Of a stretch of DNA of 64,000 nucleotides, positions 1-64,000 are shown piece after piece. The notes under the pieces are model-generated. The model was not told the origin of the DNA, made no database searches, and saw only the letters and a list, made by a program, of their open reading frames with translations. Location of the stretch: the IMG/VR virus record IMGVR_UViG_3300025580_000012, positions 7,475 through 71,474 of that record. One strand, 5' to 3'. The DNA comes from a virus (Duplodnaviria; Caudoviricetes). Positions within the stretch are counted from its first letter, which is position 1. Every line of letters starts with the position of its first letter. Both the position numbers and the translations under genes were made by a program.

Positions 1-105
1 GTGAGCACACCGGCCCTCTCATTGCGGCCGTCCGGGTGCAGGGTCGGGCCGAAGAGGTCGCCGACATGATCGCCGAGATGTTCGGCGACCGTATCGTCGA
101 GGCTC

Positions 106-642
106 ATGTCGTCGGCAAAGACGCGGCGTAGGCGGGCGACCCTGGATCTGTCGGGCCGTCCAGTTGCCGAACTGGTCCGATCCGACCCCGATCCGCCGTG
201 CTCACCCGACCGGATGTGCCTGGCCTGTCAGGAGTACGACCGGCTCAGCGAAGGGAGACGAAGGATGCGGCGCGAGTACGAGATGACCCAGCAGGATCCT
301 TGCCCGGCGTGCAACGGGGTCCACACCTTCACGGCCGCCGACGGGGTGCCCGCCTGGGACCCCAAGGTTGGGGCCGCCTTCCAGTTGATCTGCCCGATGA
401 CGGGCGCGAAGGTCGAGATCATCCTCCCGCCGGTCGAGCCCCCGCCGATCGAGCCCCCGCCGTCGACGGTCGGGATGGCGACGGACGTGCAGTGTCCGGT
501 CTGCCGGAAGGCCAACTTCAAGGTCGCCCGCGAAGAGGGGACCGGTTTGGTCGTGACCCAGTGGTTGGAGTGCTCGAATCAGGGCTGCCAGTACGAGCAG
601 CTCCGGCGGTGGAGCAAGATCACCAACACGGCCGTTCAGTAG
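106..642 (+). CDS. Hypothetical protein with CxxC zinc-binding motifs
   Basis: CLAC, CPAC, CPVC and CSNQGC motifs; abuts the polymerase gene. Confidence 0.65.
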   Translation: MSSAKTRRRRATLDLSGRPVAELVRSDPDPPCSPDRMCLACQEYDRLSEGRRRMRREYEMTQQDPCPACNGVHTFTAADGVPAWDPKVGAAFQLICPMTGAKVEIILPPVEPPPIEPPPSTVGMATDVQCPVCRKANFKVAREEGTGLVVTQWLECSNQGCQYEQLRRWSKITNTAVQ

Positions 643-645
643 GCA

Positions 646-3168
646 ATGCTCGGTCTAGCTCCGCGCCCTGCGCCCCGGAACGTCCAGTTCCGCCTCTGCA
701 CCTCCGAGGCGGACGTCAACTGGTTGTTCGACAGCCTGGCGGGTGCCAGGGAGTACGCGTGGGACATCGAGACGACCCACCCGACCCGCGGGAAGGGCAA
801 GAGCGACGACACCGAGTTCGTCGAGGTCGGCGGCCGGGACGAGAAGGTCATCGGCATCTCGTTCTGCTGGAACGAGAGCACGGCCGCCTACCTCCCCCTC
901 TACCGCAACCCCGATGGCGACACCTTCCTGAAGCGGTCATCCAAGAGGTCATGCCTGTTCGACCGGGTCGTCGCCGACCTCAAGCGGGAGCTGGAGGACC
1001 CGGGCAAGGATCGGTTCACCTGGAACGGCACGTTCGATGTGACTTGGATGCGCAACTGCTTCGGCATCCGGGTGCCCGGCTTCCAGTCGGACGGCATGAT
1101 GGCGCACGCCCTCCTCGATGAGACGCGCAGCGAGTCGGTCCACAAGTTGAAGGTCTGCGCCGGCACCTACATCGATCCGAAGGCCCACCAGTACGAGATC
1201 GACCTGGAACGTGCGCTCGACTTCTACGACCAGCACCTCGGCCGCTACTACTACGTCCCGCTCGACACGCTCGCGCCCTACGGGTGCGCCGATGCCTACT
1301 ACACCTTCCGGCTCGTCAAGTTGTTCGAGGCTCGCCTGAAGGACGAAGGGCTCTGGCCCCTCTACATCCGCACGATCATGCCGGTCCTGGACGCCGTCGC
1401 CGAGATGAAGGTGACGGGCGTGCCGGCCAACACGGCCAAGGTCGACCAGGTCAGCCGGGAGATCGGGGAGGAGTTGACCAGCCTGACCGCCGAGATCATC
1501 GAGCGAGCCGGCCATGACTTCGACCCCGGCTCCCCCGAGCAGCTCTCCGTCATCCTGTTCGACAAGCTCCACCTGACCCCCATCGGCGATCGAGGCAAGA
1601 ACGGGTACTACTCGACCGACAAGGAGACGCTCGCGTCCCTGGAAACGGTCCACCCGATCATCAAGCTGATCCAGCGGCACCGCCGGCTCGTCAAGCTCAA
1701 GGGCACGTACGTCGATGGCCTGCGCAACCTGCTCGTCGGCGACCGCTACTACCCGGACTACAAGCTCCACACGACCGTGTCGGGTCGGTGGACCGAGCGG
1801 CTCGTCGTCCTGCTACCTCGCGAGGAGAAGGGGGGCGACTCGGTCAAGGGGTTGTTCGAGGCGCCGCCGGGGTGGTCGTTCATGTTCCGCGACCTCAGCC
1901 AGATCGAGTTGCGGATCGCCGCCCATGTCTCGGACGATCGAGTTGCGGTCGACGGGTTCTGCAACGGGGGGCCCGGATACGACCCTCACGCCGCGACAGC
2001 CATCCGGATGTTCAAGATCGAGATCCCGGAGGGTCAGGACCCGATCAAGTACGTCAAGAAGCAGCACAAGCCCAAGCGTTCCATCTCGAAGAACATCAAC
2101 TTCCTCTCCATCTACGGGGGTGAAGAGGAGCGGCTCGCCGTCATGATGGTGTCGGAGTTCCCCGACATCTGGCCCGACAAGGACAAGGCGAAGGTCGAGG
2201 CGCGCGGCTTCCTCGACTCCTACTTCCAGGTCCACTGGGGCCTGAAGGCATCGATCGAGCGGTCCCACCAGGATGCCAAGCGAGACGGGTTCGTCCGCAA
2301 CATGTTCGGCCGGAAGCGCCGCTTGCCTGACGCCCAGCTCCAGCTCCCCAACTCCGACTTCGCGTTGCTCCGCCCTCGTGATGATCGGTGGAAGTGCTTC
2401 GGGCGTCAGAGTCCGTCGCTCTGGTACGACCTCGGCTACCGGGGCGATGACCTGCCGTACGAGGGGCTCCGGACATCGGATGTGGCCGCGCAGGTGCGGG
2501 CCCTCAAGAACCCCAAGTACCTCACGCCTGTTGGTGGCCGGACGTCTTGTGTGGAGTGCGACAAGCTCGCGGCGTGCTGCTACGCGCGTGAGCGGCGATC
2601 CAGGGAGATGCGGATCGCTGAAGCGTACCGGCAAGCGTTCAACTTCGAGATTCAGTCGTCCGCCGTCGACTACACCGACTACGCCCTCGTCCTCATCTGG
2701 CGGGCCATCCAGGCCAGGGGACTGCGGAGCCGGCCTGTCCTCCAGATCCATGACTCGCTCGGCTTCCTCGTGCCCGACGACGAGCTGGACGTGATGGCCG
2801 ACATCACGAAGGAGTCGATGGAGCACGCGCTCGATGGTACGAGCATCACGCTGCGGGTGCCGATCGGTTCCGACTTGACGGTCTGCCGGTCGTGGGGCGA
2901 TGAGAACGTCCCGTCGTTCGTCGACACCGCCAGCCATCAATGCCCCGCGTGCGACAAGAGGCGCGGTCAGATCGAGAAGAAGCTGCTCAACGATGGGCCC
3001 GACCCCGTCCTGTCCACCGAGTACCAGACGCTCAAGCGAGCCCCGACCGTGACGATCGGGGCCGTGACGGAGATCGGGCGGTGCTCCCGCTACCAGGAGA
3101 TGGCGATGGCGTGTGCGTGCGGATGGAAGTGGCAGCACCCGGCCGTATTCCAGTCGGAGCTGACGTGA
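646..3168 (+). CDS. polA: DNA polymerase family A (3'-5' exonuclease + polymerase domains)
   Basis: ExoI WDIET; motif A FRDLSQIELRIAAH; motif B RSISKNINFLSIYG (Phe at the E. coli 762-equivalent position); motif C LQIHDS; no 5'-3' exonuclease domain. Confidence 0.96.
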   Translation: MLGLAPRPAPRNVQFRLCTSEADVNWLFDSLAGAREYAWDIETTHPTRGKGKSDDTEFVEVGGRDEKVIGISFCWNESTAAYLPLYRNPDGDTFLKRSSKRSCLFDRVVADLKRELEDPGKDRFTWNGTFDVTWMRNCFGIRVPGFQSDGMMAHALLDETRSESVHKLKVCAGTYIDPKAHQYEIDLERALDFYDQHLGRYYYVPLDTLAPYGCADAYYTFRLVKLFEARLKDEGLWPLYIRTIMPVLDAVAEMKVTGVPANTAKVDQVSREIGEELTSLTAEIIERAGHDFDPGSPEQLSVILFDKLHLTPIGDRGKNGYYSTDKETLASLETVHPIIKLIQRHRRLVKLKGTYVDGLRNLLVGDRYYPDYKLHTTVSGRWTERLVVLLPREEKGGDSVKGLFEAPPGWSFMFRDLSQIELRIAAHVSDDRVAVDGFCNGGPGYDPHAATAIRMFKIEIPEGQDPIKYVKKQHKPKRSISKNINFLSIYGGEEERLAVMMVSEFPDIWPDKDKAKVEARGFLDSYFQVHWGLKASIERSHQDAKRDGFVRNMFGRKRRLPDAQLQLPNSDFALLRPRDDRWKCFGRQSPSLWYDLGYRGDDLPYEGLRTSDVAAQVRALKNPKYLTPVGGRTSCVECDKLAACCYARERRSREMRIAEAYRQAFNFEIQSSAVDYTDYALVLIWRAIQARGLRSRPVLQIHDSLGFLVPDDELDVMADITKESMEHALDGTSITLRVPIGSDLTVCRSWGDENVPSFVDTASHQCPACDKRRGQIEKKLLNDGPDPVLSTEYQTLKRAPTVTIGAVTEIGRCSRYQEMAMACACGWKWQHPAVFQSELT

Positions 3169-4328
3169 CCTACGAGGCCCTCGCAACCCGCCTACGACCC
3201 CGCCGGTTCGCCGACGTGGTCGGCCAGGACGCCACCGTCCGGATCCTCCAGGCGGCCGTCCGGCTCGGTCGAGTGGTCCCCAGCTACGTGTTCTCGGGAC
3301 CGCCGGGATCGGGCAAGACGACGGTCGCCCGCCTGTTTGCCGCCGCCCTCAACTGCACGGGTCATGCGGATGACTGCCCGGTGCGGCACGGTGCCTCCGT
3401 GGACTGCGTGAGCATTGCGCCTTGCCCGATACCATGTGGGTCCTGCCCGTCCTGCCTGGACATCCGGGAAGGCCGCCACCCCCTCGTCATCGAGGTCGAT
3501 GCCGCGAGCGACCGGGGCGTCGAGATGGTCGAGTCGATCCAGCAGGTGGTTGCCCAGGTGCTTGCTGAGGGGACCTGGCGGATCTTCATCCTCGACGAGG
3601 CCCACATGCTCTCGGGCAAGGCATGGGCCGCGTTCCTCAAGACCATCGAGGAGCCCGTCCCCCACAATGTCTTCCTCTTTGTCACGACCGACCGGGACAA
3701 GGTGCTTACCACCGTGCGGAGCCGATCGTCCGCCTTCATCTTCCGGGCCGTCGCCGAGGACGCGATCGTTCGGGTGCTTGCGGCCGCTGCCCGGGACGCC
3801 CAGCTCGACCCGTCTTGGCAGGGCGAGTTCTTGACGGCCGACGTCCTCGCCCTCATCGCCAGGGAGGCGCGCGGCTCCGTCCGTGACGCCCTCCACTTGC
3901 TCGATCGGGTCGCCCTTCTGGGCCCGTCGGACATCCGGGACGTCGAACAGGTGCTCGGGTTCGACTCGGAGTCGATCCGCGACCTCGCCGATGCCCTGCT
4001 GTCCCGCGACCTCGCCTACTACGTCCGGGTCGTCACGGACGTGATGGGCCGTGGGTTCACCGCCCACGAGATCGCCGATGCGATGCTGCGGGTTGGGCGC
4101 GACCTCGTCGTGTTCCGGACGGGTTGGCGGGGGGCTGCCATGAGCCACCTGCCGGCCGACAAGCTGGTCGCGAACGCCAGTCATCTCGCCGACGGGACGA
4201 TCGAGCGGCTGTACCGGGGGCTCGTCCAGCTCGTGGAAGGACGGGTTGATCGCATCGCGCTCGACACGATGTACGCCCGGTTCGTCTGGGAAGAAAAAAG
4301 TGTTGACACATTTTCGCCAACCAAGTAG
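3165..4328 (+). CDS. dnaX: DNA polymerase III gamma/tau-like clamp-loader AAA+ subunit
   Basis: N-terminus YEALATRLRPRRFADVVGQ; Walker A GPPGSGKTT; Cys cluster CGSCPSC; DEAHML; FLKTIEEP; VRSR sensor; GTG start overlaps polA stop (GTGA). Confidence 0.93.
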   Translation: MTYEALATRLRPRRFADVVGQDATVRILQAAVRLGRVVPSYVFSGPPGSGKTTVARLFAAALNCTGHADDCPVRHGASVDCVSIAPCPIPCGSCPSCLDIREGRHPLVIEVDAASDRGVEMVESIQQVVAQVLAEGTWRIFILDEAHMLSGKAWAAFLKTIEEPVPHNVFLFVTTDRDKVLTTVRSRSSAFIFRAVAEDAIVRVLAAAARDAQLDPSWQGEFLTADVLALIAREARGSVRDALHLLDRVALLGPSDIRDVEQVLGFDSESIRDLADALLSRDLAYYVRVVTDVMGRGFTAHEIADAMLRVGRDLVVFRTGWRGAAMSHLPADKLVANASHLADGTIERLYRGLVQLVEGRVDRIALDTMYARFVWEEKSVDTFSPTK

Positions 4329-4331
4329 GGT
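4303..4331 (+). promoter_or_regulatory. Sigma70-like promoter TTGACA-N17-TAGGGT
   Basis: Perfect -35 at 4303-4308, 17-nt spacer, TAGGGT at 4326-4331, A-tract upstream; embedded in the end of dnaX. Confidence 0.65.
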
Positions 4332-4394
4332 GGCCTCCCTCTAACCGGATGGGCGACTTGGTGCAGGGTGACGTGGCGACCTTCATGGATCGGT

Positions 4395-4571
4395 ATGGGG
4401 CTGCCGTGCGCTCGATGTGGAGGCGATCAATTCATGCGACTGGTCAGCCGGATCTGGGGGGAGACGGAGCGGGTCGAGCGGTGGCGCTGCCCGCAGTGCG
4501 GCAAGGTCGAGAAGATCATCCTGTTGCGACGGGCTCACGCGGTCACCCGCGTACCCAGGCGTGAATCGTGA
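4395..4571 (+). CDS. Small zinc-ribbon protein
   Basis: CARC...CPQC; GTGA overlap with next gene; start could alternatively be 4368. Confidence 0.55.
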   Translation: MGLPCARCGGDQFMRLVSRIWGETERVERWRCPQCGKVEKIILLRRAHAVTRVPRRES

Positions 4572-5296
4572 AGCGCTCCCGAACGGTCGACGTCGATTTC
4601 GGGGCCGGCAACGCCCTCATCCTGACGGTCCCGACGGCCGTAGGACTTTCCCGTCACGACCTCGTCGAGGAGCTGGCCTGGCAGGGGACGCCCGACTCCA
4701 ACGAGGTGCTCGAACAGCACGCCGGCCGGGAAGCCTGGTGGTCGGCCAGGCACGTCGATGAGGCCGCCATCGCGGCCGAGTGGGTCGAGACGGTCTACGA
4801 GCCCTACATGGCGCATCTCCGCCGGTTCGCCCTGTACGTCCTGGTCGGTCAGGGGATCCGCCGGAAGGACGCGACCAAGCAGGACATCAGCGACATGGTC
4901 TTCCAGCTCTACAGCGAGGCCCGCGCGGCTGACCAGCGCCAGCGGCTCGCCGACCTGTCGTTCCTCGGCTACATGATCGAGTCGTTCGAGTCACGCGCGA
5001 CCGTCATGCGGCTCGCCCAAGAGGACAAGGCCGCCTACGACGCCCACTACGCCGCCTTCATGGCCGACATCTTCGCCTATCAGCACGGCGACGACCCCGT
5101 CTGGGTCGAGGAAGCGACCCGCCGCCGCATCCAGTTGGAGCGGTCGCGCGATCTGCTGGGGGCGGCCACGCAAGCGTTCCGCGATCGGGGCTTCCTGCTC
5201 CGTCAGTCTGCCGAAAACGAGAAGGCCCGGCGCAACACGCTCGGCCTGTCGATCGAAGACATTGCCAAGAAAGTCGCCGAGATTCTGAGAAAGTGA
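4568..5296 (+). CDS. Hypothetical protein, possibly UvsY-like recombination mediator
   Basis: Helical protein; C-terminal AFRDRGFLLR resembles the UvsY A..RGF.+K pattern; directly upstream of SSB and RecA. Confidence 0.45.
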   Translation: MKRSRTVDVDFGAGNALILTVPTAVGLSRHDLVEELAWQGTPDSNEVLEQHAGREAWWSARHVDEAAIAAEWVETVYEPYMAHLRRFALYVLVGQGIRRKDATKQDISDMVFQLYSEARAADQRQRLADLSFLGYMIESFESRATVMRLAQEDKAAYDAHYAAFMADIFAYQHGDDPVWVEEATRRRIQLERSRDLLGAATQAFRDRGFLLRQSAENEKARRNTLGLSIEDIAKKVAEILRK

Positions 5297-5303
5297 GGCC
5301 AAG

Positions 5304-6665
5304 ATGGACGAATACAACGTACCGGCAGCAGTTGAAGAGGACCGTCAGCAGAGGGGTGGAGGGGGCCGCAACTATTCGGTCAACCAGCAGCGTCTCCGAC
5401 CCTATCGGGAGGGCTCCACGGAGGCCAACCACCTCCAGTTCCTCCTGTACAACCCCGCCATCTGGGACATGTTCCGGGGCGTCATCGCCCCGAGCACCCG
5501 GACGTACTGGATGCCCACCTACCACCACTACATGGGCGGGGGGAAGGATCGGGTCTCCACGCTGTGCAAGAAGAAGATGAACACCTACTACGCCGAGAAG
5601 TACGGCGCCCCCGTCATCTTCGCGCCGGTGGCCTGTCCGGAGTGCGGGACGATCGGCGTGTTCGCCAACTGCGTCAAGTGCCACACGACCTTGGGGCTGC
5701 GGGTCCGCGACGACCTGTGCCCGAGCTGCGACGAAGCCGATCGCAAGTGGCGCGACTACGACGCCGAGTGGGAGGTGGTGTTCCGCGAGCGTCGCATGCC
5801 GGTCGACGAGTCGGTCAAGAAGACGCGGGGCAAGCTCAAGCGCGAGCAGAACGCCCTCTACAAGGAGCTGTCGGGGTCGGGGACGAAGATCAAGGAGAAG
5901 CAGGAGATCGCTTCGGCGTGGTCGCCGCGCGACCGCTTCATCTACGTCGTCTTCGACATCGACAAGATGATGCGCCGCCGCACCCTCCAGGAGGGGGAGC
6001 CGGAAGAGACGCGTATGACCCTGCTGTTCAGCGGGACGACCGTCCAGCAAGCCCTGGAGGGCAAGCACAACAACCGCAAGCGCTTCTGGGACCCGACCGC
6101 CGGGATGGAGATCGTCATCACGCGCGACACCCGCAACGGCTTGGAGCAGGCCCGCTACACCGTCGACGACGCGGCAGGCCCGACGTTCGCGCCCGAGTGG
6201 ATCGAGTACCTGACCAACTACTCGGCCATGCCCGACCCTTCGGCCGAGATGCAGGTGCTCGGCTACGACGAGCACGTCAACAAGGCGGGCCTCACGCTCA
6301 CCCGCGAGGAAGTCGTCGCCCAGCCGGGCCCGGCCTCGCCCCCCACGACCGCGGCCTCGCCCCCGTACGTCCCGCCCCCGACGTCGGCCCCGACCCCGGG
6401 TGTGCCGTCGACCCCGCCTGTCGGCCTCGGTCGTCCGCCCGTGTCGGCCCCGACACCCGGCGCACCCCCGGCCGTCCCCCCGACGTCGGCGCCCCCCATG
6501 TCGGCGCCGCCGATCGGCCGTTCGGCCCCGCCGGTGCTGGGCGCCCCGCCTGCCACCTCACCGCCGCCGGTGCCCGGCGCCCCGCCGACGTCGCCACCGA
6601 CCTCGACGCCGCCTGGACCGCCCGTCCCGGAGGATCCCAGCCAGGGGCGTAGGCAGACATGGTGA
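5304..6665 (+). CDS. T4 gp32-like single-stranded DNA-binding protein with Pro-rich C-terminal tail
   Basis: W..TYHHY, LC, CPSCD, RDRFIYVV, FWDPTAGMEIVITR..YTV motifs typical of gp32-like SSBs; next to RecA. Confidence 0.7.
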   Translation: MDEYNVPAAVEEDRQQRGGGGRNYSVNQQRLRPYREGSTEANHLQFLLYNPAIWDMFRGVIAPSTRTYWMPTYHHYMGGGKDRVSTLCKKKMNTYYAEKYGAPVIFAPVACPECGTIGVFANCVKCHTTLGLRVRDDLCPSCDEADRKWRDYDAEWEVVFRERRMPVDESVKKTRGKLKREQNALYKELSGSGTKIKEKQEIASAWSPRDRFIYVVFDIDKMMRRRTLQEGEPEETRMTLLFSGTTVQQALEGKHNNRKRFWDPTAGMEIVITRDTRNGLEQARYTVDDAAGPTFAPEWIEYLTNYSAMPDPSAEMQVLGYDEHVNKAGLTLTREEVVAQPGPASPPTTAASPPYVPPPTSAPTPGVPSTPPVGLGRPPVSAPTPGAPPAVPPTSAPPMSAPPIGRSAPPVLGAPPATSPPPVPGAPPTSPPTSTPPGPPVPEDPSQGRRQTW

Positions 6666-7753
6666 GGCGAGCGCCGGAGCCTGGGGAGCCCGGGGGGACG
6701 GAGGGACCGGCCAAGAAGGTGGCCGCACCACCTGGTCCCAACATCCCGAACCTTCGGCTCCCCAGCCGCGACAAGGCCATCGAGGCCGCCATCGCGGAGG
6801 TCGAGAAGGCCCACGGCTCCGGCACTGTCATGCGGCTGAACGACCGGATCGCCAGCTTTTCCCACGAGGTCTGCCCGAGCGGTCTGCTCGGGTTCGACAA
6901 GGCGCTGGGTGGTGGCTGGCCGTTCGGCCGCATCGTCGAGGTGTATGGTCCGGAGGGTGGGGGGAAGACGACCCTCATCCTCCACGCGATTGCTTCGTGC
7001 CAGCGGCTCGGTGGAACGGCCGCCCTGCTGGATGCCGAGCACTCGTTCGACCCGACCTACGCGAAGGCCCTGGGTGTCGACGTCAGCAAGCTGCTCGTCA
7101 GCCAACCGGACTACGGCGAGCAGGTCTTCGAGGTGATGGAGCCGTTCGTCGCGGCCGGCATCAACCTCATCGCGGTCGACTCCGTGGCAGCCCTGACGCC
7201 GAAGGCCGAGTTGGAGGGGGAGATCGGCGACCAGCACGTCGGTCTCCAGGCCCGCATGATGAACCAAGCGCTCCGCCGCTTCACCGCCAAGGTGTCGAAG
7301 GCGAAGACCCTCCTCATGTTCATCAACCAGCTCCGCATGAAGATCGGGATGCACGGGTACGGCAGCCCCGAAGAGACGCCCGGCGGCAAGGCGCTCAAAT
7401 ACTACGCGTCCGTCCGGGTCGACGTCCGTCCGACCGGCAAGTTCAAGCGGGGCGAGGAAGTCGCCGGCCACGAGGTCTTCCTCAAGGTCGTCAAGAACAA
7501 GCTGGCTCCGCCGTTCCAGAAGTGCGATGCCCGCCTGGTCTTCGGCAAGGGGTTCTGGCGGGCCGGCGAGGTCGTCGACCTGGCCGCCGAGTACGGCATC
7601 ATCGAGAAGTCGGGCGCCTGGTACTCGTACCAGGGCGAGCGGATCGGGCAGGGGCGCGACAACGTGGCCGACTACCTGGAGGCCCGCCCCGAGGTGCTGG
7701 GTGGTGTCGAGGCTGCGGTGCGAACCCGGATGTACGCGACGGAGGCGACATGA
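6659..7753 (+). CDS. recA: RecA recombinase
   Basis: GRIVEVYGPEGGGKTT, DAEHSFDP..A..LGVD, VDSVAALTPKAELEG, FINQLRMKIG, GGKALKYYASVR, VVKNKLAPPF. Confidence 0.98.
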   Translation: MVRRAPEPGEPGGTEGPAKKVAAPPGPNIPNLRLPSRDKAIEAAIAEVEKAHGSGTVMRLNDRIASFSHEVCPSGLLGFDKALGGGWPFGRIVEVYGPEGGGKTTLILHAIASCQRLGGTAALLDAEHSFDPTYAKALGVDVSKLLVSQPDYGEQVFEVMEPFVAAGINLIAVDSVAALTPKAELEGEIGDQHVGLQARMMNQALRRFTAKVSKAKTLLMFINQLRMKIGMHGYGSPEETPGGKALKYYASVRVDVRPTGKFKRGEEVAGHEVFLKVVKNKLAPPFQKCDARLVFGKGFWRAGEVVDLAAEYGIIEKSGAWYSYQGERIGQGRDNVADYLEARPEVLGGVEAAVRTRMYATEAT

Positions 7754-8646
7754 AGGACACGAGCGTCACGATCGAGCAGGAGTACCGGGTGCTCGACCAC
7801 GGCTACATCCGCTACATCGACCACATGGGCGACGACAACGGCCCGTTGGAGTCGGCGCGCATGTCGACCGACAAGGAGACGGGTGTCGACGTCGCGGCCG
7901 ACGATCGGCTCCGTGAGCGGCTCTGGAGGGATCAACACACCACCCCGTTCGAGGCCAACGAGCTGGTCGTCGAGCTTCAGCTCCCGATCTTCTGTCTCCG
8001 CCAGCTCGACCGCCACCGGACGGTCGCGCGCGATGAAGCGGGCGTCGAGATCACGGTCGAGACGATCGACGAGACGATGCACGCGCACACCAGCCGAAAC
8101 GAGTTCTCGGGCCGCTACTCCACCATGCCCGACCTCTTCTACGTTCCGACCGCCGATCGCGTGCGGAAGAAGGGGACGGCCAACAAGCAGGGGTCCGCCG
8201 AACCGCTCGACCCCGACATCCAGGAGGCGTGGGTGGCGGCGTGGCGCGCGGAGGCGAAGGCGGACCGCACCATGTACGAGGATGCGGTCGCGACCGGGAT
8301 GGCGAGCGAATTGGCCCGCATTCACCTGCCGCTCAACCAGTACACCAAGGTGCGGCTCAAGGCGTGCATGCTCAACTGGTTCAAGTTCTTGAACCTCCGG
8401 CTTCGCCCCGATGTCCAGTGGGAGACGCGCCTGTACGCGCAGGCGATCGGCAAGATCGTCCGGGACCTCTGGCCGAAGTGCTGGGCGGTGTTCGAGGAGC
8501 ACGCGCTGTACGGCGTGCGGCTGTCGAGGATGGAGCGGCGGCTGTTGCGCGAGTCCATCTCGCAACACGCTTACGAGAGCAACGCTGAGGTACGAAAGTT
8601 GTGTGACAAGCTGGCCGACACGCCCGACTTCCTGGAGGTGCCGTGA
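7750..8646 (+). CDS. thyX: Flavin-dependent thymidylate synthase
   Basis: VLDHGYIRYIDHMG, HTTPFE, RHRT...SRNEFSGRY, ELARIHLP, HVQWETR-like PDVQWETRLYA; ATGA overlap with recA. Confidence 0.92.
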   Translation: MKDTSVTIEQEYRVLDHGYIRYIDHMGDDNGPLESARMSTDKETGVDVAADDRLRERLWRDQHTTPFEANELVVELQLPIFCLRQLDRHRTVARDEAGVEITVETIDETMHAHTSRNEFSGRYSTMPDLFYVPTADRVRKKGTANKQGSAEPLDPDIQEAWVAAWRAEAKADRTMYEDAVATGMASELARIHLPLNQYTKVRLKACMLNWFKFLNLRLRPDVQWETRLYAQAIGKIVRDLWPKCWAVFEEHALYGVRLSRMERRLLRESISQHAYESNAEVRKLCDKLADTPDFLEVP

Positions 8647-9125
8647 TGGACGAGTGGCAGCTCCAGCAGCTTCGCGACCAGGAGGCCGAGAAGATCCGGG
8701 CCGGGATGACTCTGCACGAGACGACCATGAACCTCATGGCGGCGGTGGTCACCGTTTTCGGTGATCGGATGGCCCCTGGTCTGGTGGCGATGGCGTTCGG
8801 CGCGCTGACCGACGAGGACAAGACTGAGTTTCGAGAGACCGTGCGGTCCAGCCTCCTCGGTCACCTGAAGTCGCAGTGGATCCATCGTCCCATCGAGGTG
8901 GTGATCCACAAGATCCTCGCAGAGATCAGCGAGGAGCTGATGAAGCCGGACGATGCTCGGCGGAAGGGTCTGGTCGCAGAGCTTCGCGAGCGTGTTTGGG
9001 AAGAGGTGCGAACGCGTCTGGACGCGCGAATCACCCAGACGGCCAACAGCATCCTCGACCACACCACCCAGCAGGTGATGACGGAGGTCCGCGCGAGACT
9101 CGAAGCGAAGCCGAGGGGTCAATGA
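8646..9125 (+). CDS. Hypothetical helical protein
   Basis: GC3-rich ORF coupled to thyX and to the next gene by overlaps. Confidence 0.65.
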   Translation: MDEWQLQQLRDQEAEKIRAGMTLHETTMNLMAAVVTVFGDRMAPGLVAMAFGALTDEDKTEFRETVRSSLLGHLKSQWIHRPIEVVIHKILAEISEELMKPDDARRKGLVAELRERVWEEVRTRLDARITQTANSILDHTTQQVMTEVRARLEAKPRGQ

Positions 9126-9352
9126 AGACCGGGGACGTTGTCCGTCTCAAGGGCGGTGGGCCGGCCATGACGGTCCTCTACCACGTCAACGAGGATGACA
9201 CCCGAGCCTGCGAGGTCACCCAGTTCGTGCGGTGCCTATGGTTCCTGGCGGACGGGTCCTTGAGGTCATCGACCTTCTACGCGGAGACGTTGGAACCGAG
9301 CGGACCAGATCCGTGGCTCGGCTTCCCCCACTACCAGGTGCAGACGCGATGA
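9122..9352 (+). CDS. YodC/DUF2158-family protein
   Basis: MKTGDVVRLKGGGPAMTV...VRCLWF signature. Confidence 0.8.
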   Translation: MKTGDVVRLKGGGPAMTVLYHVNEDDTRACEVTQFVRCLWFLADGSLRSSTFYAETLEPSGPDPWLGFPHYQVQTR

Positions 9353-9669
9353 ATGCGAAGCGCTCGAAGGCACCCCCCGCACGGCCGGACCCGACTACTC
9401 CGCCTGCGCCCACACCGGTTGATCCCGCTGCAAGAGCGGCCGCAAGGGCCAACAAGCTCGATCGGCTAGTCGCCGCCGCCAATCGGGTCCAGCGGGCCAA
9501 GCAGGAGTTGCTGTTCGCGGAGACGGAACTGCTCGGGTTGGCCGGCGAGGACGTGGTGCTGGCGGCCATCATGTCGGTCGCGTGGCATCACCCGGACGGT
9601 AGCAAGATCGAGGTTTCAGCGAAGGAGGAACCGGGGGAGGGTCGGTTCGAGATCCCGGTACCGAAATGA
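9349..9669 (+). CDS. Hypothetical protein
   Basis: ATGA overlaps at both ends. Confidence 0.6.
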   Translation: MNAKRSKAPPARPDPTTPPAPTPVDPAARAAARANKLDRLVAAANRVQRAKQELLFAETELLGLAGEDVVLAAIMSVAWHHPDGSKIEVSAKEEPGEGRFEIPVPK

Positions 9670-10784
9670 GGATCCTCGCGTTCGCCGACTTCCACTACTG
9701 CCAGACCTGGCCCCTCCTCGAACTCGCCGACTTCGAGCGGGTCGGCTATCGCCTCTGCCAGTACGCCATCGAGCACCGCCCGGACGTCGTCCTGTTCCTG
9801 GGCGACCGCTTTCGCGCCCGGCAGCCCAAGGATCACATCCGCGCCCTTGCCGACCGTCAGCTCCGCGAGATGGCCGACATCCAGCGGCGGCACAGCGGCC
9901 AGCTCGTCTGCCTGGTCGGCAACCACGACCGCTACTCCGAGTCGGTCGACGCGGGCAACACGTACACGACCGTCGGGATCTTCCGCGACGTCCTCCCGAA
10001 CGTGCAGGTCATCGACAAGCCCGGCAGCTACCCGTTCAGCCAGACGCGTGACCCGTGGGTCCTGCATGCGCTGCCCGCCGGCTTCCAGTACGACGCCAGC
10101 AAGTTCTTGGTGGAGCCGGGTCGAGGGTTCAACGTGTTCGCGTTCCACGGGCTCGTACGGGGCGGCTGCTTCGATGCCAAGGGGTTGGTCGAGATCGACG
10201 AGGGGGTCGTGTCGCTCGCCGACCTCGACGACCCCCGCTGGGACGTGGTGCTCGGCGGTGATGTCCACATCCCCCAGAAGTTCCGATTGACCCGGACGAC
10301 CGGCGGCTACGTGGGCGCGACCATGCGGCTCACCGAGGCAGACGCGGATGACTGGCGCGGCTTCCTCGACGTCAAGCTCCACAACGCTCACGGCACCTCG
10401 ATCGAGGTCACGCGCGTGGAGGGGGGTGGTCCCTGGTTCGCGACCGTTCCGCTCACGACTAACCCAAACGAGTGGCCCGACCCCGCCAAGTACGTGGGTT
10501 CGATCGTCATCGCGACGATCAAGGGGCGGGCCGTCGAGTTGCGCGGCATCCCAGATGCACGCGTCCGCCTCCACTTCGAGGGGGCGAGGAAGGTCCGGGT
10601 CCACCGCCGCTTCGACCACGAGGTCCCCGCTTTCATCCCGACGATCACGGCCTCCTCCACTCCCATCGACGACGCCGTCTCCTACATCCGGAGCACGTCG
10701 AGCGGGTTCGACGAGGCCCGCCTGGTCGCCAAGGCCCACACGGCCCTCGGCGCCGAACCGGTCAGCAAGGGAGGGCTGTTCTGA
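9666..10784 (+). CDS. sbcD: SbcD/Mre11 (gp47-like) metallophosphoesterase nuclease
   Basis: ADFH, FLGDRF, VGNHD, FAFHG, GGDVH motifs; YVGA. Confidence 0.9.
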   Translation: MRILAFADFHYCQTWPLLELADFERVGYRLCQYAIEHRPDVVLFLGDRFRARQPKDHIRALADRQLREMADIQRRHSGQLVCLVGNHDRYSESVDAGNTYTTVGIFRDVLPNVQVIDKPGSYPFSQTRDPWVLHALPAGFQYDASKFLVEPGRGFNVFAFHGLVRGGCFDAKGLVEIDEGVVSLADLDDPRWDVVLGGDVHIPQKFRLTRTTGGYVGATMRLTEADADDWRGFLDVKLHNAHGTSIEVTRVEGGGPWFATVPLTTNPNEWPDPAKYVGSIVIATIKGRAVELRGIPDARVRLHFEGARKVRVHRRFDHEVPAFIPTITASSTPIDDAVSYIRSTSSGFDEARLVAKAHTALGAEPVSKGGLF

Positions 10785-11014
10785 TGATGACGCAGCAGAT
10801 GGGTCGGGCGACATGGGCGTGGACGTCGCCGAGGACCGGAGCTTCGTACGCGTTGACCGAGCGGGATGACGGCTGCTTCGACCTGACCATCCGGACCGCC
10901 GGGTCGGTCAACACGACCGCCAGCCTCGTCCTTCACGTCGAGACCGTCGAGGACTTGGCCGACACGTTCGGTCAGGCGGCCGCGCGAGCGAAGGAACGGG
11001 CGGCCGATCGCTGA
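10784..11014 (+). CDS. Hypothetical protein
   Basis: Fills the gap between sbcD and the exonuclease with TGATG overlaps. Confidence 0.55.
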   Translation: MMTQQMGRATWAWTSPRTGASYALTERDDGCFDLTIRTAGSVNTTASLVLHVETVEDLADTFGQAAARAKERAADR

Positions 11015-11655
11015 TGGCCCACTGGATCCACCACGTCCCCTTGGTCGTCATCGACACGGAGACGACCGGACTGTCCTGGCACCGGGATGGGATCGCCGAG
11101 TTGGCGGCCGTGCTGCTCGACGGCGGAGTCATGACGGCCGAGCACGTCTGGCTCATCGACCCGGGCGTCCCCTTCAGCCCGGAGGCGGCGGCTGCATCGG
11201 GCTTGACGGCCGCGATGGTGCATGGACGACCGACGTTCGCGGAGGTCGCCTGTGATGCGATGGAGATGCTGGCCGGGCGTCACCCCGTCGCCTACAACGA
11301 GGTGTTCGACCGCTCATTCTTGCAGGGCCACGTCCGGCGGTACCTGTCGCCCGAACTCGAACGGATCTTCCGCGAGCGTGTCCCTGCCCTCCGCTACGAG
11401 GTCGACTGGGTCGACGTCCTCGTGTGGGCCCGTGAGCTGCTCGGCGGTCTACCGGACCGTAAGCTCGGGACGGTGGCGGCCCACCTGGGCGTCCCGCTCG
11501 TCAACCAGCACTGCGCCCTCGCCGATGCCAAGCGAGCGGCCGAGATCCTCATCCGGTTGGCCGATCGGATCCCGGACGACTTCGACGTCATGATGGCCGC
11601 CCAGAAGGCGGCGAACAGCCGGCAGGCCGCCGTGCGGGCGAGGAGGGACTGGTGA
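11014..11655 (+). CDS. DEDDh 3'-5' exonuclease (DnaQ/epsilon-like)
   Basis: VIDTETTG, AYNEVFDRSFL, HCALADA. Confidence 0.92.
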   Translation: MAHWIHHVPLVVIDTETTGLSWHRDGIAELAAVLLDGGVMTAEHVWLIDPGVPFSPEAAAASGLTAAMVHGRPTFAEVACDAMEMLAGRHPVAYNEVFDRSFLQGHVRRYLSPELERIFRERVPALRYEVDWVDVLVWARELLGGLPDRKLGTVAAHLGVPLVNQHCALADAKRAAEILIRLADRIPDDFDVMMAAQKAANSRQAAVRARRDW

Positions 11656-12407
11656 GTACGATCGTACTGTTCGGTGTGAAGGGGTCCGGCAAGGACACGG
11701 TCGGCGACATCCTGGTCGCGAACCACGGGTACGCAAAGGACTCGTTTGCCGCCCCCATCAAGCAGATGGTGCGGATCGCGTTTCCGAAGTTGACCGACGA
11801 AGACCTCTTCGGGCCGAGCGAGAAACGGGAGCGCCAGGAGCCTAGCTATCCGATAGGAGGCGTGTGCCTGAGCTGCGGCATGGGGATGGGGGCATTGCGG
11901 CGGCCCGACGGTGTAGAACCTATAGGGGGACACTACCCTTGGGCGTGTACTCGACTCCTAAACGACGGCACTTACTGTCCAACCGAGTACCCTCCTTATC
12001 TCAACGCCCGTATTGCTCTCCAGACCCTTGGAACTGAGTGGGGCCGGAGGCTCTACCGGAACGTCTGGGTCGATAGCGCGTTCGAGCGGATCGCGGACCG
12101 GGCGTACGCCTACGAGGTCGCCCAGATCGATCCGTTTCCGACCCTCGCCCCGCCTGTCGTCATCACGGACGGTCGGTTCCGGAACGAGTTGTGGCGGTCC
12201 AAGGAGCTGGGGGCGTTCTGCGTGAAGCTGACGCGCGGGCTCGCCGAGTCGACCTCGATGCACCCGAGCGAACAGGAGTTCCGCGAGATCCCCGACAGCG
12301 CGTTCGACAGCATCCTCGACAATGCCAACATCCCGCTCGACCGGATGGACGAAGCGGTCAGCCGGATGCTGGCCTACATGAACGCCGGCCCCCACGTGCA
12401 GGAATGA
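11652..12407 (+). CDS. Deoxynucleoside monophosphate kinase
   Basis: GVKGSGKDT, SFAAPIK, RIALQTLGTEWGR, VVITDGRFRNE, HPSE. Confidence 0.92.
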   Translation: MSTIVLFGVKGSGKDTVGDILVANHGYAKDSFAAPIKQMVRIAFPKLTDEDLFGPSEKRERQEPSYPIGGVCLSCGMGMGALRRPDGVEPIGGHYPWACTRLLNDGTYCPTEYPPYLNARIALQTLGTEWGRRLYRNVWVDSAFERIADRAYAYEVAQIDPFPTLAPPVVITDGRFRNELWRSKELGAFCVKLTRGLAESTSMHPSEQEFREIPDSAFDSILDNANIPLDRMDEAVSRMLAYMNAGPHVQE

Positions 12408-14515
12408 GGCTCCTGCGCGTCAACCCGACCGGCTTCTTCGCGTACGGCGAGCACGACTACATCACGCTCGCCGGCCAGGGGATCGTCCTGCTCCAGGGGC
12501 CGGTGGGGGCGGGGAAGTCGAGCCTGTTTGACACGATCTGCGAAGTCCTGTTCGGTACGTCGCCCAAGCGGGACGGCGCCGCTGATGTGACGGAGAACGA
12601 CGTCGTCAACAAGACGCTCGGCAAGGCGTTCGGGGTCGTCGAGTTCGAGCAGGCCGCCTACCACTACCGGGTCGCCTACCTCCGCAACTGGGATGGCCCC
12701 GGCCTCCTGGTAGGTCCGTCCGCCCAGGAGGCGGCCGGCGGGTATGCGGGGACGACCGTCTACTTCGAGTGGTGGAACGGGACGGAGTGGATCCAGAAGG
12801 GTCCGGACAGCCGGGACCTCCGGATGGCTCGCATGTCCGACACGTGGCGGCGAGTCGTCGAGGTGGCGGGCGTCGACTACGGGACGTTCTGCAACGCCTG
12901 CTACGTCGCCCAGGACCAGGCCCTCGCCTTCATCCGCGGGAAGGACTCGGACCGCGAGGAGATCCTCACCCGGCTCATGCGACTCGACTGCTACGACGAT
13001 GCCGAGACGCGTGCCAAGGAGCAGGCCGCCATCCTCCGCCAGCAGGCCGCCACTATCCAATCGGCCATCGCGACCCTCTCGATCCAGGAGAACGGGATCG
13101 TCATCGGCGACATCGAGGCTGCTCGCGCGAGGGTCAAGGGGGCGGCCGACCAGATCGAGACGATCGACGCTTTGATCCGGGACCACGACCGCCAGATCGA
13201 GGCGGTCCGCACCGTCGCCGATGCCCACATGGCGGCTGCTGGGCAAGCGAACGAGCAGGTCACCGCCATCATCCAGCGCATCCACGCCAAGACCCTGGAG
13301 GTCCAGACCCTCCAGTCCGAGATGCAACGAGCTAAGGATCTGGCTCGCACGAGGATCGCCGCCCTCCCCACCACCACCCCGGAGTTGGATCGACTCCGCC
13401 AGGCCCTCGCCAACGCAAACGCGTTGGCCGCTTCCGAGAACCTCCGGCTGACCGGCATGCTGCCGGGCGCGGGCAAGTGCCCATCATGCGGGAGCGTCCT
13501 GGATGACAAGACGCTCGCGCGCCACAAGGACGAACAGGCCGACCTCGTCCGGGCGGCGCTCGGGGGTGTGGACGTTGCCGAGCGGATGGTTGCCGGCGAG
13601 TTGGCCATCATCGAGCAGACCCGCGTCGACCAGACGGCCCGCATCCAGGCCGAGGTCGCCGCCACCGTCGAGGGGACGGAGGCGGCCATCAAGCAGATCA
13701 TGACCGACGTGCTCGGCTTGGAGGCCGAGAAGGCCAACCTGACCGCCACCGCCCAGCACCACCAGAAGGAGGCGGGCAACAGTCAGGCGGCGGGCCTGAC
13801 GGCGGCACGCAACAAGATGGTCGAGGACCGCCGCCGCTGGGAGACCGAGCAGGCCGACGCGAAGGCGGCTGTCACGCTCTACGAGTCCCGCCAGGCCGAC
13901 CGCGATCGGATCGCCGCCCAACGGGTCGACCGCGAACACCAGCTCGCTCAGGTCAACCTGGACGGCCAGGAGTGGGGGTGGCTGGCCAAGCACTTCCCGC
14001 GCATCAAGCAGATGAAGTTCGCGACGGGTTCCACGTTCCTGAACGACGCGCTCGCCCGCCACCTCGACTGCCTGACGGGTGGGTCGACCCGGGTGGTCAT
14101 CAACCCGTTCCGCCTCAAGAAAGAGGCGGTCAAGAAGAAGGCGGCCGACCTGACTGCCGACGACTACATCTTCAAGTTCGAGATGGCCGTCGAGGAGGCA
14201 CGCAAGACGGGGGTGCCGATCCGCCTGTACTCGGGGGGTGAGAAGGAGCGGATCGTCCTCGCTCTCATCTGCTCGTTCTGGGAGTTGGCGGCCAGCCAGG
14301 GGTCCGGTACCAACCTCCTCTTGCTCGACGAGGCCGCCACCTACATGGACGAGCGGTCGATCGAGGGGGTCGTGCGGTTCTGCGAGCGCATCCGGGAAAC
14401 GGTTGACACAGTCGTGCTAGTCGGGCATGACCAGGCTCTATCGTCGCTCCTGACCGCCGACGCCGTCTGGACGGCTACCAAGAGGGACGACGACACGACC
14501 GTCATCGAGGGGTAG
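12404..14515 (+). CDS. sbcC: SbcC/Rad50 (gp46-like) ABC ATPase
   Basis: Walker A GPVGAGKSS; long coiled coil with Zn hook CPSC; signature YSGGEKERI; Walker B LLLLDE; H-loop VGH. Confidence 0.93.
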   Translation: MRLLRVNPTGFFAYGEHDYITLAGQGIVLLQGPVGAGKSSLFDTICEVLFGTSPKRDGAADVTENDVVNKTLGKAFGVVEFEQAAYHYRVAYLRNWDGPGLLVGPSAQEAAGGYAGTTVYFEWWNGTEWIQKGPDSRDLRMARMSDTWRRVVEVAGVDYGTFCNACYVAQDQALAFIRGKDSDREEILTRLMRLDCYDDAETRAKEQAAILRQQAATIQSAIATLSIQENGIVIGDIEAARARVKGAADQIETIDALIRDHDRQIEAVRTVADAHMAAAGQANEQVTAIIQRIHAKTLEVQTLQSEMQRAKDLARTRIAALPTTTPELDRLRQALANANALAASENLRLTGMLPGAGKCPSCGSVLDDKTLARHKDEQADLVRAALGGVDVAERMVAGELAIIEQTRVDQTARIQAEVAATVEGTEAAIKQIMTDVLGLEAEKANLTATAQHHQKEAGNSQAAGLTAARNKMVEDRRRWETEQADAKAAVTLYESRQADRDRIAAQRVDREHQLAQVNLDGQEWGWLAKHFPRIKQMKFATGSTFLNDALARHLDCLTGGSTRVVINPFRLKKEAVKKKAADLTADDYIFKFEMAVEEARKTGVPIRLYSGGEKERIVLALICSFWELAASQGSGTNLLLLDEAATYMDERSIEGVVRFCERIRETVDTVVLVGHDQALSSLLTADAVWTATKRDDDTTVIEG

Positions 14516-14518
14516 CGC

Positions 14519-14797
14519 ATGAAGATCCAACCCGTTCGCGTCGCCTTCCTGGACCCGGCGACCAAGAAGCCGACCGGCCTCGACCTCTTTGGTGACGCCA
14601 AGGCCATCCAGCAGCGGTACGGCCGGTCCGTACACGCCAAGGCGGTCGACCAGGCGCTCGACATCTACGAGGCTCAGATGAAGAAGGGGGTCGTCTACTA
14701 CGACACCAGGCGGGTCAACCCGCCCGTCATCCTGCACGACCGGGCCGCCCTCCTCCAGACGTTCTACCGGGACGGGCAGATCGGGCGGCCGGCGTGA
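14519..14797 (+). CDS. Hypothetical protein
   Basis: GC3-rich ORF between sbcC and the resolvase. Confidence 0.6.
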   Translation: MKIQPVRVAFLDPATKKPTGLDLFGDAKAIQQRYGRSVHAKAVDQALDIYEAQMKKGVVYYDTRRVNPPVILHDRAALLQTFYRDGQIGRPA

Positions 14798-15351
14798 AGG
14801 ACCCCAAGCGGGTGGCGGCCGGCAAGCGGTCCAAGCGGAAGGGCAACTCGAACGAGCGGGAGGTCGCCAAGATGCTGGCGGCCTGGTGGGGGTCGGGCGA
14901 GTGGATGCGGACCCCTTCGTCCGGGGGGTGGGGGCGGTCCAAGCAAGTCCGAGACGACTTCAACGCGGCCGGCGACATCGTCACCACCGCAACCGATTTC
15001 CCCTTCTGCGTCGAGGTCAAGAGCGAAGAGGGTTGGGAACTCGAACAACTGCTGAGGAGCCCAGAAAAATGTCCGATCGCGAAGTGGTGGAAGCAGGCGG
15101 TGGACGAGACGCCGGAGGGGAAGCACCCGCTCCTCCTGTTCACCAGGAAGATGCGGCCGTGGTTCGTGATGGCGATCCCGCCCCTGTACCCGATTCTGAC
15201 GGAGCCGACGTGGCAGGTGTGGGTGCCGCAGACGGGACGGGTGTGCCTGACGTTGGCGTCCAGCCTGATGGCGATCCCGAAGGCCACCATCATGATGGCG
15301 TGGGGGATGCCGTCGATGCCGACGATTCCGATGAGGACGGGGATGCCGTAG
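14794..15351 (+). CDS. Holliday junction resolvase, Hjc-like PD-(D/E)xK
   Basis: SKRKGNSNEREVAK, AGDI, FCVEVK, PLLLF pattern. Confidence 0.8.
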   Translation: MKDPKRVAAGKRSKRKGNSNEREVAKMLAAWWGSGEWMRTPSSGGWGRSKQVRDDFNAAGDIVTTATDFPFCVEVKSEEGWELEQLLRSPEKCPIAKWWKQAVDETPEGKHPLLLFTRKMRPWFVMAIPPLYPILTEPTWQVWVPQTGRVCLTLASSLMAIPKATIMMAWGMPSMPTIPMRTGMP

Positions 15352-16652
15352 CTGAGCGGGACTGGGGGGCCGACCTCGAACTGGTCGACTGCTGGGCGCG
15401 CCCGAAGGCCACCCCACACGCCCTGACGGTCAAGATCGCGAAGGACGTGCTGGACGACCGGTTCGCTGCCTACTACTGGGCCAACCGCGCCATCATGTAC
15501 AACGCCATCCTCCAGGCGGCCAACGGGGTGGGCGACATCTCGGCCAAGCAGCGCAACGCCGCCGTCCAGACGATCCGGAAGTTCCGCAAGGGCAAGCTGC
15601 CGGCCAGTGCGGTCGAGATGGTGCTGGGCGGCAAGCTCCACGTCTACGAGGACGTCATCAACTCGCTGCTCAAGCGGCTGGTCGTCGAGCGCAACGGGCG
15701 CGACGCCCTCTACTTCTTCGACGTCGACCTCAAGGAGGCGGCCGCCACCGACGAGACGGCCGCCCACTACATCCTGTCGGCCGGCTACTTCCTGTACCCC
15801 GAGGTCTACGGGGTTGCCGACGACTTCGACGTCAAGGTGATCGAGCCGACCGTCGTGACCCGCACGCCCGCCGAGCTGGAGGCGTTCGTCGACGAGCGGC
15901 TCAAGGTGCTCATTCGCGTTCCGGCGCTCGGCGCCAAGAAGGACGGACCCGTCGAGCCGGGCGATGCCGTGATGGTCGCGAGCCTGACGGCTGTTCGGGG
16001 TGGGCGGAGGTGGGAGCAGGGCTGCGCCCGCAACCTCACCCTCTACACGACCATGACGGAGCCGTCTCCCGACGACATCATTCCGAGGCCGAACGTGGGG
16101 GCCTGGCCGGCCAGCACGCAGTACGCCGACCAGCTCATCGGCGCGTCCGCGAAGGACCGGAAGGTCTTGACGGTCGAGATCGATGGGGTCAAGACCGACC
16201 TCCACATCCACATCGACACCGTCCACGCCGCCGTCCTCTCCGATCCCGATTCCATCGCCAAGCGGTACGGCTACCCGAACGTCAAGGTGTGGCGTGACCG
16301 CCTCCTCCGGATGGCCGAGGCGAACGAGGAGCGGATCGAGCGCGATGCGATCAAGCGCAGCATCGTCGACGCGATGGCCAAGTACGACGTGACGTTCGAG
16401 CCCTTCCCCGACTACTGGGCCGTCCGTCACATCGAGAAGCTGCGGGCGAGCGGGTTCCAGGGGAGCGACCCCCACCTCGCCAACGAGGTGCTCCGCGTCT
16501 TCCACGAGACCGTCTTGCTCCGCGAGTACGCCCGGAGGATCGGAGTCGCCCCCGAACCCGACGCCGTCATCAACTGGGCCCTCCAGAACCTCAAGATCGA
16601 GAGGGTCACGACCGAGTCGAACAAGGCGCTTGCCGAGGAGGAATCGAAGTGA
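15300..16652 (+). CDS. tig: Trigger factor homologue (ribosome-binding N domain, degenerate FKBP-like domain, C domain)
   Basis: LTVKIAKDVLDDRF; signature-like KFRKGKLP at 15579-15602; VYEDVINSLL; GPVEPGDAV; DQLIGASA; IAKRYG; IKRSIVDAM. Domain order matches trigger factor. Start uncertain (GTG at 15300 chosen). Confidence 0.72.
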   Translation: MGDAVDADDSDEDGDAVAERDWGADLELVDCWARPKATPHALTVKIAKDVLDDRFAAYYWANRAIMYNAILQAANGVGDISAKQRNAAVQTIRKFRKGKLPASAVEMVLGGKLHVYEDVINSLLKRLVVERNGRDALYFFDVDLKEAAATDETAAHYILSAGYFLYPEVYGVADDFDVKVIEPTVVTRTPAELEAFVDERLKVLIRVPALGAKKDGPVEPGDAVMVASLTAVRGGRRWEQGCARNLTLYTTMTEPSPDDIIPRPNVGAWPASTQYADQLIGASAKDRKVLTVEIDGVKTDLHIHIDTVHAAVLSDPDSIAKRYGYPNVKVWRDRLLRMAEANEERIERDAIKRSIVDAMAKYDVTFEPFPDYWAVRHIEKLRASGFQGSDPHLANEVLRVFHETVLLREYARRIGVAPEPDAVINWALQNLKIERVTTESNKALAEEESK

Positions 16653-16930
16653 AGATCAAGCCGCTGTACGACCGCGTTCTTGTCGCCAGGCGGGCCCCTG
16701 ACGAGAAGGTGGGGAGCCTGTTCATCCCGCCGTCGGCGACCAACAAGTCCCAGCAGGCCGTCGTGATGGCGGTTGGGCCTGGCCACATGCGAGGGGAGGA
16801 GCGTGTCCCCCTCACCGTCAAGGTCGGGGACGTCGTGGTGCTCGGCGACTACACCGGCGTCGATGTCGCGCTCGACGGCGAGAAGTTTGTCATGATCCGC
16901 GAGGCCGACATCCTCTGCATCGTGGAGTGA
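16649..16930 (+). CDS. groES: Co-chaperonin GroES
   Basis: KIKPLYDRVLV, LFIP, VMAVGPG, VKVGDVV, DGEKFVMIREADIL. Confidence 0.96.
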   Translation: MKIKPLYDRVLVARRAPDEKVGSLFIPPSATNKSQQAVVMAVGPGHMRGEERVPLTVKVGDVVVLGDYTGVDVALDGEKFVMIREADILCIVE

Positions 16931-16933
16931 TGG

Positions 16934-17665
16934 GTGGGGATGGTCGCTTCGGCTGCACGGCTCTGCCGGACGGAAGGGTGTAGCAACCCCCCGTCCGGCA
17001 AGAACCACGCGTACTGTCGGGCATGCCGACGGGCCCGCCGTACCCAGGAGTTCGCGGCCCGCTGCCTGACGCCCGGTTGCGGCGCCCGCTTCATCATGCG
17101 GGCCACCTCGCTGGTCGCCCTCAAGAACAAGCCGGACAAGTTCTGCCCGACCTGCCGGGACAAGTTCGGGGGCCGTCTCCGCGCCCTCCAGCTTCAGGCG
17201 GAGCGCAACGACGACATCACATCCATCATCATCCAGGCGGGCCGGGAGGCATTCGACTGGTCGTCGAACGCGGAGGGCCGGGACGTGCTCGCCCGCTTCG
17301 AGGCGGCCCTGGGGGTCACGTACCACACGCTGCACGACTGGCTCGCCTTCTTCTTCGGGATGACGTGGCCGGACTGGAAGCGGAAGTACGTGTGCGCGGC
17401 GCATGCGTGTTCGATCGTGGACGTCTCGACGATCACACGTGGTGGGCGGCCCAAGTATTACGTGGTCGACAAGTTCCGGACGAAGGGGATCTGCTCGTGC
17501 CCGATCCGCGGCGACGCCCTCATCCTTGTCGATCGACCCCGCGGCGAGCTGACCGCTGATGCACTGGCCGACCGGTTCCCGAAGTCGACCCGCTGGACCA
17601 AGCAGCTCGTCGTCATCGACGGCTCCCACCTTGACCGGCTCGCTGACCAGGAGGACGACACATGA
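16934..17665 (+). CDS. Hypothetical protein with N-terminal Cys-rich zinc fingers
   Basis: CRTEGC..YCRAC, CLTPGC..FCPTC. Confidence 0.65.
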   Translation: MGMVASAARLCRTEGCSNPPSGKNHAYCRACRRARRTQEFAARCLTPGCGARFIMRATSLVALKNKPDKFCPTCRDKFGGRLRALQLQAERNDDITSIIIQAGREAFDWSSNAEGRDVLARFEAALGVTYHTLHDWLAFFFGMTWPDWKRKYVCAAHACSIVDVSTITRGGRPKYYVVDKFRTKGICSCPIRGDALILVDRPRGELTADALADRFPKSTRWTKQLVVIDGSHLDRLADQEDDT

Positions 17666-17934
17666 TGCGGGTCCGGATCGTCCGTTCGCACCGCCCGGAC
17701 TCCTGGACCCGCCACTTCATCGGTGAGGTCGTCTGGGTCGAGACGAAGGAGCCGCACATCGAGCTGGCCGCCATCTACGGGAGCCCTTGGGCCGAGACGG
17801 AGGTGCTGGGCTGGGACGTCGCGATGGAAATGCTCACCCCCGAGCAGTACATCCGGTTCTGCCGCCTCACCGACAACGTGACGTTCGGAGTCCTGTTCCT
17901 GCCGGAGGAGTGCTGCGAGGTCGTCCGCGACTAG
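17662..17934 (+). CDS. Hypothetical protein
   Basis: ATGA overlap with the previous gene. Confidence 0.6.
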   Translation: MMRVRIVRSHRPDSWTRHFIGEVVWVETKEPHIELAAIYGSPWAETEVLGWDVAMEMLTPEQYIRFCRLTDNVTFGVLFLPEECCEVVRD

Positions 17935-17942
17935 GACTTGGG

Positions 17943-17959
17943 CCGCTTCTATTATTCCG
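17943..17959 (+). promoter_or_regulatory. Candidate phage late-promoter motif CCGCTTCTAWWATTCCG, copy 1
   Basis: 15/17 identical to 19966-19982; intergenic, at the boundary between replication and virion genes. Confidence 0.5.
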
Positions 17960-17991
17960 CACCAAACTGCGCTATCGTGCAATCCTCACGG

Positions 17992-18195
17992 ATGGATCGC
18001 ACCATCTACGACAACCCGCTCAACCGCACCGCCATCGGCGGTGCCGTCAGGTTGCTCAAGCGGATGGCCGTCGATGCAGTCGATCCAGACCTCGCCAAGC
18101 TGATCAAGCAGGTCGAGGACCACATCAGCAAGAAGGATGACGACCATGTCGCAGAAGCTCGGCCTTTCGGAAGACGGGTTCGCGCGCATCGCTGA
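17992..18195 (+). CDS. Small hypothetical protein
   Basis: GC3-rich helical ORF after the putative promoter; overlaps the start of the next gene by about 50 nt. Confidence 0.5.
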   Translation: MDRTIYDNPLNRTAIGGAVRLLKRMAVDAVDPDLAKLIKQVEDHISKKDDDHVAEARPFGRRVRAHR

Positions 18196-19948
18196 GGCGG
18201 CGGAGCGGCAGCGCAAGCGGGAGGCCGCGACCGCTGCGGCCCTCGAACCTTCCACCCGGCACTACGCGTCCATCGAGGAAGTCCAGCAGGACTTCTACAA
18301 GAAGGACGGCAAGATCATGGACCGGCAGGCCCACCGGGTCTGGGAGCTGAAGGCTCAGCCGGGCGGCGGCTTCGATCTCATCCGCGCGCAGGACGAATCG
18401 CTCGAACCGCCCGAGCCCGAGGGGCTCGGCGAGGCGCCCGAGGGGCTCGGCCTGTCGGCCAAGCTGGTCAAGGCGGCGAGCCGTGGGGCCCGTTACCACG
18501 CCCAGATGGCCCCGACCTTCCCTCCCGCCGAGGAGCCCACCGTCGAGGCCCAGGCGCCCGCCGAGATGCCCCCCGCGGCTCCGCCGGTGGGGGCGATGCC
18601 GGCCCCGACCGCCCAGGCGCCCGCCGAGATGCCGGTCCAGAGCCCGGGCATGCCGGCCCCGACCGCCCAGCTTCAGGACGTCGTCGAGACCCCCGAGGAC
18701 CAGCGGCTCGCCGGGCTCGCGCGCGGCAGCCGGGTGGTCGTTCGGATCGGTCGCCGCGACATCATGAAGGGCAAGGTGCTGGCCCGCACGGCCACCCACT
18801 TCGACATCCTCCTCGACAACTCGGCGACCACCCGCGTGCTCCACCGGGATGTCGCTCCCGACGCCCCCACCCGCGCCCCGGCCCGCTCCGCCCTCGACAA
18901 GAAGGCGGTCGACTCGAAGGCGAAGGACTACTGGGAGGCGTACTACAAGGAGTACGGCAGCCAGCTCGTCAAGAGCGATCTGCCGCGTGCCGTGACCGAT
19001 CGGGCCGAGCCCGCCACCCCGAAGTCCAAGCAGAAGACGCCGACCAAGTCGGCCGCCAAGGCGGTGGTCGGTGACGTCGTCGACATCGGCAACATCTGGA
19101 TGGCGTCCAAGACGCTGCGGTCCGGGGTCGTCCGGGTCATCCGGGCGGGCGTCGACAAGGTCGCGGTCGTGGATCCGTTCGGCGGCAAGATGGTGGTGCC
19201 CCGCAAGGCCGTCGTGGCCGTCCGGGACGCCGCCGACTTCGTCGCGGCTCGCCGGGGTGGCGTGCGGCTGAACCGCGCCCGCATCCTCCAGGCCGCCTCC
19301 GCGGCCCTCACGTGGGACCAGGTCTACGCCCGCTACCCCAAGGCGGTCGACCAGATCCGTGAGGTCCGCAGGTGGGTGGCGGCCGGCATCCGGATCGCCC
19401 TCGCCAAGGGGGCGGTGCCGGTTCGCAGTCAGGCGGCCGTGTTCGGCCGGCAGGCTGCCCGGGCCGACTGGAACCCGAAGCTGCGCAAGCAGGCGCTCGA
19501 CGAGCTGGGCAAGTCCTACTACCAGGCGTACTGGGGGGACTACGGGACCGACCTCGTCAAGGAGGTGCGGCGCCGCATCAAGGCCGACATCCTCGACCGC
19601 CAGTTGGGTCGGCAGGCGGCCCCCAGCCGCCCCCAGCCGCCCCAGCGGGCCGCTTCCGCCTCGCCCCCGCCCCAGAGGACGGCCAAGCCGTCCCTCCGGC
19701 AGACGCTCGCCAACGCCCTCGCCGCCCACGTGGCCGGCATGATGAAGCGGGCGGGCGCGCAGGGCAGCTACACGGTCGACCCCGCCACCATCGAGGTGAC
19801 CAGCTCGACGACCGAACGGAACCGCCGTCTGATCGCCGGCCGGTTCGTCGGCAAGTTCGTCGGGCCCGACCGGCAGGCCGTCGCGCGCAAGCCGTTCGAG
19901 ATGGTCGTCGAGGACGGCAAGGTCAAGGCCATCAAGATCCCCGCCTGA
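18146..19948 (+). CDS. Putative virion-associated protein (about 600 aa)
   Basis: Long GC3-rich ORF with Pro/Ala linkers and a duplicated Y..AY..YG..LVK motif; start 18137 or 18146. Confidence 0.7.
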   Translation: MSQKLGLSEDGFARIAEAAERQRKREAATAAALEPSTRHYASIEEVQQDFYKKDGKIMDRQAHRVWELKAQPGGGFDLIRAQDESLEPPEPEGLGEAPEGLGLSAKLVKAASRGARYHAQMAPTFPPAEEPTVEAQAPAEMPPAAPPVGAMPAPTAQAPAEMPVQSPGMPAPTAQLQDVVETPEDQRLAGLARGSRVVVRIGRRDIMKGKVLARTATHFDILLDNSATTRVLHRDVAPDAPTRAPARSALDKKAVDSKAKDYWEAYYKEYGSQLVKSDLPRAVTDRAEPATPKSKQKTPTKSAAKAVVGDVVDIGNIWMASKTLRSGVVRVIRAGVDKVAVVDPFGGKMVVPRKAVVAVRDAADFVAARRGGVRLNRARILQAASAALTWDQVYARYPKAVDQIREVRRWVAAGIRIALAKGAVPVRSQAAVFGRQAARADWNPKLRKQALDELGKSYYQAYWGDYGTDLVKEVRRRIKADILDRQLGRQAAPSRPQPPQRAASASPPPQRTAKPSLRQTLANALAAHVAGMMKRAGAQGSYTVDPATIEVTSSTTERNRRLIAGRFVGKFVGPDRQAVARKPFEMVVEDGKVKAIKIPA

Positions 19949-19965
19949 GCGGCCAAGCCGCTAAC

Positions 19966-19982
19966 CCGCTTCTAAAATTCCG
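19966..19982 (+). promoter_or_regulatory. Candidate phage late-promoter motif, copy 2
   Basis: CCGCTTCTAAAATTCCG, intergenic upstream of 20029. Confidence 0.5.
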
Positions 19983-20028
19983 TCCTACCCCGCTGTAGAC
20001 TGCACGGCATCCCCACAAGGAGAGGCCC

Positions 20029-20769
20029 GTGCAGATCAACATCCAGAACATCCAGTCCTCGCCCCTGAGCCTCGAAGTCGTTTTCGAGGCCGGCGCGGGC
20101 CCCCAGGCTCGGATCGTCCGCGAGCTGTTGGGGCCCGGCGAAACGGTCGACGTCGGCTCCATCGCCACCCTCGACGAGGTCAACAACAACGCGACCCTCC
20201 GGTCGCTGAGGGCCTCCGGGACGATCCGGATCGACCTGGTCGAACAGGCGACCGACATCCTGTCGCCCTCCAGCCAGTTCAACAAGCTGCGCAACGATGT
20301 CGTCCAGTGCTTCGTGGCGGCCGCCGAGGCGGCCGCGACCGCCGCGACCGTCCCGTACCACAAGTGCAACCCGGCCAGCATCACGGTCGAGGCCACCGCC
20401 GACGCGGCTGTCACGCTCGCCACCGTCCTGACGCTCGCCAACTCGCTGCGCAACAAGATCATGGCCCACCTGGCCAGCGGTGGGGACGTGGGGGCCCACC
20501 GGACCGCTTCCGCCGAGACGATCGCGGCAGTCGTCGCGACCGACCAGGGCTCGGCCAACACGCTGCTCAACGAGCTGAAGGCCGACTTCAACACCCACCT
20601 GGCCGAGGCGGGCGTCCACATCATCACGGACGCGACCAACACGATCGTCGCCGCCGACGCCACCAACCTGGCCACGTCCATCACGCTCGCCAACGCGGTC
20701 AAGGCGGCCTTCAACGCCCACATCGCCGCCGCCAACGCGCTCGACTCCCTCCCGATGGGATCGACGTGA
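20029..20769 (+). CDS. Putative head decoration/fibre protein with shared N-terminal domain and 3 His-containing helical repeats
   Basis: RBS AAGGAG; N-terminal domain paralogous to 20805 and 58074; repeats of TL(A/L)N.+K(A)..N.H. Confidence 0.7.
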   Translation: MQINIQNIQSSPLSLEVVFEAGAGPQARIVRELLGPGETVDVGSIATLDEVNNNATLRSLRASGTIRIDLVEQATDILSPSSQFNKLRNDVVQCFVAAAEAAATAATVPYHKCNPASITVEATADAAVTLATVLTLANSLRNKIMAHLASGGDVGAHRTASAETIAAVVATDQGSANTLLNELKADFNTHLAEAGVHIITDATNTIVAADATNLATSITLANAVKAAFNAHIAAANALDSLPMGST

Positions 20770-20804
20770 TCGGGTCCTGAGAGACGGAAGACGAGGAGAA
20801 CGAC

Positions 20805-22151
20805 ATGGCTACCATCACCATCACCAACATCTCACTCAGTCGCCTGTCTCTCGACATCCCGGTTCCGTCCGGGGGGATCGGCGAAGGTCACCCGAAGGCC
20901 ATCCGCGCCAGCCTCGATACCGGCGAGTCGATCGACGTCGGCAACATCATCACGGTCGACGACCTCAACCGAACGGCCGAGTTCCAGGCGTTGATGGCCG
21001 CCAACCTCATCTCGGTCGTCGCGACCGCTGAGGTCAACGACGTCGCCATTCCGGCGGTCGTGTCGGGCACGGGATGGACGGACGCCGCCACCCTCATCAC
21101 CCTCACGACCCTGACCGACACGGTCGCGATCGGTGCGGCCGCCATGTCGGGGCTGGGCGAGAAGCTGCGGGTCGTTCACTCGACCGCCCTGGTCGCCTCC
21201 CTGGAGACGACGCTCGCGGGTGCGGCTGGCGTCCGGCTGGCCCTCCGCCACACCAAGGCGGGCATCGGAGCCGTCGCGGATATCCCCGGCGAGGTCGAGT
21301 TCTGGGGGAACAACACGACCCCCACCGCCGTGAAGTACGGGTCCATTCAGGCGATGATCATCGACCCGACGGCCGGTGCGGAGCTGGGGCTCCTCATCCT
21401 GAACGTCTGGAACCTGACCGCGAGCCTCGCCGCCCTCACGATCGGGACGACCGGTACGTCGATGGGGGGCATCATGGCCGCCACGCAGGGGCCCGTCGTC
21501 TCGACCGTCTTCGTCAAGGGGGCGAATGGGGCCAACAACGACATCGCCGGGGACTGGTCGGCTTTCGCCCCATCCGACAACTCGACCCTCCGGGAGTTCT
21601 CGCGGATCCGGACGGTCGCGACGGTCGCGGCCGATGGGGCCGAGTATGGACAGGTCCGCCTGTCCGTCATCGCCAACGGTGCTCACCCGGGCACCCCGCA
21701 AGTGCTCGTCTCGGACTCCGGGTTCGCGATCACCGGCTACCTCGGCGCCACGACTGGTCCGGAGCTGTCCGTCGCGTTCCGCAAGGGTGCCGCGGGCGCC
21801 AACAACGACATCGCCGGCTACCTCGGGTTCTATGCGAACACGAGCACGAGCGTGCTGGCCGAGTGGGCGTACCTGTCGGCCATCGTGGTCGACGCGAACA
21901 ACGCGTCGAAGGATGCAGCCCTCGCCCTCAACCTCCTGGTCGGAAACGCCGACACGGAGGTCGCGCGGTTCACGGGCGCCGGTCTCGTGCTGCCCGGCAG
22001 CATCGCGGTCAACGGGATCGCGGCTCCCCCCGCCCAGCACGCCAAGATCAACGACCCGGCCGGCGGAGGCACGATCGACGCCGAGTCCAGGACGGCGATC
22101 GGCGCCATCATCGACACGCTCGAAGCGGTCGGCTTCTCGGCGGCCGTCTAA
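20805..22151 (+). CDS. Putative fibre/decoration protein with shared N-terminal domain and about 3 beta-rich repeats
   Basis: RBS GAGGAG; GANNDIAG occurs twice; fibre-like Gly/Ala/Thr composition. Confidence 0.72.
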   Translation: MATITITNISLSRLSLDIPVPSGGIGEGHPKAIRASLDTGESIDVGNIITVDDLNRTAEFQALMAANLISVVATAEVNDVAIPAVVSGTGWTDAATLITLTTLTDTVAIGAAAMSGLGEKLRVVHSTALVASLETTLAGAAGVRLALRHTKAGIGAVADIPGEVEFWGNNTTPTAVKYGSIQAMIIDPTAGAELGLLILNVWNLTASLAALTIGTTGTSMGGIMAATQGPVVSTVFVKGANGANNDIAGDWSAFAPSDNSTLREFSRIRTVATVAADGAEYGQVRLSVIANGAHPGTPQVLVSDSGFAITGYLGATTGPELSVAFRKGAAGANNDIAGYLGFYANTSTSVLAEWAYLSAIVVDANNASKDAALALNLLVGNADTEVARFTGAGLVLPGSIAVNGIAAPPAQHAKINDPAGGGTIDAESRTAIGAIIDTLEAVGFSAAV

Positions 22152-22217
22152 ACCCCTTCCACCCGCCCCTCCTGTTTGCTAGCCTTCTCCCAACTACTAC
22201 TCCGGAGACCAACTACT

Positions 22218-22706
22218 ATGGGTGAAGCGAATCGCCGCGCAGCCACCAGGTCGCAGACCTGGAACGTCCGACTCACATGTGCAGAACGGTTCGAGTTGCG
22301 GTCCATCCTGCTCCAGCGCCACACCAAGGATGACGCCGTGATGGATCGCAACAACGACGCCATCGAAGCCCTCGAAGGCGACGACACGTTCGACATGCCC
22401 GGCGGGCTCGCGAAGGATGCCCAGCAGGTTTGGCTCGCCAGCCTGCAAGGCCGTCTGGACAAGCAGGATCGGGTCTGGATCGCTCTGACGATCGAGAACA
22501 TCGCCACCATCTTGGACGGGGTCGAGTGGTGCGCGCAGAACGGCGTCATCACCAACCAGCAGGGCGAGCGGGTCGTCTTGATGGACGGGGCGCGTGCCTA
22601 CCGCATCCGTCACGCCCGTAAGCGCCTGAAGGCGGCCAAGTCGGACGTCCCGATCCTCGGGGAAGCCGAGCCAGCCCGCATCGAAGTGCCCGCCGAGCCC
22701 GCGTAG
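22218..22706 (+). CDS. Hypothetical protein
   Basis: ATG after GGAG; GC3-rich. Confidence 0.65.
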   Translation: MGEANRRAATRSQTWNVRLTCAERFELRSILLQRHTKDDAVMDRNNDAIEALEGDDTFDMPGGLAKDAQQVWLASLQGRLDKQDRVWIALTIENIATILDGVEWCAQNGVITNQQGERVVLMDGARAYRIRHARKRLKAAKSDVPILGEAEPARIEVPAEPA

Positions 22707-22710
22707 TCCC

Positions 22711-23211
22711 ATGCGACGAGGTGTGCGGCTCGGGGAGTTCTCCATCCTGGAGGGGGTCGATCTGTCCACCCTCCTGACCGCCGAGCAGCTCGGAAAGATC
22801 GGGGAGGTTGCGCCCGAGCTACTTCGCCGTCCACGCCCTGGTCGGATCCACCGGCCCAGCGTCTCGCTCCCGTCCATTTCAGCCAGGCCGGTCCGCCGCC
22901 TTCAGGTCGTCAAGGATGATGGTGGGGGGCAGCGTGACTGCCAGGCGTGCCCGGCGCCGTGCTGCATGATCTTGGCAGCCGGCCTGACCGAGGAAGAAGC
23001 GAAGTCGGGCAAGTGGGCGATGGACATCGCGACGGATGGGACGCCGTACCTGATGCGTCGGTACGGTCGGTGCGTCTACCTCGATTCCTCCAACTCCTGC
23101 ACCATCTACGACGACCGCCCGGTCGTCTGCCAACAGTACCGATGCGACATCCCCGGCCGCGAAGACCGCCGGATCGATCGCTGGTTGCTATCCGGAGGTT
23201 CCCGTGCCTGA
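22711..23211 (+). CDS. YkgJ-family cysteine-cluster (CxxCxxCC) protein
   Basis: CQACPAPCC...GRCVYLD...CTIYDDRPVVCQQYRC. Confidence 0.85.
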   Translation: MRRGVRLGEFSILEGVDLSTLLTAEQLGKIGEVAPELLRRPRPGRIHRPSVSLPSISARPVRRLQVVKDDGGGQRDCQACPAPCCMILAAGLTEEEAKSGKWAMDIATDGTPYLMRRYGRCVYLDSSNSCTIYDDRPVVCQQYRCDIPGREDRRIDRWLLSGGSRA

Positions 23212-23431
23212 CCTGGACATCAAGTGCAAGGATTGCGGTACCGTCTTCCAACTGAGCGAAGGGGAGCAAAAGTGGCTGAACGAGAGGTTCGGGGCCGACT
23301 ACAAGGCGCCCAAGCGCTGCCGTGGGTGCCGCCAGCAGCGCAAGCTCACCAAGGACGAGCCCGGCCAGGCACCAGCGGCTCCCCCCTCCGCCGCCCCTCG
23401 CCGTCGCCGCGACACGGGGGACGAGTTCTGA
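23204..23431 (+). CDS. Zinc-ribbon protein (zf-trcl-like)
   Basis: IKCKDCGTVFQLSEGEQKW...PKRCRGCR. Confidence 0.82.
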   Translation: MPDLDIKCKDCGTVFQLSEGEQKWLNERFGADYKAPKRCRGCRQQRKLTKDEPGQAPAAPPSAAPRRRRDTGDEF

Positions 23432-23445
23432 GCGCCAGGATCCAG

Positions 23446-23643
23446 ATGCGTCGGTGGGGCGTCTACTGCGCGGATGGGATCGCCTGGGAAGACGACCTCT
23501 CCAAGCAGGACGCCGACATCTCGGTCGACGAGGCCGATGACCTGTGCGCGTGTGGGTCGAAACATGTAGTGTTGCCGATGCCTGTGGAAAAACCTGTTGA
23601 CAAAATGCCCGGCCCAAATGGGTCCTCTCCGTCCTACTCGTAG
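23446..23643 (+). CDS. Small hypothetical protein
   Basis: ATG after AGGA; fills the gap. Confidence 0.45.
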   Translation: MRRWGVYCADGIAWEDDLSKQDADISVDEADDLCACGSKHVVLPMPVEKPVDKMPGPNGSSPSYS

Positions 23644-23750
23644 CTAAGTTCTCTTGACAGTCGCCCGATTGGGTCTATTGGTGGTGGGCATATCCGGGCC
23701 TGTGGGTTGTGGTGTTGACAACCTACTGAACACCCGGAGAGAGGTCGAAC

Positions 23751-24359
23751 ATGGATCACAGCGTCATCGGGAAAGCAGTCGAGACCATCATCGAGATGAT
23801 GGCCAAGCATCTGGGACGAGCCGTTCGGGAGGCGCTCGCGGGAGCCTCGGCTCAAAGGGGTCGCTGGTTCGACGTCCAGCCGACCAAGACGGTCGCCAAG
23901 AAGCCGACCAAGACGGCAACCAAGAAGCCGACCAAGACGGCAACCAAGACGGTTGCCAAGACGGCAACCAAGAAGCCGACCAAGACGGCAACCAAGACGG
24001 TTGCCAAGACGGCAACCAAGAAGCCGGCTACCAAGGCCGTCGTCAAGCCGGCAACCAAGACGGTCGTCAAGACGCCGACCAAGAAGCCGAACGGGGCAAA
24101 TGGGTCGGCCGAGGTCGTGCGCGGCGTCTTGCCTCCCCCACCTCCTCCCGTGCATCTGTCCCCCCACCAAGCCAAGATGGTCGCGGTCCTTCAAGACTGC
24201 CGCGGGTCGTTCGTGTCGGGCGATGAACTGGCTTCGCGGGCGGGCGTGTCGACTTCGTCGATCGGCGGCATCATCAAGAGGCTCCGGCAAGTCGGCTTCC
24301 GGGTGGAGGGGCGCCGTGGCGGGAGCCAACCGGGCTATTCTCTCATCGAAAACGCTTGA
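23751..24359 (+). CDS. Histone H1-like Lys/Thr/Ala repeat protein with C-terminal BirA-type winged HTH
   Basis: (PTKT/ATKK/VAKT)n tract; SGDELASRAGVSTSSIGGIIKRLRQVGFRVEG...GYSL. Confidence 0.8.
   Translation: MDHSVIGKAVETIIEMMAKHLGRAVREALAGASAQRGRWFDVQPTKTVAKKPTKTATKKPTKTATKTVAKTATKKPTKTATKTVAKTATKKPATKAVVKPATKTVVKTPTKKPNGANGSAEVVRGVLPPPPPPVHLSPHQAKMVAVLQDCRGSFVSGDELASRAGVSTSSIGGIIKRLRQVGFRVEGRRGGSQPGYSLIENA
23881..24089 (+). repeat. Coding tandem repeat of 12-bp units, including a perfect 48-bp duplication (23928-23975 / 23976-24023)
   Basis: CCGACCAAGACGGCAACCAAGACGGTTGCCAAGACGGCAACCAAGAAG x2, read directly. Confidence 0.9.
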
Positions 24360-24385
24360 CACCTGCATCGTAGCTGCGGTAGGGC
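24348..24385 (+). promoter_or_regulatory. Sigma70-like promoter TTGACA-N18-TAGGGC
   Basis: -35 at 24356-24361; the 20-mer GAAAACGCTTGACACCTGCA matches 46159-46178 with one mismatch. Confidence 0.55.
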
Positions 24386-25051
24386 ATGTCGATGCCCCCC
24401 TTCACCCTGTTCCACACGATCTGCGCGGACCCTCCGTGGATGTTCGGCGACAAGCTCCCGGGCGACTCGCGGGGAGCCGAGAAGAACTACCGGGTCCTGT
24501 CGGTCGACAAGATCGCCCGCTTCCTCGACGACGCGAACAACGGGTACGTGCTGGACCCGCAGACCGGCCTGGCCATCCCGCTCCGCCACCATCTCGCCCC
24601 TGACTGCCGCTTGTTCCTCTGGCGGGTCGCGTCTATGCAGCAGGAAGCCCTCGACGTCATGAAGGCGTGGGGGTTCACGCTCAAGACGGAGGTGGTGTGG
24701 GCGAAGCTGACGAGGGGGTCGAAGGTGACGAGGTGGGACGCCGAGGAGGTGGCCGCCGAGGACAAGCAGCACTTCGGGATGGGGCGGACGACCCGCGCGT
24801 CCCATGAGGTCTGCCTGGTCGGCCAGCTCGGTCGGCCCGAACGGCTAGCCTCCAACATCCGGGACGTCTTCTTCGCCCCCTACGAGGAGCACTCCCGCAA
24901 GCCCGAGGTGTTCTACCGGGAGGTCGTCGAGAAGGTTTCGCCAGGCCCCTACTTGGAGTTGTTTGCTCGACAACGGAGACCAAACTGGTATTCTCTTGGC
25001 GATGAGCTTGAACAGGAGGACGGTGAGACCAAGCGGATCGGAATCCGCTGA
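24386..25051 (+). CDS. MT-A70-family N6-adenine DNA methyltransferase
   Basis: ICADPPW, LFLW, AWGFTLKTEVVWAK, GMGRTTRASHEVCLVG, HSRKPE, LELFAR. Confidence 0.93.
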   Translation: MSMPPFTLFHTICADPPWMFGDKLPGDSRGAEKNYRVLSVDKIARFLDDANNGYVLDPQTGLAIPLRHHLAPDCRLFLWRVASMQQEALDVMKAWGFTLKTEVVWAKLTRGSKVTRWDAEEVAAEDKQHFGMGRTTRASHEVCLVGQLGRPERLASNIRDVFFAPYEEHSRKPEVFYREVVEKVSPGPYLELFARQRRPNWYSLGDELEQEDGETKRIGIR

Positions 25052-25640
25052 CCTCATCGCGTGCTCACGGTGTCAAGGCTGTTATCCAGCCACCGCTACA
25101 TTCTTCGTGCTCAACAAGTCCTGTAGGAATGGGTTGGCTGGGTGGTGCCGGACATGCCGACGTGAATACGGTCGCGCATGGAGGGCTAGGAACCAAAAGC
25201 GTCTCAGATCCAAGGCACGGGCTTACTACGAAAGGGTTGAACGACCGAAGACGCGAGCGCGTCAGCTTGCTCGGCTACAGCGTCAACCGCACAAGGAGCG
25301 GGCGAAGATACTTCGCTACGGGATTCTGTTCCGTGCGCGGGAGCTAGGGCTTCCCATAGATGCGGCCCACTTCACTATTACCCGGCTGACAGAGATGCTT
25401 CTGGCTCAACCTGGTTGTCCATGTTGCGGTCGCCTTCTGGATGTGTCCAGGAAGTTCGATGGGAAGAAGAACGATGCGTCTCCAAGCGTTGACAGAATCA
25501 TCCCAAGTCAGGGGTACGTGATCGGGAACGTAGCGATACTGTGCTGGAGGTGTAACAACTTGAAGCGAGATGCAACTGCTGACGAGTTGGAGTGTGTGGT
25601 GCGTTGGCTGCGCTCTGTTGCCAGGGGGAAGAAACCATGA
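25023..25640 (+). CDS. HNH homing endonuclease with N-terminal zinc finger (free-standing)
   Basis: RBS AGGAGG then GTG at 25023; CSRC..WCRTC; CPCCG; SPSVDRIIPSQGYVIGNVAILCWRCNNLK; visibly more A/T-ending codons than flanking genes. Confidence 0.85.
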   Translation: MRPSGSESADLIACSRCQGCYPATATFFVLNKSCRNGLAGWCRTCRREYGRAWRARNQKRLRSKARAYYERVERPKTRARQLARLQRQPHKERAKILRYGILFRARELGLPIDAAHFTITRLTEMLLAQPGCPCCGRLLDVSRKFDGKKNDASPSVDRIIPSQGYVIGNVAILCWRCNNLKRDATADELECVVRWLRSVARGKKP

Positions 25641-26038
25641 TGGTCGGGTTCGCGGGTACGCGGGACGCCATGACCCTCAAGCAGAAGGCAACGCTCGTCC
25701 GTTTGCTGCGCGAGATGGCGCCCGACGGCTTCCATCATGGTTGCTGTGTGGGCTCCGACTTTCAAGCCCACCATGCTGCCCTCGCGCTCAACATCCCCGT
25801 CCATCTCCACCCGGCCGACCACCCCCTTCGCGCCTCCTGCGAGGGGTACGCAACCTGCGCGGCCCCCAAGCCTCCGCTCGAACGGGACGACGACATCGTC
25901 GCCGTCATCGACGTCCTCATCGCTACTCCCCGCACCGATCAGGCAGAGCTGCGATCGGGGACGTGGGCGACGATCCGGCGAGCCCGTCGAGCATCCAAGA
26001 TGGTCATCATCATCCGTCGCGACGGCACCATCGCCTGA
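25637..26038 (+). CDS. SLOG-superfamily (DprA/YspA-like) protein
   Basis: VGFAGTR.AMT, HHGCCVGSD, HLHP, DIV, LIATP, RSGTWATIRRAR. Confidence 0.78.
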   Translation: MMVGFAGTRDAMTLKQKATLVRLLREMAPDGFHHGCCVGSDFQAHHAALALNIPVHLHPADHPLRASCEGYATCAAPKPPLERDDDIVAVIDVLIATPRTDQAELRSGTWATIRRARRASKMVIIIRRDGTIA

Positions 26039-26085
26039 CCCCGGCGGCTTGCCAGCCGCCCGAAACCCGTGCTACCGAGGCAACC

Positions 26086-26814
26086 ATGATGCGAAACATG
26101 ATGTCGATGCTGTCCATCTTGTTCCTGGTCGGTTGTGGTCCGGCGAACGCCGACGAACAGCACGGCCGTCGCCGCACCGACTTCGATGGCGAGCTGCGCC
26201 GGTTGCGCGAGCGTCTTGCCCAACCACCCACCAACTACGTCGAGCAGGCCCGCCGTGAGGATGAAGCCCGACTCGCCCGATGGCACGCCCGCGAAGCCGA
26301 CTTCCGCGCGCGGGTATCGCGTCTGCAAACCTCCATGCACGACTACTTCATCGAGGCGGGTGGGTCGGACCGGTTGGCCAGGCGGATCGATCTGGATGGG
26401 TTCGCCGTCTTGGTCGTCAGGACGGTCGAGACACGTGTCGAGCAGGGCGAGTGGGTGCCGCTCGATCGCGACAAGGCCGCCGCCTTCTTGGCGGCCGTCG
26501 CGTTCCACGAGTCCTCTTGGCGGTGGATGGATGCGGGCCTGCGGGGATCCCGGGGGGAAAGGTGCGCCTTCCAGGTGAGCGACTCGGCCGCCAGGATCGT
26601 GGGGGCCAACCCGACCGACATCGCGCGCGACCCTGCCGGCTGCATCGAAGCCGCCCTCGATGTCATGGATGTGTGCCGGCGGAGATGCGGGGATCAACCG
26701 GCTGAGCGGTGGTTCGGCTGCTACGCGAGTGCGGGGCAGTGCGGGGCCGCCCCCGATGTCGTCGGCGAGCGGTTCGAGACGGCCCGCCGGCTCCTCGGCC
26801 GAGCGGAAAAGTAG
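26086..26814 (+). CDS. Lipoprotein with lysozyme/lytic-transglycosylase-like C-terminal domain
   Basis: Lipobox-like LFLVGC; LAAVAFHESSWR catalytic-Glu-like motif followed by G..G..C.FQV; several C-terminal Cys. Confidence 0.6.
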   Translation: MMRNMMSMLSILFLVGCGPANADEQHGRRRTDFDGELRRLRERLAQPPTNYVEQARREDEARLARWHAREADFRARVSRLQTSMHDYFIEAGGSDRLARRIDLDGFAVLVVRTVETRVEQGEWVPLDRDKAAAFLAAVAFHESSWRWMDAGLRGSRGERCAFQVSDSAARIVGANPTDIARDPAGCIEAALDVMDVCRRRCGDQPAERWFGCYASAGQCGAAPDVVGERFETARRLLGRAEK

Positions 26815-26956
26815 AACCTTGACGGCCGTCTGAAAAGGTGGGATCTTACCGGGCAATCACCCGGACGGGTCTGTCAAGTCCTCCGGCGACGGGCGAAAGC
26901 CAGTAGTACGACATCTTCTCCCGATGTAGTCGCGCGCGTCGCACGGAGGCACGGAC

Positions 26957-29140
26957 GTGAAGACGAGACACCTGGCCGAGATCCACGGGGCACCCTCATC
27001 GTTCGACCGGCTCATCAACTCGGAGCTGGGTCGCAAGTATCTGGGGCGGGCGCGGGCCGCCGAGGCGGCTGCCCGACAGGCCGCCCACGAGGCGGCCACC
27101 AGGCCACCCACCCCGCACGTCACGGTCGTGCGACGCAAGATCGCCGACGCGCTCGCCGCCCAGCTCGCCAACGACCCCACCCCCTGCATCTCCAAGTTCG
27201 ACGCCGCCCAGCTCGCGACCAAGATGGCGCGCGAGAACGGGCGCGACTTCGGACTGCGGCGCGCCGCCCTGACGCTGCACCGCATCTGGACGATCGACAA
27301 GGAGGGGTCGCTGTCGATCCGGGATCTCGCGGAGCTTCGGAGGCGCGCGGCCGCCGATGCGCCCAAGAGCTTGGCCGGCGTCCTGTTCGACGAAGTCCTC
27401 CCGCAGGCCAGCTACCACAGGCTGCCGATCAAGCGGCTGGCCGCGTTGGCCTCGACGATCACCACGCAAGCCGACTACGACCGCGTCATCCGGATGAACG
27501 GGCTGGACGGCAGCGACCCGATCGCTCGCCGGTCCCGCGCCTACATCCTCGCGCAGGTGAACCGACAGGCGCAGTACAGCGACGAGGAGTTGGGGGTGGC
27601 GGGCGAAGACCCGAGCGACACGATGGTGGCGCCCGAGTCCTCCGGGGACGCCTGCGAGTGGTGCGAGAAGCCTGCCGACTCCCTCCAGGAGCGATGGGTA
27701 CCGCTTCCGCACCCGGGCGGCTCGACCAAGCGGCTCTGTCAGTCGTGCAGCGAGTCGCTGGAGGCAGCCAACTTCAAGCGTTCGCGGCAGGCCGGTGACG
27801 ATGGCAATGCCGGTGAGCAGGCGTGGCACCCGGACGTCCCCGAGGACGGCCAGATCGGCGAGGACGCCGTCCACGTCGAGGCCCAGCGAGGTCTACCCAG
27901 CGCATCTGATCGCTCTGCAAGGCGGCAGGCCAAGCGGCACTACTGCGAGCAGTGCGGCGCCGACGTGACCGACGAGGAGTGTCCCCACTGGGACTACGAG
28001 GGCAAGAAGGCGGACAAGCCCAGCGAGCCCGAGTTCAAGCCGGCCCCCATCGTCCAGCAGCACGAAGCGACCGACCAGGAGGGTGTTGCCTTGCCCGACG
28101 CCGACATGACGAAGCTGTCGCGTGACCAGCGGCGCGCCCGCCTCAAGGCCGCCCTCAAGAAGGTCAGGCGGGCCATGACGGCCGAGCAGGTCCGCGCCCT
28201 CAAGGCCAACCTGTTCGACTGGATGACGAGGACGGCGGACGACTCGGCCGACGAGGAGCTGGCCGAGGACGTCGAGGATGTCGTCAACGAGCACATGACC
28301 GAGAACGCCCCCGAGGAGCTGAGCGAGGGGCACAAGCCGTGGGCCAAGAAGATGTCGCGCGCCCGCATCGAGGCCGCCATCCTGGATGGCCGGACCGTCA
28401 AGGTCGCCGGCTACGCCATCCGGCTGGCAAGCCGGAAGGGTCACGACCAGGTCGAGATGACGGCCCGCGGGGAGCCGCCGATGGCCTGGCCGCTCCGCCG
28501 GATGACGGCGGCGATCGACTACTACGCGAAGGTGGTGGAGGGGCAGGCGGACGAGGGACACACTTGTGATTCTTGCGCGCTTGTGGGGCAGGAGACGCCG
28601 GCCACCGAGTCCCGCGAGGTTGGACCCGGTGACTACCAAATGTCGTCGGGCGGTACCGCGTGGCTTTGCGACGAGTGTGTCGCCGAGCACGACAAGTCGG
28701 CGAGCCGGCACGGCCAGTTCGACCCGTCCGTCAACCAGCAACAGGACGATGCCGTCAAGCCGCCCGCCGCCAAGCACCCGCTCGACGAGGAGTCGTCCGC
28801 GAAGGACGTCGACTCCCTCGAACCCTCCAGCATCCTCGACAGCCATCCCGCCCAGGATCAGGCTGGCACGTCGGAGCCGTCCGACGACATGTCGGGCGTG
28901 AACGACGAGGAGGGGTTCGCCGACCCATCGGTCAAGCCCCACCACCCCACCACCGACCAGTCGGGCGTCTCGCTGCCCGCCACCGACCTGGGTCCCCACT
29001 CCAGCGGCGACGAGCCGGCCGCCTTCGAGGTGGACGTGTCGCCCGGCAGGTCCGCCGCGCGGGTCGATCGTTCGGCCCTCCGGGAGGCGATGCGCGGGAC
29101 CTTCCGGCACGTTCGCCCCACCGACCCCGAGAACGTCTGA
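26957..29140 (+). CDS. Large acidic putative virion/internal protein with Zn-finger modules
   Basis: RBS GGAGG; CEWC, CQSC, CEQC, CDSC, CDEC; linkers RQAQ, RQAG, RTAD. Confidence 0.75.
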   Translation: MKTRHLAEIHGAPSSFDRLINSELGRKYLGRARAAEAAARQAAHEAATRPPTPHVTVVRRKIADALAAQLANDPTPCISKFDAAQLATKMARENGRDFGLRRAALTLHRIWTIDKEGSLSIRDLAELRRRAAADAPKSLAGVLFDEVLPQASYHRLPIKRLAALASTITTQADYDRVIRMNGLDGSDPIARRSRAYILAQVNRQAQYSDEELGVAGEDPSDTMVAPESSGDACEWCEKPADSLQERWVPLPHPGGSTKRLCQSCSESLEAANFKRSRQAGDDGNAGEQAWHPDVPEDGQIGEDAVHVEAQRGLPSASDRSARRQAKRHYCEQCGADVTDEECPHWDYEGKKADKPSEPEFKPAPIVQQHEATDQEGVALPDADMTKLSRDQRRARLKAALKKVRRAMTAEQVRALKANLFDWMTRTADDSADEELAEDVEDVVNEHMTENAPEELSEGHKPWAKKMSRARIEAAILDGRTVKVAGYAIRLASRKGHDQVEMTARGEPPMAWPLRRMTAAIDYYAKVVEGQADEGHTCDSCALVGQETPATESREVGPGDYQMSSGGTAWLCDECVAEHDKSASRHGQFDPSVNQQQDDAVKPPAAKHPLDEESSAKDVDSLEPSSILDSHPAQDQAGTSEPSDDMSGVNDEEGFADPSVKPHHPTTDQSGVSLPATDLGPHSSGDEPAAFEVDVSPGRSAARVDRSALREAMRGTFRHVRPTDPENV

Positions 29141-29157
29141 GGCCCTGGGAGGTCGCG

Positions 29158-32100
29158 ATGTCGACGCCGATCCGCCGCCAAGCCCGGCTCATCACCGATG
29201 AGTCGTTCCACCAGTCCCCCGAGGCCCACCGGCAAGCCGCCCGGGCCTCCTTCCAGCACCCCACCATCGAGCAGATCGGTCGCGGGCTCGTTCGAGCCGC
29301 CATCCACGGCGACGCCTTCACGGTGGCGGCGCGAGTGGCAGGTGCCCCGCCTGTCACCCGCGAGCCCCCGCCCGATGGCTACCCCGTCGCCGACGAGCCA
29401 GCCGATGGGACCGGGCAGCCCCGCATGGCCGCGCCCGGCACGATCGAGACGTGCCGGCGGATCGTCCAGAACCACCAGCACGAAGAGGTCGACGGCGTCG
29501 TACTCGACGCCCAGACGGCCAACATGCTCGTCCAGGTGTTCGACGCTCTCTCGCCGAAGAACCAGGCCAAGTTCGAGGCGATGGACCTGGCCGAGATGGT
29601 CGATGTCGGCTGGAAGGTGGTGGAGCGGTCGAAGACGGGTCGACGGCGCGCCCAGCTCGACCAGGCGTTCGAGGAGCTGACCGGGGAGCATCAAGCTCTC
29701 CCGGAGGGCCACCAGGACCGCGTCCACGCCCGCCAAGCCCAATCGCTCGCCGACTTCCAGTACGGCGACAAGGTCAAGCTGAAGAAGCCGTTCAGTCAGT
29801 CGATGCGGTCGTCAACCTGGACGGTGGTGGGGCCGGGGGGCGACAGCATGCTGCTCCAGTCGGACGCGGGCGCGAAGATCCGGATCAACGAGTACGAGGT
29901 CGAGTACGTCAAGAAGGTGGCAGGCCAGTGCCAGTGCGGCCAGCCCGACTGCATGTGGTGCGGGCCGTCCACCAAGCAGGAGAAGGACGCCCAGACGCCT
30001 GACGAGGAGGAGGTTCTCCGTGGGCTCGGCTGGTCGGACGCCGCCATCCAGCAGATGTCCGAGCGGCAGATCGAGATCATCCTCCAGAAGCAGACGAAGA
30101 ACCCCAGGCCCGTCGGGCTCGGGGGCGGCCCCACCGGCCAACCCGACGACCTCCCGATGGCGGCCGCCCGTCAGGCCCAAGCGTTCGAGTGCTCGTCGTG
30201 CGGGTGCCCCAAGGGCCGCCACGACGACATGGGGTGCCGGGAGTGTGAGTGCTCGGCGTCCTACGGGATCACCGATGACGCCGAGTGGGAGGACCGGGAG
30301 CGTCAGGTCGACCAGGTCCCCGGCGTCGATCCCGCGCAGGAACGGGACAACCCGTTCGGCCCCCAGCACGGCAGCCGATCGGCGCAGTCGCGTTCGTGCC
30401 CGACGTGTGGGACGTCGCTCGGCCGCTACATCCCCGGCTATCACGCGGAGACTGGATCGCGCTGCACGAGCTGCGCGGAGTGCCCGGCCCGCTGGAAGGC
30501 GCGGAACGACAGCACCGGCGAATCGGAGGGGAACCTCTGCGACGGTTGCAAGTCCATCCTGGCCGACGGGCCCGGTTCCATCCTGACGGTCGAGCCGCTT
30601 GCGTCCTCCGGGAAGGACCGGTGGGACGACTGCCAGAAGTGCCGGGGGGATGGGTGCGGCGAGTGCGACTACACCGGCCTCATCGAGAAGGCCGCTCAGC
30701 AGAACCCCATCGAGCCCGAGCAGTCGGCGCCCGCCAGCCAACCGGGCGCCCCCGGTCCAGCCGATCCAGGTGGCGAGCAGGCCCTTCCCCCCGGTGAACC
30801 GCCCGTCCAGGGGGCCGAGCCGCCCGGACAGCAGCCCGGACAGCAGGGACTCGGGGAATCGAAGCGCAACCCCGCCCGCACCAAGGAGGTGTGGGACGAG
30901 GGGGGCAAGTTCTCCCGAGAGGTCGAGGCCGATGGGGTCGACGAACTCGTTCGGATCCACCGCGAGCTGAACGACATGGGGCTGACGCGTTCGCCCGACC
31001 AGCCTCAGCCGGCCGAGCAACAAGCCGCCCCCCAGCAGATGGCCCCCCAGGTCCCCGCTCCGCAGGGCCAGCCGGCCGTGCAGGCTCGGCGGGCCCAGAT
31101 GTTCGACGAGTGGGATGACGAGGGTGGGGGCGGCCAGGAAGCATGCCCCCTGTGCGACGCGCCTGTCCCGCAGTGGTCGCCGGGCACCGGGACGTGCAAC
31201 GCGTGCGGCTACGACGCCGAGGGGATGGCGGGCGTGGACGACTCGGTCGGCGGCGACCCCCTGTTCGAGGAGTACGCGACCGCCCTGGAGAAGTGCTCGG
31301 GGCCGGGATGCCCCCAGCAGGCCGACACGGGCGAAGAAGGTCCCGAGCAGGGCGACGAGTTCGGCTACAAGCCGAAGCGCAAGCAGCCCAGCGGAGCGCC
31401 GCCCGCGGGCGCGCCCGTAGGGGTCGGGACGCCCGGGCCGATGGGGGCAAGTCGGATGGCCCAGGAGGACGACGCCCCCCTCACCGAGCACGACATCGTT
31501 GCGGCTGCCCGGTGGCTCGCGCGGAAGTACGGGCTCGACAACCAGGAGGCCCGCGAGCTGGCCGGTCATCCCCGCTCCAGCGAGATCATCGCGCGGGTCG
31601 AGCGGTGGCGAGAGGGGAACGGCCTGCCCGCCCCCAACTCCCCGCTCTCCCGTGGCCGTCTGCTCGATGAGCTGCGGCGAGGTGTGAAGCAGGCCCAGCA
31701 GGAGCGCCCGTGTAGCTGTACGCACGCGAAGGCCGACCACGATGACGGCACGGGCCCGTGCAACAACCCGGACTGCTGGATGGGTTGCACCCAGTTCTTC
31801 ACGGGCCCGGAGCCCCGCCCGATCCCCGGCATGGAGGATTGGTTCAAGGACGAGCTGGGTGAGGACGGCATGGAGCAGGAGGGGCAGGCGTGGGCCGAGA
31901 CGTCCACGACGCCCATGAAGGCCGCCGACGACCACATCCCGACCCTCGAAGACGATGACGATGGCACCCCGTCGTTCTACTCGGCGTCGGTTGCGCGGAT
32001 CGCACAGGTCGACCCGAACTGCCCGGACTGCCACGGGACGGGCGCGTGCTCAGCGTGCGACGGCGGCTTCAACTACGGCGAGCCCGGAGATTTCGAGAAC

Positions 32101-33321
32101 CTTCCGGAGTGCCCGGTATGCTACGAGTCCGGTGAGTGCCAGACGTGCGGGCCGGCCGGCGCGATGGTCGTGGACGACTCGGGCTACGAGGATGAGGTAC
32201 CAGGAGGCGGCGGTCCGGTCGACGAGTCGGATGGGTCGATCGAAGCCCGCGAAGAGTACAAGCCGTACTCCAGCCCGGGCGCCCTCCAGTTCCCCGTGCC
32301 GGTCCTGTGCGAGGACTGCCGGACCAAGTTCTCGATCAACGGGCCGGACGACTGGTTCAAGTGCCCGTCGTGTGGGTCCGAACACGTCAACATGACGGAC
32401 CCGTCCCTCAAGGCGGCGTTCCGCCGGTGGCTCGTCGCCCAAAGCGGTCGCCACTGTGACGGTTGCGACGCCCTCATCGACGGTCCGGTCAAGAAGGTCC
32501 GGGACGATCTGGATCCGGGTCAGTTCCACCTCGTCTGCCCCGACTGTGCCGCGAAGGTCGAGCGGGGCGAACCCGTCGACTGGCAGCACAGCACACCAAG
32601 CGAGTGGAACTGGAAGCAGTCGGAAGCGCCGCTCGGTGGCCCCGCTCCCGTCTCGGACAAACCGACCGGTGAGGACGTGTTCGACGACGAGGTGTTCGAG
32701 CAGGTGGCCGCCTGGTACGACTCGATCGACGACGAGAAGTTCAAGCTGAAGATGAAGGAGAAGGACAAGGGCAAGGCCGAGCCCTCCGAGTCGAACGATG
32801 ACGAGCACGTCGCCCGGATGGCTCAAGCTCAGGACGAGGGCGAGTGCCGCGTTTGTGGTGCCTACCCGAAGCCTCTCGACGAGAAGGGCCGGTGTCCTGT
32901 TTGTGCAGAGGCGGAGAGTACGGGTCTCGTGGATGTGACGCCGTCCGGCTACCCACACAGGCGGCGTTCGAGCGATCGTCGCCGCGCCCAACCGATCGGC
33001 ATGCCTCCGGCAGCGGCCGGCATCACGTTCGACAAGTCGAACGAGCGGTCCGAGGGCGACCGGGTCGTCTGGGATCTGTCCTGGGAGCCCGAGTCGCTCG
33101 CCATGCTATCGGGGTCGGGCATCGAGCAGCAGATCCGCTCGTGGGTCCTGCGGGACGTGTCGAACGAGAAGGACACCAACCAGCCCGGCACCAAGAACTG
33201 GGGGACGATTGCTGACGTGACCATCGAAGACATCGACGCGGATGCGGGCATCGCAACCGTCTCGTTCATGTCGAGCGAGCAGGCGAGCCCGCAAGTCGCG
33301 CCCGCCGAGGCGACCGAGTAG
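29158..33321 (+). CDS. Mosaic polyprotein-like virion protein (about 1387 aa) with many Zn-finger modules
   Basis: RBS GGAGG then ATG at 29158; 12 [RK]xAQ linkers; more than 15 CxxC pairs; the ORF-track start at 28660 is an upstream shadow extension. Confidence 0.8.
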   Translation: MSTPIRRQARLITDESFHQSPEAHRQAARASFQHPTIEQIGRGLVRAAIHGDAFTVAARVAGAPPVTREPPPDGYPVADEPADGTGQPRMAAPGTIETCRRIVQNHQHEEVDGVVLDAQTANMLVQVFDALSPKNQAKFEAMDLAEMVDVGWKVVERSKTGRRRAQLDQAFEELTGEHQALPEGHQDRVHARQAQSLADFQYGDKVKLKKPFSQSMRSSTWTVVGPGGDSMLLQSDAGAKIRINEYEVEYVKKVAGQCQCGQPDCMWCGPSTKQEKDAQTPDEEEVLRGLGWSDAAIQQMSERQIEIILQKQTKNPRPVGLGGGPTGQPDDLPMAAARQAQAFECSSCGCPKGRHDDMGCRECECSASYGITDDAEWEDRERQVDQVPGVDPAQERDNPFGPQHGSRSAQSRSCPTCGTSLGRYIPGYHAETGSRCTSCAECPARWKARNDSTGESEGNLCDGCKSILADGPGSILTVEPLASSGKDRWDDCQKCRGDGCGECDYTGLIEKAAQQNPIEPEQSAPASQPGAPGPADPGGEQALPPGEPPVQGAEPPGQQPGQQGLGESKRNPARTKEVWDEGGKFSREVEADGVDELVRIHRELNDMGLTRSPDQPQPAEQQAAPQQMAPQVPAPQGQPAVQARRAQMFDEWDDEGGGGQEACPLCDAPVPQWSPGTGTCNACGYDAEGMAGVDDSVGGDPLFEEYATALEKCSGPGCPQQADTGEEGPEQGDEFGYKPKRKQPSGAPPAGAPVGVGTPGPMGASRMAQEDDAPLTEHDIVAAARWLARKYGLDNQEARELAGHPRSSEIIARVERWREGNGLPAPNSPLSRGRLLDELRRGVKQAQQERPCSCTHAKADHDDGTGPCNNPDCWMGCTQFFTGPEPRPIPGMEDWFKDELGEDGMEQEGQAWAETSTTPMKAADDHIPTLEDDDDGTPSFYSASVARIAQVDPNCPDCHGTGACSACDGGFNYGEPGDFENLPECPVCYESGECQTCGPAGAMVVDDSGYEDEVPGGGGPVDESDGSIEAREEYKPYSSPGALQFPVPVLCEDCRTKFSINGPDDWFKCPSCGSEHVNMTDPSLKAAFRRWLVAQSGRHCDGCDALIDGPVKKVRDDLDPGQFHLVCPDCAAKVERGEPVDWQHSTPSEWNWKQSEAPLGGPAPVSDKPTGEDVFDDEVFEQVAAWYDSIDDEKFKLKMKEKDKGKAEPSESNDDEHVARMAQAQDEGECRVCGAYPKPLDEKGRCPVCAEAESTGLVDVTPSGYPHRRRSSDRRRAQPIGMPPAAAGITFDKSNERSEGDRVVWDLSWEPESLAMLSGSGIEQQIRSWVLRDVSNEKDTNQPGTKNWGTIADVTIEDIDADAGIATVSFMSSEQASPQVAPAEATE

Positions 33322-33331
33322 GAGAGGAACG

Positions 33332-33733
33332 ATGGCGACCATCAAGGAATGGGTGTTCGAGAACGTCTCCAACGCGTTCGTCTCGATCAAGACGGGCAAC
33401 GCGGTCCTGGGGCTGGCGCCCCGGTCGATCCGGCCGGTGGCCGCGTTCTTCCGGCGGGCCGGAGGTGGTCCCGACGTCGACGCGGCTCGCGCGAGCGAGT
33501 CGGTCCGGGGGCTCGTCGACGGGGGCTCGCTCAAGCTGTACGAGCGGGACATGACCCCCAAGGCGGGCAACACGGGACGCGTGTGGAACGAGTCGGACCC
33601 CGAGGAGGTCCGGGTCCAGAAGGTTCTGGACCACCGTCGTCGGGTCAAGGAGGGGATCGCCGCCGGCAAGCCGGCCGAGGTCAAGCCCGCCGCCGACGTG
33701 GAAGTCAAGCGGGCCAAGACGGTCAAGGAGTAG
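33332..33733 (+). CDS. Hypothetical virion-associated protein
   Basis: RBS GGAGAGG; N-terminus distantly resembles the 20029/20805/58074 domain. Confidence 0.7.
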   Translation: MATIKEWVFENVSNAFVSIKTGNAVLGLAPRSIRPVAAFFRRAGGGPDVDAARASESVRGLVDGGSLKLYERDMTPKAGNTGRVWNESDPEEVRVQKVLDHRRRVKEGIAAGKPAEVKPAADVEVKRAKTVKE

Positions 33734-33737
33734 GACG

Positions 33738-34628
33738 GTGGCGACCGAAAAGGCGATCGTCAACGTCAGCCAGGCGATCGTGTCGCTCGCGCAGGGTCGC
33801 CTCATGCCTGGCGGCATCTTCCGGGTGGCCGACTACTTCCGGCGCGACGAAGACGTCCGCTCGGACGTGACGCTCCAGAAGTTCCTGCGGGCCGGCTACG
33901 TCTCCATCCAGGACATCGACTTCCAGGCGCTCGCCCAGGCCCGCGAGGCCGTCCACCAGGCCGACCTCGACCGGGCCGCCGAGTTGGCTGGCCAGGCGGA
34001 CGCCGAACGGGCCCGCCGGGCCGCCCAGGAGGCCGCCCAGCAGCACGCCAGCCTCGTGGCCGAGGGGAAGGCGCTGGCCGCCAGGGAGGCCCAGGTAGCC
34101 GCCCAGGCCGTCCAGGAGGCTGCCCCGTCCGCCCCGCCCCCCGACAACCTCGATGTCCTGTTCGAGACGTCTCGCAAGCAGCGGATCGCCCTCAAGCAGG
34201 CGGAGCGCGAACGGGCCGTCGAGGCCCCCACCGCCGGCCCCCGCGAGACCAGCGAGGACCGGATGGTTTCGCCCGAAGACCTGCTCGACATGCACAAGGA
34301 GGCGCAGGCCGCCCCGCCGGTCGAGCCCCTGACGGAGCGGGGGCTGGTCGGGTTCCAGGGCGGGTTCCAGGAGGAAGACCTCACTCCCGTCGAGGTCCCC
34401 GTCCCACACCCGACCCCCTTGCCGGCCGTCCCGGAGGCCCTTCGGGACACCCCGGTCGCCCCCGAGGTCTTCACCCTCGATGACCTGACGGACGACCAGC
34501 TCCGTCGGGTCGCCGTCGTGTTCGAGGTGAAGGGGGCGAAGAAGGCGAAGCGGGCCGTCCTCCTCAAGGCCATCGAGGCGCTCGGCCTCAACGAATCCCA
34601 GCTCCGCGAGATCCTCGCCGAGGAGTAG
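33738..34628 (+). CDS. Hypothetical protein with coiled coil and acidic Pro-rich region
   Basis: GC3-rich ORF; N-terminal NVSQAIVSL..L.PGG pattern. Confidence 0.7.
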   Translation: MATEKAIVNVSQAIVSLAQGRLMPGGIFRVADYFRRDEDVRSDVTLQKFLRAGYVSIQDIDFQALAQAREAVHQADLDRAAELAGQADAERARRAAQEAAQQHASLVAEGKALAAREAQVAAQAVQEAAPSAPPPDNLDVLFETSRKQRIALKQAERERAVEAPTAGPRETSEDRMVSPEDLLDMHKEAQAAPPVEPLTERGLVGFQGGFQEEDLTPVEVPVPHPTPLPAVPEALRDTPVAPEVFTLDDLTDDQLRRVAVVFEVKGAKKAKRAVLLKAIEALGLNESQLREILAEE

Positions 34629-34632
34629 CGCC

Positions 34633-37257
34633 ATGCCAGTCGATCCGCGCAAGCCCTTCCTCGCCGATCCGGACGTTGCGGGTCGGCTGGCCCGTCGGCT
34701 GGCCCACCGGGCCGACCTCGGCGTGACCGCCCAGGCGGAGGTCGCGTGCGACGTGTGCGGCACGGAGATCCCGTACGGCGAGGAGGTCGTGGAGGGGGGA
34801 CCTCCCCAGCGCGACCGCCGCTACTACCACGAGAAGTGTCGGCCGGCTGCCTTCGAGGAAGAGTGGCCAGGCGCCAAGAAGTGGCGAAACGCGGGCAGGA
34901 CGGCCCAGTCGTGGGCGCGGCCGAGCGACACGGCCCACACGGTCGTCTGGTTCTACACGGCTGAGTCGATCAAGCCGACCACCGAGGTGACGGCTGAGGT
35001 GGTGGTCAGCCCGATCAAGCGGGCCCAGGGGCTCCAGGGGCGAGAGCGACTCCACCCCGCGACCGGCATGCTGTTCCTCCAGCCGGGCGGGCCGGTCGAG
35101 CGACCCGAGCGCTACCACATGGGGTCGGTCGCGTTCCCGATCGACATCGTCTTCCTCCGACGGACCGGCGAGATCGGCCGCATCATCCACGACATTCAGC
35201 CGGGCTCGAAGGGGACGTGGGGCTACCCCACCACCGCGGCCGTCATCGAGTTGGTCGGGGGGTTCTGCCGGGCGCACGGCATCCGCGAGGGCGACCGGGT
35301 CGGATTCGGCAAGGTGGGGCGCGTAGCGGCCGCCCGACATACAAGCGGGGCGACCGCTACAACCACCCGTCGAGCTGAGGCGTTCCGGGCGCTCCGGTGC
35401 CCCGCGTGCGGGACGAATCGCGCGGTCCAGGCGGCCGGGCAGACGTGGGGGTCGGCCGAGATGGCCGGCAAGATGGCGGAGGCGGGCGAGCGGACGGCTC
35501 GATGCCTCGGGTGCGGGTACGAGGGGTCGATCGCCGCCTTCGATACCCCCCTGCCGACCGAGTACCGCATGAGGGCTGGTCGGACTGCGCAGGCATCCTG
35601 CCCGAAGTGTCAGTCGACCGAGTTTTCTCGGGATTACGGCTGCGCGTCGTGCGGGTGGACTGGCCATTGCCAGGCGTGCGGGGGCACCGATAGCGGGGCA
35701 CACGGGAAATGCACCTCGTGCAAAGGGACGGGCTACTCGACCGAGATGCGGAAGCTCCGGGGCCTCTGCTCCAACTGCAACGGGTACGGCTGCGCGCTGT
35801 GCGGGGGAACGGGCGAGGCAAACCCCCGTCAGGCTTCCCGCCGGACCGCCTGGGGGGAGACGTGCGAGTGCGGTCACATGCGCGACCAGCACCAGGACCG
35901 CGAGCGTCAGCCCGGGCAGTCCTGCCTGGTGACGGGGTGCGGGTGCGGTGGGTGGAAGAAGGCGGCCCAGCTCGAACCCGGCCAGGCGATGTGCCGGTCG
36001 TGCGGGTGGTTCGGCCCTCGTGACGAGTTCGTCGACGTCTCGGACTACGGGCTCGGCGACGATGGTGGGATGGATGGGTTGCCCAAGCCCATGTGCCCGG
36101 ATTGCGGCGAGACGTCCATCAAGTTCGCCTCCCGCCGGGCCCTCATCACCTGCGGGTACTGCTACAGCCGCGCCCGCTGCGAGGGCAAGCCGTACGAGAC
36201 GATGGGCGATTCCTCGTGGAAGATGGACCCGGGGCTGTTCTGCTGCGACGAGTGCAAGCAGCACATCGAGGGCTGCCGGTACTGCCAAGAGGCTCGTGGG
36301 AATCCGACCTTCCGGTCGCTCGACGAGTTGCGCCAGCAGGTTGCCCGCCGGGCCCAGACCACGTGTCCTGACTGCGATGGCAAGGGATACACCGATGCGT
36401 CTTACTGCCCTCGGCGGTGCAACGGGGAGGATCCGAACTGCCCTGATTGCGATGGCAAGGGCTACGCTGATGCGGCCTACTGCCGGACGTGCGACACGTC
36501 CGGCCGCGCCGCTCAGATGTCCCCCATCCCCTCCGTCCCCTCCGCCAAGCCCGCCGAGGACTCGGGCAAGAAGAAGGGGAACGGGGAGGAGTGCGACGGG
36601 TGCGGCGTGTCAGCCCCCGGCCTCCTCCAGCCCGTCACGGACGGCATCTACGAGCCCAACCCAGCCGAGCCGGGCGCCGCCATCCAGCGGTTCCTCTGCC
36701 CCGACTGCATGGCGGTCGATCTGGACGAGGACGATGGGGACTGGGGTGGGATGGAGGAGGTCGCCCAGATGGTCGAGCCGCCCCCCGCCTGCAAGGCGTG
36801 CGGGCGGGATGCGACCGACGGGTACGAGATGCCCGGGCAAGGCATGCTCTGCCCGGATTGCTCGGACGACTACGTCGACAGCCAAGGGGGCGCCGAGCCG
36901 TTCGACCAAGAGGCCGACACCGTCGACTACATCGAGGAGGACGACGACCCCGAGTGGATCGAGCAGGATGACCACTTCGTCCAGTACCCGCCCGGCGAGG
37001 ACGAGCGGGATGCCGCCGGCACGTCCCACGACCTCCTCCGCAGCCTGACGGAAGCGAGTCGGAAGACGGCCACGTGGACGTTCCCGACCTACGAGGAGGC
37101 GTTCCAGTACGCCCAGCAGCAAGCGAACGCGACCGGCATCTCGATGGGGTTGGAGAAGCCGACCGCGTACGAGAAGGGCTGGAACGTCTCGTTCCTCCCG
37201 AAGCCCGCGAACCGGTCGGGCTGGGAGCTGCGTTGCCAAGTCGTGGATCCGATGTGA
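34633..37257 (+). CDS. Mosaic protein: DUF192 domain plus DnaJ-type CxxCxGxG and other zinc fingers
   Basis: RAQGLQGRERL...GMLF...HMGSVAFPIDIVFL...VIELVGG....GIREGDRV (DUF192); CTSCKGTG, CSNCNGYG, CALCGGTG, CPDCDGKG x2. Confidence 0.82.
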   Translation: MPVDPRKPFLADPDVAGRLARRLAHRADLGVTAQAEVACDVCGTEIPYGEEVVEGGPPQRDRRYYHEKCRPAAFEEEWPGAKKWRNAGRTAQSWARPSDTAHTVVWFYTAESIKPTTEVTAEVVVSPIKRAQGLQGRERLHPATGMLFLQPGGPVERPERYHMGSVAFPIDIVFLRRTGEIGRIIHDIQPGSKGTWGYPTTAAVIELVGGFCRAHGIREGDRVGFGKVGRVAAARHTSGATATTTRRAEAFRALRCPACGTNRAVQAAGQTWGSAEMAGKMAEAGERTARCLGCGYEGSIAAFDTPLPTEYRMRAGRTAQASCPKCQSTEFSRDYGCASCGWTGHCQACGGTDSGAHGKCTSCKGTGYSTEMRKLRGLCSNCNGYGCALCGGTGEANPRQASRRTAWGETCECGHMRDQHQDRERQPGQSCLVTGCGCGGWKKAAQLEPGQAMCRSCGWFGPRDEFVDVSDYGLGDDGGMDGLPKPMCPDCGETSIKFASRRALITCGYCYSRARCEGKPYETMGDSSWKMDPGLFCCDECKQHIEGCRYCQEARGNPTFRSLDELRQQVARRAQTTCPDCDGKGYTDASYCPRRCNGEDPNCPDCDGKGYADAAYCRTCDTSGRAAQMSPIPSVPSAKPAEDSGKKKGNGEECDGCGVSAPGLLQPVTDGIYEPNPAEPGAAIQRFLCPDCMAVDLDEDDGDWGGMEEVAQMVEPPPACKACGRDATDGYEMPGQGMLCPDCSDDYVDSQGGAEPFDQEADTVDYIEEDDDPEWIEQDDHFVQYPPGEDERDAAGTSHDLLRSLTEASRKTATWTFPTYEEAFQYAQQQANATGISMGLEKPTAYEKGWNVSFLPKPANRSGWELRCQVVDPM
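36364..36474 (+). repeat. 75-bp-period coding direct repeat (CPDCDGKGY x2)
   Basis: TGTCCTGACTGCGATGGCAAGGGATACACCGATGCG at 36364 vs TGCCCTGATTGCGATGGCAAGGGCTACGCTGATGCG at 36439. Confidence 0.85.
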
Positions 37258-37267
37258 GGGGCGCGGT

Positions 37268-37906
37268 GTGGAGCGAACGACCGCACAACGACAGGATCGC
37301 GCCCGCGGGACGGTAGCGCCGGCCAACCCCCGACAGCCCCAGTCCCACGAGGACGCCGATATCCCGGAGCGGTGGACGTCCGACGACGCCTACACGCCCG
37401 ATTGGTCGAGCGAGCAGGGCCGCGACCCCTCGACATCCACCTACCAGGAAGGACCGATGACGCGGGCGGGCGCCGACGACCACCCCCACACGACCGCGAT
37501 GGTCGCGTTCATCATCCCCGACGACGTCGCCAAGGAGATCGAGCGGCAGGTCCGCGAAGTGGCGGGCGACGAGGCGGTCGCGTGGAACCAGCTCCACTGC
37601 ACGCTCTGCTGTTTCGACGCCCCGCCCAGCGACGACGAGGCCGACCTGGTCGTCGAGATCGTCCGGCGGGTGTGCCGCGAGTACGGGCCTGTCACGCTCC
37701 GGTTCACCGGTTTTGGTCAGTTCGATGCGTCGGACTCCAGCGATGGGGTTTACCCACTTGTCGCCCTTGTTGATGGGGGGAGCGCTCTGACCGACCTTCG
37801 TGCTGCTATCGTCAATGCCTTGGAGGATGCAGGGGTTCCGGTTCGCAAGAACTTCGGGTTTCAGCCGCACGTCACTGTCGCGTACTTGACGGAGTCACTC
37901 CTGTGA
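37268..37906 (+). CDS. 2H phosphoesterase (2'-5' RNA ligase / Acb1-like), N-terminal part of a split gene
   Basis: Two HxT motifs (HCT at 37595, HVT at 37868) with FTGFGQF between them; ends a few residues after the second motif; alternative start ATG 37457. Confidence 0.85.
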   Translation: MERTTAQRQDRARGTVAPANPRQPQSHEDADIPERWTSDDAYTPDWSSEQGRDPSTSTYQEGPMTRAGADDHPHTTAMVAFIIPDDVAKEIERQVREVAGDEAVAWNQLHCTLCCFDAPPSDDEADLVVEIVRRVCREYGPVTLRFTGFGQFDASDSSDGVYPLVALVDGGSALTDLRAAIVNALEDAGVPVRKNFGFQPHVTVAYLTESLL

Positions 37907-38577
37907 GGAAGCTGCGAGTACATCGCGCTGAACTGCCGGCTGTCGCTGCTGGTGAGAAGGCGTGTCGACGGTGTCATGAGCCGTTGTCGCTGGACTCATT
38001 TGCTCGTGATTGCCGAGCGGGGGATGGTCGAAAGGCGTACTGCCGAAAATGTGCGGAGCTGTACCGCAAGGAGTGGTCTGAGCGAAACCCAGGTGCGGCT
38101 GCTGCGTCTACTGAGACATGGAGGGTGGGCAACCGTGACCATGTACTGAGCTGGAAGCGCGCGTACAACGCACGCTCGGAGGTACTGGTTCGTCATGCCG
38201 ATGAAGAAGCAAGACGACGTGCCAGGAGGACAGTCGAGCAGGTCAAGGCAGAGCGGGCCTATTTCCGCGCTTACTACCAGGCCAATCGAGCTGCGTATGA
38301 CGCTCACCGCCAAAACAGGAAGGCTCGGCTCTTGGCTGTTGGCGGGCGGATCACAGCGGTCGATGTCCGTCACGCGTTCAGCATGCAAGGCGGTACGTGC
38401 GCCTACTGCCCGGCGGATCTTACGCAGGGCTATGAGGTTGATCACAAGATGCCGGTCAGCAGAGGAGGGTCCAACACGCCGGAGAACATTTGCCTGGCAT
38501 GCCGACCCTGCAACCGAAGCAAGCATGCCAAGACGGTCGATGAATTCATCGCCTGGAGGCTTCGGCGATGCGCGTGA
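37903..38577 (+). mobile_element. HNH homing endonuclease gene inserted between the halves of the 2H-polyvalent gene
   Basis: CRRC..YCRKC; CAYC, EVDHKMPVSRGGSNTPENICLACRPCNRSK; lower GC3; overlaps both neighbours. Confidence 0.88.
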
Positions 38578-41500
38578 TTTCTTCGCTTCTGCCGCCGTCC
38601 GTGGAGTGGACGGCTGATGCGGTCGACATCGCGCTCGGTGATACCCGTGAACCAGACGCCCGCATCGAGCAGGTTGCGCTGCCCGGCGAACCCCGGACGG
38701 CGGCGGGCTGGTGGGAGGGGGCCAGCTACCAGGAGCAGGTCGACTACATCAAGCTGCACCCCCGCACCAAGAAGAAGATCACCGCGCCCAAGCCGGAGGG
38801 CGCCGAGGACCCGCCCGAGCGGCCCGCCCCGAAACCCCGCAAGAAGAAGGAGAAGGCGGAGGAGCCCGAGAAGGAGCCCGAGGTCCAGCCCGAGGACGAG
38901 CCGGACGACAAGCCCGAGGACCCCCCGTTCCCCGATCGCGAGCGCGACGACCTGGAGGAGCGGGCGCCCACCTCGACGACCGTCCCGTCCAACGAGGAAG
39001 CGACCCGTGTGCTCGACAGCCTCGACGACAAGCTCCGGGACCTCCGGCGCGCCCGCGAGGAGGTCGTCTCATCGGAGTGGCGGATCCAGACGACCGAGCA
39101 GGACATCGCCTACATCGATTCCGTCTCGCCCGAGCGGCTCAAGCGGTTCGAGGACCGCCGCAAGTCCCTGACCGACGAAGTCCGTCCCCTGCGGGACAAG
39201 TGGGAGCGGGCGGACCGGTGGGACCGCGACCCAGCCGACAAGAAGCGGATCGACAAGCTCGAAGACGCCATCCACACGCTCGACGGCCGGCTCCGCTCGA
39301 TGGACTCGGCCCTCCGGGACGACCGGGTCGAGCGGCTCGAATACCATCGCAAGCGGCTCGAAGAGGCCCGCGCGGACGTCGAGCGCCTCACCCCCGAGGT
39401 CGACGACTTGCGCGAGCGGCTCGGCATGCCGATCGGCGACGCCTACCTCCGGTTCTCCAAGGAGACGGTCGAGCAGGATGGCCAGAGCGACGCGGTCGTC
39501 GAGGCCGGTCAGGCGGTCGTGTTCGACGAGATCCTCAACGACCTGCGGGTCGGCTACATGGCCGCTTCCGAGGAGGACCGCAAGATCCTCGGGGAAGCGA
39601 TCGAAATGGCCGCGGTCGTCAAGACGCCGAAGGGGGGCAAGGCGCTCCTCCGGTACGTCGAGGCGAACGCCCGGCGGCTCGGCAGCGATGTGGCCGCCCG
39701 CGTGAAGAACGCGATCCATGAGCGCATCCTCGTGCTCAAGGGCGGGGGCGGGCCCGAGCAACTCCGCGAGGAGGTCGCGGCCGCCCGCAAGATCAAGCTG
39801 GAGGATGTTTCCAGGCGGGCGCCCAAGCACACGACCACCGAGGAGGTCGCGGGCGCCTACGATCTCAAGGCGATCGATCTGGGCGACATGCCCGACAAGG
39901 TCGCCGGCTACTACCGGGCCGGCATTGCCAACGCCCTCGAAGACCTCGCCGCCGCCCTGGGCTTCAAGTTGGCTGGCCTGGGTCGGCTGTCCATCCGGGT
40001 CGAGCCCGGCCGAGAGGTCAAGGGGATCACGTCGGGGGCGGCCGGCCAGTACCGCCCCGACACCCAAGAGGTCATCATCGCGGCCGCTCACGCCGACTCG
40101 ATCGCCCACGAGCTTGGCCACGCCCTCGACTTCATGGGGTTCAACGAGACGTCCGGCAAAGAGGCGGGCGACTGGATGACGCCCGAGACATCCATCCTGG
40201 GGGACGCGGCCGTCTACAAGGAGCAGACCGAGTACGAAAAGAAGCACGCCGCCCCCGACCTGGACGTCGAGGCGCTCAAGCGGCTGGCCGACGGGGAGGA
40301 CGACGGGTCGGGCAAGCGGGAGGCGGCAGCCGTCTTGGCCGTCCTGGCCGACTCCGACTTCTACCGGCGCGCGAAGGTGCGGGACCGCGAGATGGTCGAG
40401 TACGGAACGGCCGTCTACTGGCAGCGGCCCTGCGAGATGTTCGCCCGCGTGTTCGAGCAGTACGTCTGGTGGAAGCTCAAGGAAGCGGGGAAGGTCAACC
40501 CATTCCTGACGAAGCGGTCCTACTCGGGGGAGGACCGGCACTACCGGGACTTCTGGGGGTCGAGCAAGACGCAGTCGTCCGTCTACCTCGACGACGACGA
40601 GTTCGAGCGGGTCCGCGACCCCTTCGAGAAGATGGTGGAGCGGTTCAAGGAAACGGGTCTGCTGAAGAAGGCGGTGCTGGCGATGTTGGGCTTGACGGCC
40701 GGGACATGTCGGAACTGCGGACCCGGCGCGACGCTGGAGCAGGCCGGCTACGGTCGCGCGGACGTTTGCTCGTCGTGCGGGAAGGATCCCCGCCCCCTCG
40801 TTACCCCGGTCGACTGGGTGTTCCAGGAGGGCGACAACATCTGGCGTCGGGTCATGTCGTGCGGCCACACGGGGGACCGGATGCACGACTTCGAGGCATA
40901 CCAGTACGGCATCACCCGTGTGACGGACCCGTCGGTCAAGCCGAACGCCCCGCCCGCTCCGAAGAAGCGGCGCTGCGACGCGTGCTGGTACGAGTACCGG
41001 ACCGCCAGCGCTGACCTCGCCGGTCAGGTCCACGCGTCCTCGTGGGACATCTACCAGGCCGCCCGCCAACTCGACCGCTTCGACTTCATCGCCGTGTTCG
41101 TCGCGAGGATGACGAAGACGTCGGCCAACCGGGAGGCCGTCAACGGCATGATCGTCCGGCCGAAGGATAGGGGGTGGACGTACGGGTTCCACGGGGGGCC
41201 GGCCAGTACATCGGGGCCGATCGACTCCGCCGCCTTGTTCGATGCCATTCGCCGGACCGACCTCAACTTCTACGTCCGGCAGGCCGAGGACTACCGGGTC
41301 GACGCCCACATGGGTCGGACGGTCGAGGGGCAGCGAGCCCTGTCGTGCCCGGAGTGCGGCGTCTCCCTCCGCCGCCGGACCCAGACGTGCCCGTCGTGCG
41401 GGGTCATGCTGGTCGGCTGGCCACAAGAGCCTTGCTTCGTGTGCGGCCGGCCGAGCCTGGCGGGCGGGGAGACGTGCGAGAAGTGCGGCAAGTGGCTCAA

Positions 41501-44500
41501 GGAGGTCGAGCGCCTGTCCCCCGAGCTGACCCGCGAGCAGGCCCTCCAGGTGCTCCAGCGGATCTACCGGGACGCATCCCTCCAGGCGGGCCCGACCCGT
41601 GGGCAGGACGTGTGCCGCCAGTGCGAGGAGGCCGATTGGTGCCCGGTCCACACCCCGTTCGCTGAGGACGGCCCCGCCCCGCCCGCGTTCAAGCCCCTCC
41701 CTCCAACCCCCAAGGCCGACCACACCCCGCCGCCTCCGCCGCCAGGGTTCTGGCCAGCTTGCGGGACGTGCGGCCAGGAACACGCCCCCGTCGACATCGA
41801 GGGGGACGCCCTGTTCGCCCTCCTCAAGTACCAGGGGTGTCCGAACGTTGGGCATCGGGCCTGCCCGTGCTGTTGGTGCCGCGACATGGCCGACAAGAAC
41901 ACCCTGCTGGCGAGCCTTGGCGTCACAGCCGACTGGTTCGACGACATGTCGCCCGCCGAGCAGGCGAAGTACAAGAAGGACCACCCGCGGTCCAAGCGGC
42001 AGCCGACCAAGCAGGGTCCGGGTGAGCCCACGCAGGCCCCGCAGGGCGGGCCGGCCAAGAAGCCGCGCAAGCTCAAGAAGCCGCCCATTCAGGCTCCGGC
42101 CAAGACCGCGCCCCCCAAGACCGCGCCCCCGTCGATGAGCCAGGAGCCGTGGCCGACCTCGAAGGACACCGTCCTCTGGGACGACCAAGCCCCATCCGAG
42201 AAGGATGCCCCCGAACCCCCCGCCCCACCCAAGGAGCCGGCGTCGGGCGGGCTCGTCGGGCAAGCCACCAGGTTGGCGGATGGGCTGGAGCGCAACCTCG
42301 ACGAAGCCCTCGGGGACGTCCGCGAGTTCGCCGACCGCCTCGAAGGCAACGCCCGGGAAGCCCTCGATCAAGGAGTACAGGGCATCCGCCAAGTCGGTGC
42401 GGAAGTCAGGCGGCTGGCAGGAGCGCCTGGACGAGCCCTTCAACAGGCCGCTGGCGGCCTCGCGAGCCGTCTGCGAAACCTCGGCAAGGGGTTGTTCGCG
42501 CTGCTCGGGGAGGCCGCTGGCGGACCTATCCAGCGGCTCAAGCGGGTGGTCGACGGGGCGGCCGATTGGCTCGATGGAGTCGCCCACGGCATGGAGGTCC
42601 AGCTCGACGAGGTGCTGTTCGGAGCGTCCGACCGGAAAGCCCCGACCCCTCGCTTGTCGCCCGCCGCCGACCAACCGAAACCCGCGGGTCCCGGGTTCTT
42701 GTCCCGCCTGACAGAAGCGGGCGGCCAGCTCGCCGAGCGGGCCAAGCGGTTGCCTGCCGATGCCCGCCGCCTGTTCGACGACCCCGGTTACCGCGCGGAG
42801 GTCGGCCGGCAGGCCAGCGAGACGCTCCGCCGGAAGGGTCGGGCGGCCGTCCAGTTCATCAAGCACGACGTCGAACTGGCCCGGCGGGCTGGTGGGTCGA
42901 TCGCCAAGCTGTCGAGGGGCGAGCCACTCGACCAGCACGACAAGGAAGCGATCGGTCACGTCGCCCGCCAGGTTGCCAGCGCGGTGGTGGGGTCGTTGGC
43001 GATCGGGGGGCTCGCCCACCTGACGGCCGGGGCGCTCGCGGCCCACTGGGCCCTCGAAGCATCCGCCAAGGCGGTCACCAAGGCCGCCCGTTTCGCCAGG
43101 CGTGCCCAGGCGGGCGAGGTGGGTGGGTTCGTTGACGAGTTGGTTGCGATGATGGCAGAAGAGGCCGACCAATTTGGTCAGGCGGATGATGATGGCCTGA
43201 CCCGCTTGCTCGAAGGGATCCCGGAGGACCGGATGGACAAGACGCTCGCATCGCTCGGGATCAAATACGAGGCGGTCCCGTGGAACGATGAGTACCAGGA
43301 GCGCGCGAAAGCGTCCGTCGCCCGCATGACCTCCGAGGACATCGGCGACTGGGACCGCGACAACCTGACCGAGTTGATCGCGGCTGGCTGGCGGAATTAC
43401 GAGGCGATCACCGGCAAGAAGCCGGACGGGTTCGACGGGAAGCATGTGGGCATCGGCGACGACGACTTCATCTGCCCGACGCGTGTCGTCCCCCTGACCG
43501 CCGACACGGAGGCCGAGTTCCTCCGGTGGATTGGGGTGACGGCCCAGTTCGATGGGGGCGAGGGCGAGGAGAAGGACGAGGACGATGCCGACTTCAAGGT
43601 CGGCGATGACGTGACCCTCAAGGAGACGATGCTGGGCCTTCGTCAGGGCGACGTCGGTGAAGTGGTCGGCGTGCAGGGCTACATGATCGGCGTCGCCTTC
43701 AAGGACCACCCCCAGGCCGCCATCTACCTCGACAAGGATCTGCTCGACAAGCAGTCGGGCGGCGACGAGGAAGAGGGGGATGGGGAGGGGGGCGGCGAGG
43801 GCCTGTCGGTCCCGTCACCGGTGGCCGCCAGCCTCCGGCGCGCCTACGAAGATGAGCGGGGCTGGGAGCGGGGCAGCGATGGCGTCCGGGAGCACCGGCG
43901 CGTCATGGAAGAGGCGCTCGACCGCCCGCTCAAGTCGACCGAGGACGTCCACCACAAGAACGAGGACAAGAAGGACAACCGCCCCGAGAACCTCGAAGTC
44001 ATCGACCACGCCGAGCACACCCGCGAGCACAAGACGTTGGCGGCCCTCGGCATCACGGCCGACTGGTGGTCGGACCTCGGGGAAGCCGGGCAGGCGCAGT
44101 ACCTCAAGGACCACCCCAAGTCCGAGAAGGCCAAGGAGCTGCGCGACAAGCAGAAGGGCCCCAAGACCGACAAGCCGAAGCGCCCGCGCTACACCCCGCC
44201 GGCCAAGCCGGCCGATTGGGTCGACCACCCCAAGTGGGAGGGGCTCGACGACGCGACCCGCTCGACCCTCACCGACCACCACATCGACGACGACACGTGG
44301 GACTCGATGTCGGGGGCGGCCCGCTACAACACCATCAAGGAGATCGGGCAGGGCAAGCCGGCCGCCGAGCCAACCGCCCCCGATATCCAGTGGCACGCGG
44401 ACATCTGGAAGGCCCGGCAGGACGGCGACGACGCCAAGGTCCAGGAGTTGATCAAGCAGGGGCCGCCCGATGACGCGCCCAAGAAGATGGCCCCGCAGGC

Positions 44501-46160
44501 TCCGCCGCCGAAGGGCCGCCCAGGCCCCGGCGAGGAGATCGCCATCGACCCCCTCCCGGAAGGCGCCTCGCTCGACGAGTACCACCTGACCGTCGACGGG
44601 TCGAACGCCCAGGAGATCGCCGACAAGCTGCGGGCCGGCATCCAGCAGTCCGCCGACCTCTGCAAGCTGTCGCCGCCCGTCTGCGAACAGAACCTCGGCA
44701 TCCCGCGCGCCAAGATGCCCCAGCTCGACCCCGAGGTCGGCCGCCGCTTCCTCGCCGACCTCAAGGGGAAGGGCGTCAAGGTCGAGGACGGCGTCGAGCA
44801 CGTCGGCAACATCAAGGCTACGCAGGCGGAGATCAACGCCGACAAGGTCCGCGGGATGGTCGAGGCGATCGGGAAGAGGGAGTACAACCCCGCCGACACC
44901 CCCTTCATCATCTCGCGGGACGGCTTCGTGCTGGACGGCCACCACCGCTGGGCCGCCATGCTCGTCCTCGACCCCGACACCAAGATGAAGGTCCAGAAGG
45001 TCGACATGGACGCCGCCGCCCTGGTCGAGGCGGCCAACTCGTTCGAGGGGGTCGAACAGCGCGACCTCATGGACAAGGCGTCCCGCTTGCTTGCCGCGAT
45101 CGGCATCCCGCACGTCCCCGGCGAGTCGATCGAACTACTCGCCGCCCTCGGCATCACGGCGGACTGGTGGGAGGACAAGTCCTACGAGGAGCAGAAGAAG
45201 TACCTGGAGAAATACCCCAACACGACCAAGAAGATGACGAAGAAGCCGGGCGACCCCGCGCGCGACCGCCAGTTCACACCGGCCGAGCCGGTCCACGAGC
45301 CCCCCGCCGAGAAGGCGCCGATCGGCAGCGAGCTGGCCGCCATCTTCGCCCAGTGGACGGAAGGGCCGATCGAGGAGCGGATCAAGCGGCTGGCCGAGGA
45401 GTACGGGGGGCACGACTGGCCCCTCGTGGCCGAGTCGCGCAAGCCCTCCGCCGACGAGCTGGTCGCCATCAAGCAGGCGGTCGACAGCTATGTGCCCGCG
45501 TTCGAGGCGGTCGCCGACATGCTGAGCGAGTTGGCGGACGGCGGGGAGGTGATCGGCCGGCTCAAGTCGCCCGACTCCGTGTGGGAGAAGCTGGTCATCA
45601 GGCAGAAGGGCAAGGTCCCGGAAGACCTCTGGGACAACGCGGGCACCCGGATGTCGTACGGGACGGTCGAGGAGGAGAAGGCCGCGTACGACCGGTTGCT
45701 CGGCAAGCTGCCGAAGGTCGGCAAGAAGCAGTGCCCGGTGTGCAACCAGGATCTCCCGGGCAACACGGGGAAGTGCCCGACCTGCAAGGACGCGGAGGGC
45801 AAGGCCGTCGACACGGTCGAGACGTCCACGGAGGACGGGATCGTCGAGTGGGAGGACATGTCGACGACCGCGCGGCCCGGGGGCTACCGGGCCATCCACC
45901 TGGCCGTCCGCCTCCAGGGCAAGCTGGTCGAGGTCCAGCTCCGCACGACCCGTCAGACCGTGTGGGCCGACTGGGCGCACAACAAGATTTACAAGGCGCC
46001 CAAGGGGATCGCCAAGAACCAGGAGATCAACGCGTACGCCGAGAGCGTCTCCGACTACCTGGCCGCCCTCGACCAGGGTGGACAGCCCAAGCCTCCCCTC
46101 CAGTGCCCCGAGGCCCTCCGGGTCATGCGGCACTGCTTCCCGGAAGGGATGCTGGCGTGA
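38568..46160 (+). CDS. Giant polyvalent protein (2530 aa): 2H C-terminal strand, zincin HExGH + LPD1-like, zinc fingers, KOW/SH3-like, HNH, ParB-like, RelA/SpoT synthetase-like
   Basis: RBS GGAGG at 38555; IAHELGHALD at 40107; YWQRPCEMFARVFEQYV; EHRRVME..VHHKNEDKKDNRPENL; ATQ..ISRDGFVLDGHHRWAA; GRLKS, DNAGTR, GYRAIH, EVQLRT, WADWAH..YK. Confidence 0.9.
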   Translation: MRVISSLLPPSVEWTADAVDIALGDTREPDARIEQVALPGEPRTAAGWWEGASYQEQVDYIKLHPRTKKKITAPKPEGAEDPPERPAPKPRKKKEKAEEPEKEPEVQPEDEPDDKPEDPPFPDRERDDLEERAPTSTTVPSNEEATRVLDSLDDKLRDLRRAREEVVSSEWRIQTTEQDIAYIDSVSPERLKRFEDRRKSLTDEVRPLRDKWERADRWDRDPADKKRIDKLEDAIHTLDGRLRSMDSALRDDRVERLEYHRKRLEEARADVERLTPEVDDLRERLGMPIGDAYLRFSKETVEQDGQSDAVVEAGQAVVFDEILNDLRVGYMAASEEDRKILGEAIEMAAVVKTPKGGKALLRYVEANARRLGSDVAARVKNAIHERILVLKGGGGPEQLREEVAAARKIKLEDVSRRAPKHTTTEEVAGAYDLKAIDLGDMPDKVAGYYRAGIANALEDLAAALGFKLAGLGRLSIRVEPGREVKGITSGAAGQYRPDTQEVIIAAAHADSIAHELGHALDFMGFNETSGKEAGDWMTPETSILGDAAVYKEQTEYEKKHAAPDLDVEALKRLADGEDDGSGKREAAAVLAVLADSDFYRRAKVRDREMVEYGTAVYWQRPCEMFARVFEQYVWWKLKEAGKVNPFLTKRSYSGEDRHYRDFWGSSKTQSSVYLDDDEFERVRDPFEKMVERFKETGLLKKAVLAMLGLTAGTCRNCGPGATLEQAGYGRADVCSSCGKDPRPLVTPVDWVFQEGDNIWRRVMSCGHTGDRMHDFEAYQYGITRVTDPSVKPNAPPAPKKRRCDACWYEYRTASADLAGQVHASSWDIYQAARQLDRFDFIAVFVARMTKTSANREAVNGMIVRPKDRGWTYGFHGGPASTSGPIDSAALFDAIRRTDLNFYVRQAEDYRVDAHMGRTVEGQRALSCPECGVSLRRRTQTCPSCGVMLVGWPQEPCFVCGRPSLAGGETCEKCGKWLKEVERLSPELTREQALQVLQRIYRDASLQAGPTRGQDVCRQCEEADWCPVHTPFAEDGPAPPAFKPLPPTPKADHTPPPPPPGFWPACGTCGQEHAPVDIEGDALFALLKYQGCPNVGHRACPCCWCRDMADKNTLLASLGVTADWFDDMSPAEQAKYKKDHPRSKRQPTKQGPGEPTQAPQGGPAKKPRKLKKPPIQAPAKTAPPKTAPPSMSQEPWPTSKDTVLWDDQAPSEKDAPEPPAPPKEPASGGLVGQATRLADGLERNLDEALGDVREFADRLEGNAREALDQGVQGIRQVGAEVRRLAGAPGRALQQAAGGLASRLRNLGKGLFALLGEAAGGPIQRLKRVVDGAADWLDGVAHGMEVQLDEVLFGASDRKAPTPRLSPAADQPKPAGPGFLSRLTEAGGQLAERAKRLPADARRLFDDPGYRAEVGRQASETLRRKGRAAVQFIKHDVELARRAGGSIAKLSRGEPLDQHDKEAIGHVARQVASAVVGSLAIGGLAHLTAGALAAHWALEASAKAVTKAARFARRAQAGEVGGFVDELVAMMAEEADQFGQADDDGLTRLLEGIPEDRMDKTLASLGIKYEAVPWNDEYQERAKASVARMTSEDIGDWDRDNLTELIAAGWRNYEAITGKKPDGFDGKHVGIGDDDFICPTRVVPLTADTEAEFLRWIGVTAQFDGGEGEEKDEDDADFKVGDDVTLKETMLGLRQGDVGEVVGVQGYMIGVAFKDHPQAAIYLDKDLLDKQSGGDEEEGDGEGGGEGLSVPSPVAASLRRAYEDERGWERGSDGVREHRRVMEEALDRPLKSTEDVHHKNEDKKDNRPENLEVIDHAEHTREHKTLAALGITADWWSDLGEAGQAQYLKDHPKSEKAKELRDKQKGPKTDKPKRPRYTPPAKPADWVDHPKWEGLDDATRSTLTDHHIDDDTWDSMSGAARYNTIKEIGQGKPAAEPTAPDIQWHADIWKARQDGDDAKVQELIKQGPPDDAPKKMAPQAPPPKGRPGPGEEIAIDPLPEGASLDEYHLTVDGSNAQEIADKLRAGIQQSADLCKLSPPVCEQNLGIPRAKMPQLDPEVGRRFLADLKGKGVKVEDGVEHVGNIKATQAEINADKVRGMVEAIGKREYNPADTPFIISRDGFVLDGHHRWAAMLVLDPDTKMKVQKVDMDAAALVEAANSFEGVEQRDLMDKASRLLAAIGIPHVPGESIELLAALGITADWWEDKSYEEQKKYLEKYPNTTKKMTKKPGDPARDRQFTPAEPVHEPPAEKAPIGSELAAIFAQWTEGPIEERIKRLAEEYGGHDWPLVAESRKPSADELVAIKQAVDSYVPAFEAVADMLSELADGGEVIGRLKSPDSVWEKLVIRQKGKVPEDLWDNAGTRMSYGTVEEEKAAYDRLLGKLPKVGKKQCPVCNQDLPGNTGKCPTCKDAEGKAVDTVETSTEDGIVEWEDMSTTARPGGYRAIHLAVRLQGKLVEVQLRTTRQTVWADWAHNKIYKAPKGIAKNQEINAYAESVSDYLAALDQGGQPKPPLQCPEALRVMRHCFPEGMLA

Positions 46161-46194
46161 AAACGCTTGACACATGCAAGCGTTGTGGTATGCT
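46159..46194 (+). promoter_or_regulatory. Sigma70-like promoter TTGACA-N16-(TG)-TATGCT overlapped by an 8-bp inverted repeat
   Basis: -35 at 46167-46172; -10 at 46189-46194; AACGCTTG (46162-46169) / CAAGCGTT (46177-46184). Confidence 0.7.
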
Positions 46195-46214
46195 GGTTGT
46201 GAAAGGAGCTGGCC

Positions 46215-46463
46215 ATGCTGTTCGTCGGAGCCCGCAGCATCAAGGAGGATCGCGTCTTTCTCTTGCGCTCGTTCGACACGAGCCGCGAGCAGGAGGCGAG
46301 CACCCTGCACACCAAGTTGGCGGCGGTGTATGGGTGCGCCGCCGACCAGGTCGAGATCCTGTTCGGCACGTACCCGTCGCCGGAAGCGTTCTTCCGCCAC
46401 GAGCCGACGTGGGCCGCGCAGTTCTCGGGCGACCCGAGCTTCCCGGACGGCGTCGGCGTCTAG
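46215..46463 (+). CDS. Small hypothetical protein with its own promoter
   Basis: RBS AAGGAG; follows the promoter at 46167. Confidence 0.7.
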   Translation: MLFVGARSIKEDRVFLLRSFDTSREQEASTLHTKLAAVYGCAADQVEILFGTYPSPEAFFRHEPTWAAQFSGDPSFPDGVGV

Positions 46464-46533
46464 CCCGCTGTCCTGATTCCTGCCTGACCCTTTTCCCTCG
46501 TTTCCGCTACCCTCATACCCGAGAGGTCCAGCC

Positions 46534-49500
46534 ATGACCGCCCAGAACCCGTTCGGCCCGGAAGCCCGGGCACGCCGCCGGCTCGCCCGCATCCAGCGCT
46601 TTGCAGGCGCGTTCGCCACGTCTCCAACGCTTCCGGGCAACGACAGCGAGGACGGCCCTCTCGACCGCCGACGTCTTCCGACCGCCGCCATCAAGCTGGC
46701 CAACGAATTCCTTGGCCAATTCACGTGGCCCATCATCCCGACCCTCGTCTACCGGGGCATCCGGACGGCCACCCGCGACGAGCAGACGCCCGCCATCGAG
46801 GCGGACGCCCACGTCATTCTGTCGGCCCAGATCGTCACGCTGACGGGGTGCCGGAGGGAAGTGGACGTCCCCGTGGTCGTCCGGCGGGGCGAGCTGCTCG
46901 AACCGTCCGTCATGATCGTCGATGGCGTCCCCCGCATCATCTCCCAGTCGCTCGTCGACGAGGTCGTCCGCCAGGGGACGTTCAAGCAGAAGGTCGACCC
47001 ACGGGGCGGCATGTTCGCCCCTCCCCTCGACCGCGAGGGGTACGACGCGTTCGTCGACCTCGACGAGGCGTTCAAGATCCAGGACCGCTACTCTCGCGGG
47101 CTCTACAGCGTGGCGGGACGGCGGACCGCCCAGGAGAAGCCCTACCGGGAGAAGCCGTTCCGCCTGGGTGACCGCGTGACGGTCGACGGCGACGAAGCTG
47201 TCGTCAAGGAGTGCTACCCGGATGGGTCGTCCTCCTACATGTTCCCCCACTGCAAGGTCGACTTCATCGACGGCGACAGGAACGTGGCCGTTCCGCTCGA
47301 TCGCGTGCAGAAGAAGGCGGGCAAGACGGCCCAGTCCCAGCTCGACGAGCAGACCATCCACATCCTCCAGCAGCTCGTCCAGTTCGGTCCGTGGACACCG
47401 CGGGGACCTGGTGAGGCGATCGGTCCCGAGTACCTCCAGCCGTTGGTCGACCAGGGGCTCGTCGAGGTTGCGGGCAAGACTGTGACGATCACGGATGCGG
47501 GTCGGGCGGCCGTCGAGGGGCAGGCCAGCCTGTTGGCCGCCCGGATGGCTCGCGGGGATGTCCAGGGCCGCTGCAAGGTGTGCGGCTACATGGCGGCCGA
47601 GCCGGAGTTCGGTGAGCCGCCCGCGTGCCCCGCGTGCCAGTCGCCCGAGATCGGGTGGGGCATGCAGGCCCAGCGGTCCGACCGGGACGAACCCGCGTGT
47701 CCACAGTGCGGTGGCTGGTTGGAAGGGGGTCGGCGGCCGGACGGCAAGGACTGCCCGCGGTGCGGCGAGTTCGTCCGGAACGAAGACATCAAGCAATGGT
47801 CGCCAGACACTAAGTACCCGGCCAGCGACGCCCCCGGCTTCGAGGACGCGCCCGACTGGGATGACGTTCGGCCGCGCACCGGGCAGTCGTCGTTGGGCGA
47901 CCCGAAGATCCGGACGGCCGGGGGCTACGAGGAGGACGAGATCGCCCTCCTGGAAGCCATGCCGGTCGAGCAGTTGGTGTTGGTGCTGTCCGAGTGGCAG
48001 CGCATGAAGGACCCGCAGGCCGCCGAGTTCATCGAGACGATCGAAGACATCCTGAAGTCGAAGGGGTACCAGCCTGGACACAAGGACGCCAGTAGGACGG
48101 CCCAGCGGTACGAGCCGGGCGCCCGCGTGAAGGTGTCGGGCGATCCCGCTCGCGTGCTGGAGCAGGTCCATGAGCCTACCGGGAACGGCGCGTGGGACGG
48201 GAGCTACCGGGTCGAGTGGCTCGATGGCCATACCGATGTCGTCCCCGAATCGAAGCTGTCGGTCGACCGGGACCAAGAGACCCTCCGGCACGTCGAGGCG
48301 TGGAGCCCCGACCCCGAGTTCAACCCCGACTACGATTTCAAGTGTCCGGCTTGCCAGAAGGTCTACTGGTGGGACGGGGAGGAGAGTGGCTCGACCGTTC
48401 CGGCCGATGGGGTGTGCTCGTGTGGCGAGCAGCTCCGGGGGGAAGACGGCGAGTTGTTCAAGGGGGCACAGTCCAGCTCGATCCCCAAGCCCGATCCCAT
48501 GTACGGGACCAACGAGGCGTGGCAGCAGTATTACGAGCGGGTCCGCGAGCAGGAGGCGAGGCAGGTCGAGTGCGAGTCGTGCGGGGAGAAGGGGGAGTGG
48601 CCTCTGTCGGGTTCGGACCTCCGCCTCTGTCCCGAGTGCGTGAACGACGAGATCGACATCCGGCACCCAGAGCCGGCTGCCGCGCCCGACGATGACGACG
48701 TCCCCGACGACATCGATCAACTCGTCATGGAGCCGAACGTGACATGTGCGTGCGGGTCGAGCGCGTTCGAGGTCGGGACGGACGGCCTCGTGTGCGCGGC
48801 GTGCGGGGCGCCCATGGCCAAGCAAGCACAGGCGGGTGGTTCGTGGCCGATGCCAGGCGAGGACGTCCTCCAGACGCCGACGGGCCGGTGGCAGTGGATC
48901 TTCGATGCCGATACCAAGCGGGCCCGCTACTACCACCTGGAGTGCGATGGGTACGCCGGGCAGGATGGTGACTGCGAGCTGTGCGGGGCGCCGAGCCCGT
49001 CGAGCCCGAGGTACGTGACGACCGGCAAGGGGACGTATGGGCCGCGGTCGGGCGCCCGCGAAGGCGACGGCATGCCCGCCGAGCACAACCGGTCGCGCCG
49101 GGAAGACGACTTCTTGGCCGGCCAGGCCGTCACGTTCTCGCGGTCGTTCCGCGAGCGGACCCGTGGCGGCCCCTCCTACCTGGTCGAGTCGGGTGCGTCC
49201 GGCCGGGTCATCCGGGACGTCTTCGAGGACGGTACCTCCTTCGAGGTCGAGGTGGATGGCCGCAAGGTCGTGGTGCCGCGCGAAACCTTGAAGCGGTCGG
49301 GCAGGCGCGCCGACGTCATTGAGTACCCGCCGGATGGCCGGGAGTTCCGGTGCCGGAAGTGTGGCGCCACCCACCCGGTCAACCGGCTGGTGTCGGCGGA
49401 GATCGTTGACGGCCCCACGACGGTCGCGTGCCCCGCGTGCTACTCAGTCGACCTCGACCGCATTGCTCGCGCGACCGTCGACCAGGTCGTTCGTGAAGTC

Positions 49501-49635
49501 GAAGCCCTCAAGCAGGAGGGCTACGACGACATCGACGCCATGTTGGCCGTCCACCAGAAGTATCCCGACCTCGCCGACGCCGTCATGCAGGCCGCCCGCG
49601 ACAAGGGTCTCCTCGACCTCGATGGTGAGCAATGA
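46534..49635 (+). CDS. Mosaic polyprotein-like virion protein (1033 aa) with SH3-like and Zn-finger modules
   Basis: Linkers RRTAQ, KTAQ, RTAQ, KGAQ, KQAQ; F/Y.(L/P)G(D/A)RV.V SH3-like modules; many CxxC. Confidence 0.8.
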   Translation: MTAQNPFGPEARARRRLARIQRFAGAFATSPTLPGNDSEDGPLDRRRLPTAAIKLANEFLGQFTWPIIPTLVYRGIRTATRDEQTPAIEADAHVILSAQIVTLTGCRREVDVPVVVRRGELLEPSVMIVDGVPRIISQSLVDEVVRQGTFKQKVDPRGGMFAPPLDREGYDAFVDLDEAFKIQDRYSRGLYSVAGRRTAQEKPYREKPFRLGDRVTVDGDEAVVKECYPDGSSSYMFPHCKVDFIDGDRNVAVPLDRVQKKAGKTAQSQLDEQTIHILQQLVQFGPWTPRGPGEAIGPEYLQPLVDQGLVEVAGKTVTITDAGRAAVEGQASLLAARMARGDVQGRCKVCGYMAAEPEFGEPPACPACQSPEIGWGMQAQRSDRDEPACPQCGGWLEGGRRPDGKDCPRCGEFVRNEDIKQWSPDTKYPASDAPGFEDAPDWDDVRPRTGQSSLGDPKIRTAGGYEEDEIALLEAMPVEQLVLVLSEWQRMKDPQAAEFIETIEDILKSKGYQPGHKDASRTAQRYEPGARVKVSGDPARVLEQVHEPTGNGAWDGSYRVEWLDGHTDVVPESKLSVDRDQETLRHVEAWSPDPEFNPDYDFKCPACQKVYWWDGEESGSTVPADGVCSCGEQLRGEDGELFKGAQSSSIPKPDPMYGTNEAWQQYYERVREQEARQVECESCGEKGEWPLSGSDLRLCPECVNDEIDIRHPEPAAAPDDDDVPDDIDQLVMEPNVTCACGSSAFEVGTDGLVCAACGAPMAKQAQAGGSWPMPGEDVLQTPTGRWQWIFDADTKRARYYHLECDGYAGQDGDCELCGAPSPSSPRYVTTGKGTYGPRSGAREGDGMPAEHNRSRREDDFLAGQAVTFSRSFRERTRGGPSYLVESGASGRVIRDVFEDGTSFEVEVDGRKVVVPRETLKRSGRRADVIEYPPDGREFRCRKCGATHPVNRLVSAEIVDGPTTVACPACYSVDLDRIARATVDQVVREVEALKQEGYDDIDAMLAVHQKYPDLADAVMQAARDKGLLDLDGEQ

Positions 49636-50078
49636 ACGACGTCCTCAACCCCCTGGCCGTTCCGGAAGGCTCCCTCCTCTTCATCCTGGAGGACCAGTCC
49701 GCCACGTTCATCGGTTACTGTCAGCCGGTCGCCCCCCACGACCCGACTCCCCTGTTCGAGGAGAACGGGTTCCTGGGCGTCATGCAGCCCATCCGCGTCA
49801 TCCAGGGGATGAAGCAGTTGGGCCCCAACCAGGTCGAGAAGGTGTTCAACTCGTACCCGACCAGCGTGGTCGACTGGGTGGACGTCCTGTTCGTCAAGCC
49901 AACGAGGTACTACCTGGCAGGCCCCCAGGCCGCCAAGGTCCACCAGGACTCGTGGAAGGCGTTCTACGACGAGTACCAGCGGAACCGCATCGAGTCGGAG
50001 GCGGGCATCGTGCTCGCCACCTCCGACCAACTTGGTCAGATCGAAGCGATGCGCCGGCAGATCACCCGGCGCCACTGA
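49632..50078 (+). CDS. Hypothetical protein
   Basis: ATGA overlap; GC3-rich. Confidence 0.7.
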   Translation: MNDVLNPLAVPEGSLLFILEDQSATFIGYCQPVAPHDPTPLFEENGFLGVMQPIRVIQGMKQLGPNQVEKVFNSYPTSVVDWVDVLFVKPTRYYLAGPQAAKVHQDSWKAFYDEYQRNRIESEAGIVLATSDQLGQIEAMRRQITRRH

Positions 50079-50088
50079 GGAGTACGTG

Positions 50089-50973
50089 ATGGAACGACGG
50101 GGCATGCAAGCCGAAGACGACCAGAAGGTGCCAGCCGCCTCTTCTGTCGCCGCCCCCAAGAAGTCGGGCGTGTCGGGCATCTGGGAGTACCGGTGCCATC
50201 TCTGTCGACTGACCAAGTCGCACCCCAAGCTGGTCGAGTTGATCCATGAGCGGCACTTCCGCGACCGCCTCCCCTACTCGGCCATCATGGAGGAGGTGAA
50301 CGGCTACATCGCGGCCAACCGGCTCGACATCAAGCCGATCGCCCACTCGTCCTTCACCGCCCACTTCCAGCGGCACGTCCCCGGCGACGCCGCCTTCCTG
50401 CATGCCGTGCAGGCCGAGCACGAGTCGCGCAACTCGGGGGCAGCCGCCCCCGCGCAACCGGACGACGTCCTCGCTCACGTCCTCGCGTTCAAGCGGGAGA
50501 ACATCCAGGCCCTCCAGCAGAACCTCGCCCGCTGGCAGAAGATCGCCGACCGCGCCTACCAGGAGATCGACTCGCCCGACAACCAAGACCTCTACAGCGA
50601 CGAGGCGGAGGACGGGGGGCGTCGCGCCCACGGTAGCCCGCTGGCTATCAAGTCGGCGTTCGGCCGCTTTTCGACGGCCACGCAATCGATCACCGCCATC
50701 ACCTCGACCCTCGACCGCTACGTCAACGGCAAGGACTTCGTCATCGCGGTCCTCCGAGAGGGCATCGACCACTTCACCCACGGGCTCGCCCTGGCGCTCG
50801 GCACCGAGCTGGCCGCCATCTTGGAAGAGGCGGCCACCAAAGAGGTGTCGGCCGCCGACATGGGCGAGTGGATGCACGCCCGCCTGTCGGCCGCGATGGC
50901 CAAGCAGCTCAATCAGTTGCGCGACACCACCCAGCAGATCGTGACCGACAAGTACCGACTCAAGGGGGCGTGA
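50089..50973 (+). CDS. Candidate terminase small subunit
   Basis: C.LC..H zinc/HTH-like N-terminus followed by helices; two genes upstream of terL; call is positional. Confidence 0.4.
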   Translation: MERRGMQAEDDQKVPAASSVAAPKKSGVSGIWEYRCHLCRLTKSHPKLVELIHERHFRDRLPYSAIMEEVNGYIAANRLDIKPIAHSSFTAHFQRHVPGDAAFLHAVQAEHESRNSGAAAPAQPDDVLAHVLAFKRENIQALQQNLARWQKIADRAYQEIDSPDNQDLYSDEAEDGGRRAHGSPLAIKSAFGRFSTATQSITAITSTLDRYVNGKDFVIAVLREGIDHFTHGLALALGTELAAILEEAATKEVSAADMGEWMHARLSAAMAKQLNQLRDTTQQIVTDKYRLKGA

Positions 50974-51347
50974 TGGACGATCGCGTCGAGCTGAAGTTCG
51001 GACAGGACGGCTACCAGACCGCCCCCGATCCGACCATGAAGGGGCCGGCCGCCTCGGTCGATCGCCGCAAGCGACCCGACCGCCTCTGCATGAAGGCCAA
51101 GTCCCTCCAAGTCGTCTCGGATGGGACGCTCGCCGGGACAGCCGTGTTCGTCGACGGCGTGCAGGTCGGCGGGCTCGTCCGATTCGAGATGGTCGCGCAG
51201 AAGGGCTACCGGCGCGTCACCGCCGTGGTCGACATGAACTACGACAAGGAGGCGATCGAGGAGCACGGCGAGCTGGCCGGCCAAGAGGTCCGCGATGACT
51301 CGGGCAACCCCATGACCATCACGGTCGACGTGTTCCGGAGGGAGTGA
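50973..51347 (+). CDS. Hypothetical protein
   Basis: TGATG overlaps at both ends. Confidence 0.65.
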   Translation: MDDRVELKFGQDGYQTAPDPTMKGPAASVDRRKRPDRLCMKAKSLQVVSDGTLAGTAVFVDGVQVGGLVRFEMVAQKGYRRVTAVVDMNYDKEAIEEHGELAGQEVRDDSGNPMTITVDVFRRE

Positions 51348-53581
51348 TGGCGGGGTCGGCCAAGAAGAAGGAAGCGATCGACCTTCAGGGGTCGCTCGCC
51401 TTCCTGGCGCGTGGTGGCCGCGAGCTACCCGCCGACCCACCTGTCTACGACCTCCCCCGGGCCGCCAACTTGATCGAGTGGACGACGGATCCCCGGTTCC
51501 TCGACTTCTCGTTGGCGTTCGGTCACTGGGGCCAGTACCAGTTCCTCCGCGACATCGCCCAGCTCCGCTGCCCCATCTGCAACCCGTTCGACAAGGACTC
51601 GGAGGGTCCAGGTCGCTGCTGGGGGAAGACGCGCATGGAGCTGGAGGGGGAGGTGTTGCTGGAGTGGTCGGCCGACATCAACGGGGACGTCTGCCCGAAG
51701 TGCCGGGGGACGCGCGACGAGTTCGTGCGGGACGGCCTCCTCTACGACTACAACACGGCGATCGTGTGCGTGGGGGCTCGCGCGGGCAAGTCGGCGACGG
51801 CTGGTGTGCTGGCCACCTACCTGGAGCACGTCGTCTACTCGATCGCCCAGTTCGACCGTGACCGCCTCGCCCGTCAGCTCGGCCAGGCGCCCGGCACCCG
51901 GTTCGACATCGCGTTCGTCGCGTCAACGGGCAAGCAGGCTGAGAAAACGATCTGGGACTGGTACACGAATTTCCGGGAGCGTGGCCCCTGGATCCGCCGG
52001 TACGTCAAGCGGGTCAAGGAGCTGGAGGCCGCCCAACCGCGCATCGGGCTCAAGCGCTGGGAGTACAGCGAGGAAGGCAAGACGGCCATCCGCAACGGCC
52101 TCATCCGCGTCGAACTCGACAGCCTGACGAGCAACTCGGGCGGTATGGCAGGCGCGACCCGCTTGGCCGCCTTCGTCGACGAGTTGGCCCGGTTCGATCT
52201 CACCGAGTCGAAGCGGGGGGCCGACGAGGTCTGGCGGGTCTTGTCCATGTCGCTCAAGACGATCCGGCGGGCTGCATCGCTCTCGGCCGGCGCCTTCCCT
52301 CCCTACCTGTTCGGCATGAAGATCGCGACCTCTTCGCCCATGTCCGGCGACGACAAGATGATGTCGCTCCTGTCCAAGCAGGACGTCCTCGACCGCATGC
52401 TCGCCCTCCACCTGGCCACCTGGGAGTTCAACCCCTTCATGCCCCGGGAAGCGTTCGCCGAGGAGTACGCCGAGGACCCCATCCAGGCCGAGCGCGATTT
52501 CGGGGCCAACCCGCCTCTCACGGAGACCCCCCTCATCGAGGACGTCCCCCGGTTCGCCAAGTCGATCGAGCCGTCCCTGTCGCCTACCACGCTGTTCCGC
52601 ACGATCTACCCGGAGGATGCGCTGGGCCGCCAGTACATCGGCATCGAGTTCGAGGACTCGATCATCTCGCCCGAGATGCCCCGGTTCGTCTGCTTCGACG
52701 CGGGCGCTTCGTTCGACTCGTTTGCGGGGGCGATGGCGCATCCCGCGTGGGTGGAGATCGCGCCCGACCCGAACGACCAGGAGGCGAAGGGGCGGCCGCG
52801 CCGCATCCTGGTCGTCGTGTACGACTGGATCGCCCGCATCCTCCCGACCGAGCGGCCCAAGAGGACGGTTTGGTTCGACTCGGTCGTCAAGATGGTCGAG
52901 CGGATCAAGGACTGCTTCCGCCTCACCCAGGTCTGCTTCGACCGCTGGCAGTCCGAGGCGCTCATCCAGGACATCCGGGCGTTCGGCGTCCAGTCCGAAC
53001 AAGCCAGCATCGTCGCCAAAGACTTCGTCGCGTTCAAGTCGGAGTGTTACGGGGGCAAAGTCAAGCTCCTCCCGCCCGCCCGCCTGTCGGATGGCCGCTA
53101 CGAGCTGGAGTTCACGCAAACGGGCCAACTCGTCATGAACCGGACGCCGATCGAAATGTCGGCCGCGGGGGTCGGGATCTACGAGCTGGTCAAGCTGTCG
53201 CGGGACGAATCGCTCAAGAAGGTGTTCAACCCGATGAAGGGGAAGAAGCGGGGGTACGATTCCGACGACGTCGCCCAGGTGATCGTCGGGGTCCATCGGA
53301 TGATCCACCAGGCGTTCGCCGACGACCCTGCCAAGACGGGCCAAAAGGATCGGCTCCGCCGCGAGCAGATGGGGGGCGAGCAGTGGGGCGGGGGTGGCAT
53401 CGCCCACACGATGTCGGGCTGGGCGGTCCAGTCGCCCGGCCGTCCCGCCGGGTCATTCCAGTCGAAGCGGGGCGGCATGCCGGGATACACGAAGGGCGAC
53501 ACGTTCATCACGCCGGACGGCCAGGCGAGCGGTCCCCATCAGTTCGCTGAGCGGGGCATCATCCGGATGAAGAGGTGGTAG
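51347..53581 (+). CDS. terL: Terminase large subunit
   Basis: Walker A VGARAGKS; Walker B AAFVDE; coupling motif ATSSP; nuclease CFDAGASFDSF, DRWQS, DSDDVAQ. Confidence 0.9.
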   Translation: MAGSAKKKEAIDLQGSLAFLARGGRELPADPPVYDLPRAANLIEWTTDPRFLDFSLAFGHWGQYQFLRDIAQLRCPICNPFDKDSEGPGRCWGKTRMELEGEVLLEWSADINGDVCPKCRGTRDEFVRDGLLYDYNTAIVCVGARAGKSATAGVLATYLEHVVYSIAQFDRDRLARQLGQAPGTRFDIAFVASTGKQAEKTIWDWYTNFRERGPWIRRYVKRVKELEAAQPRIGLKRWEYSEEGKTAIRNGLIRVELDSLTSNSGGMAGATRLAAFVDELARFDLTESKRGADEVWRVLSMSLKTIRRAASLSAGAFPPYLFGMKIATSSPMSGDDKMMSLLSKQDVLDRMLALHLATWEFNPFMPREAFAEEYAEDPIQAERDFGANPPLTETPLIEDVPRFAKSIEPSLSPTTLFRTIYPEDALGRQYIGIEFEDSIISPEMPRFVCFDAGASFDSFAGAMAHPAWVEIAPDPNDQEAKGRPRRILVVVYDWIARILPTERPKRTVWFDSVVKMVERIKDCFRLTQVCFDRWQSEALIQDIRAFGVQSEQASIVAKDFVAFKSECYGGKVKLLPPARLSDGRYELEFTQTGQLVMNRTPIEMSAAGVGIYELVKLSRDESLKKVFNPMKGKKRGYDSDDVAQVIVGVHRMIHQAFADDPAKTGQKDRLRREQMGGEQWGGGGIAHTMSGWAVQSPGRPAGSFQSKRGGMPGYTKGDTFITPDGQASGPHQFAERGIIRMKRW

Positions 53582-53590
53582 GAGGACGCG

Positions 53591-56164
53591 ATGGATAGGC
53601 TGCTCGGCTTGGTTGGTGTGGCGGACGTGGGCGGCACCCCCGTCCACGTCCAGGTGGTTGGCGAGACGGATGCGGGTCGCCTGCTGGTCCAGCGGGTCGG
53701 CCGGCAAGAGCCCGTCACCCTCATCGAGCGGACCGCATTCGTCGCCGAGCTGGCCATCGCGCCCGAACCCCTCAGCGACGGCGTCAGGAGCGCCGCCCTC
53801 GACCTCAGCCAGGCGATCGAGCGGGCCAAGGCGATGGCGGGCACGGACCACCTGCTCGACCAGGAGGACTACCAGATCCTCCACGACGAGCTGGAGGAGA
53901 CGGACCAGTACCCGTTCGCCGCCGCGCTCGTCGAGCATGGCGTGCAGGTCAGGACCGGGGGCCGCCAGGCCGTCCAGGACGTCGTGACCGACCCGCACGG
54001 CGAGGCGGACGGGCTCGCTCTCCACCCCGAGCCCTGGGCGTCGCCCGGGGGCGCCGGGGAAGCGGCGGGCGCAGGAATGGACGGGCAGGACGCCCCCGCG
54101 TTCGCCCCGTGGGATCCGGGCGGCCAGGGGGACGGCATCTCGAACGAAGAGGCCCACACGGAGCACGAGTTCCCGGGCGTCAGGACGCTCGCCCAGCGGG
54201 ACTACGGGCAGGCGTCGAACGCGACCAACGAGACGATGCCATCCCACATCTGGACCCATGAAGTCTCGATGGCGGCGATTCATGCGGGTGTGCCGGCTGC
54301 GTTCGTCGACAAGATGCGCGATCGAATCTCTCGGGCGTATGGGGCGGGTGAGGCCGTATGGATGGTGGCGGACGAACTGGTCTTCCGTTGGCAGCGATCT
54401 GAGATCGAAGACCGCTCCGACCACGAGATGGACTTCTTGCGGCAAACGCATCCGAAGGAAGGGGTGCGCGGCCGGTCCGCCCAGTTCCAGCCCGGCCAGG
54501 TCATCTGCCAGGATTGCGGCAAGACCTTCGACCAGGCCGACGCGGTGGTGCCGGGCCATTGCCCCGCGTGTGCCGACCACGACTACCCGTTCGTCGAGGA
54601 CGCTCGCAAGCGCGGACAGGTCAATCGCCTGACCGTCGACCCCGAGGATCTCGCCGCCGACTACAAGGCGCGGGGGTTGGAGCGGACACGCGCGTGGGGC
54701 GAGTTCGTCAAGGACCGGGCCCTTCAGCCCGAGATGGACGCCAAGCAGTTCTACGCCATCTTCGACCAGGTCTCGCCTGCCCGCCTGCCCGGCCCCTCGT
54801 ACGAGACGGCCGCCGACTTCCAGGCCACCCACCTCGACACCCTGACGGACACGAAGGTGCAGATCACTCCCACGGACTTCGGCCACAAGCTCGTGTGGGA
54901 AGGGGGGATGACGGGGTCGAACCCTGGGCCCCTTGACGAGGGCCGGTTCAAGCCGATCGCGCGCAAGCGCGCCGGTCACCCGGCCGTCGACCAGGCCCGC
55001 CGCATCTTCCAGGTCGAGCTGGCCGGCGCCGAGGAGCAGCTTGGCCTCGGCCTCGACCACGAGGTGCGGACGGGTGGGACGGAGAACGTCGAAGAGGTCT
55101 GCTTCGAGTGCGGGGTGCCGTGGAACCCGGCCAGCGGTTTCGTGGCGGGCCCGCAGGACACCCCGTTCTGCAAGGGGTGCTCGGATGCGGCAGCCCGGTG
55201 GGTAGAGCGGTGGACCCAATCGAAGGGGCGGCGTAAGGGTCCCCCCTACTTCTACGATCACAACACCCCCGTCGACACCACCGACTTGCCCCTTGATGAC
55301 GGCAAGGAAGCGGCGGAGCCCTGCAAGGAATACTGCGGCGAGCCCGACTGCCCGGCCCTTGACCTCCCCGACCACGAAGCCGAGATGGGGTGGTCGGGCT
55401 CCGAGTTGGTCGACGAGCGGTGGGCGTCCGTCTCCATGATGGACATCGCGAAGCACCCGCTCGGCCGCCCCCACCACGACCTGGAGAAGGACTCGGATCT
55501 CGGGACGCCATCGGGCCGGGAGCGCGGCCTCAACCCCTCGGTCCACGAGCAGGCCAACCAGGCGTACGGGTCGGACAACCAGTTCGAGGATGCCGACCTC
55601 CACATGGGTCGGGTGCGTACGCCCGGCCGCCTCAACCTGTCCGACTACTTCGGGCCGGTCGGCAAGTGCCTGGCGTGCGGGGCGATGGCGACCAAGGAAG
55701 CGTTCAAGATGGTGGACGGCTGGGAACGGTGCCCGGCATGCCGGAGCGACCGGGTCGGCTTCATCGATGCGGGCAAGGGGATGCGTGACCTCGTCGCCGG
55801 TGAGGCGGACGCGTACGAGACGGCCCCGCCGCTGTCCAAGGGGGACGGGGAGGGCGTGTTCGACGACCAGCCTGACGGAGTCACGATTCAGCCGCACGCG
55901 AGCGCGGGGCGGTCGGCCCAGGGGATCGGCATCTCGGGTGACGCGTTCGAGGACCCGGGCGCCGGTGAACCGCTCGACCCCCACGACGAAGACGCCGCCC
56001 CCGACCCCAAGGACTTCGGCGTGATGGTGTCGATGCGGCAGCTCGCCCAGGGGGTCGACAACCGCTCGTCCGACCCGAACGTCCAGACCGATGTAGACGA
56101 GCAGCAGGGCGACCGGGGGATCGCCCGTCCGCCGGCCGTCGAGGACGTCCGGTACCCGAGGTGA
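53591..56164 (+). CDS. Mosaic acidic virion protein with Zn-finger modules
   Basis: RBS GGAGG; RSAQ x2; CQDC..CPAC, CFEC..CKGC, CLAC..CPAC. Confidence 0.78.
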   Translation: MDRLLGLVGVADVGGTPVHVQVVGETDAGRLLVQRVGRQEPVTLIERTAFVAELAIAPEPLSDGVRSAALDLSQAIERAKAMAGTDHLLDQEDYQILHDELEETDQYPFAAALVEHGVQVRTGGRQAVQDVVTDPHGEADGLALHPEPWASPGGAGEAAGAGMDGQDAPAFAPWDPGGQGDGISNEEAHTEHEFPGVRTLAQRDYGQASNATNETMPSHIWTHEVSMAAIHAGVPAAFVDKMRDRISRAYGAGEAVWMVADELVFRWQRSEIEDRSDHEMDFLRQTHPKEGVRGRSAQFQPGQVICQDCGKTFDQADAVVPGHCPACADHDYPFVEDARKRGQVNRLTVDPEDLAADYKARGLERTRAWGEFVKDRALQPEMDAKQFYAIFDQVSPARLPGPSYETAADFQATHLDTLTDTKVQITPTDFGHKLVWEGGMTGSNPGPLDEGRFKPIARKRAGHPAVDQARRIFQVELAGAEEQLGLGLDHEVRTGGTENVEEVCFECGVPWNPASGFVAGPQDTPFCKGCSDAAARWVERWTQSKGRRKGPPYFYDHNTPVDTTDLPLDDGKEAAEPCKEYCGEPDCPALDLPDHEAEMGWSGSELVDERWASVSMMDIAKHPLGRPHHDLEKDSDLGTPSGRERGLNPSVHEQANQAYGSDNQFEDADLHMGRVRTPGRLNLSDYFGPVGKCLACGAMATKEAFKMVDGWERCPACRSDRVGFIDAGKGMRDLVAGEADAYETAPPLSKGDGEGVFDDQPDGVTIQPHASAGRSAQGIGISGDAFEDPGAGEPLDPHDEDAAPDPKDFGVMVSMRQLAQGVDNRSSDPNVQTDVDEQQGDRGIARPPAVEDVRYPR

Positions 56165-56169
56165 AGGTC

Positions 56170-56313
56170 ATGACGATGCAGAGGGTCGACTACATCCTGT
56201 TCGTCCTGCTTGGCGCCTTGGTCGTCGTATCGGCCCTCGGTTCCATCCGGATCGCGAATGCGGTATACGAGTTGGCCGAACGGACCATCTTGGTCCAGTG
56301 CGAGTGTCCATGA
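56170..56313 (+). CDS. Small single-pass membrane protein (47 aa; below the ORF-track cutoff)
   Basis: MTMQRVDYILFVLLGALVVVSALGSIRIANAVYELAERTILVQCECP; ATGA overlap with the next gene. Confidence 0.55.
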   Translation: MTMQRVDYILFVLLGALVVVSALGSIRIANAVYELAERTILVQCECP

Positions 56314-56702
56314 TGGAAGACAAGAAGAAGCAGTGGACGCAGGCGGGGGTGATCCGCGGCTCGGCTCATCCTGGCAGCAAGGCGGTCTCCGCCATCCAGG
56401 TATCGATCGCGCAGGTGGGCGACGGGACCAGGTTCTCGTTTGGGGTTGGGATCGAGCAGGACGGCCAGTTCCAGCCCCGCGCATTCATTCCGGGCATGCG
56501 GATCGACGAGTACATCAGCCTTCTCGTCGAGGCTCGCGCCACCGTCCTCAAGAGCATCATGCTCATCAAGCTCGAAGATATGGGCCGTGCGCTGGCCCCC
56601 GAGGAGTCAGTCCCCAAGAGCCCGGCCAACCCGTTGCCCGTCAAGGCCGCTCCCTTGAAGGCAACGCTTGGCGACATGCTGCGCGCGAAAGGCGGTGGGT
56701 GA
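56310..56702 (+). CDS. Hypothetical protein
   Basis: Overlap-coupled ORF. Confidence 0.6.
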   Translation: MMEDKKKQWTQAGVIRGSAHPGSKAVSAIQVSIAQVGDGTRFSFGVGIEQDGQFQPRAFIPGMRIDEYISLLVEARATVLKSIMLIKLEDMGRALAPEESVPKSPANPLPVKAAPLKATLGDMLRAKGGG

Positions 56703-57130
56703 TGGAAGAGTACGGAGATGCCTGGGGAGTGGAAGGGCCACCTGGCAACCTGTTTCGCATCAACAGCCGGTCCAGCATGGTCGAGTTGATCGCGGCCGCT
56801 GCCCACATGAGCAACCGTGGGTACTGTGAGGCACTCGGCGACTTCTCGCAGCCGACCTGGGAGGACGCGCCCGAGTGGCAGCGGGACTCCGCGCGCAACG
56901 GCGTCAAGGCCGTCATCGCCAACCCAACCCAGACGCCCGCCCAGTCGCACGAGGGCTGGTTGGCCCAGAAGGAGGCGGAGGGCTGGAAGTGGGGGCCGAC
57001 CAAGGACCCCGAGGCCAAGACCCACCCCTGTTTCCGCCCGTACGACGAACTCCCCACCGACCAGCGCCACAAGGACTACGCCTTCCTCGCGACCGTCCGG
57101 TCGATGCTGCGGGCGTTCGGGGTGCTGTGA
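56702..57130 (+). CDS. RyR (ryanodine-receptor) domain protein
   Basis: SHEGWLAQKEAEGWKWGPTKDPEAKTHPCFRPYDELPTDQRHKD. Confidence 0.88.
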   Translation: MEEYGDAWGVEGPPGNLFRINSRSSMVELIAAAAHMSNRGYCEALGDFSQPTWEDAPEWQRDSARNGVKAVIANPTQTPAQSHEGWLAQKEAEGWKWGPTKDPEAKTHPCFRPYDELPTDQRHKDYAFLATVRSMLRAFGVL

Positions 57131-57303
57131 TGGATCAGAAGGAAGCCGACGAGTACATGAAGATGTTGGCCACGGCGATCGACCTGAACGGGGAAGAGTT
57201 CCTCGGTCGGTTCGTCGAGTTCGTCTTGGCCTACCGGGTGACGAAGACGGCCAAGATCATCTTGGCGGGGCAGGCCGCAAGGGAGAAGCAGGATGGCCGG
57301 TAG
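57130..57303 (+). CDS. Small hypothetical protein
   Basis: TGATG overlap. Confidence 0.55.
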   Translation: MDQKEADEYMKMLATAIDLNGEEFLGRFVEFVLAYRVTKTAKIILAGQAAREKQDGR

Positions 57304-57499
57304 AGCCGAGATCCTCGCCAAGCTGGAGGCGGCCTGTACGGCCGGCGATCACGCGAAGGTCCGGCGGCTCGCCGAGAAGCTCCGCTACCGGGCCGGATGG
57401 ATCCCGGGGCCCGCGTGGCGCGACCGTCTCGCCCTTGCAGGCGTCGAGCCTTGGTGGGGTGGGACGAAGACGGACGAAGAAGTAGGAGCCTGCGGATGA
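57293..57499 (+). CDS. Small hypothetical protein
   Basis: Overlap-coupled ORF. Confidence 0.5.
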   Translation: MAGRAEILAKLEAACTAGDHAKVRRLAEKLRYRAGWIPGPAWRDRLALAGVEPWWGGTKTDEEVGACG

Positions 57500-58077
57500 G
57501 AGCCGCCCTCTACCTCACGAGCTTGTCGGCCGACCTACTTGGGTGGCTGGCCGTCCTGATCATCTGGGCGTTGTGGGGCGAGGGACTCCGCTGGGAGCAC
57601 GACGCGCTCGTCTGCCAGCTCAAGCGAGCGTCGTGGCCGGTCTCGAAGGACAAGTGGTTGGGGGGCTGGTACCTCCGGCGCGATCAGTCGGGCAACCTCA
57701 AGCCGTGGGGCGGCACGACCCTCTCGCCCCACGCCATCTTCTACGGCCCCCATCGCGACATGGTCAACTTGGTGGAGGAGTGGTCACCCTCCCAGCACCA
57801 CGAGCACACCCACACTAAGCAGGGGGAGGTCTGGCAGGTTGCCTCGTTCGTGGTGGGGGTCGTGTTCGTCCTGCATGGCCATCCCATCACGGGCGCGATC
57901 GTCTGGACGCTCGGTTACACCTGCATGGGGGCATCCGGGTGGACGTCCGCGTGGCTTCGGGGCCTCCCGGCCTACCGGGGCTCCGTCCATGAGGAGCACG
58001 CCTACCTTGTCACCGAGCGGGAACTGGGCATCCTGGCGGCGGCCAGACGGCTTCGCGAGCGAGAGGGCGGCTCATGA
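57496..58077 (+). CDS. Membrane protein with HExxH-like motif
   Basis: Hydrophobic segments at the N-terminus and after HHEHTHTKQ; second HEEH near the C-terminus. Confidence 0.62.
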   Translation: MRAALYLTSLSADLLGWLAVLIIWALWGEGLRWEHDALVCQLKRASWPVSKDKWLGGWYLRRDQSGNLKPWGGTTLSPHAIFYGPHRDMVNLVEEWSPSQHHEHTHTKQGEVWQVASFVVGVVFVLHGHPITGAIVWTLGYTCMGASGWTSAWLRGLPAYRGSVHEEHAYLVTERELGILAAARRLREREGGS

Positions 58078-61000
58078 AAGTTCTCCTTCGGAACGTGTCG
58101 AACCGGACCCTCTCGATCGACATCACCATCACGCCTGGCATGGGACCGGGTGCCCGTTACATCCGCGCGTCCCTTACGCCCCAGCAAGTCATCGACATCG
58201 GCGACGCCATCGAGCTGGACGAACTGAACCGCAACGCCGACATCCGTGCGCTCCGCAACTCGGGGCTTGTGACGATCACGACCATCCGGGAGCCCGGCGA
58301 TGCGGTCGACTCGATCGTCCCGCAGGTCGGCGACACCGACGGGTCCGGCATCGTCCACGTGTACTGCTCGCTGGCCGGCAACGACACGACCGGCACGGGC
58401 GAGTCGACTGCTCCGTACCGAACCCTCCAGTTGGCGGTCGATCGGGTCATCGAGTGGCTGTTGTATGGGTCGACCGGCGACATCGTCTTGCATGCGGGTG
58501 CCGGCACCTTCGCGGAGGCCCTCACCTTCTCGGTCCCTCGACTGGCCCACCGGGTCGTGATCGAAGGGGATCGGGCCGGCATGACCGTGTTGGCGAGCGG
58601 GACCACGACAGCCGCCTCCACCACCCTCATCACGGATGCGGGCGCGTCGTTCGGGGTCGCCCAAGAGCTGTCCTGTTACCCGGCGGCCGTGTGGGACCCG
58701 GCTGACGAGGCCGGCACCAAGCAGTGGACGACGGTCAGGTGGCACAACGGGACCGCATGGGAGCCGGCCATCCCGTTCCTCGGGGGCAGCCCGATGGTTG
58801 GCTGGCGGTACGCGGTCTACCGGCCTGTCACCAGGGTCGCACCCGCATCTGACCTGCATCCTGCCTTGCGCCTGAACCTACCGACATCCTTCAACGCGTT
58901 CTCCGGGGCAGCCCTGGGGGTTGGGGGCGCCGGCGTCATCTTCAGGTGGATCGAGTTCGAGCGGGACGCCCCTATCTCCAACCCGTATGAGCCGGTCGTC
59001 CTAGTTGCCGGCGGACCCGCCCAGTTCCAGGGGTGCGTTGTGCGGGGCGCGGCACTCGGCATGAACATCGCGGCCGGCGACGTCGCGATGTCGGGGGTCT
59101 ACTCGTGGGAAGAGGCGGACCCGCTCTTCGGTTTGCCCGCTCCTTTCAACTTCAACGAGTACGGGTGTGGCTGTGGGTTCATCGTCAATGCAGGCGGCTA
59201 CATGGGGGTCTACAGCCAGCAGTCCACGCTGGCCGCCACCTTCGTGATCAGATCGACGACGCACGGATGCTGGGTGGAGGGCGGGTTCGCCCAGGTGGGA
59301 GGCGCCATCCACAACGGTGACATCAATGCCTCCTGGGGGGCGGTCGTTCGCATCTATCCGCTCTACACCCACCCGATGCGAATCAGCGACGACCACCAAG
59401 GGTGCATCACGGCGGACTCAGATGGCATCGTCGAGGTCTTCTCCGCCATCCTGGAGTCGGTCTCGCGGAGTGGTATCCAGTCGTTCAACAACGCCATCAT
59501 CAACATCTTCGACCTCGTGACGGTTGGGCCGGGGGGGATCGGCCGGTGGGGGATCGATTGCCGGGATGGGGGCCGCGTCAACATCTCGGAGGAGACGATG
59601 GCGTCTCCGTTCTCCGGGACGCTTGGGGGCATTGCGGTCGACGGCAACGACCACACCTGGGCGGATGTGCTGGCTAGGAGTCCGCTGGTTGGTTCGCGGT
59701 CGGGCGCGACCGTGAGCCACGCGGTCGACGTAGAGGAGACGCCGCCATACGCCGAGTTCCCAGTGGACGCGAACGGAATCCACCGGATCTACGTGAACGG
59801 GGCGACCGGCAGCGATCTGAATGATGGGACATCGACCAGGCCGGTCGCGACCGTCCAGCATGCGTGCAGCCGGGTCGAGGCGTTCCTGCGGGCAGGTCCG
59901 CCCGACCGCGACATCGTCGTCCACATCGCCAACGGCCACTACACTGGCCTGACCGACTTCCGCCCGCCTGTCCCGCCCCGACGCCGGGTCGTGTTCATGG
60001 GGGACGACACCGCCATGACGGTCACGGAGTCCGGCACCGTGACGGCCGGCTCCACCTACACCCTTCAGGACAACACGCAGGCGTGGACCGTCAACCAGTG
60101 GGCCGGCCAGTGGTGCCGGGTCAAGACGGCGGGCGGCACCGAGCTGGCGCTCGTGCAGATCCGGAGCAACACGGCCGACACCCTCACGTACACGTCGGAG
60201 CTGTCGTTCCCGACCGTCGCGGCCATGACGTACGACGTCGTCGTCCCCGCCGTCTTGATCGACGGGTTCCGCGCGGTCCTCCCGTGGGTCGGGAGCAACG
60301 GGGGTGGCCAGTTCACGTCGATCGATAGCCGACAGCCCCAACTCGACCTCGCCTACATCCAGTTCGGCCCGTGGCCCGGCACCTTCCCGAACCCCGACTA
60401 CGTGTTCTACGGGCTAGAGATCAAGGGGGGCGCGACCCTGATGACGGCCTGCCGGGTCCGTCACGGGACGCCCGCCCGCATGATCATCGAGGCCGGGCAG
60501 TTGTCGTTCGGTGGGCAAGCTCCGGTCGTCGACGACCCGGTCTACGGGATCACCGGGAACGACTGGGACGCCCGGTACTACGCGGGCGTCTGGCTCGACA
60601 AGGTCAGCGTGTTCACCAGCTCGATGCGACCGGGCTCTGGCGTGTTCGCGACCTCTGTGGTCGCGCACGACGGCGGCTTCTACATGTACAACGGGTTCTT
60701 CGAGTGGCTAGGGGGCGGGGCGCTGTATGGGGCCAGCTCGGTCGTCGCGCAAGACAGCGCCTCCTCCCTGTTCGTCTTCCAGCCTTACGACCCGCCCATT
60801 CTCGTGTCCGGGATCACAGGGACGTATGCGTTCCGCAGCAAGGCGCACGCGTCTGTCGGAATCGACGGGGTCGAGCTGGTGGGGCCGTTCACCGCGTACG
60901 CGCTCCTCTGCGACCAGAACGCGCACCTCGCGTTCCGAAACGTGACGGCCACGGGCGACATCCCGATCGGGGTCGGCTGTACGAGGGGCTCGTTGGTCGT

Positions 61001-61142
61001 GCTGGGGCCGACCGCCGGTTTCGGGGTCGGGACCGGCATCGAGCTGTTCATCGATGGCGACTCCAGCAACGACTTCGCCGACGTGGTGGTCGGGACGCCC
61101 GCCACCTACAACGGATCGACCGTCATTCGAGACACCCAGTAA
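58074..61142 (+). CDS. Fibre/spike protein with shared N-terminal domain and two tandem beta-helix (pectin-lyase-like) modules
   Basis: VYCSLAGND..GTG..APYRTLQ.AV and IYVNGATGSD..DGT..PVATVQHA module starts; Gly/Val/Ile beta-helix texture. Confidence 0.75.
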   Translation: MKVLLRNVSNRTLSIDITITPGMGPGARYIRASLTPQQVIDIGDAIELDELNRNADIRALRNSGLVTITTIREPGDAVDSIVPQVGDTDGSGIVHVYCSLAGNDTTGTGESTAPYRTLQLAVDRVIEWLLYGSTGDIVLHAGAGTFAEALTFSVPRLAHRVVIEGDRAGMTVLASGTTTAASTTLITDAGASFGVAQELSCYPAAVWDPADEAGTKQWTTVRWHNGTAWEPAIPFLGGSPMVGWRYAVYRPVTRVAPASDLHPALRLNLPTSFNAFSGAALGVGGAGVIFRWIEFERDAPISNPYEPVVLVAGGPAQFQGCVVRGAALGMNIAAGDVAMSGVYSWEEADPLFGLPAPFNFNEYGCGCGFIVNAGGYMGVYSQQSTLAATFVIRSTTHGCWVEGGFAQVGGAIHNGDINASWGAVVRIYPLYTHPMRISDDHQGCITADSDGIVEVFSAILESVSRSGIQSFNNAIINIFDLVTVGPGGIGRWGIDCRDGGRVNISEETMASPFSGTLGGIAVDGNDHTWADVLARSPLVGSRSGATVSHAVDVEETPPYAEFPVDANGIHRIYVNGATGSDLNDGTSTRPVATVQHACSRVEAFLRAGPPDRDIVVHIANGHYTGLTDFRPPVPPRRRVVFMGDDTAMTVTESGTVTAGSTYTLQDNTQAWTVNQWAGQWCRVKTAGGTELALVQIRSNTADTLTYTSELSFPTVAAMTYDVVVPAVLIDGFRAVLPWVGSNGGGQFTSIDSRQPQLDLAYIQFGPWPGTFPNPDYVFYGLEIKGGATLMTACRVRHGTPARMIIEAGQLSFGGQAPVVDDPVYGITGNDWDARYYAGVWLDKVSVFTSSMRPGSGVFATSVVAHDGGFYMYNGFFEWLGGGALYGASSVVAQDSASSLFVFQPYDPPILVSGITGTYAFRSKAHASVGIDGVELVGPFTAYALLCDQNAHLAFRNVTATGDIPIGVGCTRGSLVVLGPTAGFGVGTGIELFIDGDSSNDFADVVVGTPATYNGSTVIRDTQ

Positions 61143-61152
61143 GGAGGCGCGA

Positions 61153-61296
61153 ATGGATGCGGACCGCTGCATGATGTGCCGGCAGGAACCCCGGGTCGAG
61201 GGCAAGCCGCTCGGCGCCCAGTGCCTCGCGAGGCGCGAGGAAGCCGCTCGACTCAAGCGCGAGCAAATCGAGCGGTTAGGCCGCGAGGGTCGGTAG
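61153..61296 (+). CDS. Small zinc-binding protein
   Basis: RBS AAGGAGG; CMMC...C. Confidence 0.55.
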   Translation: MDADRCMMCRQEPRVEGKPLGAQCLARREEAARLKREQIERLGREGR

Positions 61297-61302
61297 GAGG
61301 GC

Positions 61303-61896
61303 GTGATGGGTTTCCGGGTCATTCGGTTGATCGACTTCTTGACGTTCGGGTTGGCCGCGATTGTGTCAGCCGGGTTGGCGGCGTGGGCGGCGGTTACGCC
61401 CGGTAACGCGGTGATCGGCGTCGTGATCGCGGCTCTTGCCGCCCTGGGGTTCTCGTTTGTGTATGCCGCACTGCTGGGTCGTCGGCTCGCGTTCGCCCGC
61501 GACATCGCGTACGTGACGCGCCATGGTCTCATCGTCATGAAGTCCGAGTGGACGCCGATCCGCGTGTTCGTCGAGAAGGAGACGGAACGGGTGGTGGTCC
61601 TGTGGGAGAAGGCAGCGCTCACCGAGTCCGCCAACCCCAAGATCATCCGGGGGGCCCTCCAGAATGTCGTGGTCCGGTGGGCGTCTGCCCCGTTCACCTT
61701 GCACATCCGGCCCGGGTTCAAGTGGATGGGGATGACGTCTGGGTCGGGCGAGTCGATGATGGTCGGGCATGTCGAGCCGCTCGAAAGGAGCGCGCTCGGC
61801 CACGAGATCGGGCACGTCATCCTGATGGATTGGAAGATGGATGGGACCGAGGAGACCCTCAAGTCCTACCAGGAGAAGCACGGGACCCCGTACTGA
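61303..61896 (+). CDS. Membrane-anchored zincin-like metallopeptidase
   Basis: Two N-terminal TM helices; LGHEIGHV. Confidence 0.65.
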   Translation: MMGFRVIRLIDFLTFGLAAIVSAGLAAWAAVTPGNAVIGVVIAALAALGFSFVYAALLGRRLAFARDIAYVTRHGLIVMKSEWTPIRVFVEKETERVVVLWEKAALTESANPKIIRGALQNVVVRWASAPFTLHIRPGFKWMGMTSGSGESMMVGHVEPLERSALGHEIGHVILMDWKMDGTEETLKSYQEKHGTPY

Positions 61897-61897
61897 G

Positions 61898-62188
61898 ATG
61901 GAAGCCAACGTCTTCATCTTCTGTCCGGAGTGCGCGCGGATCTCGGGCCGCTGCTTCCGCCATAGCGTGACGGTCGAGCCGACTTTCGCGTTCGTGACGC
62001 TTCCGACCGGCTGGCGGTGTCCATGCTGCCAGGCGATCCACGCGCCGAGCGTCCTGCAATGCCCCTCGTGTGGTCCCCTCTGCAACCTGTTCGGCCACAC
62101 CCAGGTGGCCGTGGTCCAACCATCTTGCCCGGCCCCAACGGCTGCCGGGTCATGCGGATGTGGGGCGTGTCCCTCCACGTCCCCATGA
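61898..62188 (+). CDS. Cys-rich small protein
   Basis: CPEC, WRCPCCQ, CPSC motifs. Confidence 0.55.
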   Translation: MEANVFIFCPECARISGRCFRHSVTVEPTFAFVTLPTGWRCPCCQAIHAPSVLQCPSCGPLCNLFGHTQVAVVQPSCPAPTAAGSCGCGACPSTSP

Positions 62189-62209
62189 GGTAGCATCGGG
62201 AGCCCAACC

Positions 62210-64000
62210 ATGTCGCTCATCATCCCAGGCGGATCAGGAGACCCCAGGCGGCAAGCCGCGCGCAACCCGTTCCGCCAGGAGGAGGTCCACGGCCTGACCG
62301 CCGACCAGATGGAGGCAATGAACCGGAAGTTCGAGGGGATGCTCCCCCAGATCGTCTCGGGCAACCCGGACGCCCAGCGGGCCGGCCTGCTCGAAGATGA
62401 CTTCCGGCGGATCGGCGCGACCCCTTCACCGTTCCGTCGGTTCGGCCAGACGGTCGCGGGCGGCACGAACTACGGGGCCGGCAACCTCGTCTCCCAGCAG
62501 ACCCCATATCAGCCGGAGTTCTCGTCGCCGGACCGCCAGCAGTACCCGGTCCACCGCATCCTCGCCAACCGGTACTGGCGCCTGTTCCACAAGATGGATC
62601 CGGTGGTTGGCAATTGCCTCGACATGTACAGCGAGATGCCGTGGTCGCCGTTCCAGTTGACCGGCGAGGGGGTCGACGGCGAGGTCAAGGAGCACTACGA
62701 GCGGATGACCGAGAAGGTCAAGCTCCTCCCCCTCCTCCCCTACATCGTCCGCGAGTTCCTGGTCGTTGGGGAAGCCATCCCCCACCTCCTGTACGACGGC
62801 GACGCGCGCATGTGGGACTACTGCACCCTCCACAACCCCGACAACATCGAGGTGATCGACGCCCCGTTCATCCGGATGGACCCGATCGTCGAGCTGGTCC
62901 CCGACCAGAAGCTCCGTGACCTCCTGTCGTCGGGCGACCCCCTCGTCCAGAAGGTCAAGGCCCAGCTCCCGCCCGAGCTGCTCGGCCGTCTGCTGTCCCG
63001 TCAGAACCTCCCGCTCGACCCGCTCAACTGCACGTTCATCCCGCGCAAGCTCCACCCGTACGAGACGCGCGGGACGTCGATCATGTCGCGGTTGTGGCGC
63101 GTCTTCATGCTGGAGGACGCCGTCTTCTCGGCGACGATCGCGACGGCCCGCCGGCACGCCGGCCCCCTCCGGATCGCCAAGATCGGCAACCCGCAGACCG
63201 GCTGGATCCCGGGCGCCGAGCACGAGAAGCGGCTCCTCGAACTGCTCGCCCAGGCGGAACTCGACCCCCTTGCCTGGATCGTCTACCACTTCGGCGTCCA
63301 GTTCGAGGCGTTCGGCACGACCGACCGGGTCATCTCGGTGGGGCGCGAGTGGGAGGTGTTGGAGCGGATCAAGCTGGTCGGGCTCGGCGTGTCCAAGTCG
63401 TTCCTGCACGGCGAGGTCACGTACGCGTCGTCGGTGACGGGCCTCCAGGTCTTCCTCCAGCGCCTCCTCGCCCTCCGCAGCTACTTCGAGATGACCTGGC
63501 TGTACCCCAAGTTCTTCCGGCCGATCGCCGAGATCAACGAGTTCGTCAAGCCCACGCAGGCGGAGCTGTCCCACCGGGTCCGCGTCCGCCGGACCGCCCA
63601 GGAGATCGACGACGATTCGAGGTACATCGTCCCCACGCTCGACTGGGACAAGAAGCTCGACCCCTACGTCGACCGCGAGTTGATCGGCGCGTACGAGGCG
63701 CTCGAACGCATCGGCGTCAAGATTTCCAAGAAGACGAAGCTGGCGGCCGTTGGCCTCAAGCACGAGGACGAGCTGCGGTCGTCCATCCAGGAGGAAGTCC
63801 TGGAGGCCCGCGAGCGCCAGAAGTACGAGGAGGCGTTGGGGCCGGCCGGCCAGGGACCGACCGGCGTCAAGCCCGGCCAACAGCCCGGCCAACCGGGCAC
63901 CCAGCAACAGCAGGCGCCCGGCCGCGGTCAGCCGGGTGGCCCTCCAGCCATCCAGCCGCCCCCCAGACCCGGCACTCAGCCGGCCGCCCTTCCCCCCCCC
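62210..64000 (+). CDS. Portal protein (5' partial; runs off the window end)
   Basis: Frame open from ATG 62210 to the end; FHKMDPVVGNCLDMYSEMP, REFLVVGEA, LHNPDNIEV, RKLHPYETRGTSIMSR, IAKIG, ERIKLVGLGVSKSFLHG; absent from the ORF track because no stop is reached. Confidence 0.82.
   Translation, partial: MSLIIPGGSGDPRRQAARNPFRQEEVHGLTADQMEAMNRKFEGMLPQIVSGNPDAQRAGLLEDDFRRIGATPSPFRRFGQTVAGGTNYGAGNLVSQQTPYQPEFSSPDRQQYPVHRILANRYWRLFHKMDPVVGNCLDMYSEMPWSPFQLTGEGVDGEVKEHYERMTEKVKLLPLLPYIVREFLVVGEAIPHLLYDGDARMWDYCTLHNPDNIEVIDAPFIRMDPIVELVPDQKLRDLLSSGDPLVQKVKAQLPPELLGRLLSRQNLPLDPLNCTFIPRKLHPYETRGTSIMSRLWRVFMLEDAVFSATIATARRHAGPLRIAKIGNPQTGWIPGAEHEKRLLELLAQAELDPLAWIVYHFGVQFEAFGTTDRVISVGREWEVLERIKLVGLGVSKSFLHGEVTYASSVTGLQVFLQRLLALRSYFEMTWLYPKFFRPIAEINEFVKPTQAELSHRVRVRRTAQEIDDDSRYIVPTLDWDKKLDPYVDRELIGAYEALERIGVKISKKTKLAAVGLKHEDELRSSIQEEVLEARERQKYEEALGPAGQGPTGVKPGQQPGQPGTQQQQAPGRGQPGGPPAIQPPPRPGTQPAALPPP

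Follow-up and report, generated by a model that had tools for sequence, protein, structure and literature searches.

A very divergent trigger factor homologue encoded beside recombination nucleases in an uncultured large wetland phage

The window analysed here, a 64,000-nucleotide stretch of an IMG/VR record, derives from an uncultured large wetland phage. It carries genes for a DNA polymerase, a large terminase (TerL) and a tail protein, and the contig is that of a phage. Open reading frames of 2530, 1553, 1033 and 1022 aa are also present, and no tRNAs were found in the 64-kb window. The subject of this study is the plus-strand open frame ending at position 16652, whose product, P0001, is numbered from the GTG at 15300. 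Around it lie SbcC-like, PDDEXK_15, GroES and phage genes (Table 1), and the cellular tig-clpP-clpX context was not encountered.

Table 1. Features at the trigger factor (TF) locus, in window coordinates.
Feature	Position	Strand	Evidence and remarks
PDDEXK_15 endonuclease gene (RusA-like resolvase PHROG), upstream	14794..15351	+	Pfam PF24608 6.5e-31; phrog_244 1.1e-23
Candidate TF start: GAGGAG (15054-15059), 9-nt spacer, ATG 15069	15054..15071	+	Inside PDDEXK gene, -1 frame
Putative acidic N-terminal extension, 104 aa	15069..15380	+	Gly/Pro/Ala/Val-rich; exists only if ATG 15069 is used
TF N-terminal ('tail') domain and linker	15381..15869	+	P0001 residues 28-190; Pfam Trigger_N, hhalign, VIA
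Helical insertion, ~22 extra residues before docking loop	15483..15572	+	About P0001 residues 62-91; hhalign gap
Ribosome-docking signature K94-F-R-K-G-K-L-P101 (canonical GFRxGxxP)	15579..15602	+	hhalign to E. coli G43-P50
FKBP-like 'head' domain, degenerate pocket	15912..16244	+	Residues 205-315; VIA, hhalign
14-aa insertion in FKBP domain	16062..16103	+	Alignments; pLDDT 61-66
Helical C-terminal domain and TGA stop	16245..16652	+	Residues 316-450; VIA
GroES co-chaperonin gene	16649..16930	+	Pfam Cpn10 5e-25, NCBIfam GroES, phrog_3188

The open frame ending at 16652 encodes a real, very divergent TF homologue carried by a phage. P0001 scores 24.5 bits against Pfam Trigger_N (PF05697; gathering cut-off 22.2, E 3.7e-5), and the same model matches 8 of the 15 members of the P0001 family, with a best E of 8e-14. 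TIGR00115 of NCBIfam aligns with residues 91-361 (E 3.4e-7); because its score of 29.4 bits lies far below the tig equivalog cut-off of 180.2 bits, P0001 is, as judged by this profile, a homologue and not the orthologous housekeeping tig. When a profile of the 15-member family was compared with the PDB, the top 16 matches were all TFs (best E 8.7e-25, covering TF residues 27-359), and hhalign paired the protein with E. coli Tig at a probability of 98.8% (E 8e-17) over 302 columns that begin at residue 12 and reach E. coli residue 330. The AF2 model of P0001 has a pLDDT of 84.6, and in a Foldseek search of the PDB with this model all of the top 8 matches were TFs (E 1.4e-16 to 4e-9). Structural alignment of the model with full-length TFs by VIA gave Z scores of 11.9, 11.7 and 11.4 over 337-347 residues, with a predicted N-FKBP-C order that is conserved. 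First among the structural matches is 3gty, a TF-substrate assembly complex, and the neighbours of P0001 in the ESM Atlas are exclusively TF clusters. The initial annotation had read a full N/FKBP/C layout from the letters of the sequence and had proposed a search for structural counterparts of the TF N and C domains; sequence profiles, profile-profile comparison and fold comparison all bear out the layout, and the counterparts were found at the hhalign, Foldseek and VIA values given above.

At the N-terminal end, VIA pairs model residue 28/29 with TF residue 1, and model strands 28-34 and 40-47 align from TF residue 1 onwards, in agreement with the N-domain strand described previously. The insertion said to precede the signature is likewise present, as about 22 extra residues (roughly P0001 63-91) that form a gap opposite E. 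coli Tig in the hhalign alignment and that the AF2 model predicts to lie in two helices (63-74 and 82-94). It is shared by 11 of the 15 family members, so that the segment before the signature measures 34-37 residues in these and 13-16 in the four that are without it (P0013-P0016). The signature itself, first noticed as KFRKGKLP, lines up without gaps with E. coli G43-F-R-K-G-K-V-P50; of the seven residues running from F to P it shares six, Leu standing for V49, and the first Gly (G43) is replaced by Lys. The motif is intact in 9 of the 15 family members and degraded in the other six (P0004, P0005, P0007, P0010, P0012 and P0015), and the phage population contains a K99R variant within it, at 15595. 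From this homology we infer that P0001 may dock on ribosomes, and its choice of clients is proposed on the same grounds.

The middle of the protein had been described as a degenerate FKBP-like region, and both parts of that description hold. Model residues 214-314 superpose on SlyD/FKBP structures in VIA (predicted Z 8-8.9, rmsd 1.7-1.9 Å, 77 residues), the family profile matches the E. coli TF PPIase domain 1l1p with an E of 8.8e-6, and a Pfam FKBP_C search of P0001 returned no match. Mapping of the pocket by hhalign gave F168 to L, F177 to W, E178 unchanged, F185 to L, I195 to A, F198 to Y, deletion of the Y221 loop and F233 to L. A competent PPIase pocket was not recognized, 5 of the 8 E. 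coli pocket positions appearing changed or deleted by profile alignment. For comparison, the substitution F198A abolishes the PPIase activity of TF (PMC7804408). The 14-aa insertion in this domain is limited to the window phage and its 99% twin. Beyond the head, the predicted helical C domain also stands: residues 316-450 are helical and align structurally with the TF C domain, the VIA alignments to 3gty and 1w26 extending to model residues 439-440, which correspond to TF residues 414-423. A Pfam Trigger_C search found no match in P0001 and matched 1 of the 15 family members.

The end of the gene at 16652 agrees with the initial annotation; its start at 15300 probably lies too far downstream. 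GTG 15300 is simply the first canonical start met in frame on going upstream from strand 1, and ATG 15069 is the better candidate. We consider it the probable start because the GAGGAG located 9 nt upstream is conserved: SD and ATG persist in four lineages (the window, L002, L006 and L013), even where PDDEXK residues change, and they are made of rare codons (AAA, 3.1% of Lys codons; AGG, 8.1% of Arg codons). At L014 no SD was found, and the TF gene there starts at the PDDEXK stop. With the upstream start, the 3' 283 nt of the PDDEXK gene overlap the TF frame, and the probable overprinted start within the nuclease gene would be a case of compact dual coding that selection on rare codons maintains. 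Two other accounts of this region were weighed. The frames are compatible with a fusion of PDDEXK and TF by -1 frameshifting, but no slippery heptamer was seen by eye near 15300-15351, and the fusion was dropped in favour of the conserved internal SD and ATG. The peptide 'MSDREVV' could instead be a mere off-frame shadow of the PDDEXK 'KC.IAKWW' motif; that accounts for the resemblance among the peptides, yet it leaves unexplained why SD and ATG survive when amino acids change.

Use of ATG 15069 would yield a 527-aa protein with a strongly acidic extension (pI 4.05; 30 D+E against 4 K+R), within which GTG 15300 falls and whose modelled part has a pLDDT below 50. P0005, P0007, P0008, P0010 and P0011 likewise carry acidic extensions, 26-100 aa long. 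GC3 is 0.87-0.97 in the PDDEXK frame up to its stop at 15349-15351; since the GC3 of the overlap thus follows the PDDEXK frame, there may be little constraint on the long acidic tail, which may not even be made if translation starts elsewhere.

On the downstream side, the GTG start of GroES overlaps the TF stop by 4 nt (GTGA), with GAGGAGG 7 nt upstream. GroES directly follows TF only in the window phage and is missing at that position in every relative examined. Its best bacterial matches are ~54% identical and carry mixed names (Acidobacteriota, Desulfobacterota, Bacteroidales). GroEL and DnaK were not found in the 71-kb record, which is about 41% complete, nor was Cpn10 in a related 52.5-kb viral record, itself a fragment. 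A fold search with the downstream 243-aa protein gave no convincing match (best Z 4.7).

The P0001 family is tiny, with 13 representatives among 1.84 billion proteins and no close cellular relative found among the 1.84 billion representatives. Five loci are long enough for their context to be judged. TF adjoins a module of SbcC/SbcD, PDDEXK, Thy1 or RNase T in every one of them and is part of a phage replication/recombination block, the GC content ranging from 41 to 68%; at the P0014 locus the gene upstream of TF is SbcC, not PDDEXK. TF is the fastest-evolving gene of the block, at 29-30% identity versus 43-67% for its neighbours. Contigs from four other wetland runs span 14700-17000 with zero indels, and the sequence is therefore not an assembly artefact. 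Moreover, 5 of the 7 population SNPs in the TF-only part fall at third codon positions. None of the sequencing runs listed as carrying the sequence is an RNA run. Because of the phage hallmark genes, the shared synteny, the third-position bias and the lack of indels, we conclude that the TF homologue is a phage gene under selection.

Relatives in catalogued phages are scarce. Megablast and tblastn searches of GenBank phages with the P0001 gene returned nothing, PHROGs held no match for P0001, and the BFVD viral structure library held none at E<=0.001; a search of viral contigs with an alignment of close relatives recovered one, that of the L003 phage. Our literature search found no paper describing a phage-encoded TF, and one virome study explicitly found none, so that the earlier remark that TF is rarely reported in phages agrees with both the literature and the databases. 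Canonical tig matches do occur in GenBank 'phage' records (33-35); the one examined is a bacterial chromosome with the tig-clpP-clpX order, and the remainder are probably contamination.

TF uses its N domain to attach to the ribosome next to the exit tunnel (PMC7804408). The best explanation of the present data, and in our view a moderately probable one, is that P0001 is a diverged, phage-lineage TF acting as a ribosome-docking, ATP-independent holdase for nascent phage polypeptides. According to this model, the protein would be expressed from the replication/recombination operon and translated, probably from the internal SD and ATG 15069, with a disordered acidic N-terminal tail. The retained loop FRKGKLP would then dock it on the host 50S subunit, next to the exit tunnel (uL23/uL29), during infection, where nascent phage polypeptides could be held in the cradle by an ATP-independent holdase rather than an isomerase. 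The polypeptides would subsequently be handed on and, in the window phage, the translationally coupled GroES could work with host GroEL. Plausible clients would be the phage's many very large multidomain proteins. Several observations count against this explanation: the first Gly of the motif is Lys, and the ~22 extra residues abut the loop at the would-be ribosome interface; 6 of the 15 members have a degraded motif; the score lies far below the tig equivalog cut-off; the gene evolves fastest in its block and lies in a DNA-metabolism operon, not among the virion genes; and the GC3 of the overlap follows the PDDEXK frame.

Some of the same observations would fit a ribosome-independent, dedicated chaperone or assembly factor whose TF cradle holds one or a few phage proteins after translation (e.g. 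the co-translated PDDEXK nuclease, SbcCD or a virion protein), in a manner resembling the TF paralogues PceT/RdhT or the T. maritima TF that holds ribosomal protein S7. We regard this as unlikely, if credible. The tight linkage to PDDEXK, all four of the junctions examined showing start/stop overlap, speaks for it, as do the six degraded motifs, the insertion abutting the motif, the fast evolution relative to neighbours and the identity of 3gty, the top structural match, as a TF-substrate assembly complex. However, the docking motif, which is among the most conserved segments of cellular TFs, is intact in most members, P0001 included, and the coupling to PDDEXK is not specific, because the whole operon is built of overlapping genes and the P0014 locus has SbcC upstream.

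Alternatively, P0001 could be a factor of host takeover that occupies the uL23 site and excludes host TF, SRP or other exit-site factors, thereby redirecting or crippling host protein biogenesis. Retention of the docking loop while the PPIase pocket was rewritten, the possible acidic tail and extra helical hairpin at the interface, and the location in an operon of early/middle replication type would be consistent with such a role; yet conservation extends to the whole cradle, with its C-domain arms and the fold of the head, more than a simple blocker would require, and the coupled GroES points to folding, so that we hold takeover to be very unlikely. The weakest alternative, an artefact of host tig contamination, chimeric assembly or a decaying pseudogene, draws on the mislabelled bacterial DNA among the canonical tig matches in 'phage' records and is effectively refuted, since the family is unrelated to those matches (no tblastn match), counts no close relative of cellular origin among 1.84 billion representatives, keeps its phage synteny in 5/5 judgeable loci and is intact and free of indels in four other runs, its SNPs being biased to third positions.

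A holdase docked on host ribosomes, the reading that we prefer, would mean that phages intervene right at the onset of protein folding. GroES/GroEL-type helpers are known from phages; we found no paper describing a virus-encoded ribosome-exit chaperone. If docking is true, P0001 could also serve as a naturally occurring, strongly diverged TF with which to ask what features (docking loop, head, arms) are truly required. The PPIase domain of TF is dispensable for chaperone function in vivo, and the rewritten pocket of P0001 would support the view that the holdase role matters and not the isomerase activity. A bolder version, which we think distinctly unlikely, is that a large-phage lineage has long kept a private exit-tunnel factor that remodels the host exit site, excluding host TF and SRP and favouring co-translational folding of giant polyproteins, with an overprinted start, an acidic tail that tunes docking or mimics nucleic acid, and an extra hairpin at the interface.

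Among known systems, P0001 shares domain order and folds with bacterial Tig (1w26/2vrh of E. coli, 3gty/3gu0 of T. maritima and 1t11 of V. cholerae). Both have a linker and a helical C body, and the docking loop FRKGKxP aligns with E. coli F44-P50. Identity is 14-18%, the C domain of P0001 is shorter, an acidic N-terminal tail has probably been added, and the gene lies beside phage nucleases, whereas bacterial tig commonly lies beside clpP-clpX. Phage co-chaperonins (GroES homologues, phrog_3188), of which T4 gp31 is one, provide a precedent for phage-supplied folding helpers, and the gene that follows here is a true GroES; however, they belong to another family with another mechanism, GroES capping GroEL and TF working at the ribosome without ATP. 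The chloroplast TIG1 (7zgi; Z 9.6 over model residues 167-440) is likewise a diverged TF outside bacteria, although it is organellar and descends from cyanobacterial tig, whereas P0001 is viral. PceT and RdhT are not known to have the N-terminal ribosome-binding domain, unlike P0001, which keeps both the N domain and the signature. These proteins of organohalide-respiring bacteria are TF-like dedicated chaperones (Morita 2009, Maillard 2011, as cited in PMC8905343); by their description they resemble P0001 in being diverged paralogues of TF that lie away from the housekeeping tig locus, beside a presumed client operon. The 'Hodor' conjugative megaplasmids also carry TF genes, for which the authors propose chaperoning of the element's giant proteins (PMC12934698). 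These plasmids and the window phage, again likened by description, are mobile elements that have their own TF and encode giant proteins; Hodor elements are plasmids of gut Firmicutes with TF beside Sec genes and a sortase, whereas P0001 belongs to a phage lineage and is a far more divergent TF.

Independent sequence, profile and fold comparisons identify the TF-like protein of the window as a homologue of trigger factor (TF), an assignment that we regard as close to certain. The 450-aa protein obtained when the frame is read from GTG 15300 (P0001, whose residue numbers are used here) matched Pfam Trigger_N at 24.5 bits (gathering cut-off 22.2; E 3.7e-5) and the curated tig model TIGR00115 over residues 91–361 (E 3.4e-7, with a score far under the equivalog cut-off of 180 bits). 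A phmmer search of 1.84 billion cluster representatives returned only 13 relatives, at 19–64% identity, and no cellular TF. When a family profile built from 15 sequences was compared with solved structures, TFs were recovered and nothing else of note, the best match being T. maritima TF (E 8.7e-25, TF residues 27–359); the E. coli and V. cholerae proteins matched at 4e-20 and 9e-18. Alignment with E. coli TF (Tig) by hhalign gave a probability of 98.8% (E 8e-17, 302 columns, Tig residues 12–330). The AF2 model of P0001 (mean pLDDT 84.6) was used for a Foldseek search of the PDB, in which the top eight matches were all TFs (E 1.4e-16 to 3.7e-9), and VIA-align superposed it on TFs with Z-scores of 11.9, 11.7 and 11.4 over 337–347 residues, pairing model residues 28–440 with TF 1–423 in identical domain order. 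The global rmsd was high, as expected because the domains are flexibly linked. Feature neighbours in the ESM Atlas were TF clusters without exception. Thus, the initial annotation, which had proposed a phage TF homologue and suggested profile and Foldseek comparison with Tig as a check, was borne out by Pfam and TIGR00115, by profile and by fold.

The domain anatomy was examined by mapping P0001 residues onto E. coli Tig with hhalign, the numbering being checked separately. Model strands 28–34 and 40–47 correspond to TF strands 1 and 2, and the docking signature K94-FRKGKLP-101 pairs with E. coli G43-FRKGKVP-50. Helix 1 and the signature are separated by 34–37 residues in 11 family members, whereas the spacing is only 13–16 residues in the remaining four (P0013–P0016), as in canonical TFs; the AF2 model folds these additional residues into a helical hairpin. 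The FKBP head alone superposes on SlyD/FKBP structures with Z 8–8.9 (rmsd 1.7–1.9 Å over 77 residues), and the profile alignment maps its pocket as F168→L, F177→W, E178=E, F185→L, I195→A, F198→Y, Y221 deleted and F233→L. In E. coli TF, F198A by itself abolishes PPIase activity (PMC7804408). The head keeps the fold but, judged from these residues, probably not the isomerase site. It also contains a 14-aa insertion (residues 255–268), modelled with low confidence and peculiar to the window phage. The C domain is helical and shorter than its E. coli counterpart; its structural alignment with TF runs through to the TF end, though Pfam Trigger_C found no match in P0001. The signature, the insertion ahead of it, the degenerate FKBP-like middle and the helical C domain had all been read correctly from the sequence at the outset.

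The source record, of which the window is most, is a 71.5-kb IMG/VR virus (GC 66–70%; ~41% complete by CheckV). The window carries phage genes for a family-A-type DNA polymerase, a large terminase and a tail protein, and its + strand ORFs include ones of 2530, 1553, 1033 and 1022 aa.

Features of the TF-like locus (window coordinates unless a related locus is named)
Feature	Position	Strand	Remarks
SbcC-like ATPase	12191–14515		upstream of TF-like gene; phrog_77, 3.6e-43
Upstream PDDEXK_15 gene, stop	TAG 15349–15351	+	overlaps TF-like frame
TF-like gene	15069–16652 (favoured) or 15300–16652 (initial annotation)	+	527 aa or 450 aa
Candidate start	ATG 15069	+	GAGGAG ending 9 nt upstream
Candidate start	GTG 15210	+	GGAG at −9
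Candidate start	GTG 15300	+	no Shine-Dalgarno sequence
GroES gene	16649–16930	+	Cpn10 5e-25; GTG start overlaps TF stop (GTGA)
CxxC protein, 243 aa	16934–17665; L002:11220–11948; L013:6659–7606; L006:9846–10439; L014:2441–3010		

The initial annotation fared less well on the translation start. The TF-like frame is open from far upstream and contains no ATG, GTG or TTG between the PDDEXK_15 stop and strand 1, which is conserved even in the related locus L002, where it precedes the annotated ATG; the start codon must consequently lie within the PDDEXK gene, in the −1 frame. The site at 15069, both ATG and Shine-Dalgarno sequence, is common to four lineages (the window, L002, L006 and L013) and is retained despite changes in the PDDEXK protein, with GGAG still present in L006 (Arg-Ser to Thr-Glu) and the ATG in L013 (Lys to Thr). 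For this reason we lean, by no wide measure, towards 15069 rather than the previously chosen 15300. The codons that form the site are rare in the window (AAA, 3.1% of Lys codons; AGG, 8.1% of Arg codons). The Shine-Dalgarno sequence is missing in L014, where a GTG overlaps the PDDEXK stop instead, and L007 uses a different internal ATG. The putative 104 extra N-terminal residues would be acidic (pI 4.05) and rich in G, P, A and V, a composition that results when a GC3-rich gene is read out of frame; GC3 tracks the PDDEXK frame (0.93–0.97) to 15351 and the TF frame (0.93–0.96) straight after. Acidic tails of 26–100 aa do occur in five relatives, one of them a phage of 49% GC, and the tail may therefore exceed a by-product. 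The Pfam match of the PDDEXK protein does not take in its C-terminal tail (residues 127–185, encoded at 15171–15351), which is little conserved among relatives; even so, GC3 in the PDDEXK frame is 0.95 here, where the TF frame overlaps it. By its sequence this stretch appears to be dual-coding, and neither product looks strongly constrained.

Five TF-like loci were of sufficient length to be judged; all of them are phage-like and syntenic, sharing the order SbcD/SbcC-like, small ORF, PDDEXK_15, TF-like and conserved CxxC protein (~190–315 aa), with Thy1, RNase T, ParB or RecA nearby. Since this synteny spans loci of 41% to 68% GC, the TF-like gene has long belonged to this phage lineage and was not captured recently from a host. 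The true SbcC start is probably downstream of the listed GTG, because the latter overlaps the preceding ORF. A 372-aa ORF (9666–10784) equals in size, and resembles in position, the Metallophos (SbcD-like) gene of L002. Only in the window phage does a GroES gene lie directly 3′ of the TF-like gene; no gene occupies that place in relatives. The GroES gene has a strong Shine-Dalgarno sequence and completes a two-gene chaperone cassette. By eye, its mobile-loop region retains a hydrophobic tripeptide; the nearest bacterial GroES is only ~54% identical. GroEL and DnaK were not found in the partial record. The gene for the CxxC-pair protein overlaps the TF stop by 11 nt in relatives. The protein is 51–78% identical across the lineage, far better conserved than the TF-like protein; it had no Pfam or PHROG match, and a fold search (AF2, pLDDT 73.6) gave nothing convincing (best Z 4.7; weak HTH-like/ferredoxin-like resemblances).

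The TF-like gene is the fastest-evolving of its block, with 30% identity between the window and L013 (SbcC 43%, CxxC protein 54%) and 29% between the window and L014 (PDDEXK core 67%). It is under purifying selection. Contigs from four other wetland runs carry the 2.3-kb stretch with no indel, and five of the seven SNPs in its TF-only part fall at third codon positions; of the remaining two, one gives K99R in the signature. This change (A>G at 15595, FRKGK to FRKGR) is present in two of the four runs (X3 and X6) and in P0002, a 99% twin of P0001.

No relative of the family was found in GenBank phage records, P0001 did not match phrog_26774 in the PHROGs search, and its model had no match in the BFVD library of viral structures. 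Although labelled 'unknown function', phrog_26774 is itself a canonical full-length TF family (E. coli Tig 2e-121 over 1–430). The one canonical tig match that was inspected among those in GenBank phage records, in CAKLQH020000005.1 ('Acinetobacter phage MD-2021a', 220 kb), was rejected as a phage gene: with tig-clpP-clpX, leuA and a TonB receptor, the contig is bacterial chromosomal DNA filed as phage. The literature searched held no report of a phage TF, and the authors of a virome study in the Southern Ocean state that they detected no TF analogue (PMC8407431), which fits the earlier remark that TF is rarely reported in phages.

Beyond the homology, domain architecture, motif retention, selection and GroES coupling demonstrated for the gene, we consider it reasonably probable that the protein is a holdase at the exit tunnel. 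By analogy, it would dock beside the tunnel of the host 50S via the FRKGKLP loop, its cradle of tail, arms and head would shield nascent phage chains, and its activity would be that of an ATP-independent holdase, not of an isomerase. We draw this mechanism from established knowledge of bacterial TF, including the FRK mutant and the dispensability of PPIase activity. The domain roles of the bacterial protein are summarised in PMC7804408. An unlikely alternative is a ribosome-independent chaperone dedicated to one phage protein; degradation of the docking motif in 6 of the 15 family members, placement of the insertion at the interface and tight linkage to PDDEXK would all suit it. A blocker of the exit site serving host takeover is improbable, and an artefact can be given hardly any credence. 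For a holdase at the exit tunnel, the obvious clients would be the very large multidomain proteins of the phage, and the same large-client logic has been proposed for plasmid-borne TF by the authors of a megaplasmid study (PMC12934698).

Follow-up and report, generated by a model that had tools for sequence, protein, structure and literature searches.

A short protein motif, [RK]xAQ, recurs in several large multi-module proteins encoded near the head genes of a tailed virus, where it marks the borders of evolutionary modules, and the same motif occurs at conserved sites of the head protease and portal of related viruses. From these sequence comparisons, we consider it moderately probable that [RK]-x-A-Q is recognized by the head-maturation protease of this clade, which belongs to the phage G gp19/PHROG 18299 family.

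The window, i.e., the whole stretch of DNA analyzed here, comprises 64 kb out of one 71.5-kb virus contig with a GC content of ~67%, and its plus strand carries every real gene. Genes for replication and recombination occupy the left half (family A DNA polymerase, DnaX-like clamp loader, and RecA), together with a Mre11/Rad50-like pair and a trigger-factor-like protein, while the large motif proteins, the large terminase, and the portal are found in the right half. The genes considered below, with proteins named by their first nucleotide, are as follows.

26957..29140, plus strand: 26957 protein, 727 aa, with one RQAQ (nt 27563)
29158..33321, plus strand: 29158 protein, 1387 aa, multi-module, net charge -100, with 12 [RK]xAQ
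33738..34628, plus strand: 33738 protein, 296 aa, Ala/Gln-rich, with RAAQ, REAQ, and KEAQ
34633..37257, plus strand: 34633 protein, 874 aa, DUF192 (aa 119-224) followed by zinc-ribbon modules, with six sites
38568..46160, plus strand: giant 38568 polyvalent protein, 2530 aa, LPD1, zinc ribbon, HNH, and RelA/SpoT, with one RRAQ (nt 43098)
46534..49635, plus strand: 46534 protein, 1033 aa, N-domain followed by a variable SH3-like/zinc-ribbon array, with five sites
51344..53581, plus strand: large terminase subunit (phrog_17415, 2.7e-43), a non-virion internal control without [RK]xAQ
53591..56164, plus strand: 53591 protein, 857 aa, acidic, between terminase and portal, with two RSAQ (nt 54473 and 55910)
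62210..64000, plus strand: portal protein (phrog_16240, 3e-84), truncated by the contig end

Two gene labels were corrected in the process, the portal being the 62210 ORF and the 51344 ORF being the large terminase. Among deposited phages, Virus Rctr197k comes nearest (38% terminase identity), ahead of jumbo phages such as PaBG. The virus most closely related to the window is IMGVR_UViG_3300031576_000060 (loci L001 and L093; terminase 81% identical), referred to below as the closest relative.

The original prediction placed the recurrent motif in five large proteins, the giant 38568 protein, and the portal. With the expectation for each protein taken from within-protein shuffles, this was borne out for 29158 (12 sites versus 0.85 expected), 34633 (6 versus 0.44), and 46534 (5 versus 0.56) and weakly for 53591 (2 versus 0.45, p ~0.07), but 26957 (1 versus 0.56) and the giant 38568 (1 versus 1.56) are not enriched. 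Pooling of 29158, 34633, 46534, and 53591 gave 25 sites versus 2.3 expected (Poisson p ~8e-18), whereas the remaining window genes, with 6 versus 8.5 plus one RDAQ of the DnaX-like gene, are at chance level, so that enrichment over composition holds for the four proteins and not for the other genes. The Ala/Gln-rich 33738 protein also exceeded its expectation (3 versus 0.42). All strings quoted in the prediction are present, namely, RTAQ-ASCPKC and RRAQ-TTCPDC in 34633; RIAQ-VDPNCPDC, RSAQ-SRSCPTC, and RQAQ-AFECSSC in 29158; RRTAQ in the portal; and RDAQ in the DnaX-like gene (nt 3792). Its claim that the motif often stands directly before a CxxC module applies to 8 of the 25 sites, compared to 0.18 for random positions.

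Within the five enriched proteins (33738 included), R or K occupies position -2 in 28 of the 44 AQ dipeptides, with a background R+K frequency of 0.106 (p ~4e-17). As a guard against cherry-picking, an unbiased scan was performed that took in all a.bc, ab.c, and abc patterns; R.AQ (20 versus 2.2) and K.AQ (9 versus 1.05) were top-ranked after the CxxC patterns. The neighboring variants xGQ, xAN, and xAS, as well as other first residues, were at chance in the window. Relaxed motifs ([RK]xGQ, xAN, and xAS) had been considered because aligned variants exist in the portal and in 46534, and they were dropped, being without enrichment in the window. The two positions preceding R/K favor small residues, and the hydrophobicity profile displays no more than a small dip at the sites. 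Synonymous codons vary from site to site, which indicates a signal at the protein level and rules out a repeat at the DNA level. Altogether, [RK]xAQ is genuine and under selection at the protein level, and it is narrower in spread than first claimed.

The richest protein, 29158, has sites starting at nt 29644, 29731, 29983, 30169, 30376, 30688, 31087, 31453, 31687, 31996, 32815, and 32980; if all were cut, 13 segments of 29-273 aa would result, 8 of the 13 being Cys-rich. The protein has no Pfam or PHROG match, and tblastn and a pattern scan with it returned nothing in cultured phages or IMG/VR; a metagenome scan matched only the contig already known and a 1-kb fragment. Its ortholog in the closest relative is 1643 aa long and contains 12 sites versus 1.3 expected, with homology arranged in blocks. 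Sites in 34633 start at nt 34897, 35017, 35581, 35959, 36346, and 36505. One of these sites, at aa 129, falls within DUF192 and may be a coincidence. A divergent homolog of 34633 (P0003, 985 aa) carries nine exact [RK]xAQ, and its inserted modules all terminate in GRRAQ, GKVAQ, or KKWAQ. Domain boundaries of full-length 34633 were not readable from its AlphaFold structure (mean pLDDT of 31). DUF192 itself was considered as a candidate protease and dropped, with no support in the literature.

In 46534, the sites start at nt 47122, 47323, 48094, 48460, and 48820, and the first RTAQ marks the end of the conserved N-domain, which spans aa 1-196 (nt 46534-47121). A variant, RTGQ, is present at nt 47875, where the counterpart in locus L001 of the closest relative is aligned as RRAQ. 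The N-domain was modeled with a pLDDT of 85 as a cystatin/NTF2-like fold; structure matches were generic members of this fold with Z under 8, none diagnostic, and no function was derivable from them. This family is absent from cultured phages. Searched with Pfam and PHROGs, the four proteins 29158, 34633, 46534, and 53591 yielded DUF192 and zinc ribbons only, with no detectable enzyme domains, and the enzyme effectors that had been envisaged in the motif-rich proteins did not materialize. Among the other candidates, the 33738 ortholog in the closest relative has zero [RK]xAQ, and the sites of 33738 are probably compositional, not functional. The 26957 ortholog in G001 has 2 sites versus 0.58 expected. 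The position of the single RRAQ of 38568 is RHAQ in L001, and the lack of enrichment places this protein outside the motif system.

Comparison with the closest relative revealed that the orthologs of the window proteins are mosaic. In its 46534-like protein, an extra module of ~100 aa, flanked by KTAQ on both sides, stands in the place of one RTAQ in the window. A further block of this protein aligns with residues 409-517 of 29158 from the window, the very segment that is enclosed by the sites at 407 and 511. When 21 such proteins were compared by BLAST, 51 of the 283 internal ends of homology blocks were no more than 8 residues away from a site, compared to 23.9 ± 4.8 with randomly placed sites (2000 trials, none above 41); the offsets of block ends peak at 0 to +1 past the Q. 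Some modules are paralogous, such as the SH3-like units found after RTAQ in both 46534 and 29158; the motif also stands ahead of unrelated types of module and has been preserved despite divergence of its flanks. These results demonstrate that [RK]xAQ delimits evolutionary modules.

With the 46534 protein as query, an exhaustive search at E <= 0.001 retrieved 385 cluster representatives; the 150 best among them contain 204 sites versus 42.9 expected. The first site in this family is commonly at residue 190-206, i.e., at the end of the shared N-domain. Near and far relatives were then compared using 80 IMG/VR loci around related terminases. Enrichment was present at a terminase identity of ~37% or above, irrespective of GC content, and was lost in remoter phages; it recurs across relatives of 38-67% GC, including L007 (41% GC; 18 sites versus 3.4) and L008 (12 versus 2.2). 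Within the near clade, enrichment was seen in the protease fusion described below (46 versus 9.4), the 46534 family (26 versus 5.1), the DUF192 proteins (23 versus 3.7), and the 53591 family (8 versus 1.0). The near-clade terminase is not enriched (16 versus 11.8), and the major capsid protein (MCP) and portal gave 7 versus 4.8 and 9 versus 7.4, respectively; all of these counts are orthologous, not independent, and terminase and MCP act as their controls.

The contig stops inside the portal gene, and a head protease gene is absent from it; the window's own protease gene presumably lies beyond the contig end. The 3.5 kb past the portal of the closest relative contain no protease, only a sub-threshold MuF-like gene with one RRAQ. 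The link between motif and protease therefore rests on phages with ~37-44% terminase identity. In these near relatives, the portal gene is followed by one with a match to PHROG 18299, "head maturation protease" (1e-37), and next come genes for an Ig-like protein and then the major head protein phrog_2522. The near-relative protease is fused to a coiled-coil-like extension of 550-1100 aa that carries up to six sites. In 12 of the 18 protease fusions, a site is located at aa 297-372, the end of the protease domain, a length matching that of the protease that stands alone in far relatives. Several fusions have in common a second conserved site, IVGP-[RK]xAQ-VL, and the fusion of Rctr197k retains both sites. 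The stand-alone protease of distant relatives is 250-310 aa long and is without the motif. Residues H117 and S203, candidates for the His...Ser catalytic pair of a T4 gp21/assemblin-like serine prohead protease, are invariant in the relatives' protease, and its homologs are annotated as prohead core protease. Because the protease domain profile has no sequence match in PDB or Pfam, the family assignment rests on PHROG 18299 and on these homolog annotations. The best match to the clade protease in a cultured phage is phage G gp19 (32% identity, 2e-16).

The portal shows a related pattern. At a conserved N-terminal position, five of the closest relatives have [RK]xAQ ahead of a Gly-rich stretch; the corresponding residues are KQAN, RTAN, or RTAS in sister lineages and the variant RFGQ (nt 62438) in the window portal. 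The RTAQ of the window portal (within RRTAQ; nt 63590-63601) is inside the conserved fold. No consistent [RK]xAQ was found at the MCP N-termini. Altogether, [RK]xAQ is common to the window proteins and to the protease and portal sites of their relatives. The prohead-protease site put forward in the original prediction thus gains from the enriched fusion, its junction site, and the portal N-terminus, but finds no counterpart in a protease on the contig or in a consistent motif at the MCP N-terminus.

Based on these data, we infer that cutting probably takes place at the motif, either past the Q or between the A and the Q, that the head protease is the likely cutter, and that the four motif-rich proteins would be located in the capsid. 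According to this model, the large acidic, Cys-rich products of 29158, 34633, 46534, and probably also 53591 would be precursors in which an N-terminal domain leads into a chain of small modules (zinc ribbons, SH3-like units, and DUF192). The precursors would be incorporated into the procapsid, where cutting at the joints would yield ~29 fragments, ranging from roughly 30 to 480 residues; through the same motif, the protease would also detach from its own scaffold-like tail, and the portal N-terminus would be trimmed by the same enzyme. Prohead-protease processing of internal head proteins is a well established principle, and the [RK]xAQ case therefore extends a known principle rather than providing a new one. 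A more ambitious proposal is that dozens of zinc-ribbon mini-proteins cut from the precursors are retained in the capsid and injected along with the DNA as a diversifiable effector arsenal, with the joint as a universal adaptor whose motif would let any module move between precursors. We rate this proposal below the head-protease reading and hold it to be unlikely.

The same cleavage could serve a different end, in that the head protease would cut the motif but the substrates would be scaffold- or core-like assembly parts, cleared from the capsid before DNA entry. Since the motif-rich proteins are strongly acidic and have few recognizable domains, such a role is a serious alternative to injected effectors, and the net charges of the four proteins (-100, -27, -53, and -68) fit it about as well as they fit injected effectors. 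The protease's own scaffold-like extension bears the same sites, and propeptide fragments are generally expected out of the head (PMC10052503). However, scaffolds are usually helical and conserved, whereas the proteins here are arrays of folded zinc-ribbon, SH3-like, and DUF192 modules that turn over quickly and move from one protein to another, a behavior seen more typically in conflict or cargo proteins; we regard the scaffold role as possible but rather doubtful. It is also conceivable that the motif is cut by another enzyme, either a host protease or a zincin-like peptidase region beside LPD1 in the polyvalent protein. Embedded metallopeptidases are predicted to process polyvalent proteins (PMC5512222), and LPD1 is found in 38568, but the motif count of 38568 itself is at chance, and in relatives the motif is found within the extension of the head protease as well as at the N-terminus of the portal, making a different cutter quite improbable.

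Cleavage would be dispensable if the motif were an uncleaved inter-module joint, such as a peptide for docking or capping that attaches to the surface of the capsid, the portal, or a chaperone and is co-duplicated with the modules. The paralogy of some modules, such as the SH3-like units mentioned above, agrees with co-duplication, but the motif is followed by unrelated module types and persists despite diverging flanks, and its positions at the protease/extension junction and ahead of the Gly-rich portal stretch are both typical of cut sites. This explanation appears improbable to us. Chance or composition, or a repeat or recombination signal in the DNA, was weighed as well. Linkers rich in Arg, Ala, and Gln are common at high GC, and the 33738 sites do look compositional; against this stand the pooled Poisson probability, the preference for R/K at position -2 of AQ, the codon differences between sites, and the enrichment in relatives of 38-41% GC. 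The chance reading is refuted for 29158, 34633, and 46534, and we give it almost no credence overall.

If the head-protease reading is correct, its closest parallels are T4 gp21 (L/I-x-E), phiKZ gp175, and SPN3US gp245 (A-X-E), which process internal, ejection, and inner-body proteins. SPN3US gp245 cleaves MCP, portal, ejection proteins, and itself at A-X-E, and protease and portal are classic head-protease substrates in both SPN3US and phiKZ (PMC10052503). Abundant internal proteins of SPN3US are, in addition, cut at multiple sites (PMC10052503). As in these systems, a single short motif is found, by sequence, in the C-terminal part of the near relatives' protease, at the portal N-terminus of five of the closest relatives, and in several non-shell proteins encoded near the head genes. 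The N-terminal part before the first site is ~90-300 residues long in the clade, comparable to the SPN3US propeptides of 111-254 residues, and SPN3US likewise has several sites per protein (PMC10052503). Unlike in T4, phiKZ, and SPN3US, the motif is basic-x-Ala-Gln without Glu, up to 12 sites occur per protein and are distributed along the whole chain rather than in an N-terminal propeptide alone, the predicted pieces are mostly zinc-ribbon mini-modules, and no MCP site was found.

The motif-rich proteins also resemble the polyvalent proteins of phages and conjugative elements described by Iyer, Burroughs, Anand, de Souza, and Aravind in 2017 (PMC5512222) in that they are large multi-module proteins near head genes, evolve as mosaics, and are predicted to release modules by proteolysis. 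They differ in lacking disparate enzyme domains: domains of disparate activity were found in the neighboring 38568, a typical polyvalent protein with LPD1, HNH, and RelA/SpoT and without motif enrichment, and not in 29158, 34633, 46534, or 53591. No recurrent linker motif is described for polyvalent proteins in that study (PMC5512222).

Should the proposed processing be real, basic-x-Ala-Gln would represent a new cleavage code for phage G-type head proteases, compared to the Glu-based codes of T4 and phiKZ, and capsid proteases would process chains of swappable mini-domains beyond N-terminal propeptides. The zinc-ribbon fragments would then offer a large and so far untapped source of mini-proteins that are candidates for host takeover or anti-defense. 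The motif would also provide a simple sequence handle to spot capsid cargo in uncultured large phages and might be used to predict mature protein boundaries.

Protease-scaffold fusions are known from lambda C/Nu3, P2 gpO, and herpesvirus UL26/UL26.5, and the near-relative protease is likewise fused to an extension, mostly with a site at the junction; unlike in those fusions, the clade's extension is much longer (550-1100 aa) and has up to six sites. In Bacillus phage G, gp19 contains 10 [RK]xA versus 3.4 expected, and the N-terminus of the portal (gp14) reads KMA-SPSVGMG where the relatives have RLAQ-SFGMGG. Unlike the clade, phage G is without an AQ requirement, its [RK]xAQ count being at chance. 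Judged by the [RK]xA richness of gp19 and the KMA-S of the portal, phage G and the clade may have an [RK]-x-A core in common, with cleavage possibly occurring after the Ala. Assemblin cuts at A|S, and cleavage after a small residue (Ala) would be parallel to this.

Throughout the clade, a protein of the head region carries a DUF192 domain, placed as follows.

Window 34897-35592: DUF192 domain in the head-region protein, found likewise in the near relatives L006, L007, L008, and L009

In four near relatives, DUF192 is followed by the [RK]xAQ linker motif and a conserved E.FP.YPRKDINP peptide, and the motif is retained by the DUF192 proteins even of distant relatives (6 observed versus 0.6 expected).

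When the head-maturation protease domains of relatives were compared (e.g., L007:16644-17573), His117 and Ser203 were found to be invariant, as were C213, C216, and C227. Zinc-ribbon-like Cys clusters are inserted into the clade's protease domain at two places, within the His117-Ser203 interval and just past Ser203; clusters of this type are unusual in prohead proteases.

Two loci of the closest relative bear on the portal and the gene after it.

L092:442-3543, minus strand: ORF after the portal, 1033 aa, with a sub-threshold Phage_Mu_F match
L001:18556-22236: portal with an insertion of ~410 aa

The Phage_Mu_F match scored 23 bits against a cutoff of 29.6, and the ORF contains a single RRAQ, at aa 167. 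Beyond its CRCVGAGAEVC...VGDRVLD stretch, the ORF runs on into an apparent Hint/intein start. The gene next after the portal in the window's subclade appears to be MuF-like and not the head-maturation protease. The portal insertion harbors LAGLIDADG_3 and Intein_splicing domains and is an intein in the portal gene of L001; the window portal lacks this insertion.

The giant polyvalent protein also differs in arrangement. In the relative (L001:50-4729), a LigT-like 2H phosphoesterase is its in-frame N-terminal fusion, with no HNH gene between the two, while in the window (37268-38577) they are kept apart by such a gene.

Window 37903-38577: HNH endonuclease gene

Separately, three otherwise different window proteins have a common N-terminal domain of ~80 aa.

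Window 20029-20769: protein with the common N-terminal domain
Window 20805-22151: protein with the common N-terminal domain
Window 58074-61142: protein with the common N-terminal domain

One of the three matches a tail-protein PHROG, and homologs in L001 and in Rctr197k, the nearest deposited phage, also bear the domain.

Follow-up and report, generated by a model that had tools for sequence, protein, structure and literature searches.

A phage gene for a probable head-cargo polyprotein with repeated basic-x-Ala-Gln joints

Known processing of head proteins and cargo

In phage T4, small cargo proteins (IPI-III and Alt) enter the procapsid with a capsid-targeting sequence, which is removed by gp21 at a short motif, and are injected together with the DNA. 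The herpesvirus assemblin (pUL26/UL80a) acts on release and maturation sites of the form V/L/I-x-Ala|Ser. That head proteins are processed at a short motif is known from T4, phiKZ and SPN3US, and the protein described here extends this established theme.

Large phages cut many of their head proteins at one short motif (PMC10052503), and multiple cleavage sites were found in the virion proteins of PaBG (PMC7412058). The prohead proteases of phiKZ (gp175), 201phi2-1 and SPN3US (gp245) cut head and ejection proteins at S/A/G-x-Glu or A-x-Glu, and this motif is carried, sometimes in several copies, by the portal, scaffold-like and abundant internal (ejection) proteins, which are cut inside the procapsid (PMC10052503). 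The cleavages identified in SPN3US all remove N-terminal propeptides, with the exception of the self-cleavage of the protease. Polyvalent proteins constitute a further class of very long, multi-module proteins, whose genes lie beside virion genes and whose modules are extensively shuffled; according to a published proposal, they are delivered along with the DNA and processed into individual units (Iyer, Burroughs, Anand, de Souza and Aravind 2017; PMC5512222).

The gene, its product and its setting

The window analysed here is a stretch of 64,000 nucleotides from a tailed phage, and the gene of interest, designated as P0001, was delimited as follows.

29158..33321, plus strand: polyprotein ORF P0001, a single open translation of 1387 aa
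29147..29152, plus strand: ribosome-binding site GGGAGG of P0001, 5 nt ahead of the ATG at 29158

The product is an acidic protein of 149.6 kDa (~150 kDa) with a pI of 4.6 and 3.8% Cys, whose Met1 is shared without exception by nine aligned homologues. Ala (9.7%), Gln (6.5%) and Arg (5.8%) are abundant, and AQ dipeptides occur at 2x expectation. The sequence was found only in DNA runs from wetland metagenomes and the phage is uncultured; it is best explained as a large tailed phage with a genome of ~175 kb, belonging to the lineage around Rctr197k, PaBG and phage G, and the contig is ~41% complete.

All genes are located on one strand, with replication genes (DNA polymerase, UvsX, SbcCD) on one side of P0001 and the large terminase and portal genes on the other. 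The same order is observed in Rctr197k and in the complete relative G001, where the portal is followed by the protease, scaffold and capsid genes, and this gene order places P0001 in the late or virion block. Its principal neighbours are listed below, with the expected number of [RK]xAQ sites where it was calculated.

26957..29140, plus strand: 727-aa protein upstream of P0001, one RQAQ at residues 203-206
33738..34628, plus strand: 296-aa protein, Cys-free and Ala/Glu/Pro-rich, 3 sites vs 0.42 expected
34633..37257, plus strand: second polyprotein, 874 aa, 6.2% Cys, 6 sites vs 0.44 expected
46534..49635, plus strand: third polyprotein, 1033 aa, 5 sites vs 0.56 expected
51344-53581, same strand as P0001: large terminase
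53591..56164, plus strand: 857-aa protein after the large terminase, 2 RSAQ sites vs 0.45 expected
62210 to window end, same strand as P0001: portal
62438..62449, plus strand: N-terminal portal site RFGQ, portal residues 77-80

Twelve joints and their specificity

Scanning of P0001 recovered exactly the twelve [RK]xAQ sites that the earlier note had listed, which are given below with their structural surroundings in the AlphaFold2 models.

29644..29655, plus strand: site 1, RRAQ, residues 163-166, C-terminal edge of the confident domain 92-175
29731..29742, plus strand: site 2, RQAQ, residues 192-195, pLDDT block 42
29983..29994, plus strand: site 3, KDAQ, residues 276-279, immediately ahead of the helical mini-domain 281-314 (pLDDT 85-88)
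30169..30180, plus strand: site 4, RQAQ, residues 338-341, linker (pLDDT 37), then a zinc-ribbon module
30376..30387, plus strand: site 5, RSAQ, residues 407-410, start of the cassette 411-514, which is shared with the 46534-family protein of sister contig G002
30688..30699, plus strand: site 6, KAAQ, residues 511-514, ahead of the conserved QNPxEP block
31087..31098, plus strand: site 7, RRAQ, residues 644-647, linker (pLDDT 33-35), then a zinc ribbon
31453..31464, plus strand: site 8, RMAQ, residues 766-769, linker (pLDDT 30), then the helical domain 773-852
31687..31698, plus strand: site 9, KQAQ, residues 844-847, last helix of the domain 773-852
31996..32007, plus strand: site 10, RIAQ, residues 947-950, linker (pLDDT 25), then CPDC zinc-ribbon modules
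32815..32826, plus strand: site 11, RMAQ, residues 1220-1223, pLDDT block 44, then a zinc ribbon
32980..32991, plus strand: site 12, RRAQ, residues 1275-1278, immediately ahead of the conserved C-terminal module

The composition of P0001 predicts 0.85 sites, in agreement with the earlier estimate of about one by chance; 2000 shuffles gave a mean of 0.83 and a maximum of 7, none of them reaching 12, and the Poisson probability of at least 12 sites is 1.4e-10. R/K, Ala and Gln are each enriched ~10-fold at their own position of the motif, where other residues are not, and small residues are favoured in both positions ahead of the basic residue, while no preference follows the Gln. The joint consensus in linkers reads [A/G]-[S/G/A]-[R/K]-x-Ala-Gln. 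Since the site codons vary (CGG/CGC/CGT/CGA/AAG; GCC/GCG/GCT/GCA; CAG/CAA), the signal resides in the peptide, on which selection acts, rather than in a DNA repeat, and the unrelated flanks of the sites, together with these differing codons, argue that the motif was kept by selection rather than by copying.

Conservation among the homologues leads in the same direction, each of the nine containing 7-13 sites against ~1 expected. Site 12 is kept in 10/10 family members and site 6 is canonical in 8/10 sequences, followed by site 2 in 5/10 (four homologues) and by site 3, which is kept in four homologues and reads RRGQ in a fifth. Distant, low-GC, Lys-rich and Cys-free relatives share the joint as well (P0037 with 9 sites, P0032 with 6, P0021 with 4), and the single site of the upstream 727-aa protein recurs as RKAQ in its distant homologue P0037. 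Four window neighbours, the proteins at 33738, 34633, 46534 and 53591, are likewise enriched; they and the P0001 family together hold 109 sites vs 10.5 expected. Across the contig, the late block contains 31 sites vs 6.3 expected and the early block 3 vs 3.9, the equally GC-rich replication proteins showing no excess. In the complete relative G001, no motif was enriched proteome-wide.

The joints also coincide with places where homology breaks off, because 26 ends of BLAST HSPs fall <=6 residues from a site, compared with a random expectation of 11.7 +/- 3.2, and none of 5000 random trials exceeded 24; an insert-boundary test on the MAFFT alignment gave no signal. G002 has, in another polyprotein, a cassette with 55% identity to the P0001 cassette 409-517, and this alignment begins at AQ|S.

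Modules and linkers

P0001 contains many CxxC pairs and is built of ~13 modules, mostly zinc-binding, which comprise zinc ribbons, small helical domains and the following C-terminal module.

32992..33318, plus strand: C-terminal alpha/beta module, residues 1279-1387, pLDDT 83-91

This last module is also present inside other polyproteins, including relatives of the third polyprotein (46534..49635) in other phages, where it forms an insert, and it occurs in other phages as stand-alone proteins of ~150 aa. The second polyprotein (34633..37257) carries a DUF192 domain at residues 119-224. For P0001 itself, Pfam returned nothing but a sub-threshold HypA zinc-ribbon match, PHROGs returned no match, and Foldseek and VIA-align gave no clear fold match for its confident domains.

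The division into discrete mini-domains proposed in the earlier note is borne out in part, as AlphaFold2 was confident at residues ~92-175, 281-314, 663-692, 773-852, 1043-1112 and 1287-1375; the models are shallow, being built on a 10-sequence alignment with a mean pLDDT of 53-54. The proposed SH3-like unit (residues 196-279) was modelled at low confidence only. Ten of the twelve sites lie in 10-residue blocks with pLDDT <=50, which is only marginally non-random (binomial P ~0.06, an estimate) because ~57% of P0001 is of low pLDDT anyway. The other two occupy the final block of a confident domain, as illustrated by site 9, where the pLDDT is 73 and falls to 43 in the following block, and three sites sit immediately ahead of confident domains. 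Linkers buried within folded domains, which had been named beforehand as the observation that would speak against a polyprotein, did not appear in the models, since 0/12 sites are placed in a domain core and all lie in linkers or at domain edges.

The term polyprotein has to be taken in a restricted sense. The indirect tests that were run all favour it; its RNA-virus meaning, with an embedded protease, is unsupported because no protease domain was found inside P0001. Neither Pfam nor PHROGs detected a peptidase family within the ORF, HExxH is absent from it, and no protease-like fold was seen among the confident domains, more than half of the chain being modelled at low confidence.

Link to the head-maturation protease

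In more distant relatives (Rctr197k, L008, G001 and IMG/VR relatives), the motif stands behind the protease domain and inside the scaffold. The protease-scaffold fusion of Rctr197k has KAAQ and RAAQ right after the protease domain, and the scaffold-like protein of L008 harbors 4 sites, with PGLGG[KTAQ] common to L008 and G001; the excess in these relatives is modest, at 2-4 sites per scaffold or fusion protein. At the release site that follows the protease domain in nine IMG/VR relatives and Rctr197k, Ala is invariant and the basic residue is missing from only one sequence, and the residue following this Ala varies; judging from these sequences, any cleavage would probably fall at Ala|Gln and not after the Gln. 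The positions homologous to the portal site read RFGQ, KLGQ and RTAQ in relatives.

The proteases concerned belong to phrog_18299, the phage-G-gp19 type, and possess invariant H112, S184 and H210 (alignment A4), which we take to match the His, Ser and His of the assemblin triad in order and approximate spacing. The Pfam S77 and S78 models gave no match. No head protease, scaffold or major capsid protein was detected on this contig or on G002, and the phage's own protease and capsid gene are not observable because the contig is ~41% complete; the evidence linking enzyme and motif thus comes from relatives, whose portals share only 51-56% identity.

Proposed processing and competing explanations

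On the sequence evidence, the [RK]xAQ peptide most likely marks where the phage's capsid-maturation protease cuts, and P0001 would thus probably be split into numerous mini-proteins inside the phage head. We favour, as a reasonably probable reading, that P0001 is a head-associated cargo polyprotein, which is cut at its basic-x-Ala-Gln joints by a head-maturation protease of the phage-G-gp19 type. P0001 would be made as one 150-kDa acidic chain of ~13 small modules on flexible linkers and would enter the procapsid together with at least three neighbouring chains. There, the assemblin-like protease (phrog_18299) would cut the joints, most likely between Ala and Gln, and the same enzyme would trim the portal and scaffold. 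Cutting at the 12 sites yields 13 fragments of 29-273 aa, and the freed mini-proteins (3-30 kDa) would remain in the head, probably to be ejected with the DNA.

It is unlikely, although conceivable, that the joints are truly cut by another phage peptidase, which could act before packaging or after injection. One candidate is the zincin (HELGH) MPTase domain of a 2530-aa polyvalent protein (LPD1, HNH, RelA/SpoT, and HELGH at nt 40107), which is encoded 5 kb downstream of P0001 on the same strand. MPTase domains have been proposed to process polyvalent proteins (Iyer et al., PMC5512222), but this protein is itself not motif-enriched, having 1 site vs 1.56 expected. The other candidate is a small membrane-anchored HEIGH protein (61297-61893), encoded just upstream of the portal, which is conserved in G002 with 63% identity and for which Atlas gave weak SprT/YgjP-like structural leads, albeit with scores at chance level; it has no family match, and no homologue was found in the 10 kb upstream of the L010 portal. 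Moreover, relatives carry the motif in the portal, in the scaffold and at the protease release site, all of them classical targets of a head protease.

Little probability is likewise given to the view that the motif is an uncut linker or docking peptide and that P0001 works as one beads-on-a-string chain, in which the peptide could be a capsid-loading tag, a partner-protein tag or a favoured junction inherited through cassette shuffling. The strict three-position specificity and the small upstream residues resemble the subsite pattern of a protease, and the same peptide occurs where protease-scaffold fusions must self-release; the unrelated flanks and differing codons also stand against this view. 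On its side are the lack of direct cleavage evidence for P0001 and the precedent of the phage N4 vRNAP, a giant virion protein that is packaged uncut (PMC5512222). In addition, cassettes seem to travel with their own N-terminal AQ, so part of the recurrence of the motif could be historical. Finally, an origin of the excess in chance or in the composition of an Ala-, Gln- and Arg-rich, high-GC protein with doubled AQ dipeptides is refuted by the shuffles and homologue counts, by the sharing of the motif with low-GC, Lys-rich relatives and by its normal frequency in equally GC-rich replication proteins.

Comparison with known systems and implications

Cleavage of P0001 by its head protease would resemble the giant phages phiKZ, 201phi2-1 and SPN3US in the use of one short motif across many proteins of the head module. 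The motif differs, being x-Glu in phiKZ and SPN3US and basic-x-Ala-Gln here, and the candidate enzyme is of the phage-G-gp19 type (phrog_18299), not of the T4 gp21 type. Whereas SPN3US trims N-termini, the 12 joints, known from sequence alone, would divide P0001 over its full length into 13 mini-proteins, most of which are zinc ribbons. T4 cargo is encoded by separate genes with one leader each, while the presumed cargo proteins here are strung together in chains of 800-1600 aa, for which no targeting leader was identified.

In the logic of its sites, the phage-G-gp19-type family appears similar to herpesvirus assemblin: both follow a P3-x-Ala|P1' pattern and place a release site directly behind the protease domain of a protease-scaffold fusion. 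P3 is hydrophobic and P1' is Ser in assemblin, in contrast with the basic P3 and the Gln at P1' of the phage sites, and the two assemblin sites belong to one substrate family, compared with dozens across the cargo chains of the phages. Like polyvalent proteins, P0001 joins many unrelated modules in one chain that are shuffled between relatives; unlike them, its modules are tiny (30-130 aa), and none of the catalogued domains (effector, LPD, MPTase, ArdC-N, DdrB-ParB) was found in it by Pfam or PHROGs. Its proposed processing would use a recurring linker motif that is spelled out in the sequence and is probably recognised by the head protease instead of an internal zincin.

If the joints are cut, one gene would give ~13 mini-proteins and four neighbouring genes some 20 more, which would be a compact way of loading the head of a large phage with many small, rapidly shuffled proteins, which the host may receive together with the DNA. 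Basic-x-Ala|Gln would then represent a new cleavage code for the poorly studied capsid proteases of the phage G gp19 type, and the motif could serve to predict, for metagenomic phage genomes that are beyond the reach of proteomics, which proteins are virion cargo and where the ends of mature proteins lie.

A more far-reaching and doubtful possibility is that the clade keeps an exchangeable "cassette library" of dozens of zinc-ribbon and other mini-proteins, held in a few polyproteins, in which the joints serve both as the code of an assemblin-like capsid protease and as seams for module swapping from chain to chain and from phage to phage; the capsid would then deliver a fast-evolving mixture of injected mini-effectors. 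We know of no cultured phage for which cargo organised in this way has been described. Anti-defence proteins may be mentioned as one example of what these mini-effectors could be.

Repeated [RK]xAQ Sites in P0001

The predicted polyprotein P0001 is encoded by a single open frame of 1387 aa (29158-33321, + strand) with a GGGAGG site 5 nt 5' of the ATG, and Met1 is conserved in all nine metagenome homologues. All 12 [RK]xAQ sites listed in the earlier note were recovered in the translated frame (residues 163, 192, 276, 338, 407, 511, 644, 766, 844, 947, 1220 and 1275), and its rough estimate of about one site by chance agreed with a composition expectation of 0.85. A chance origin of this excess was excluded, because 12 sites were reached in none of 2000 shuffles of P0001 (Poisson P = 1.4e-10). 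At R/K, A and Q alike, codon choice varies from site to site, which indicates that the signal resides in the peptide rather than in the DNA, and a DNA-level repeat or recombination site was thereby ruled out.

P0001 has a pI of 4.6 and contains 3.8% Cys. Cleavage at the sites would produce 13 fragments (29-273 aa), nine of which have a pI of at most 5.1 and seven of which carry CxxC pairs; since these fragments are mutually unrelated and each 29-273 aa long, a RiPP-like multi-core precursor was rejected. The 273-aa fragment 11 also harbors the non-canonical RWLVAQ|SGRHCDGC (residues 1092-1096, nt 32431-32445), which shows the typical pattern of AQ followed by S..C..C but lacks a basic residue two positions before Ala, and which may be an additional, weaker joint.

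Conservation and Distribution of the Motif

The nine homologues are 33-52% identical over the whole alignment (35-66% in local BLASTP) and widely divergent in architecture, and each possesses 7-13 sites against about one expected. The site preceding the C-terminal module is kept in 10 of 10 family members, and that preceding the QNPxEP block in eight of 10. When the family was combined with four enriched proteins of the window, 109 sites were counted against 10.5 expected, with an approximately 10-fold enrichment each of R/K at position 1, Ala at position 3 and Gln at position 4, where no other residue stands out. The two positions preceding the basic residue favour small residues (A/G, then S/G/A), and no preference is seen after Gln.

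Proteins of the window considered here
29158-33321, +, P0001, 12 sites
33738-34628, +, protein with 3 sites
34633-37257, +, second polyprotein, 6 sites
38568-46160, +, 2530-aa polyvalent protein with LPD1, double zinc ribbon, HNH, RelA/SpoT and a HELGH zincin at nt 40107
46534-49635, +, third polyprotein, 5 sites
51344-53581, +, large terminase
53591-56164, +, protein with 2 sites
61297-61893, +, HEIGH protein, 199 aa, two hydrophobic helices at the N-terminus and a HEIGH motif at the C-terminus, encoded immediately before the portal
62210 onwards, +, portal, ending at the contig edge

Within the window the excess is limited to the late block, all late genes together holding 31 sites against 6.3 expected and the early/replication genes three against 3.9. 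The same joint recurs in more remote proteins, rich in Lys and of low GC, which have a module in common with these chains; among them the Cys-free P0037 has nine sites, so the motif is not tied to zinc ribbons or GC content. Several independent lines indicate that the [RK]xAQ motif is functional. In G001, a complete distant relative, no comparable tripeptide enrichment emerged from a de novo search, and Virus Rctr197k displays no strong proteome-wide excess of the motif. A tblastn search of 50,697 phage records with P0001 was without match, and a scan of viral and genome contig collections with the family alignment returned the sister contig G002 as the only match.

The second polyprotein is Cys-rich and embeds a DUF192/COG1430 domain as one of its modules (residues 119-224, E 1.7e-18), with KRAQ at the start of this module and RTAQ about 30 residues upstream; homologues of the module were found in Rctr197k and G001.

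Sites and Module Boundaries

AlphaFold2 was run on two halves of P0001 with a 10-sequence alignment (mean pLDDT 53-54), and confident small domains were predicted at about 92-175, 281-314, 663-692, 773-852, 1043-1112 and 1287-1375. Ten of the 12 sites lie within 10-residue blocks of pLDDT ≤50, sites 163 and 844 fall in the final block of a confident domain, and sites 276, 766 and 1275 directly precede confident domains. Linkers buried within folded domains, which the earlier note had named as the finding that would overturn its polyprotein reading, were not seen in these models, as none of the sites is placed in a domain core. Linker placement alone is weak evidence, because low confidence applies to over half of the chain anyway.

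Stronger boundary evidence comes from BLAST alignments of P0001 with its relatives, 26 ends of which fall within 6 residues of a site against 11.7 +/- 3.2 for random positions; many of them represent one C-terminal boundary, and sites 279, 341, 410, 647, 769 and 950 show clustering too. This HSP-end test was used in place of an insert-boundary test on the MAFFT alignment, in which only five inserts were available and no enrichment was observed (P 0.6). Between sites 5 and 6, the fragment (alignment 409-517) shares 55% identity with a cassette in a different polyprotein of G002, one of the 46534 family, the alignment beginning at AQ|S. The C-terminal module also sits mid-chain in 46534-family proteins of other phages and occurs on its own in proteins of about 150 aa. 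No shorter stand-alone carrier of the central conserved domain (residues 515-650) was found.

For P0001, Pfam and PHROGs searches returned nothing beyond a sub-threshold HypA zinc-ribbon match, PHROGs assigned no family to ten proteins sharing the C-terminal module, and Foldseek against the PDB and VIA-align wide yielded nothing above background for either half-model (best Z 7.3, a helical domain). No module of P0001 matched Pfam, PHROGs or PDB folds. The site observation is confirmed, and its interpretation as a polyprotein is partly supported: the position of the sites outside domain cores and the alignment ends at the joints speak for it, and the enzyme is assigned through relatives.

Candidate Protease

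Pfam, PHROGs and an HExxH motif search revealed no protease domain within P0001. In Rctr197k, G001 and the relative locus L008, whose portals are 51-56% identical, the portal is followed by a homologue of phage G gp19 that matches phrog_18299, 'head maturation protease'. This family was not found in the parent contig or G002, both of which are fragments lacking the genes located after the portal in relatives. Pfam Peptidase_S78/S77 searches of these two contigs, G001 and Rctr197k returned nothing; the S77 control matched nowhere, so the S77 null is uninformative.

The Rctr197k protease continues into a fused scaffold-like tail about 700 aa long, with KAAQ and RAAQ directly after the protease domain. 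This fusion (Rctr197k_047, L003 5254-8250, 998 aa) is annotated only as a misc_feature, and a decoration-like protein and then the capsid gene lie downstream. The same protease-scaffold fusion occurs in nine IMG/VR relatives, where the release site REIL-[KR]-x-Ala is conserved, and 15 sites against about five expected were counted in the fusion proteins among IMG/VR relatives of this protease. The scaffold-like protein of L008 has four sites, PGLGG[KTAQ] being common to L008 and G001, and the portals of the clade share a conserved N-terminal SPFR-[RK]-x-[AG]-Q. Capsid-maturation proteases classically act on the portal, the scaffold and the release site of the protease itself (PMC10052503), and multiple cleavage sites have been reported in PaBG virion proteins (PMC7412058). 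The occurrence of the motif in all three classical substrates is the reason for assigning the joints to a phrog_18299-type head-maturation protease, which, judging from the relatives, would cut P0001.

In the alignment of gp19-type proteases (L008, G001, Rctr197k and phage G gp19), His112, Ser184 and His210 are invariant, Ser184 lying within SMGC-x-C...C-x-x-CG, a zinc-ribbon-like insert. The order and spacing of these residues presumably resemble those of the herpesvirus assemblin triad.

Alternatively, the joints could be read by a different peptidase, namely the HELGH zincin within the neighbouring polyvalent protein or the membrane-anchored HEIGH protein encoded upstream of the portal. The polyvalent protein, however, is not itself motif-enriched (one [RK]xAQ site against 1.6 expected) and, if processed, uses a code other than that of its neighbours. 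The HEIGH protein, 63% identical to a G002 protein, is a poor candidate for the joint-cutting peptidase; it matched no family, and ESM Atlas gave only chance-level SprT/YgjP-like leads. The motif could also be an uncut linker or docking tag. A 222-aa HECEH protein with a weak match to DUF6782, 'putative metallopeptidase' (E 1e-4), is encoded a few genes after the portal at L006 (6123-6791), whose portal is 69% identical, and was not found in the other relatives examined.

Predicted Scissile Bond

The motif logo by itself would be compatible with a cut after Gln. The homologous release site behind the protease domain reads REIL-[K/R]-[T/A/S]-Ala in nine of ten protease-scaffold proteins (nine IMG/VR relatives and Rctr197k), Gln replacing the basic residue in the exception, and the residue after Ala is variable (S, Q, G, H or A). 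Degenerate sites of the family either keep Gln with Ala changed to Gly/Ser (KRGQ, RRGQ, KTSQ; RFGQ and KLGQ in portals) or keep Ala with Gln changed to Ser/Ala (RRAS, RHAS, RQAA). The release sites and the degenerate pattern favour Ala|Gln as the probable scissile bond rather than the bond after Gln, coherent with a small P1 and a tolerant P1' residue. The herpesvirus assemblin site, V/L-x-Ala|Ser, likewise has a small P1 with a tolerant P1'.

Comparison with Known Systems

In its predicted mode of working, P0001 is likened to the processed head/ejection proteins of T4, phiKZ and SPN3US, and in its modularity to polyvalent proteins. Four points set it apart: its motif is basic-x-Ala-Gln instead of x-Glu, the protease family differs, the joints would dissect the whole chain rather than remove one propeptide, and the modules are tiny and mostly zinc-binding. 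The literature searched yielded no account of a chain of this kind or of a basic-x-Ala-Gln motif.

Genomic Context

The window covers 64 kb of a 71.5-kb viral contig (CheckV completeness 41%), has a GC content of 67% and carries every gene on the + strand, also encoding a family A DNA polymerase, UvsX and SbcCD. Among named relatives, Virus Rctr197k is the closest, with a portal 51% identical; phage G, PaBG and related jumbo phages come next. At least 10 wetland metagenome runs contain the window DNA, and no RNA run is among the sequencing runs listed for it. PDB sequence searches with three unannotated neighbouring proteins were without match. A RyR-domain protein (56210-57130) is encoded in the interval from the terminase to the portal, and the early block includes an MT-A70 methyltransferase (24383-25048). 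In two close relatives, L004 (9944-13657) and L010 (10001-14095), the portal ORFs comprise 1237 and 1364 aa, whereas those elsewhere have about 800 aa; the additional stretch, which might represent an intein or homing-endonuclease insert, begins beyond about residue 313-375.
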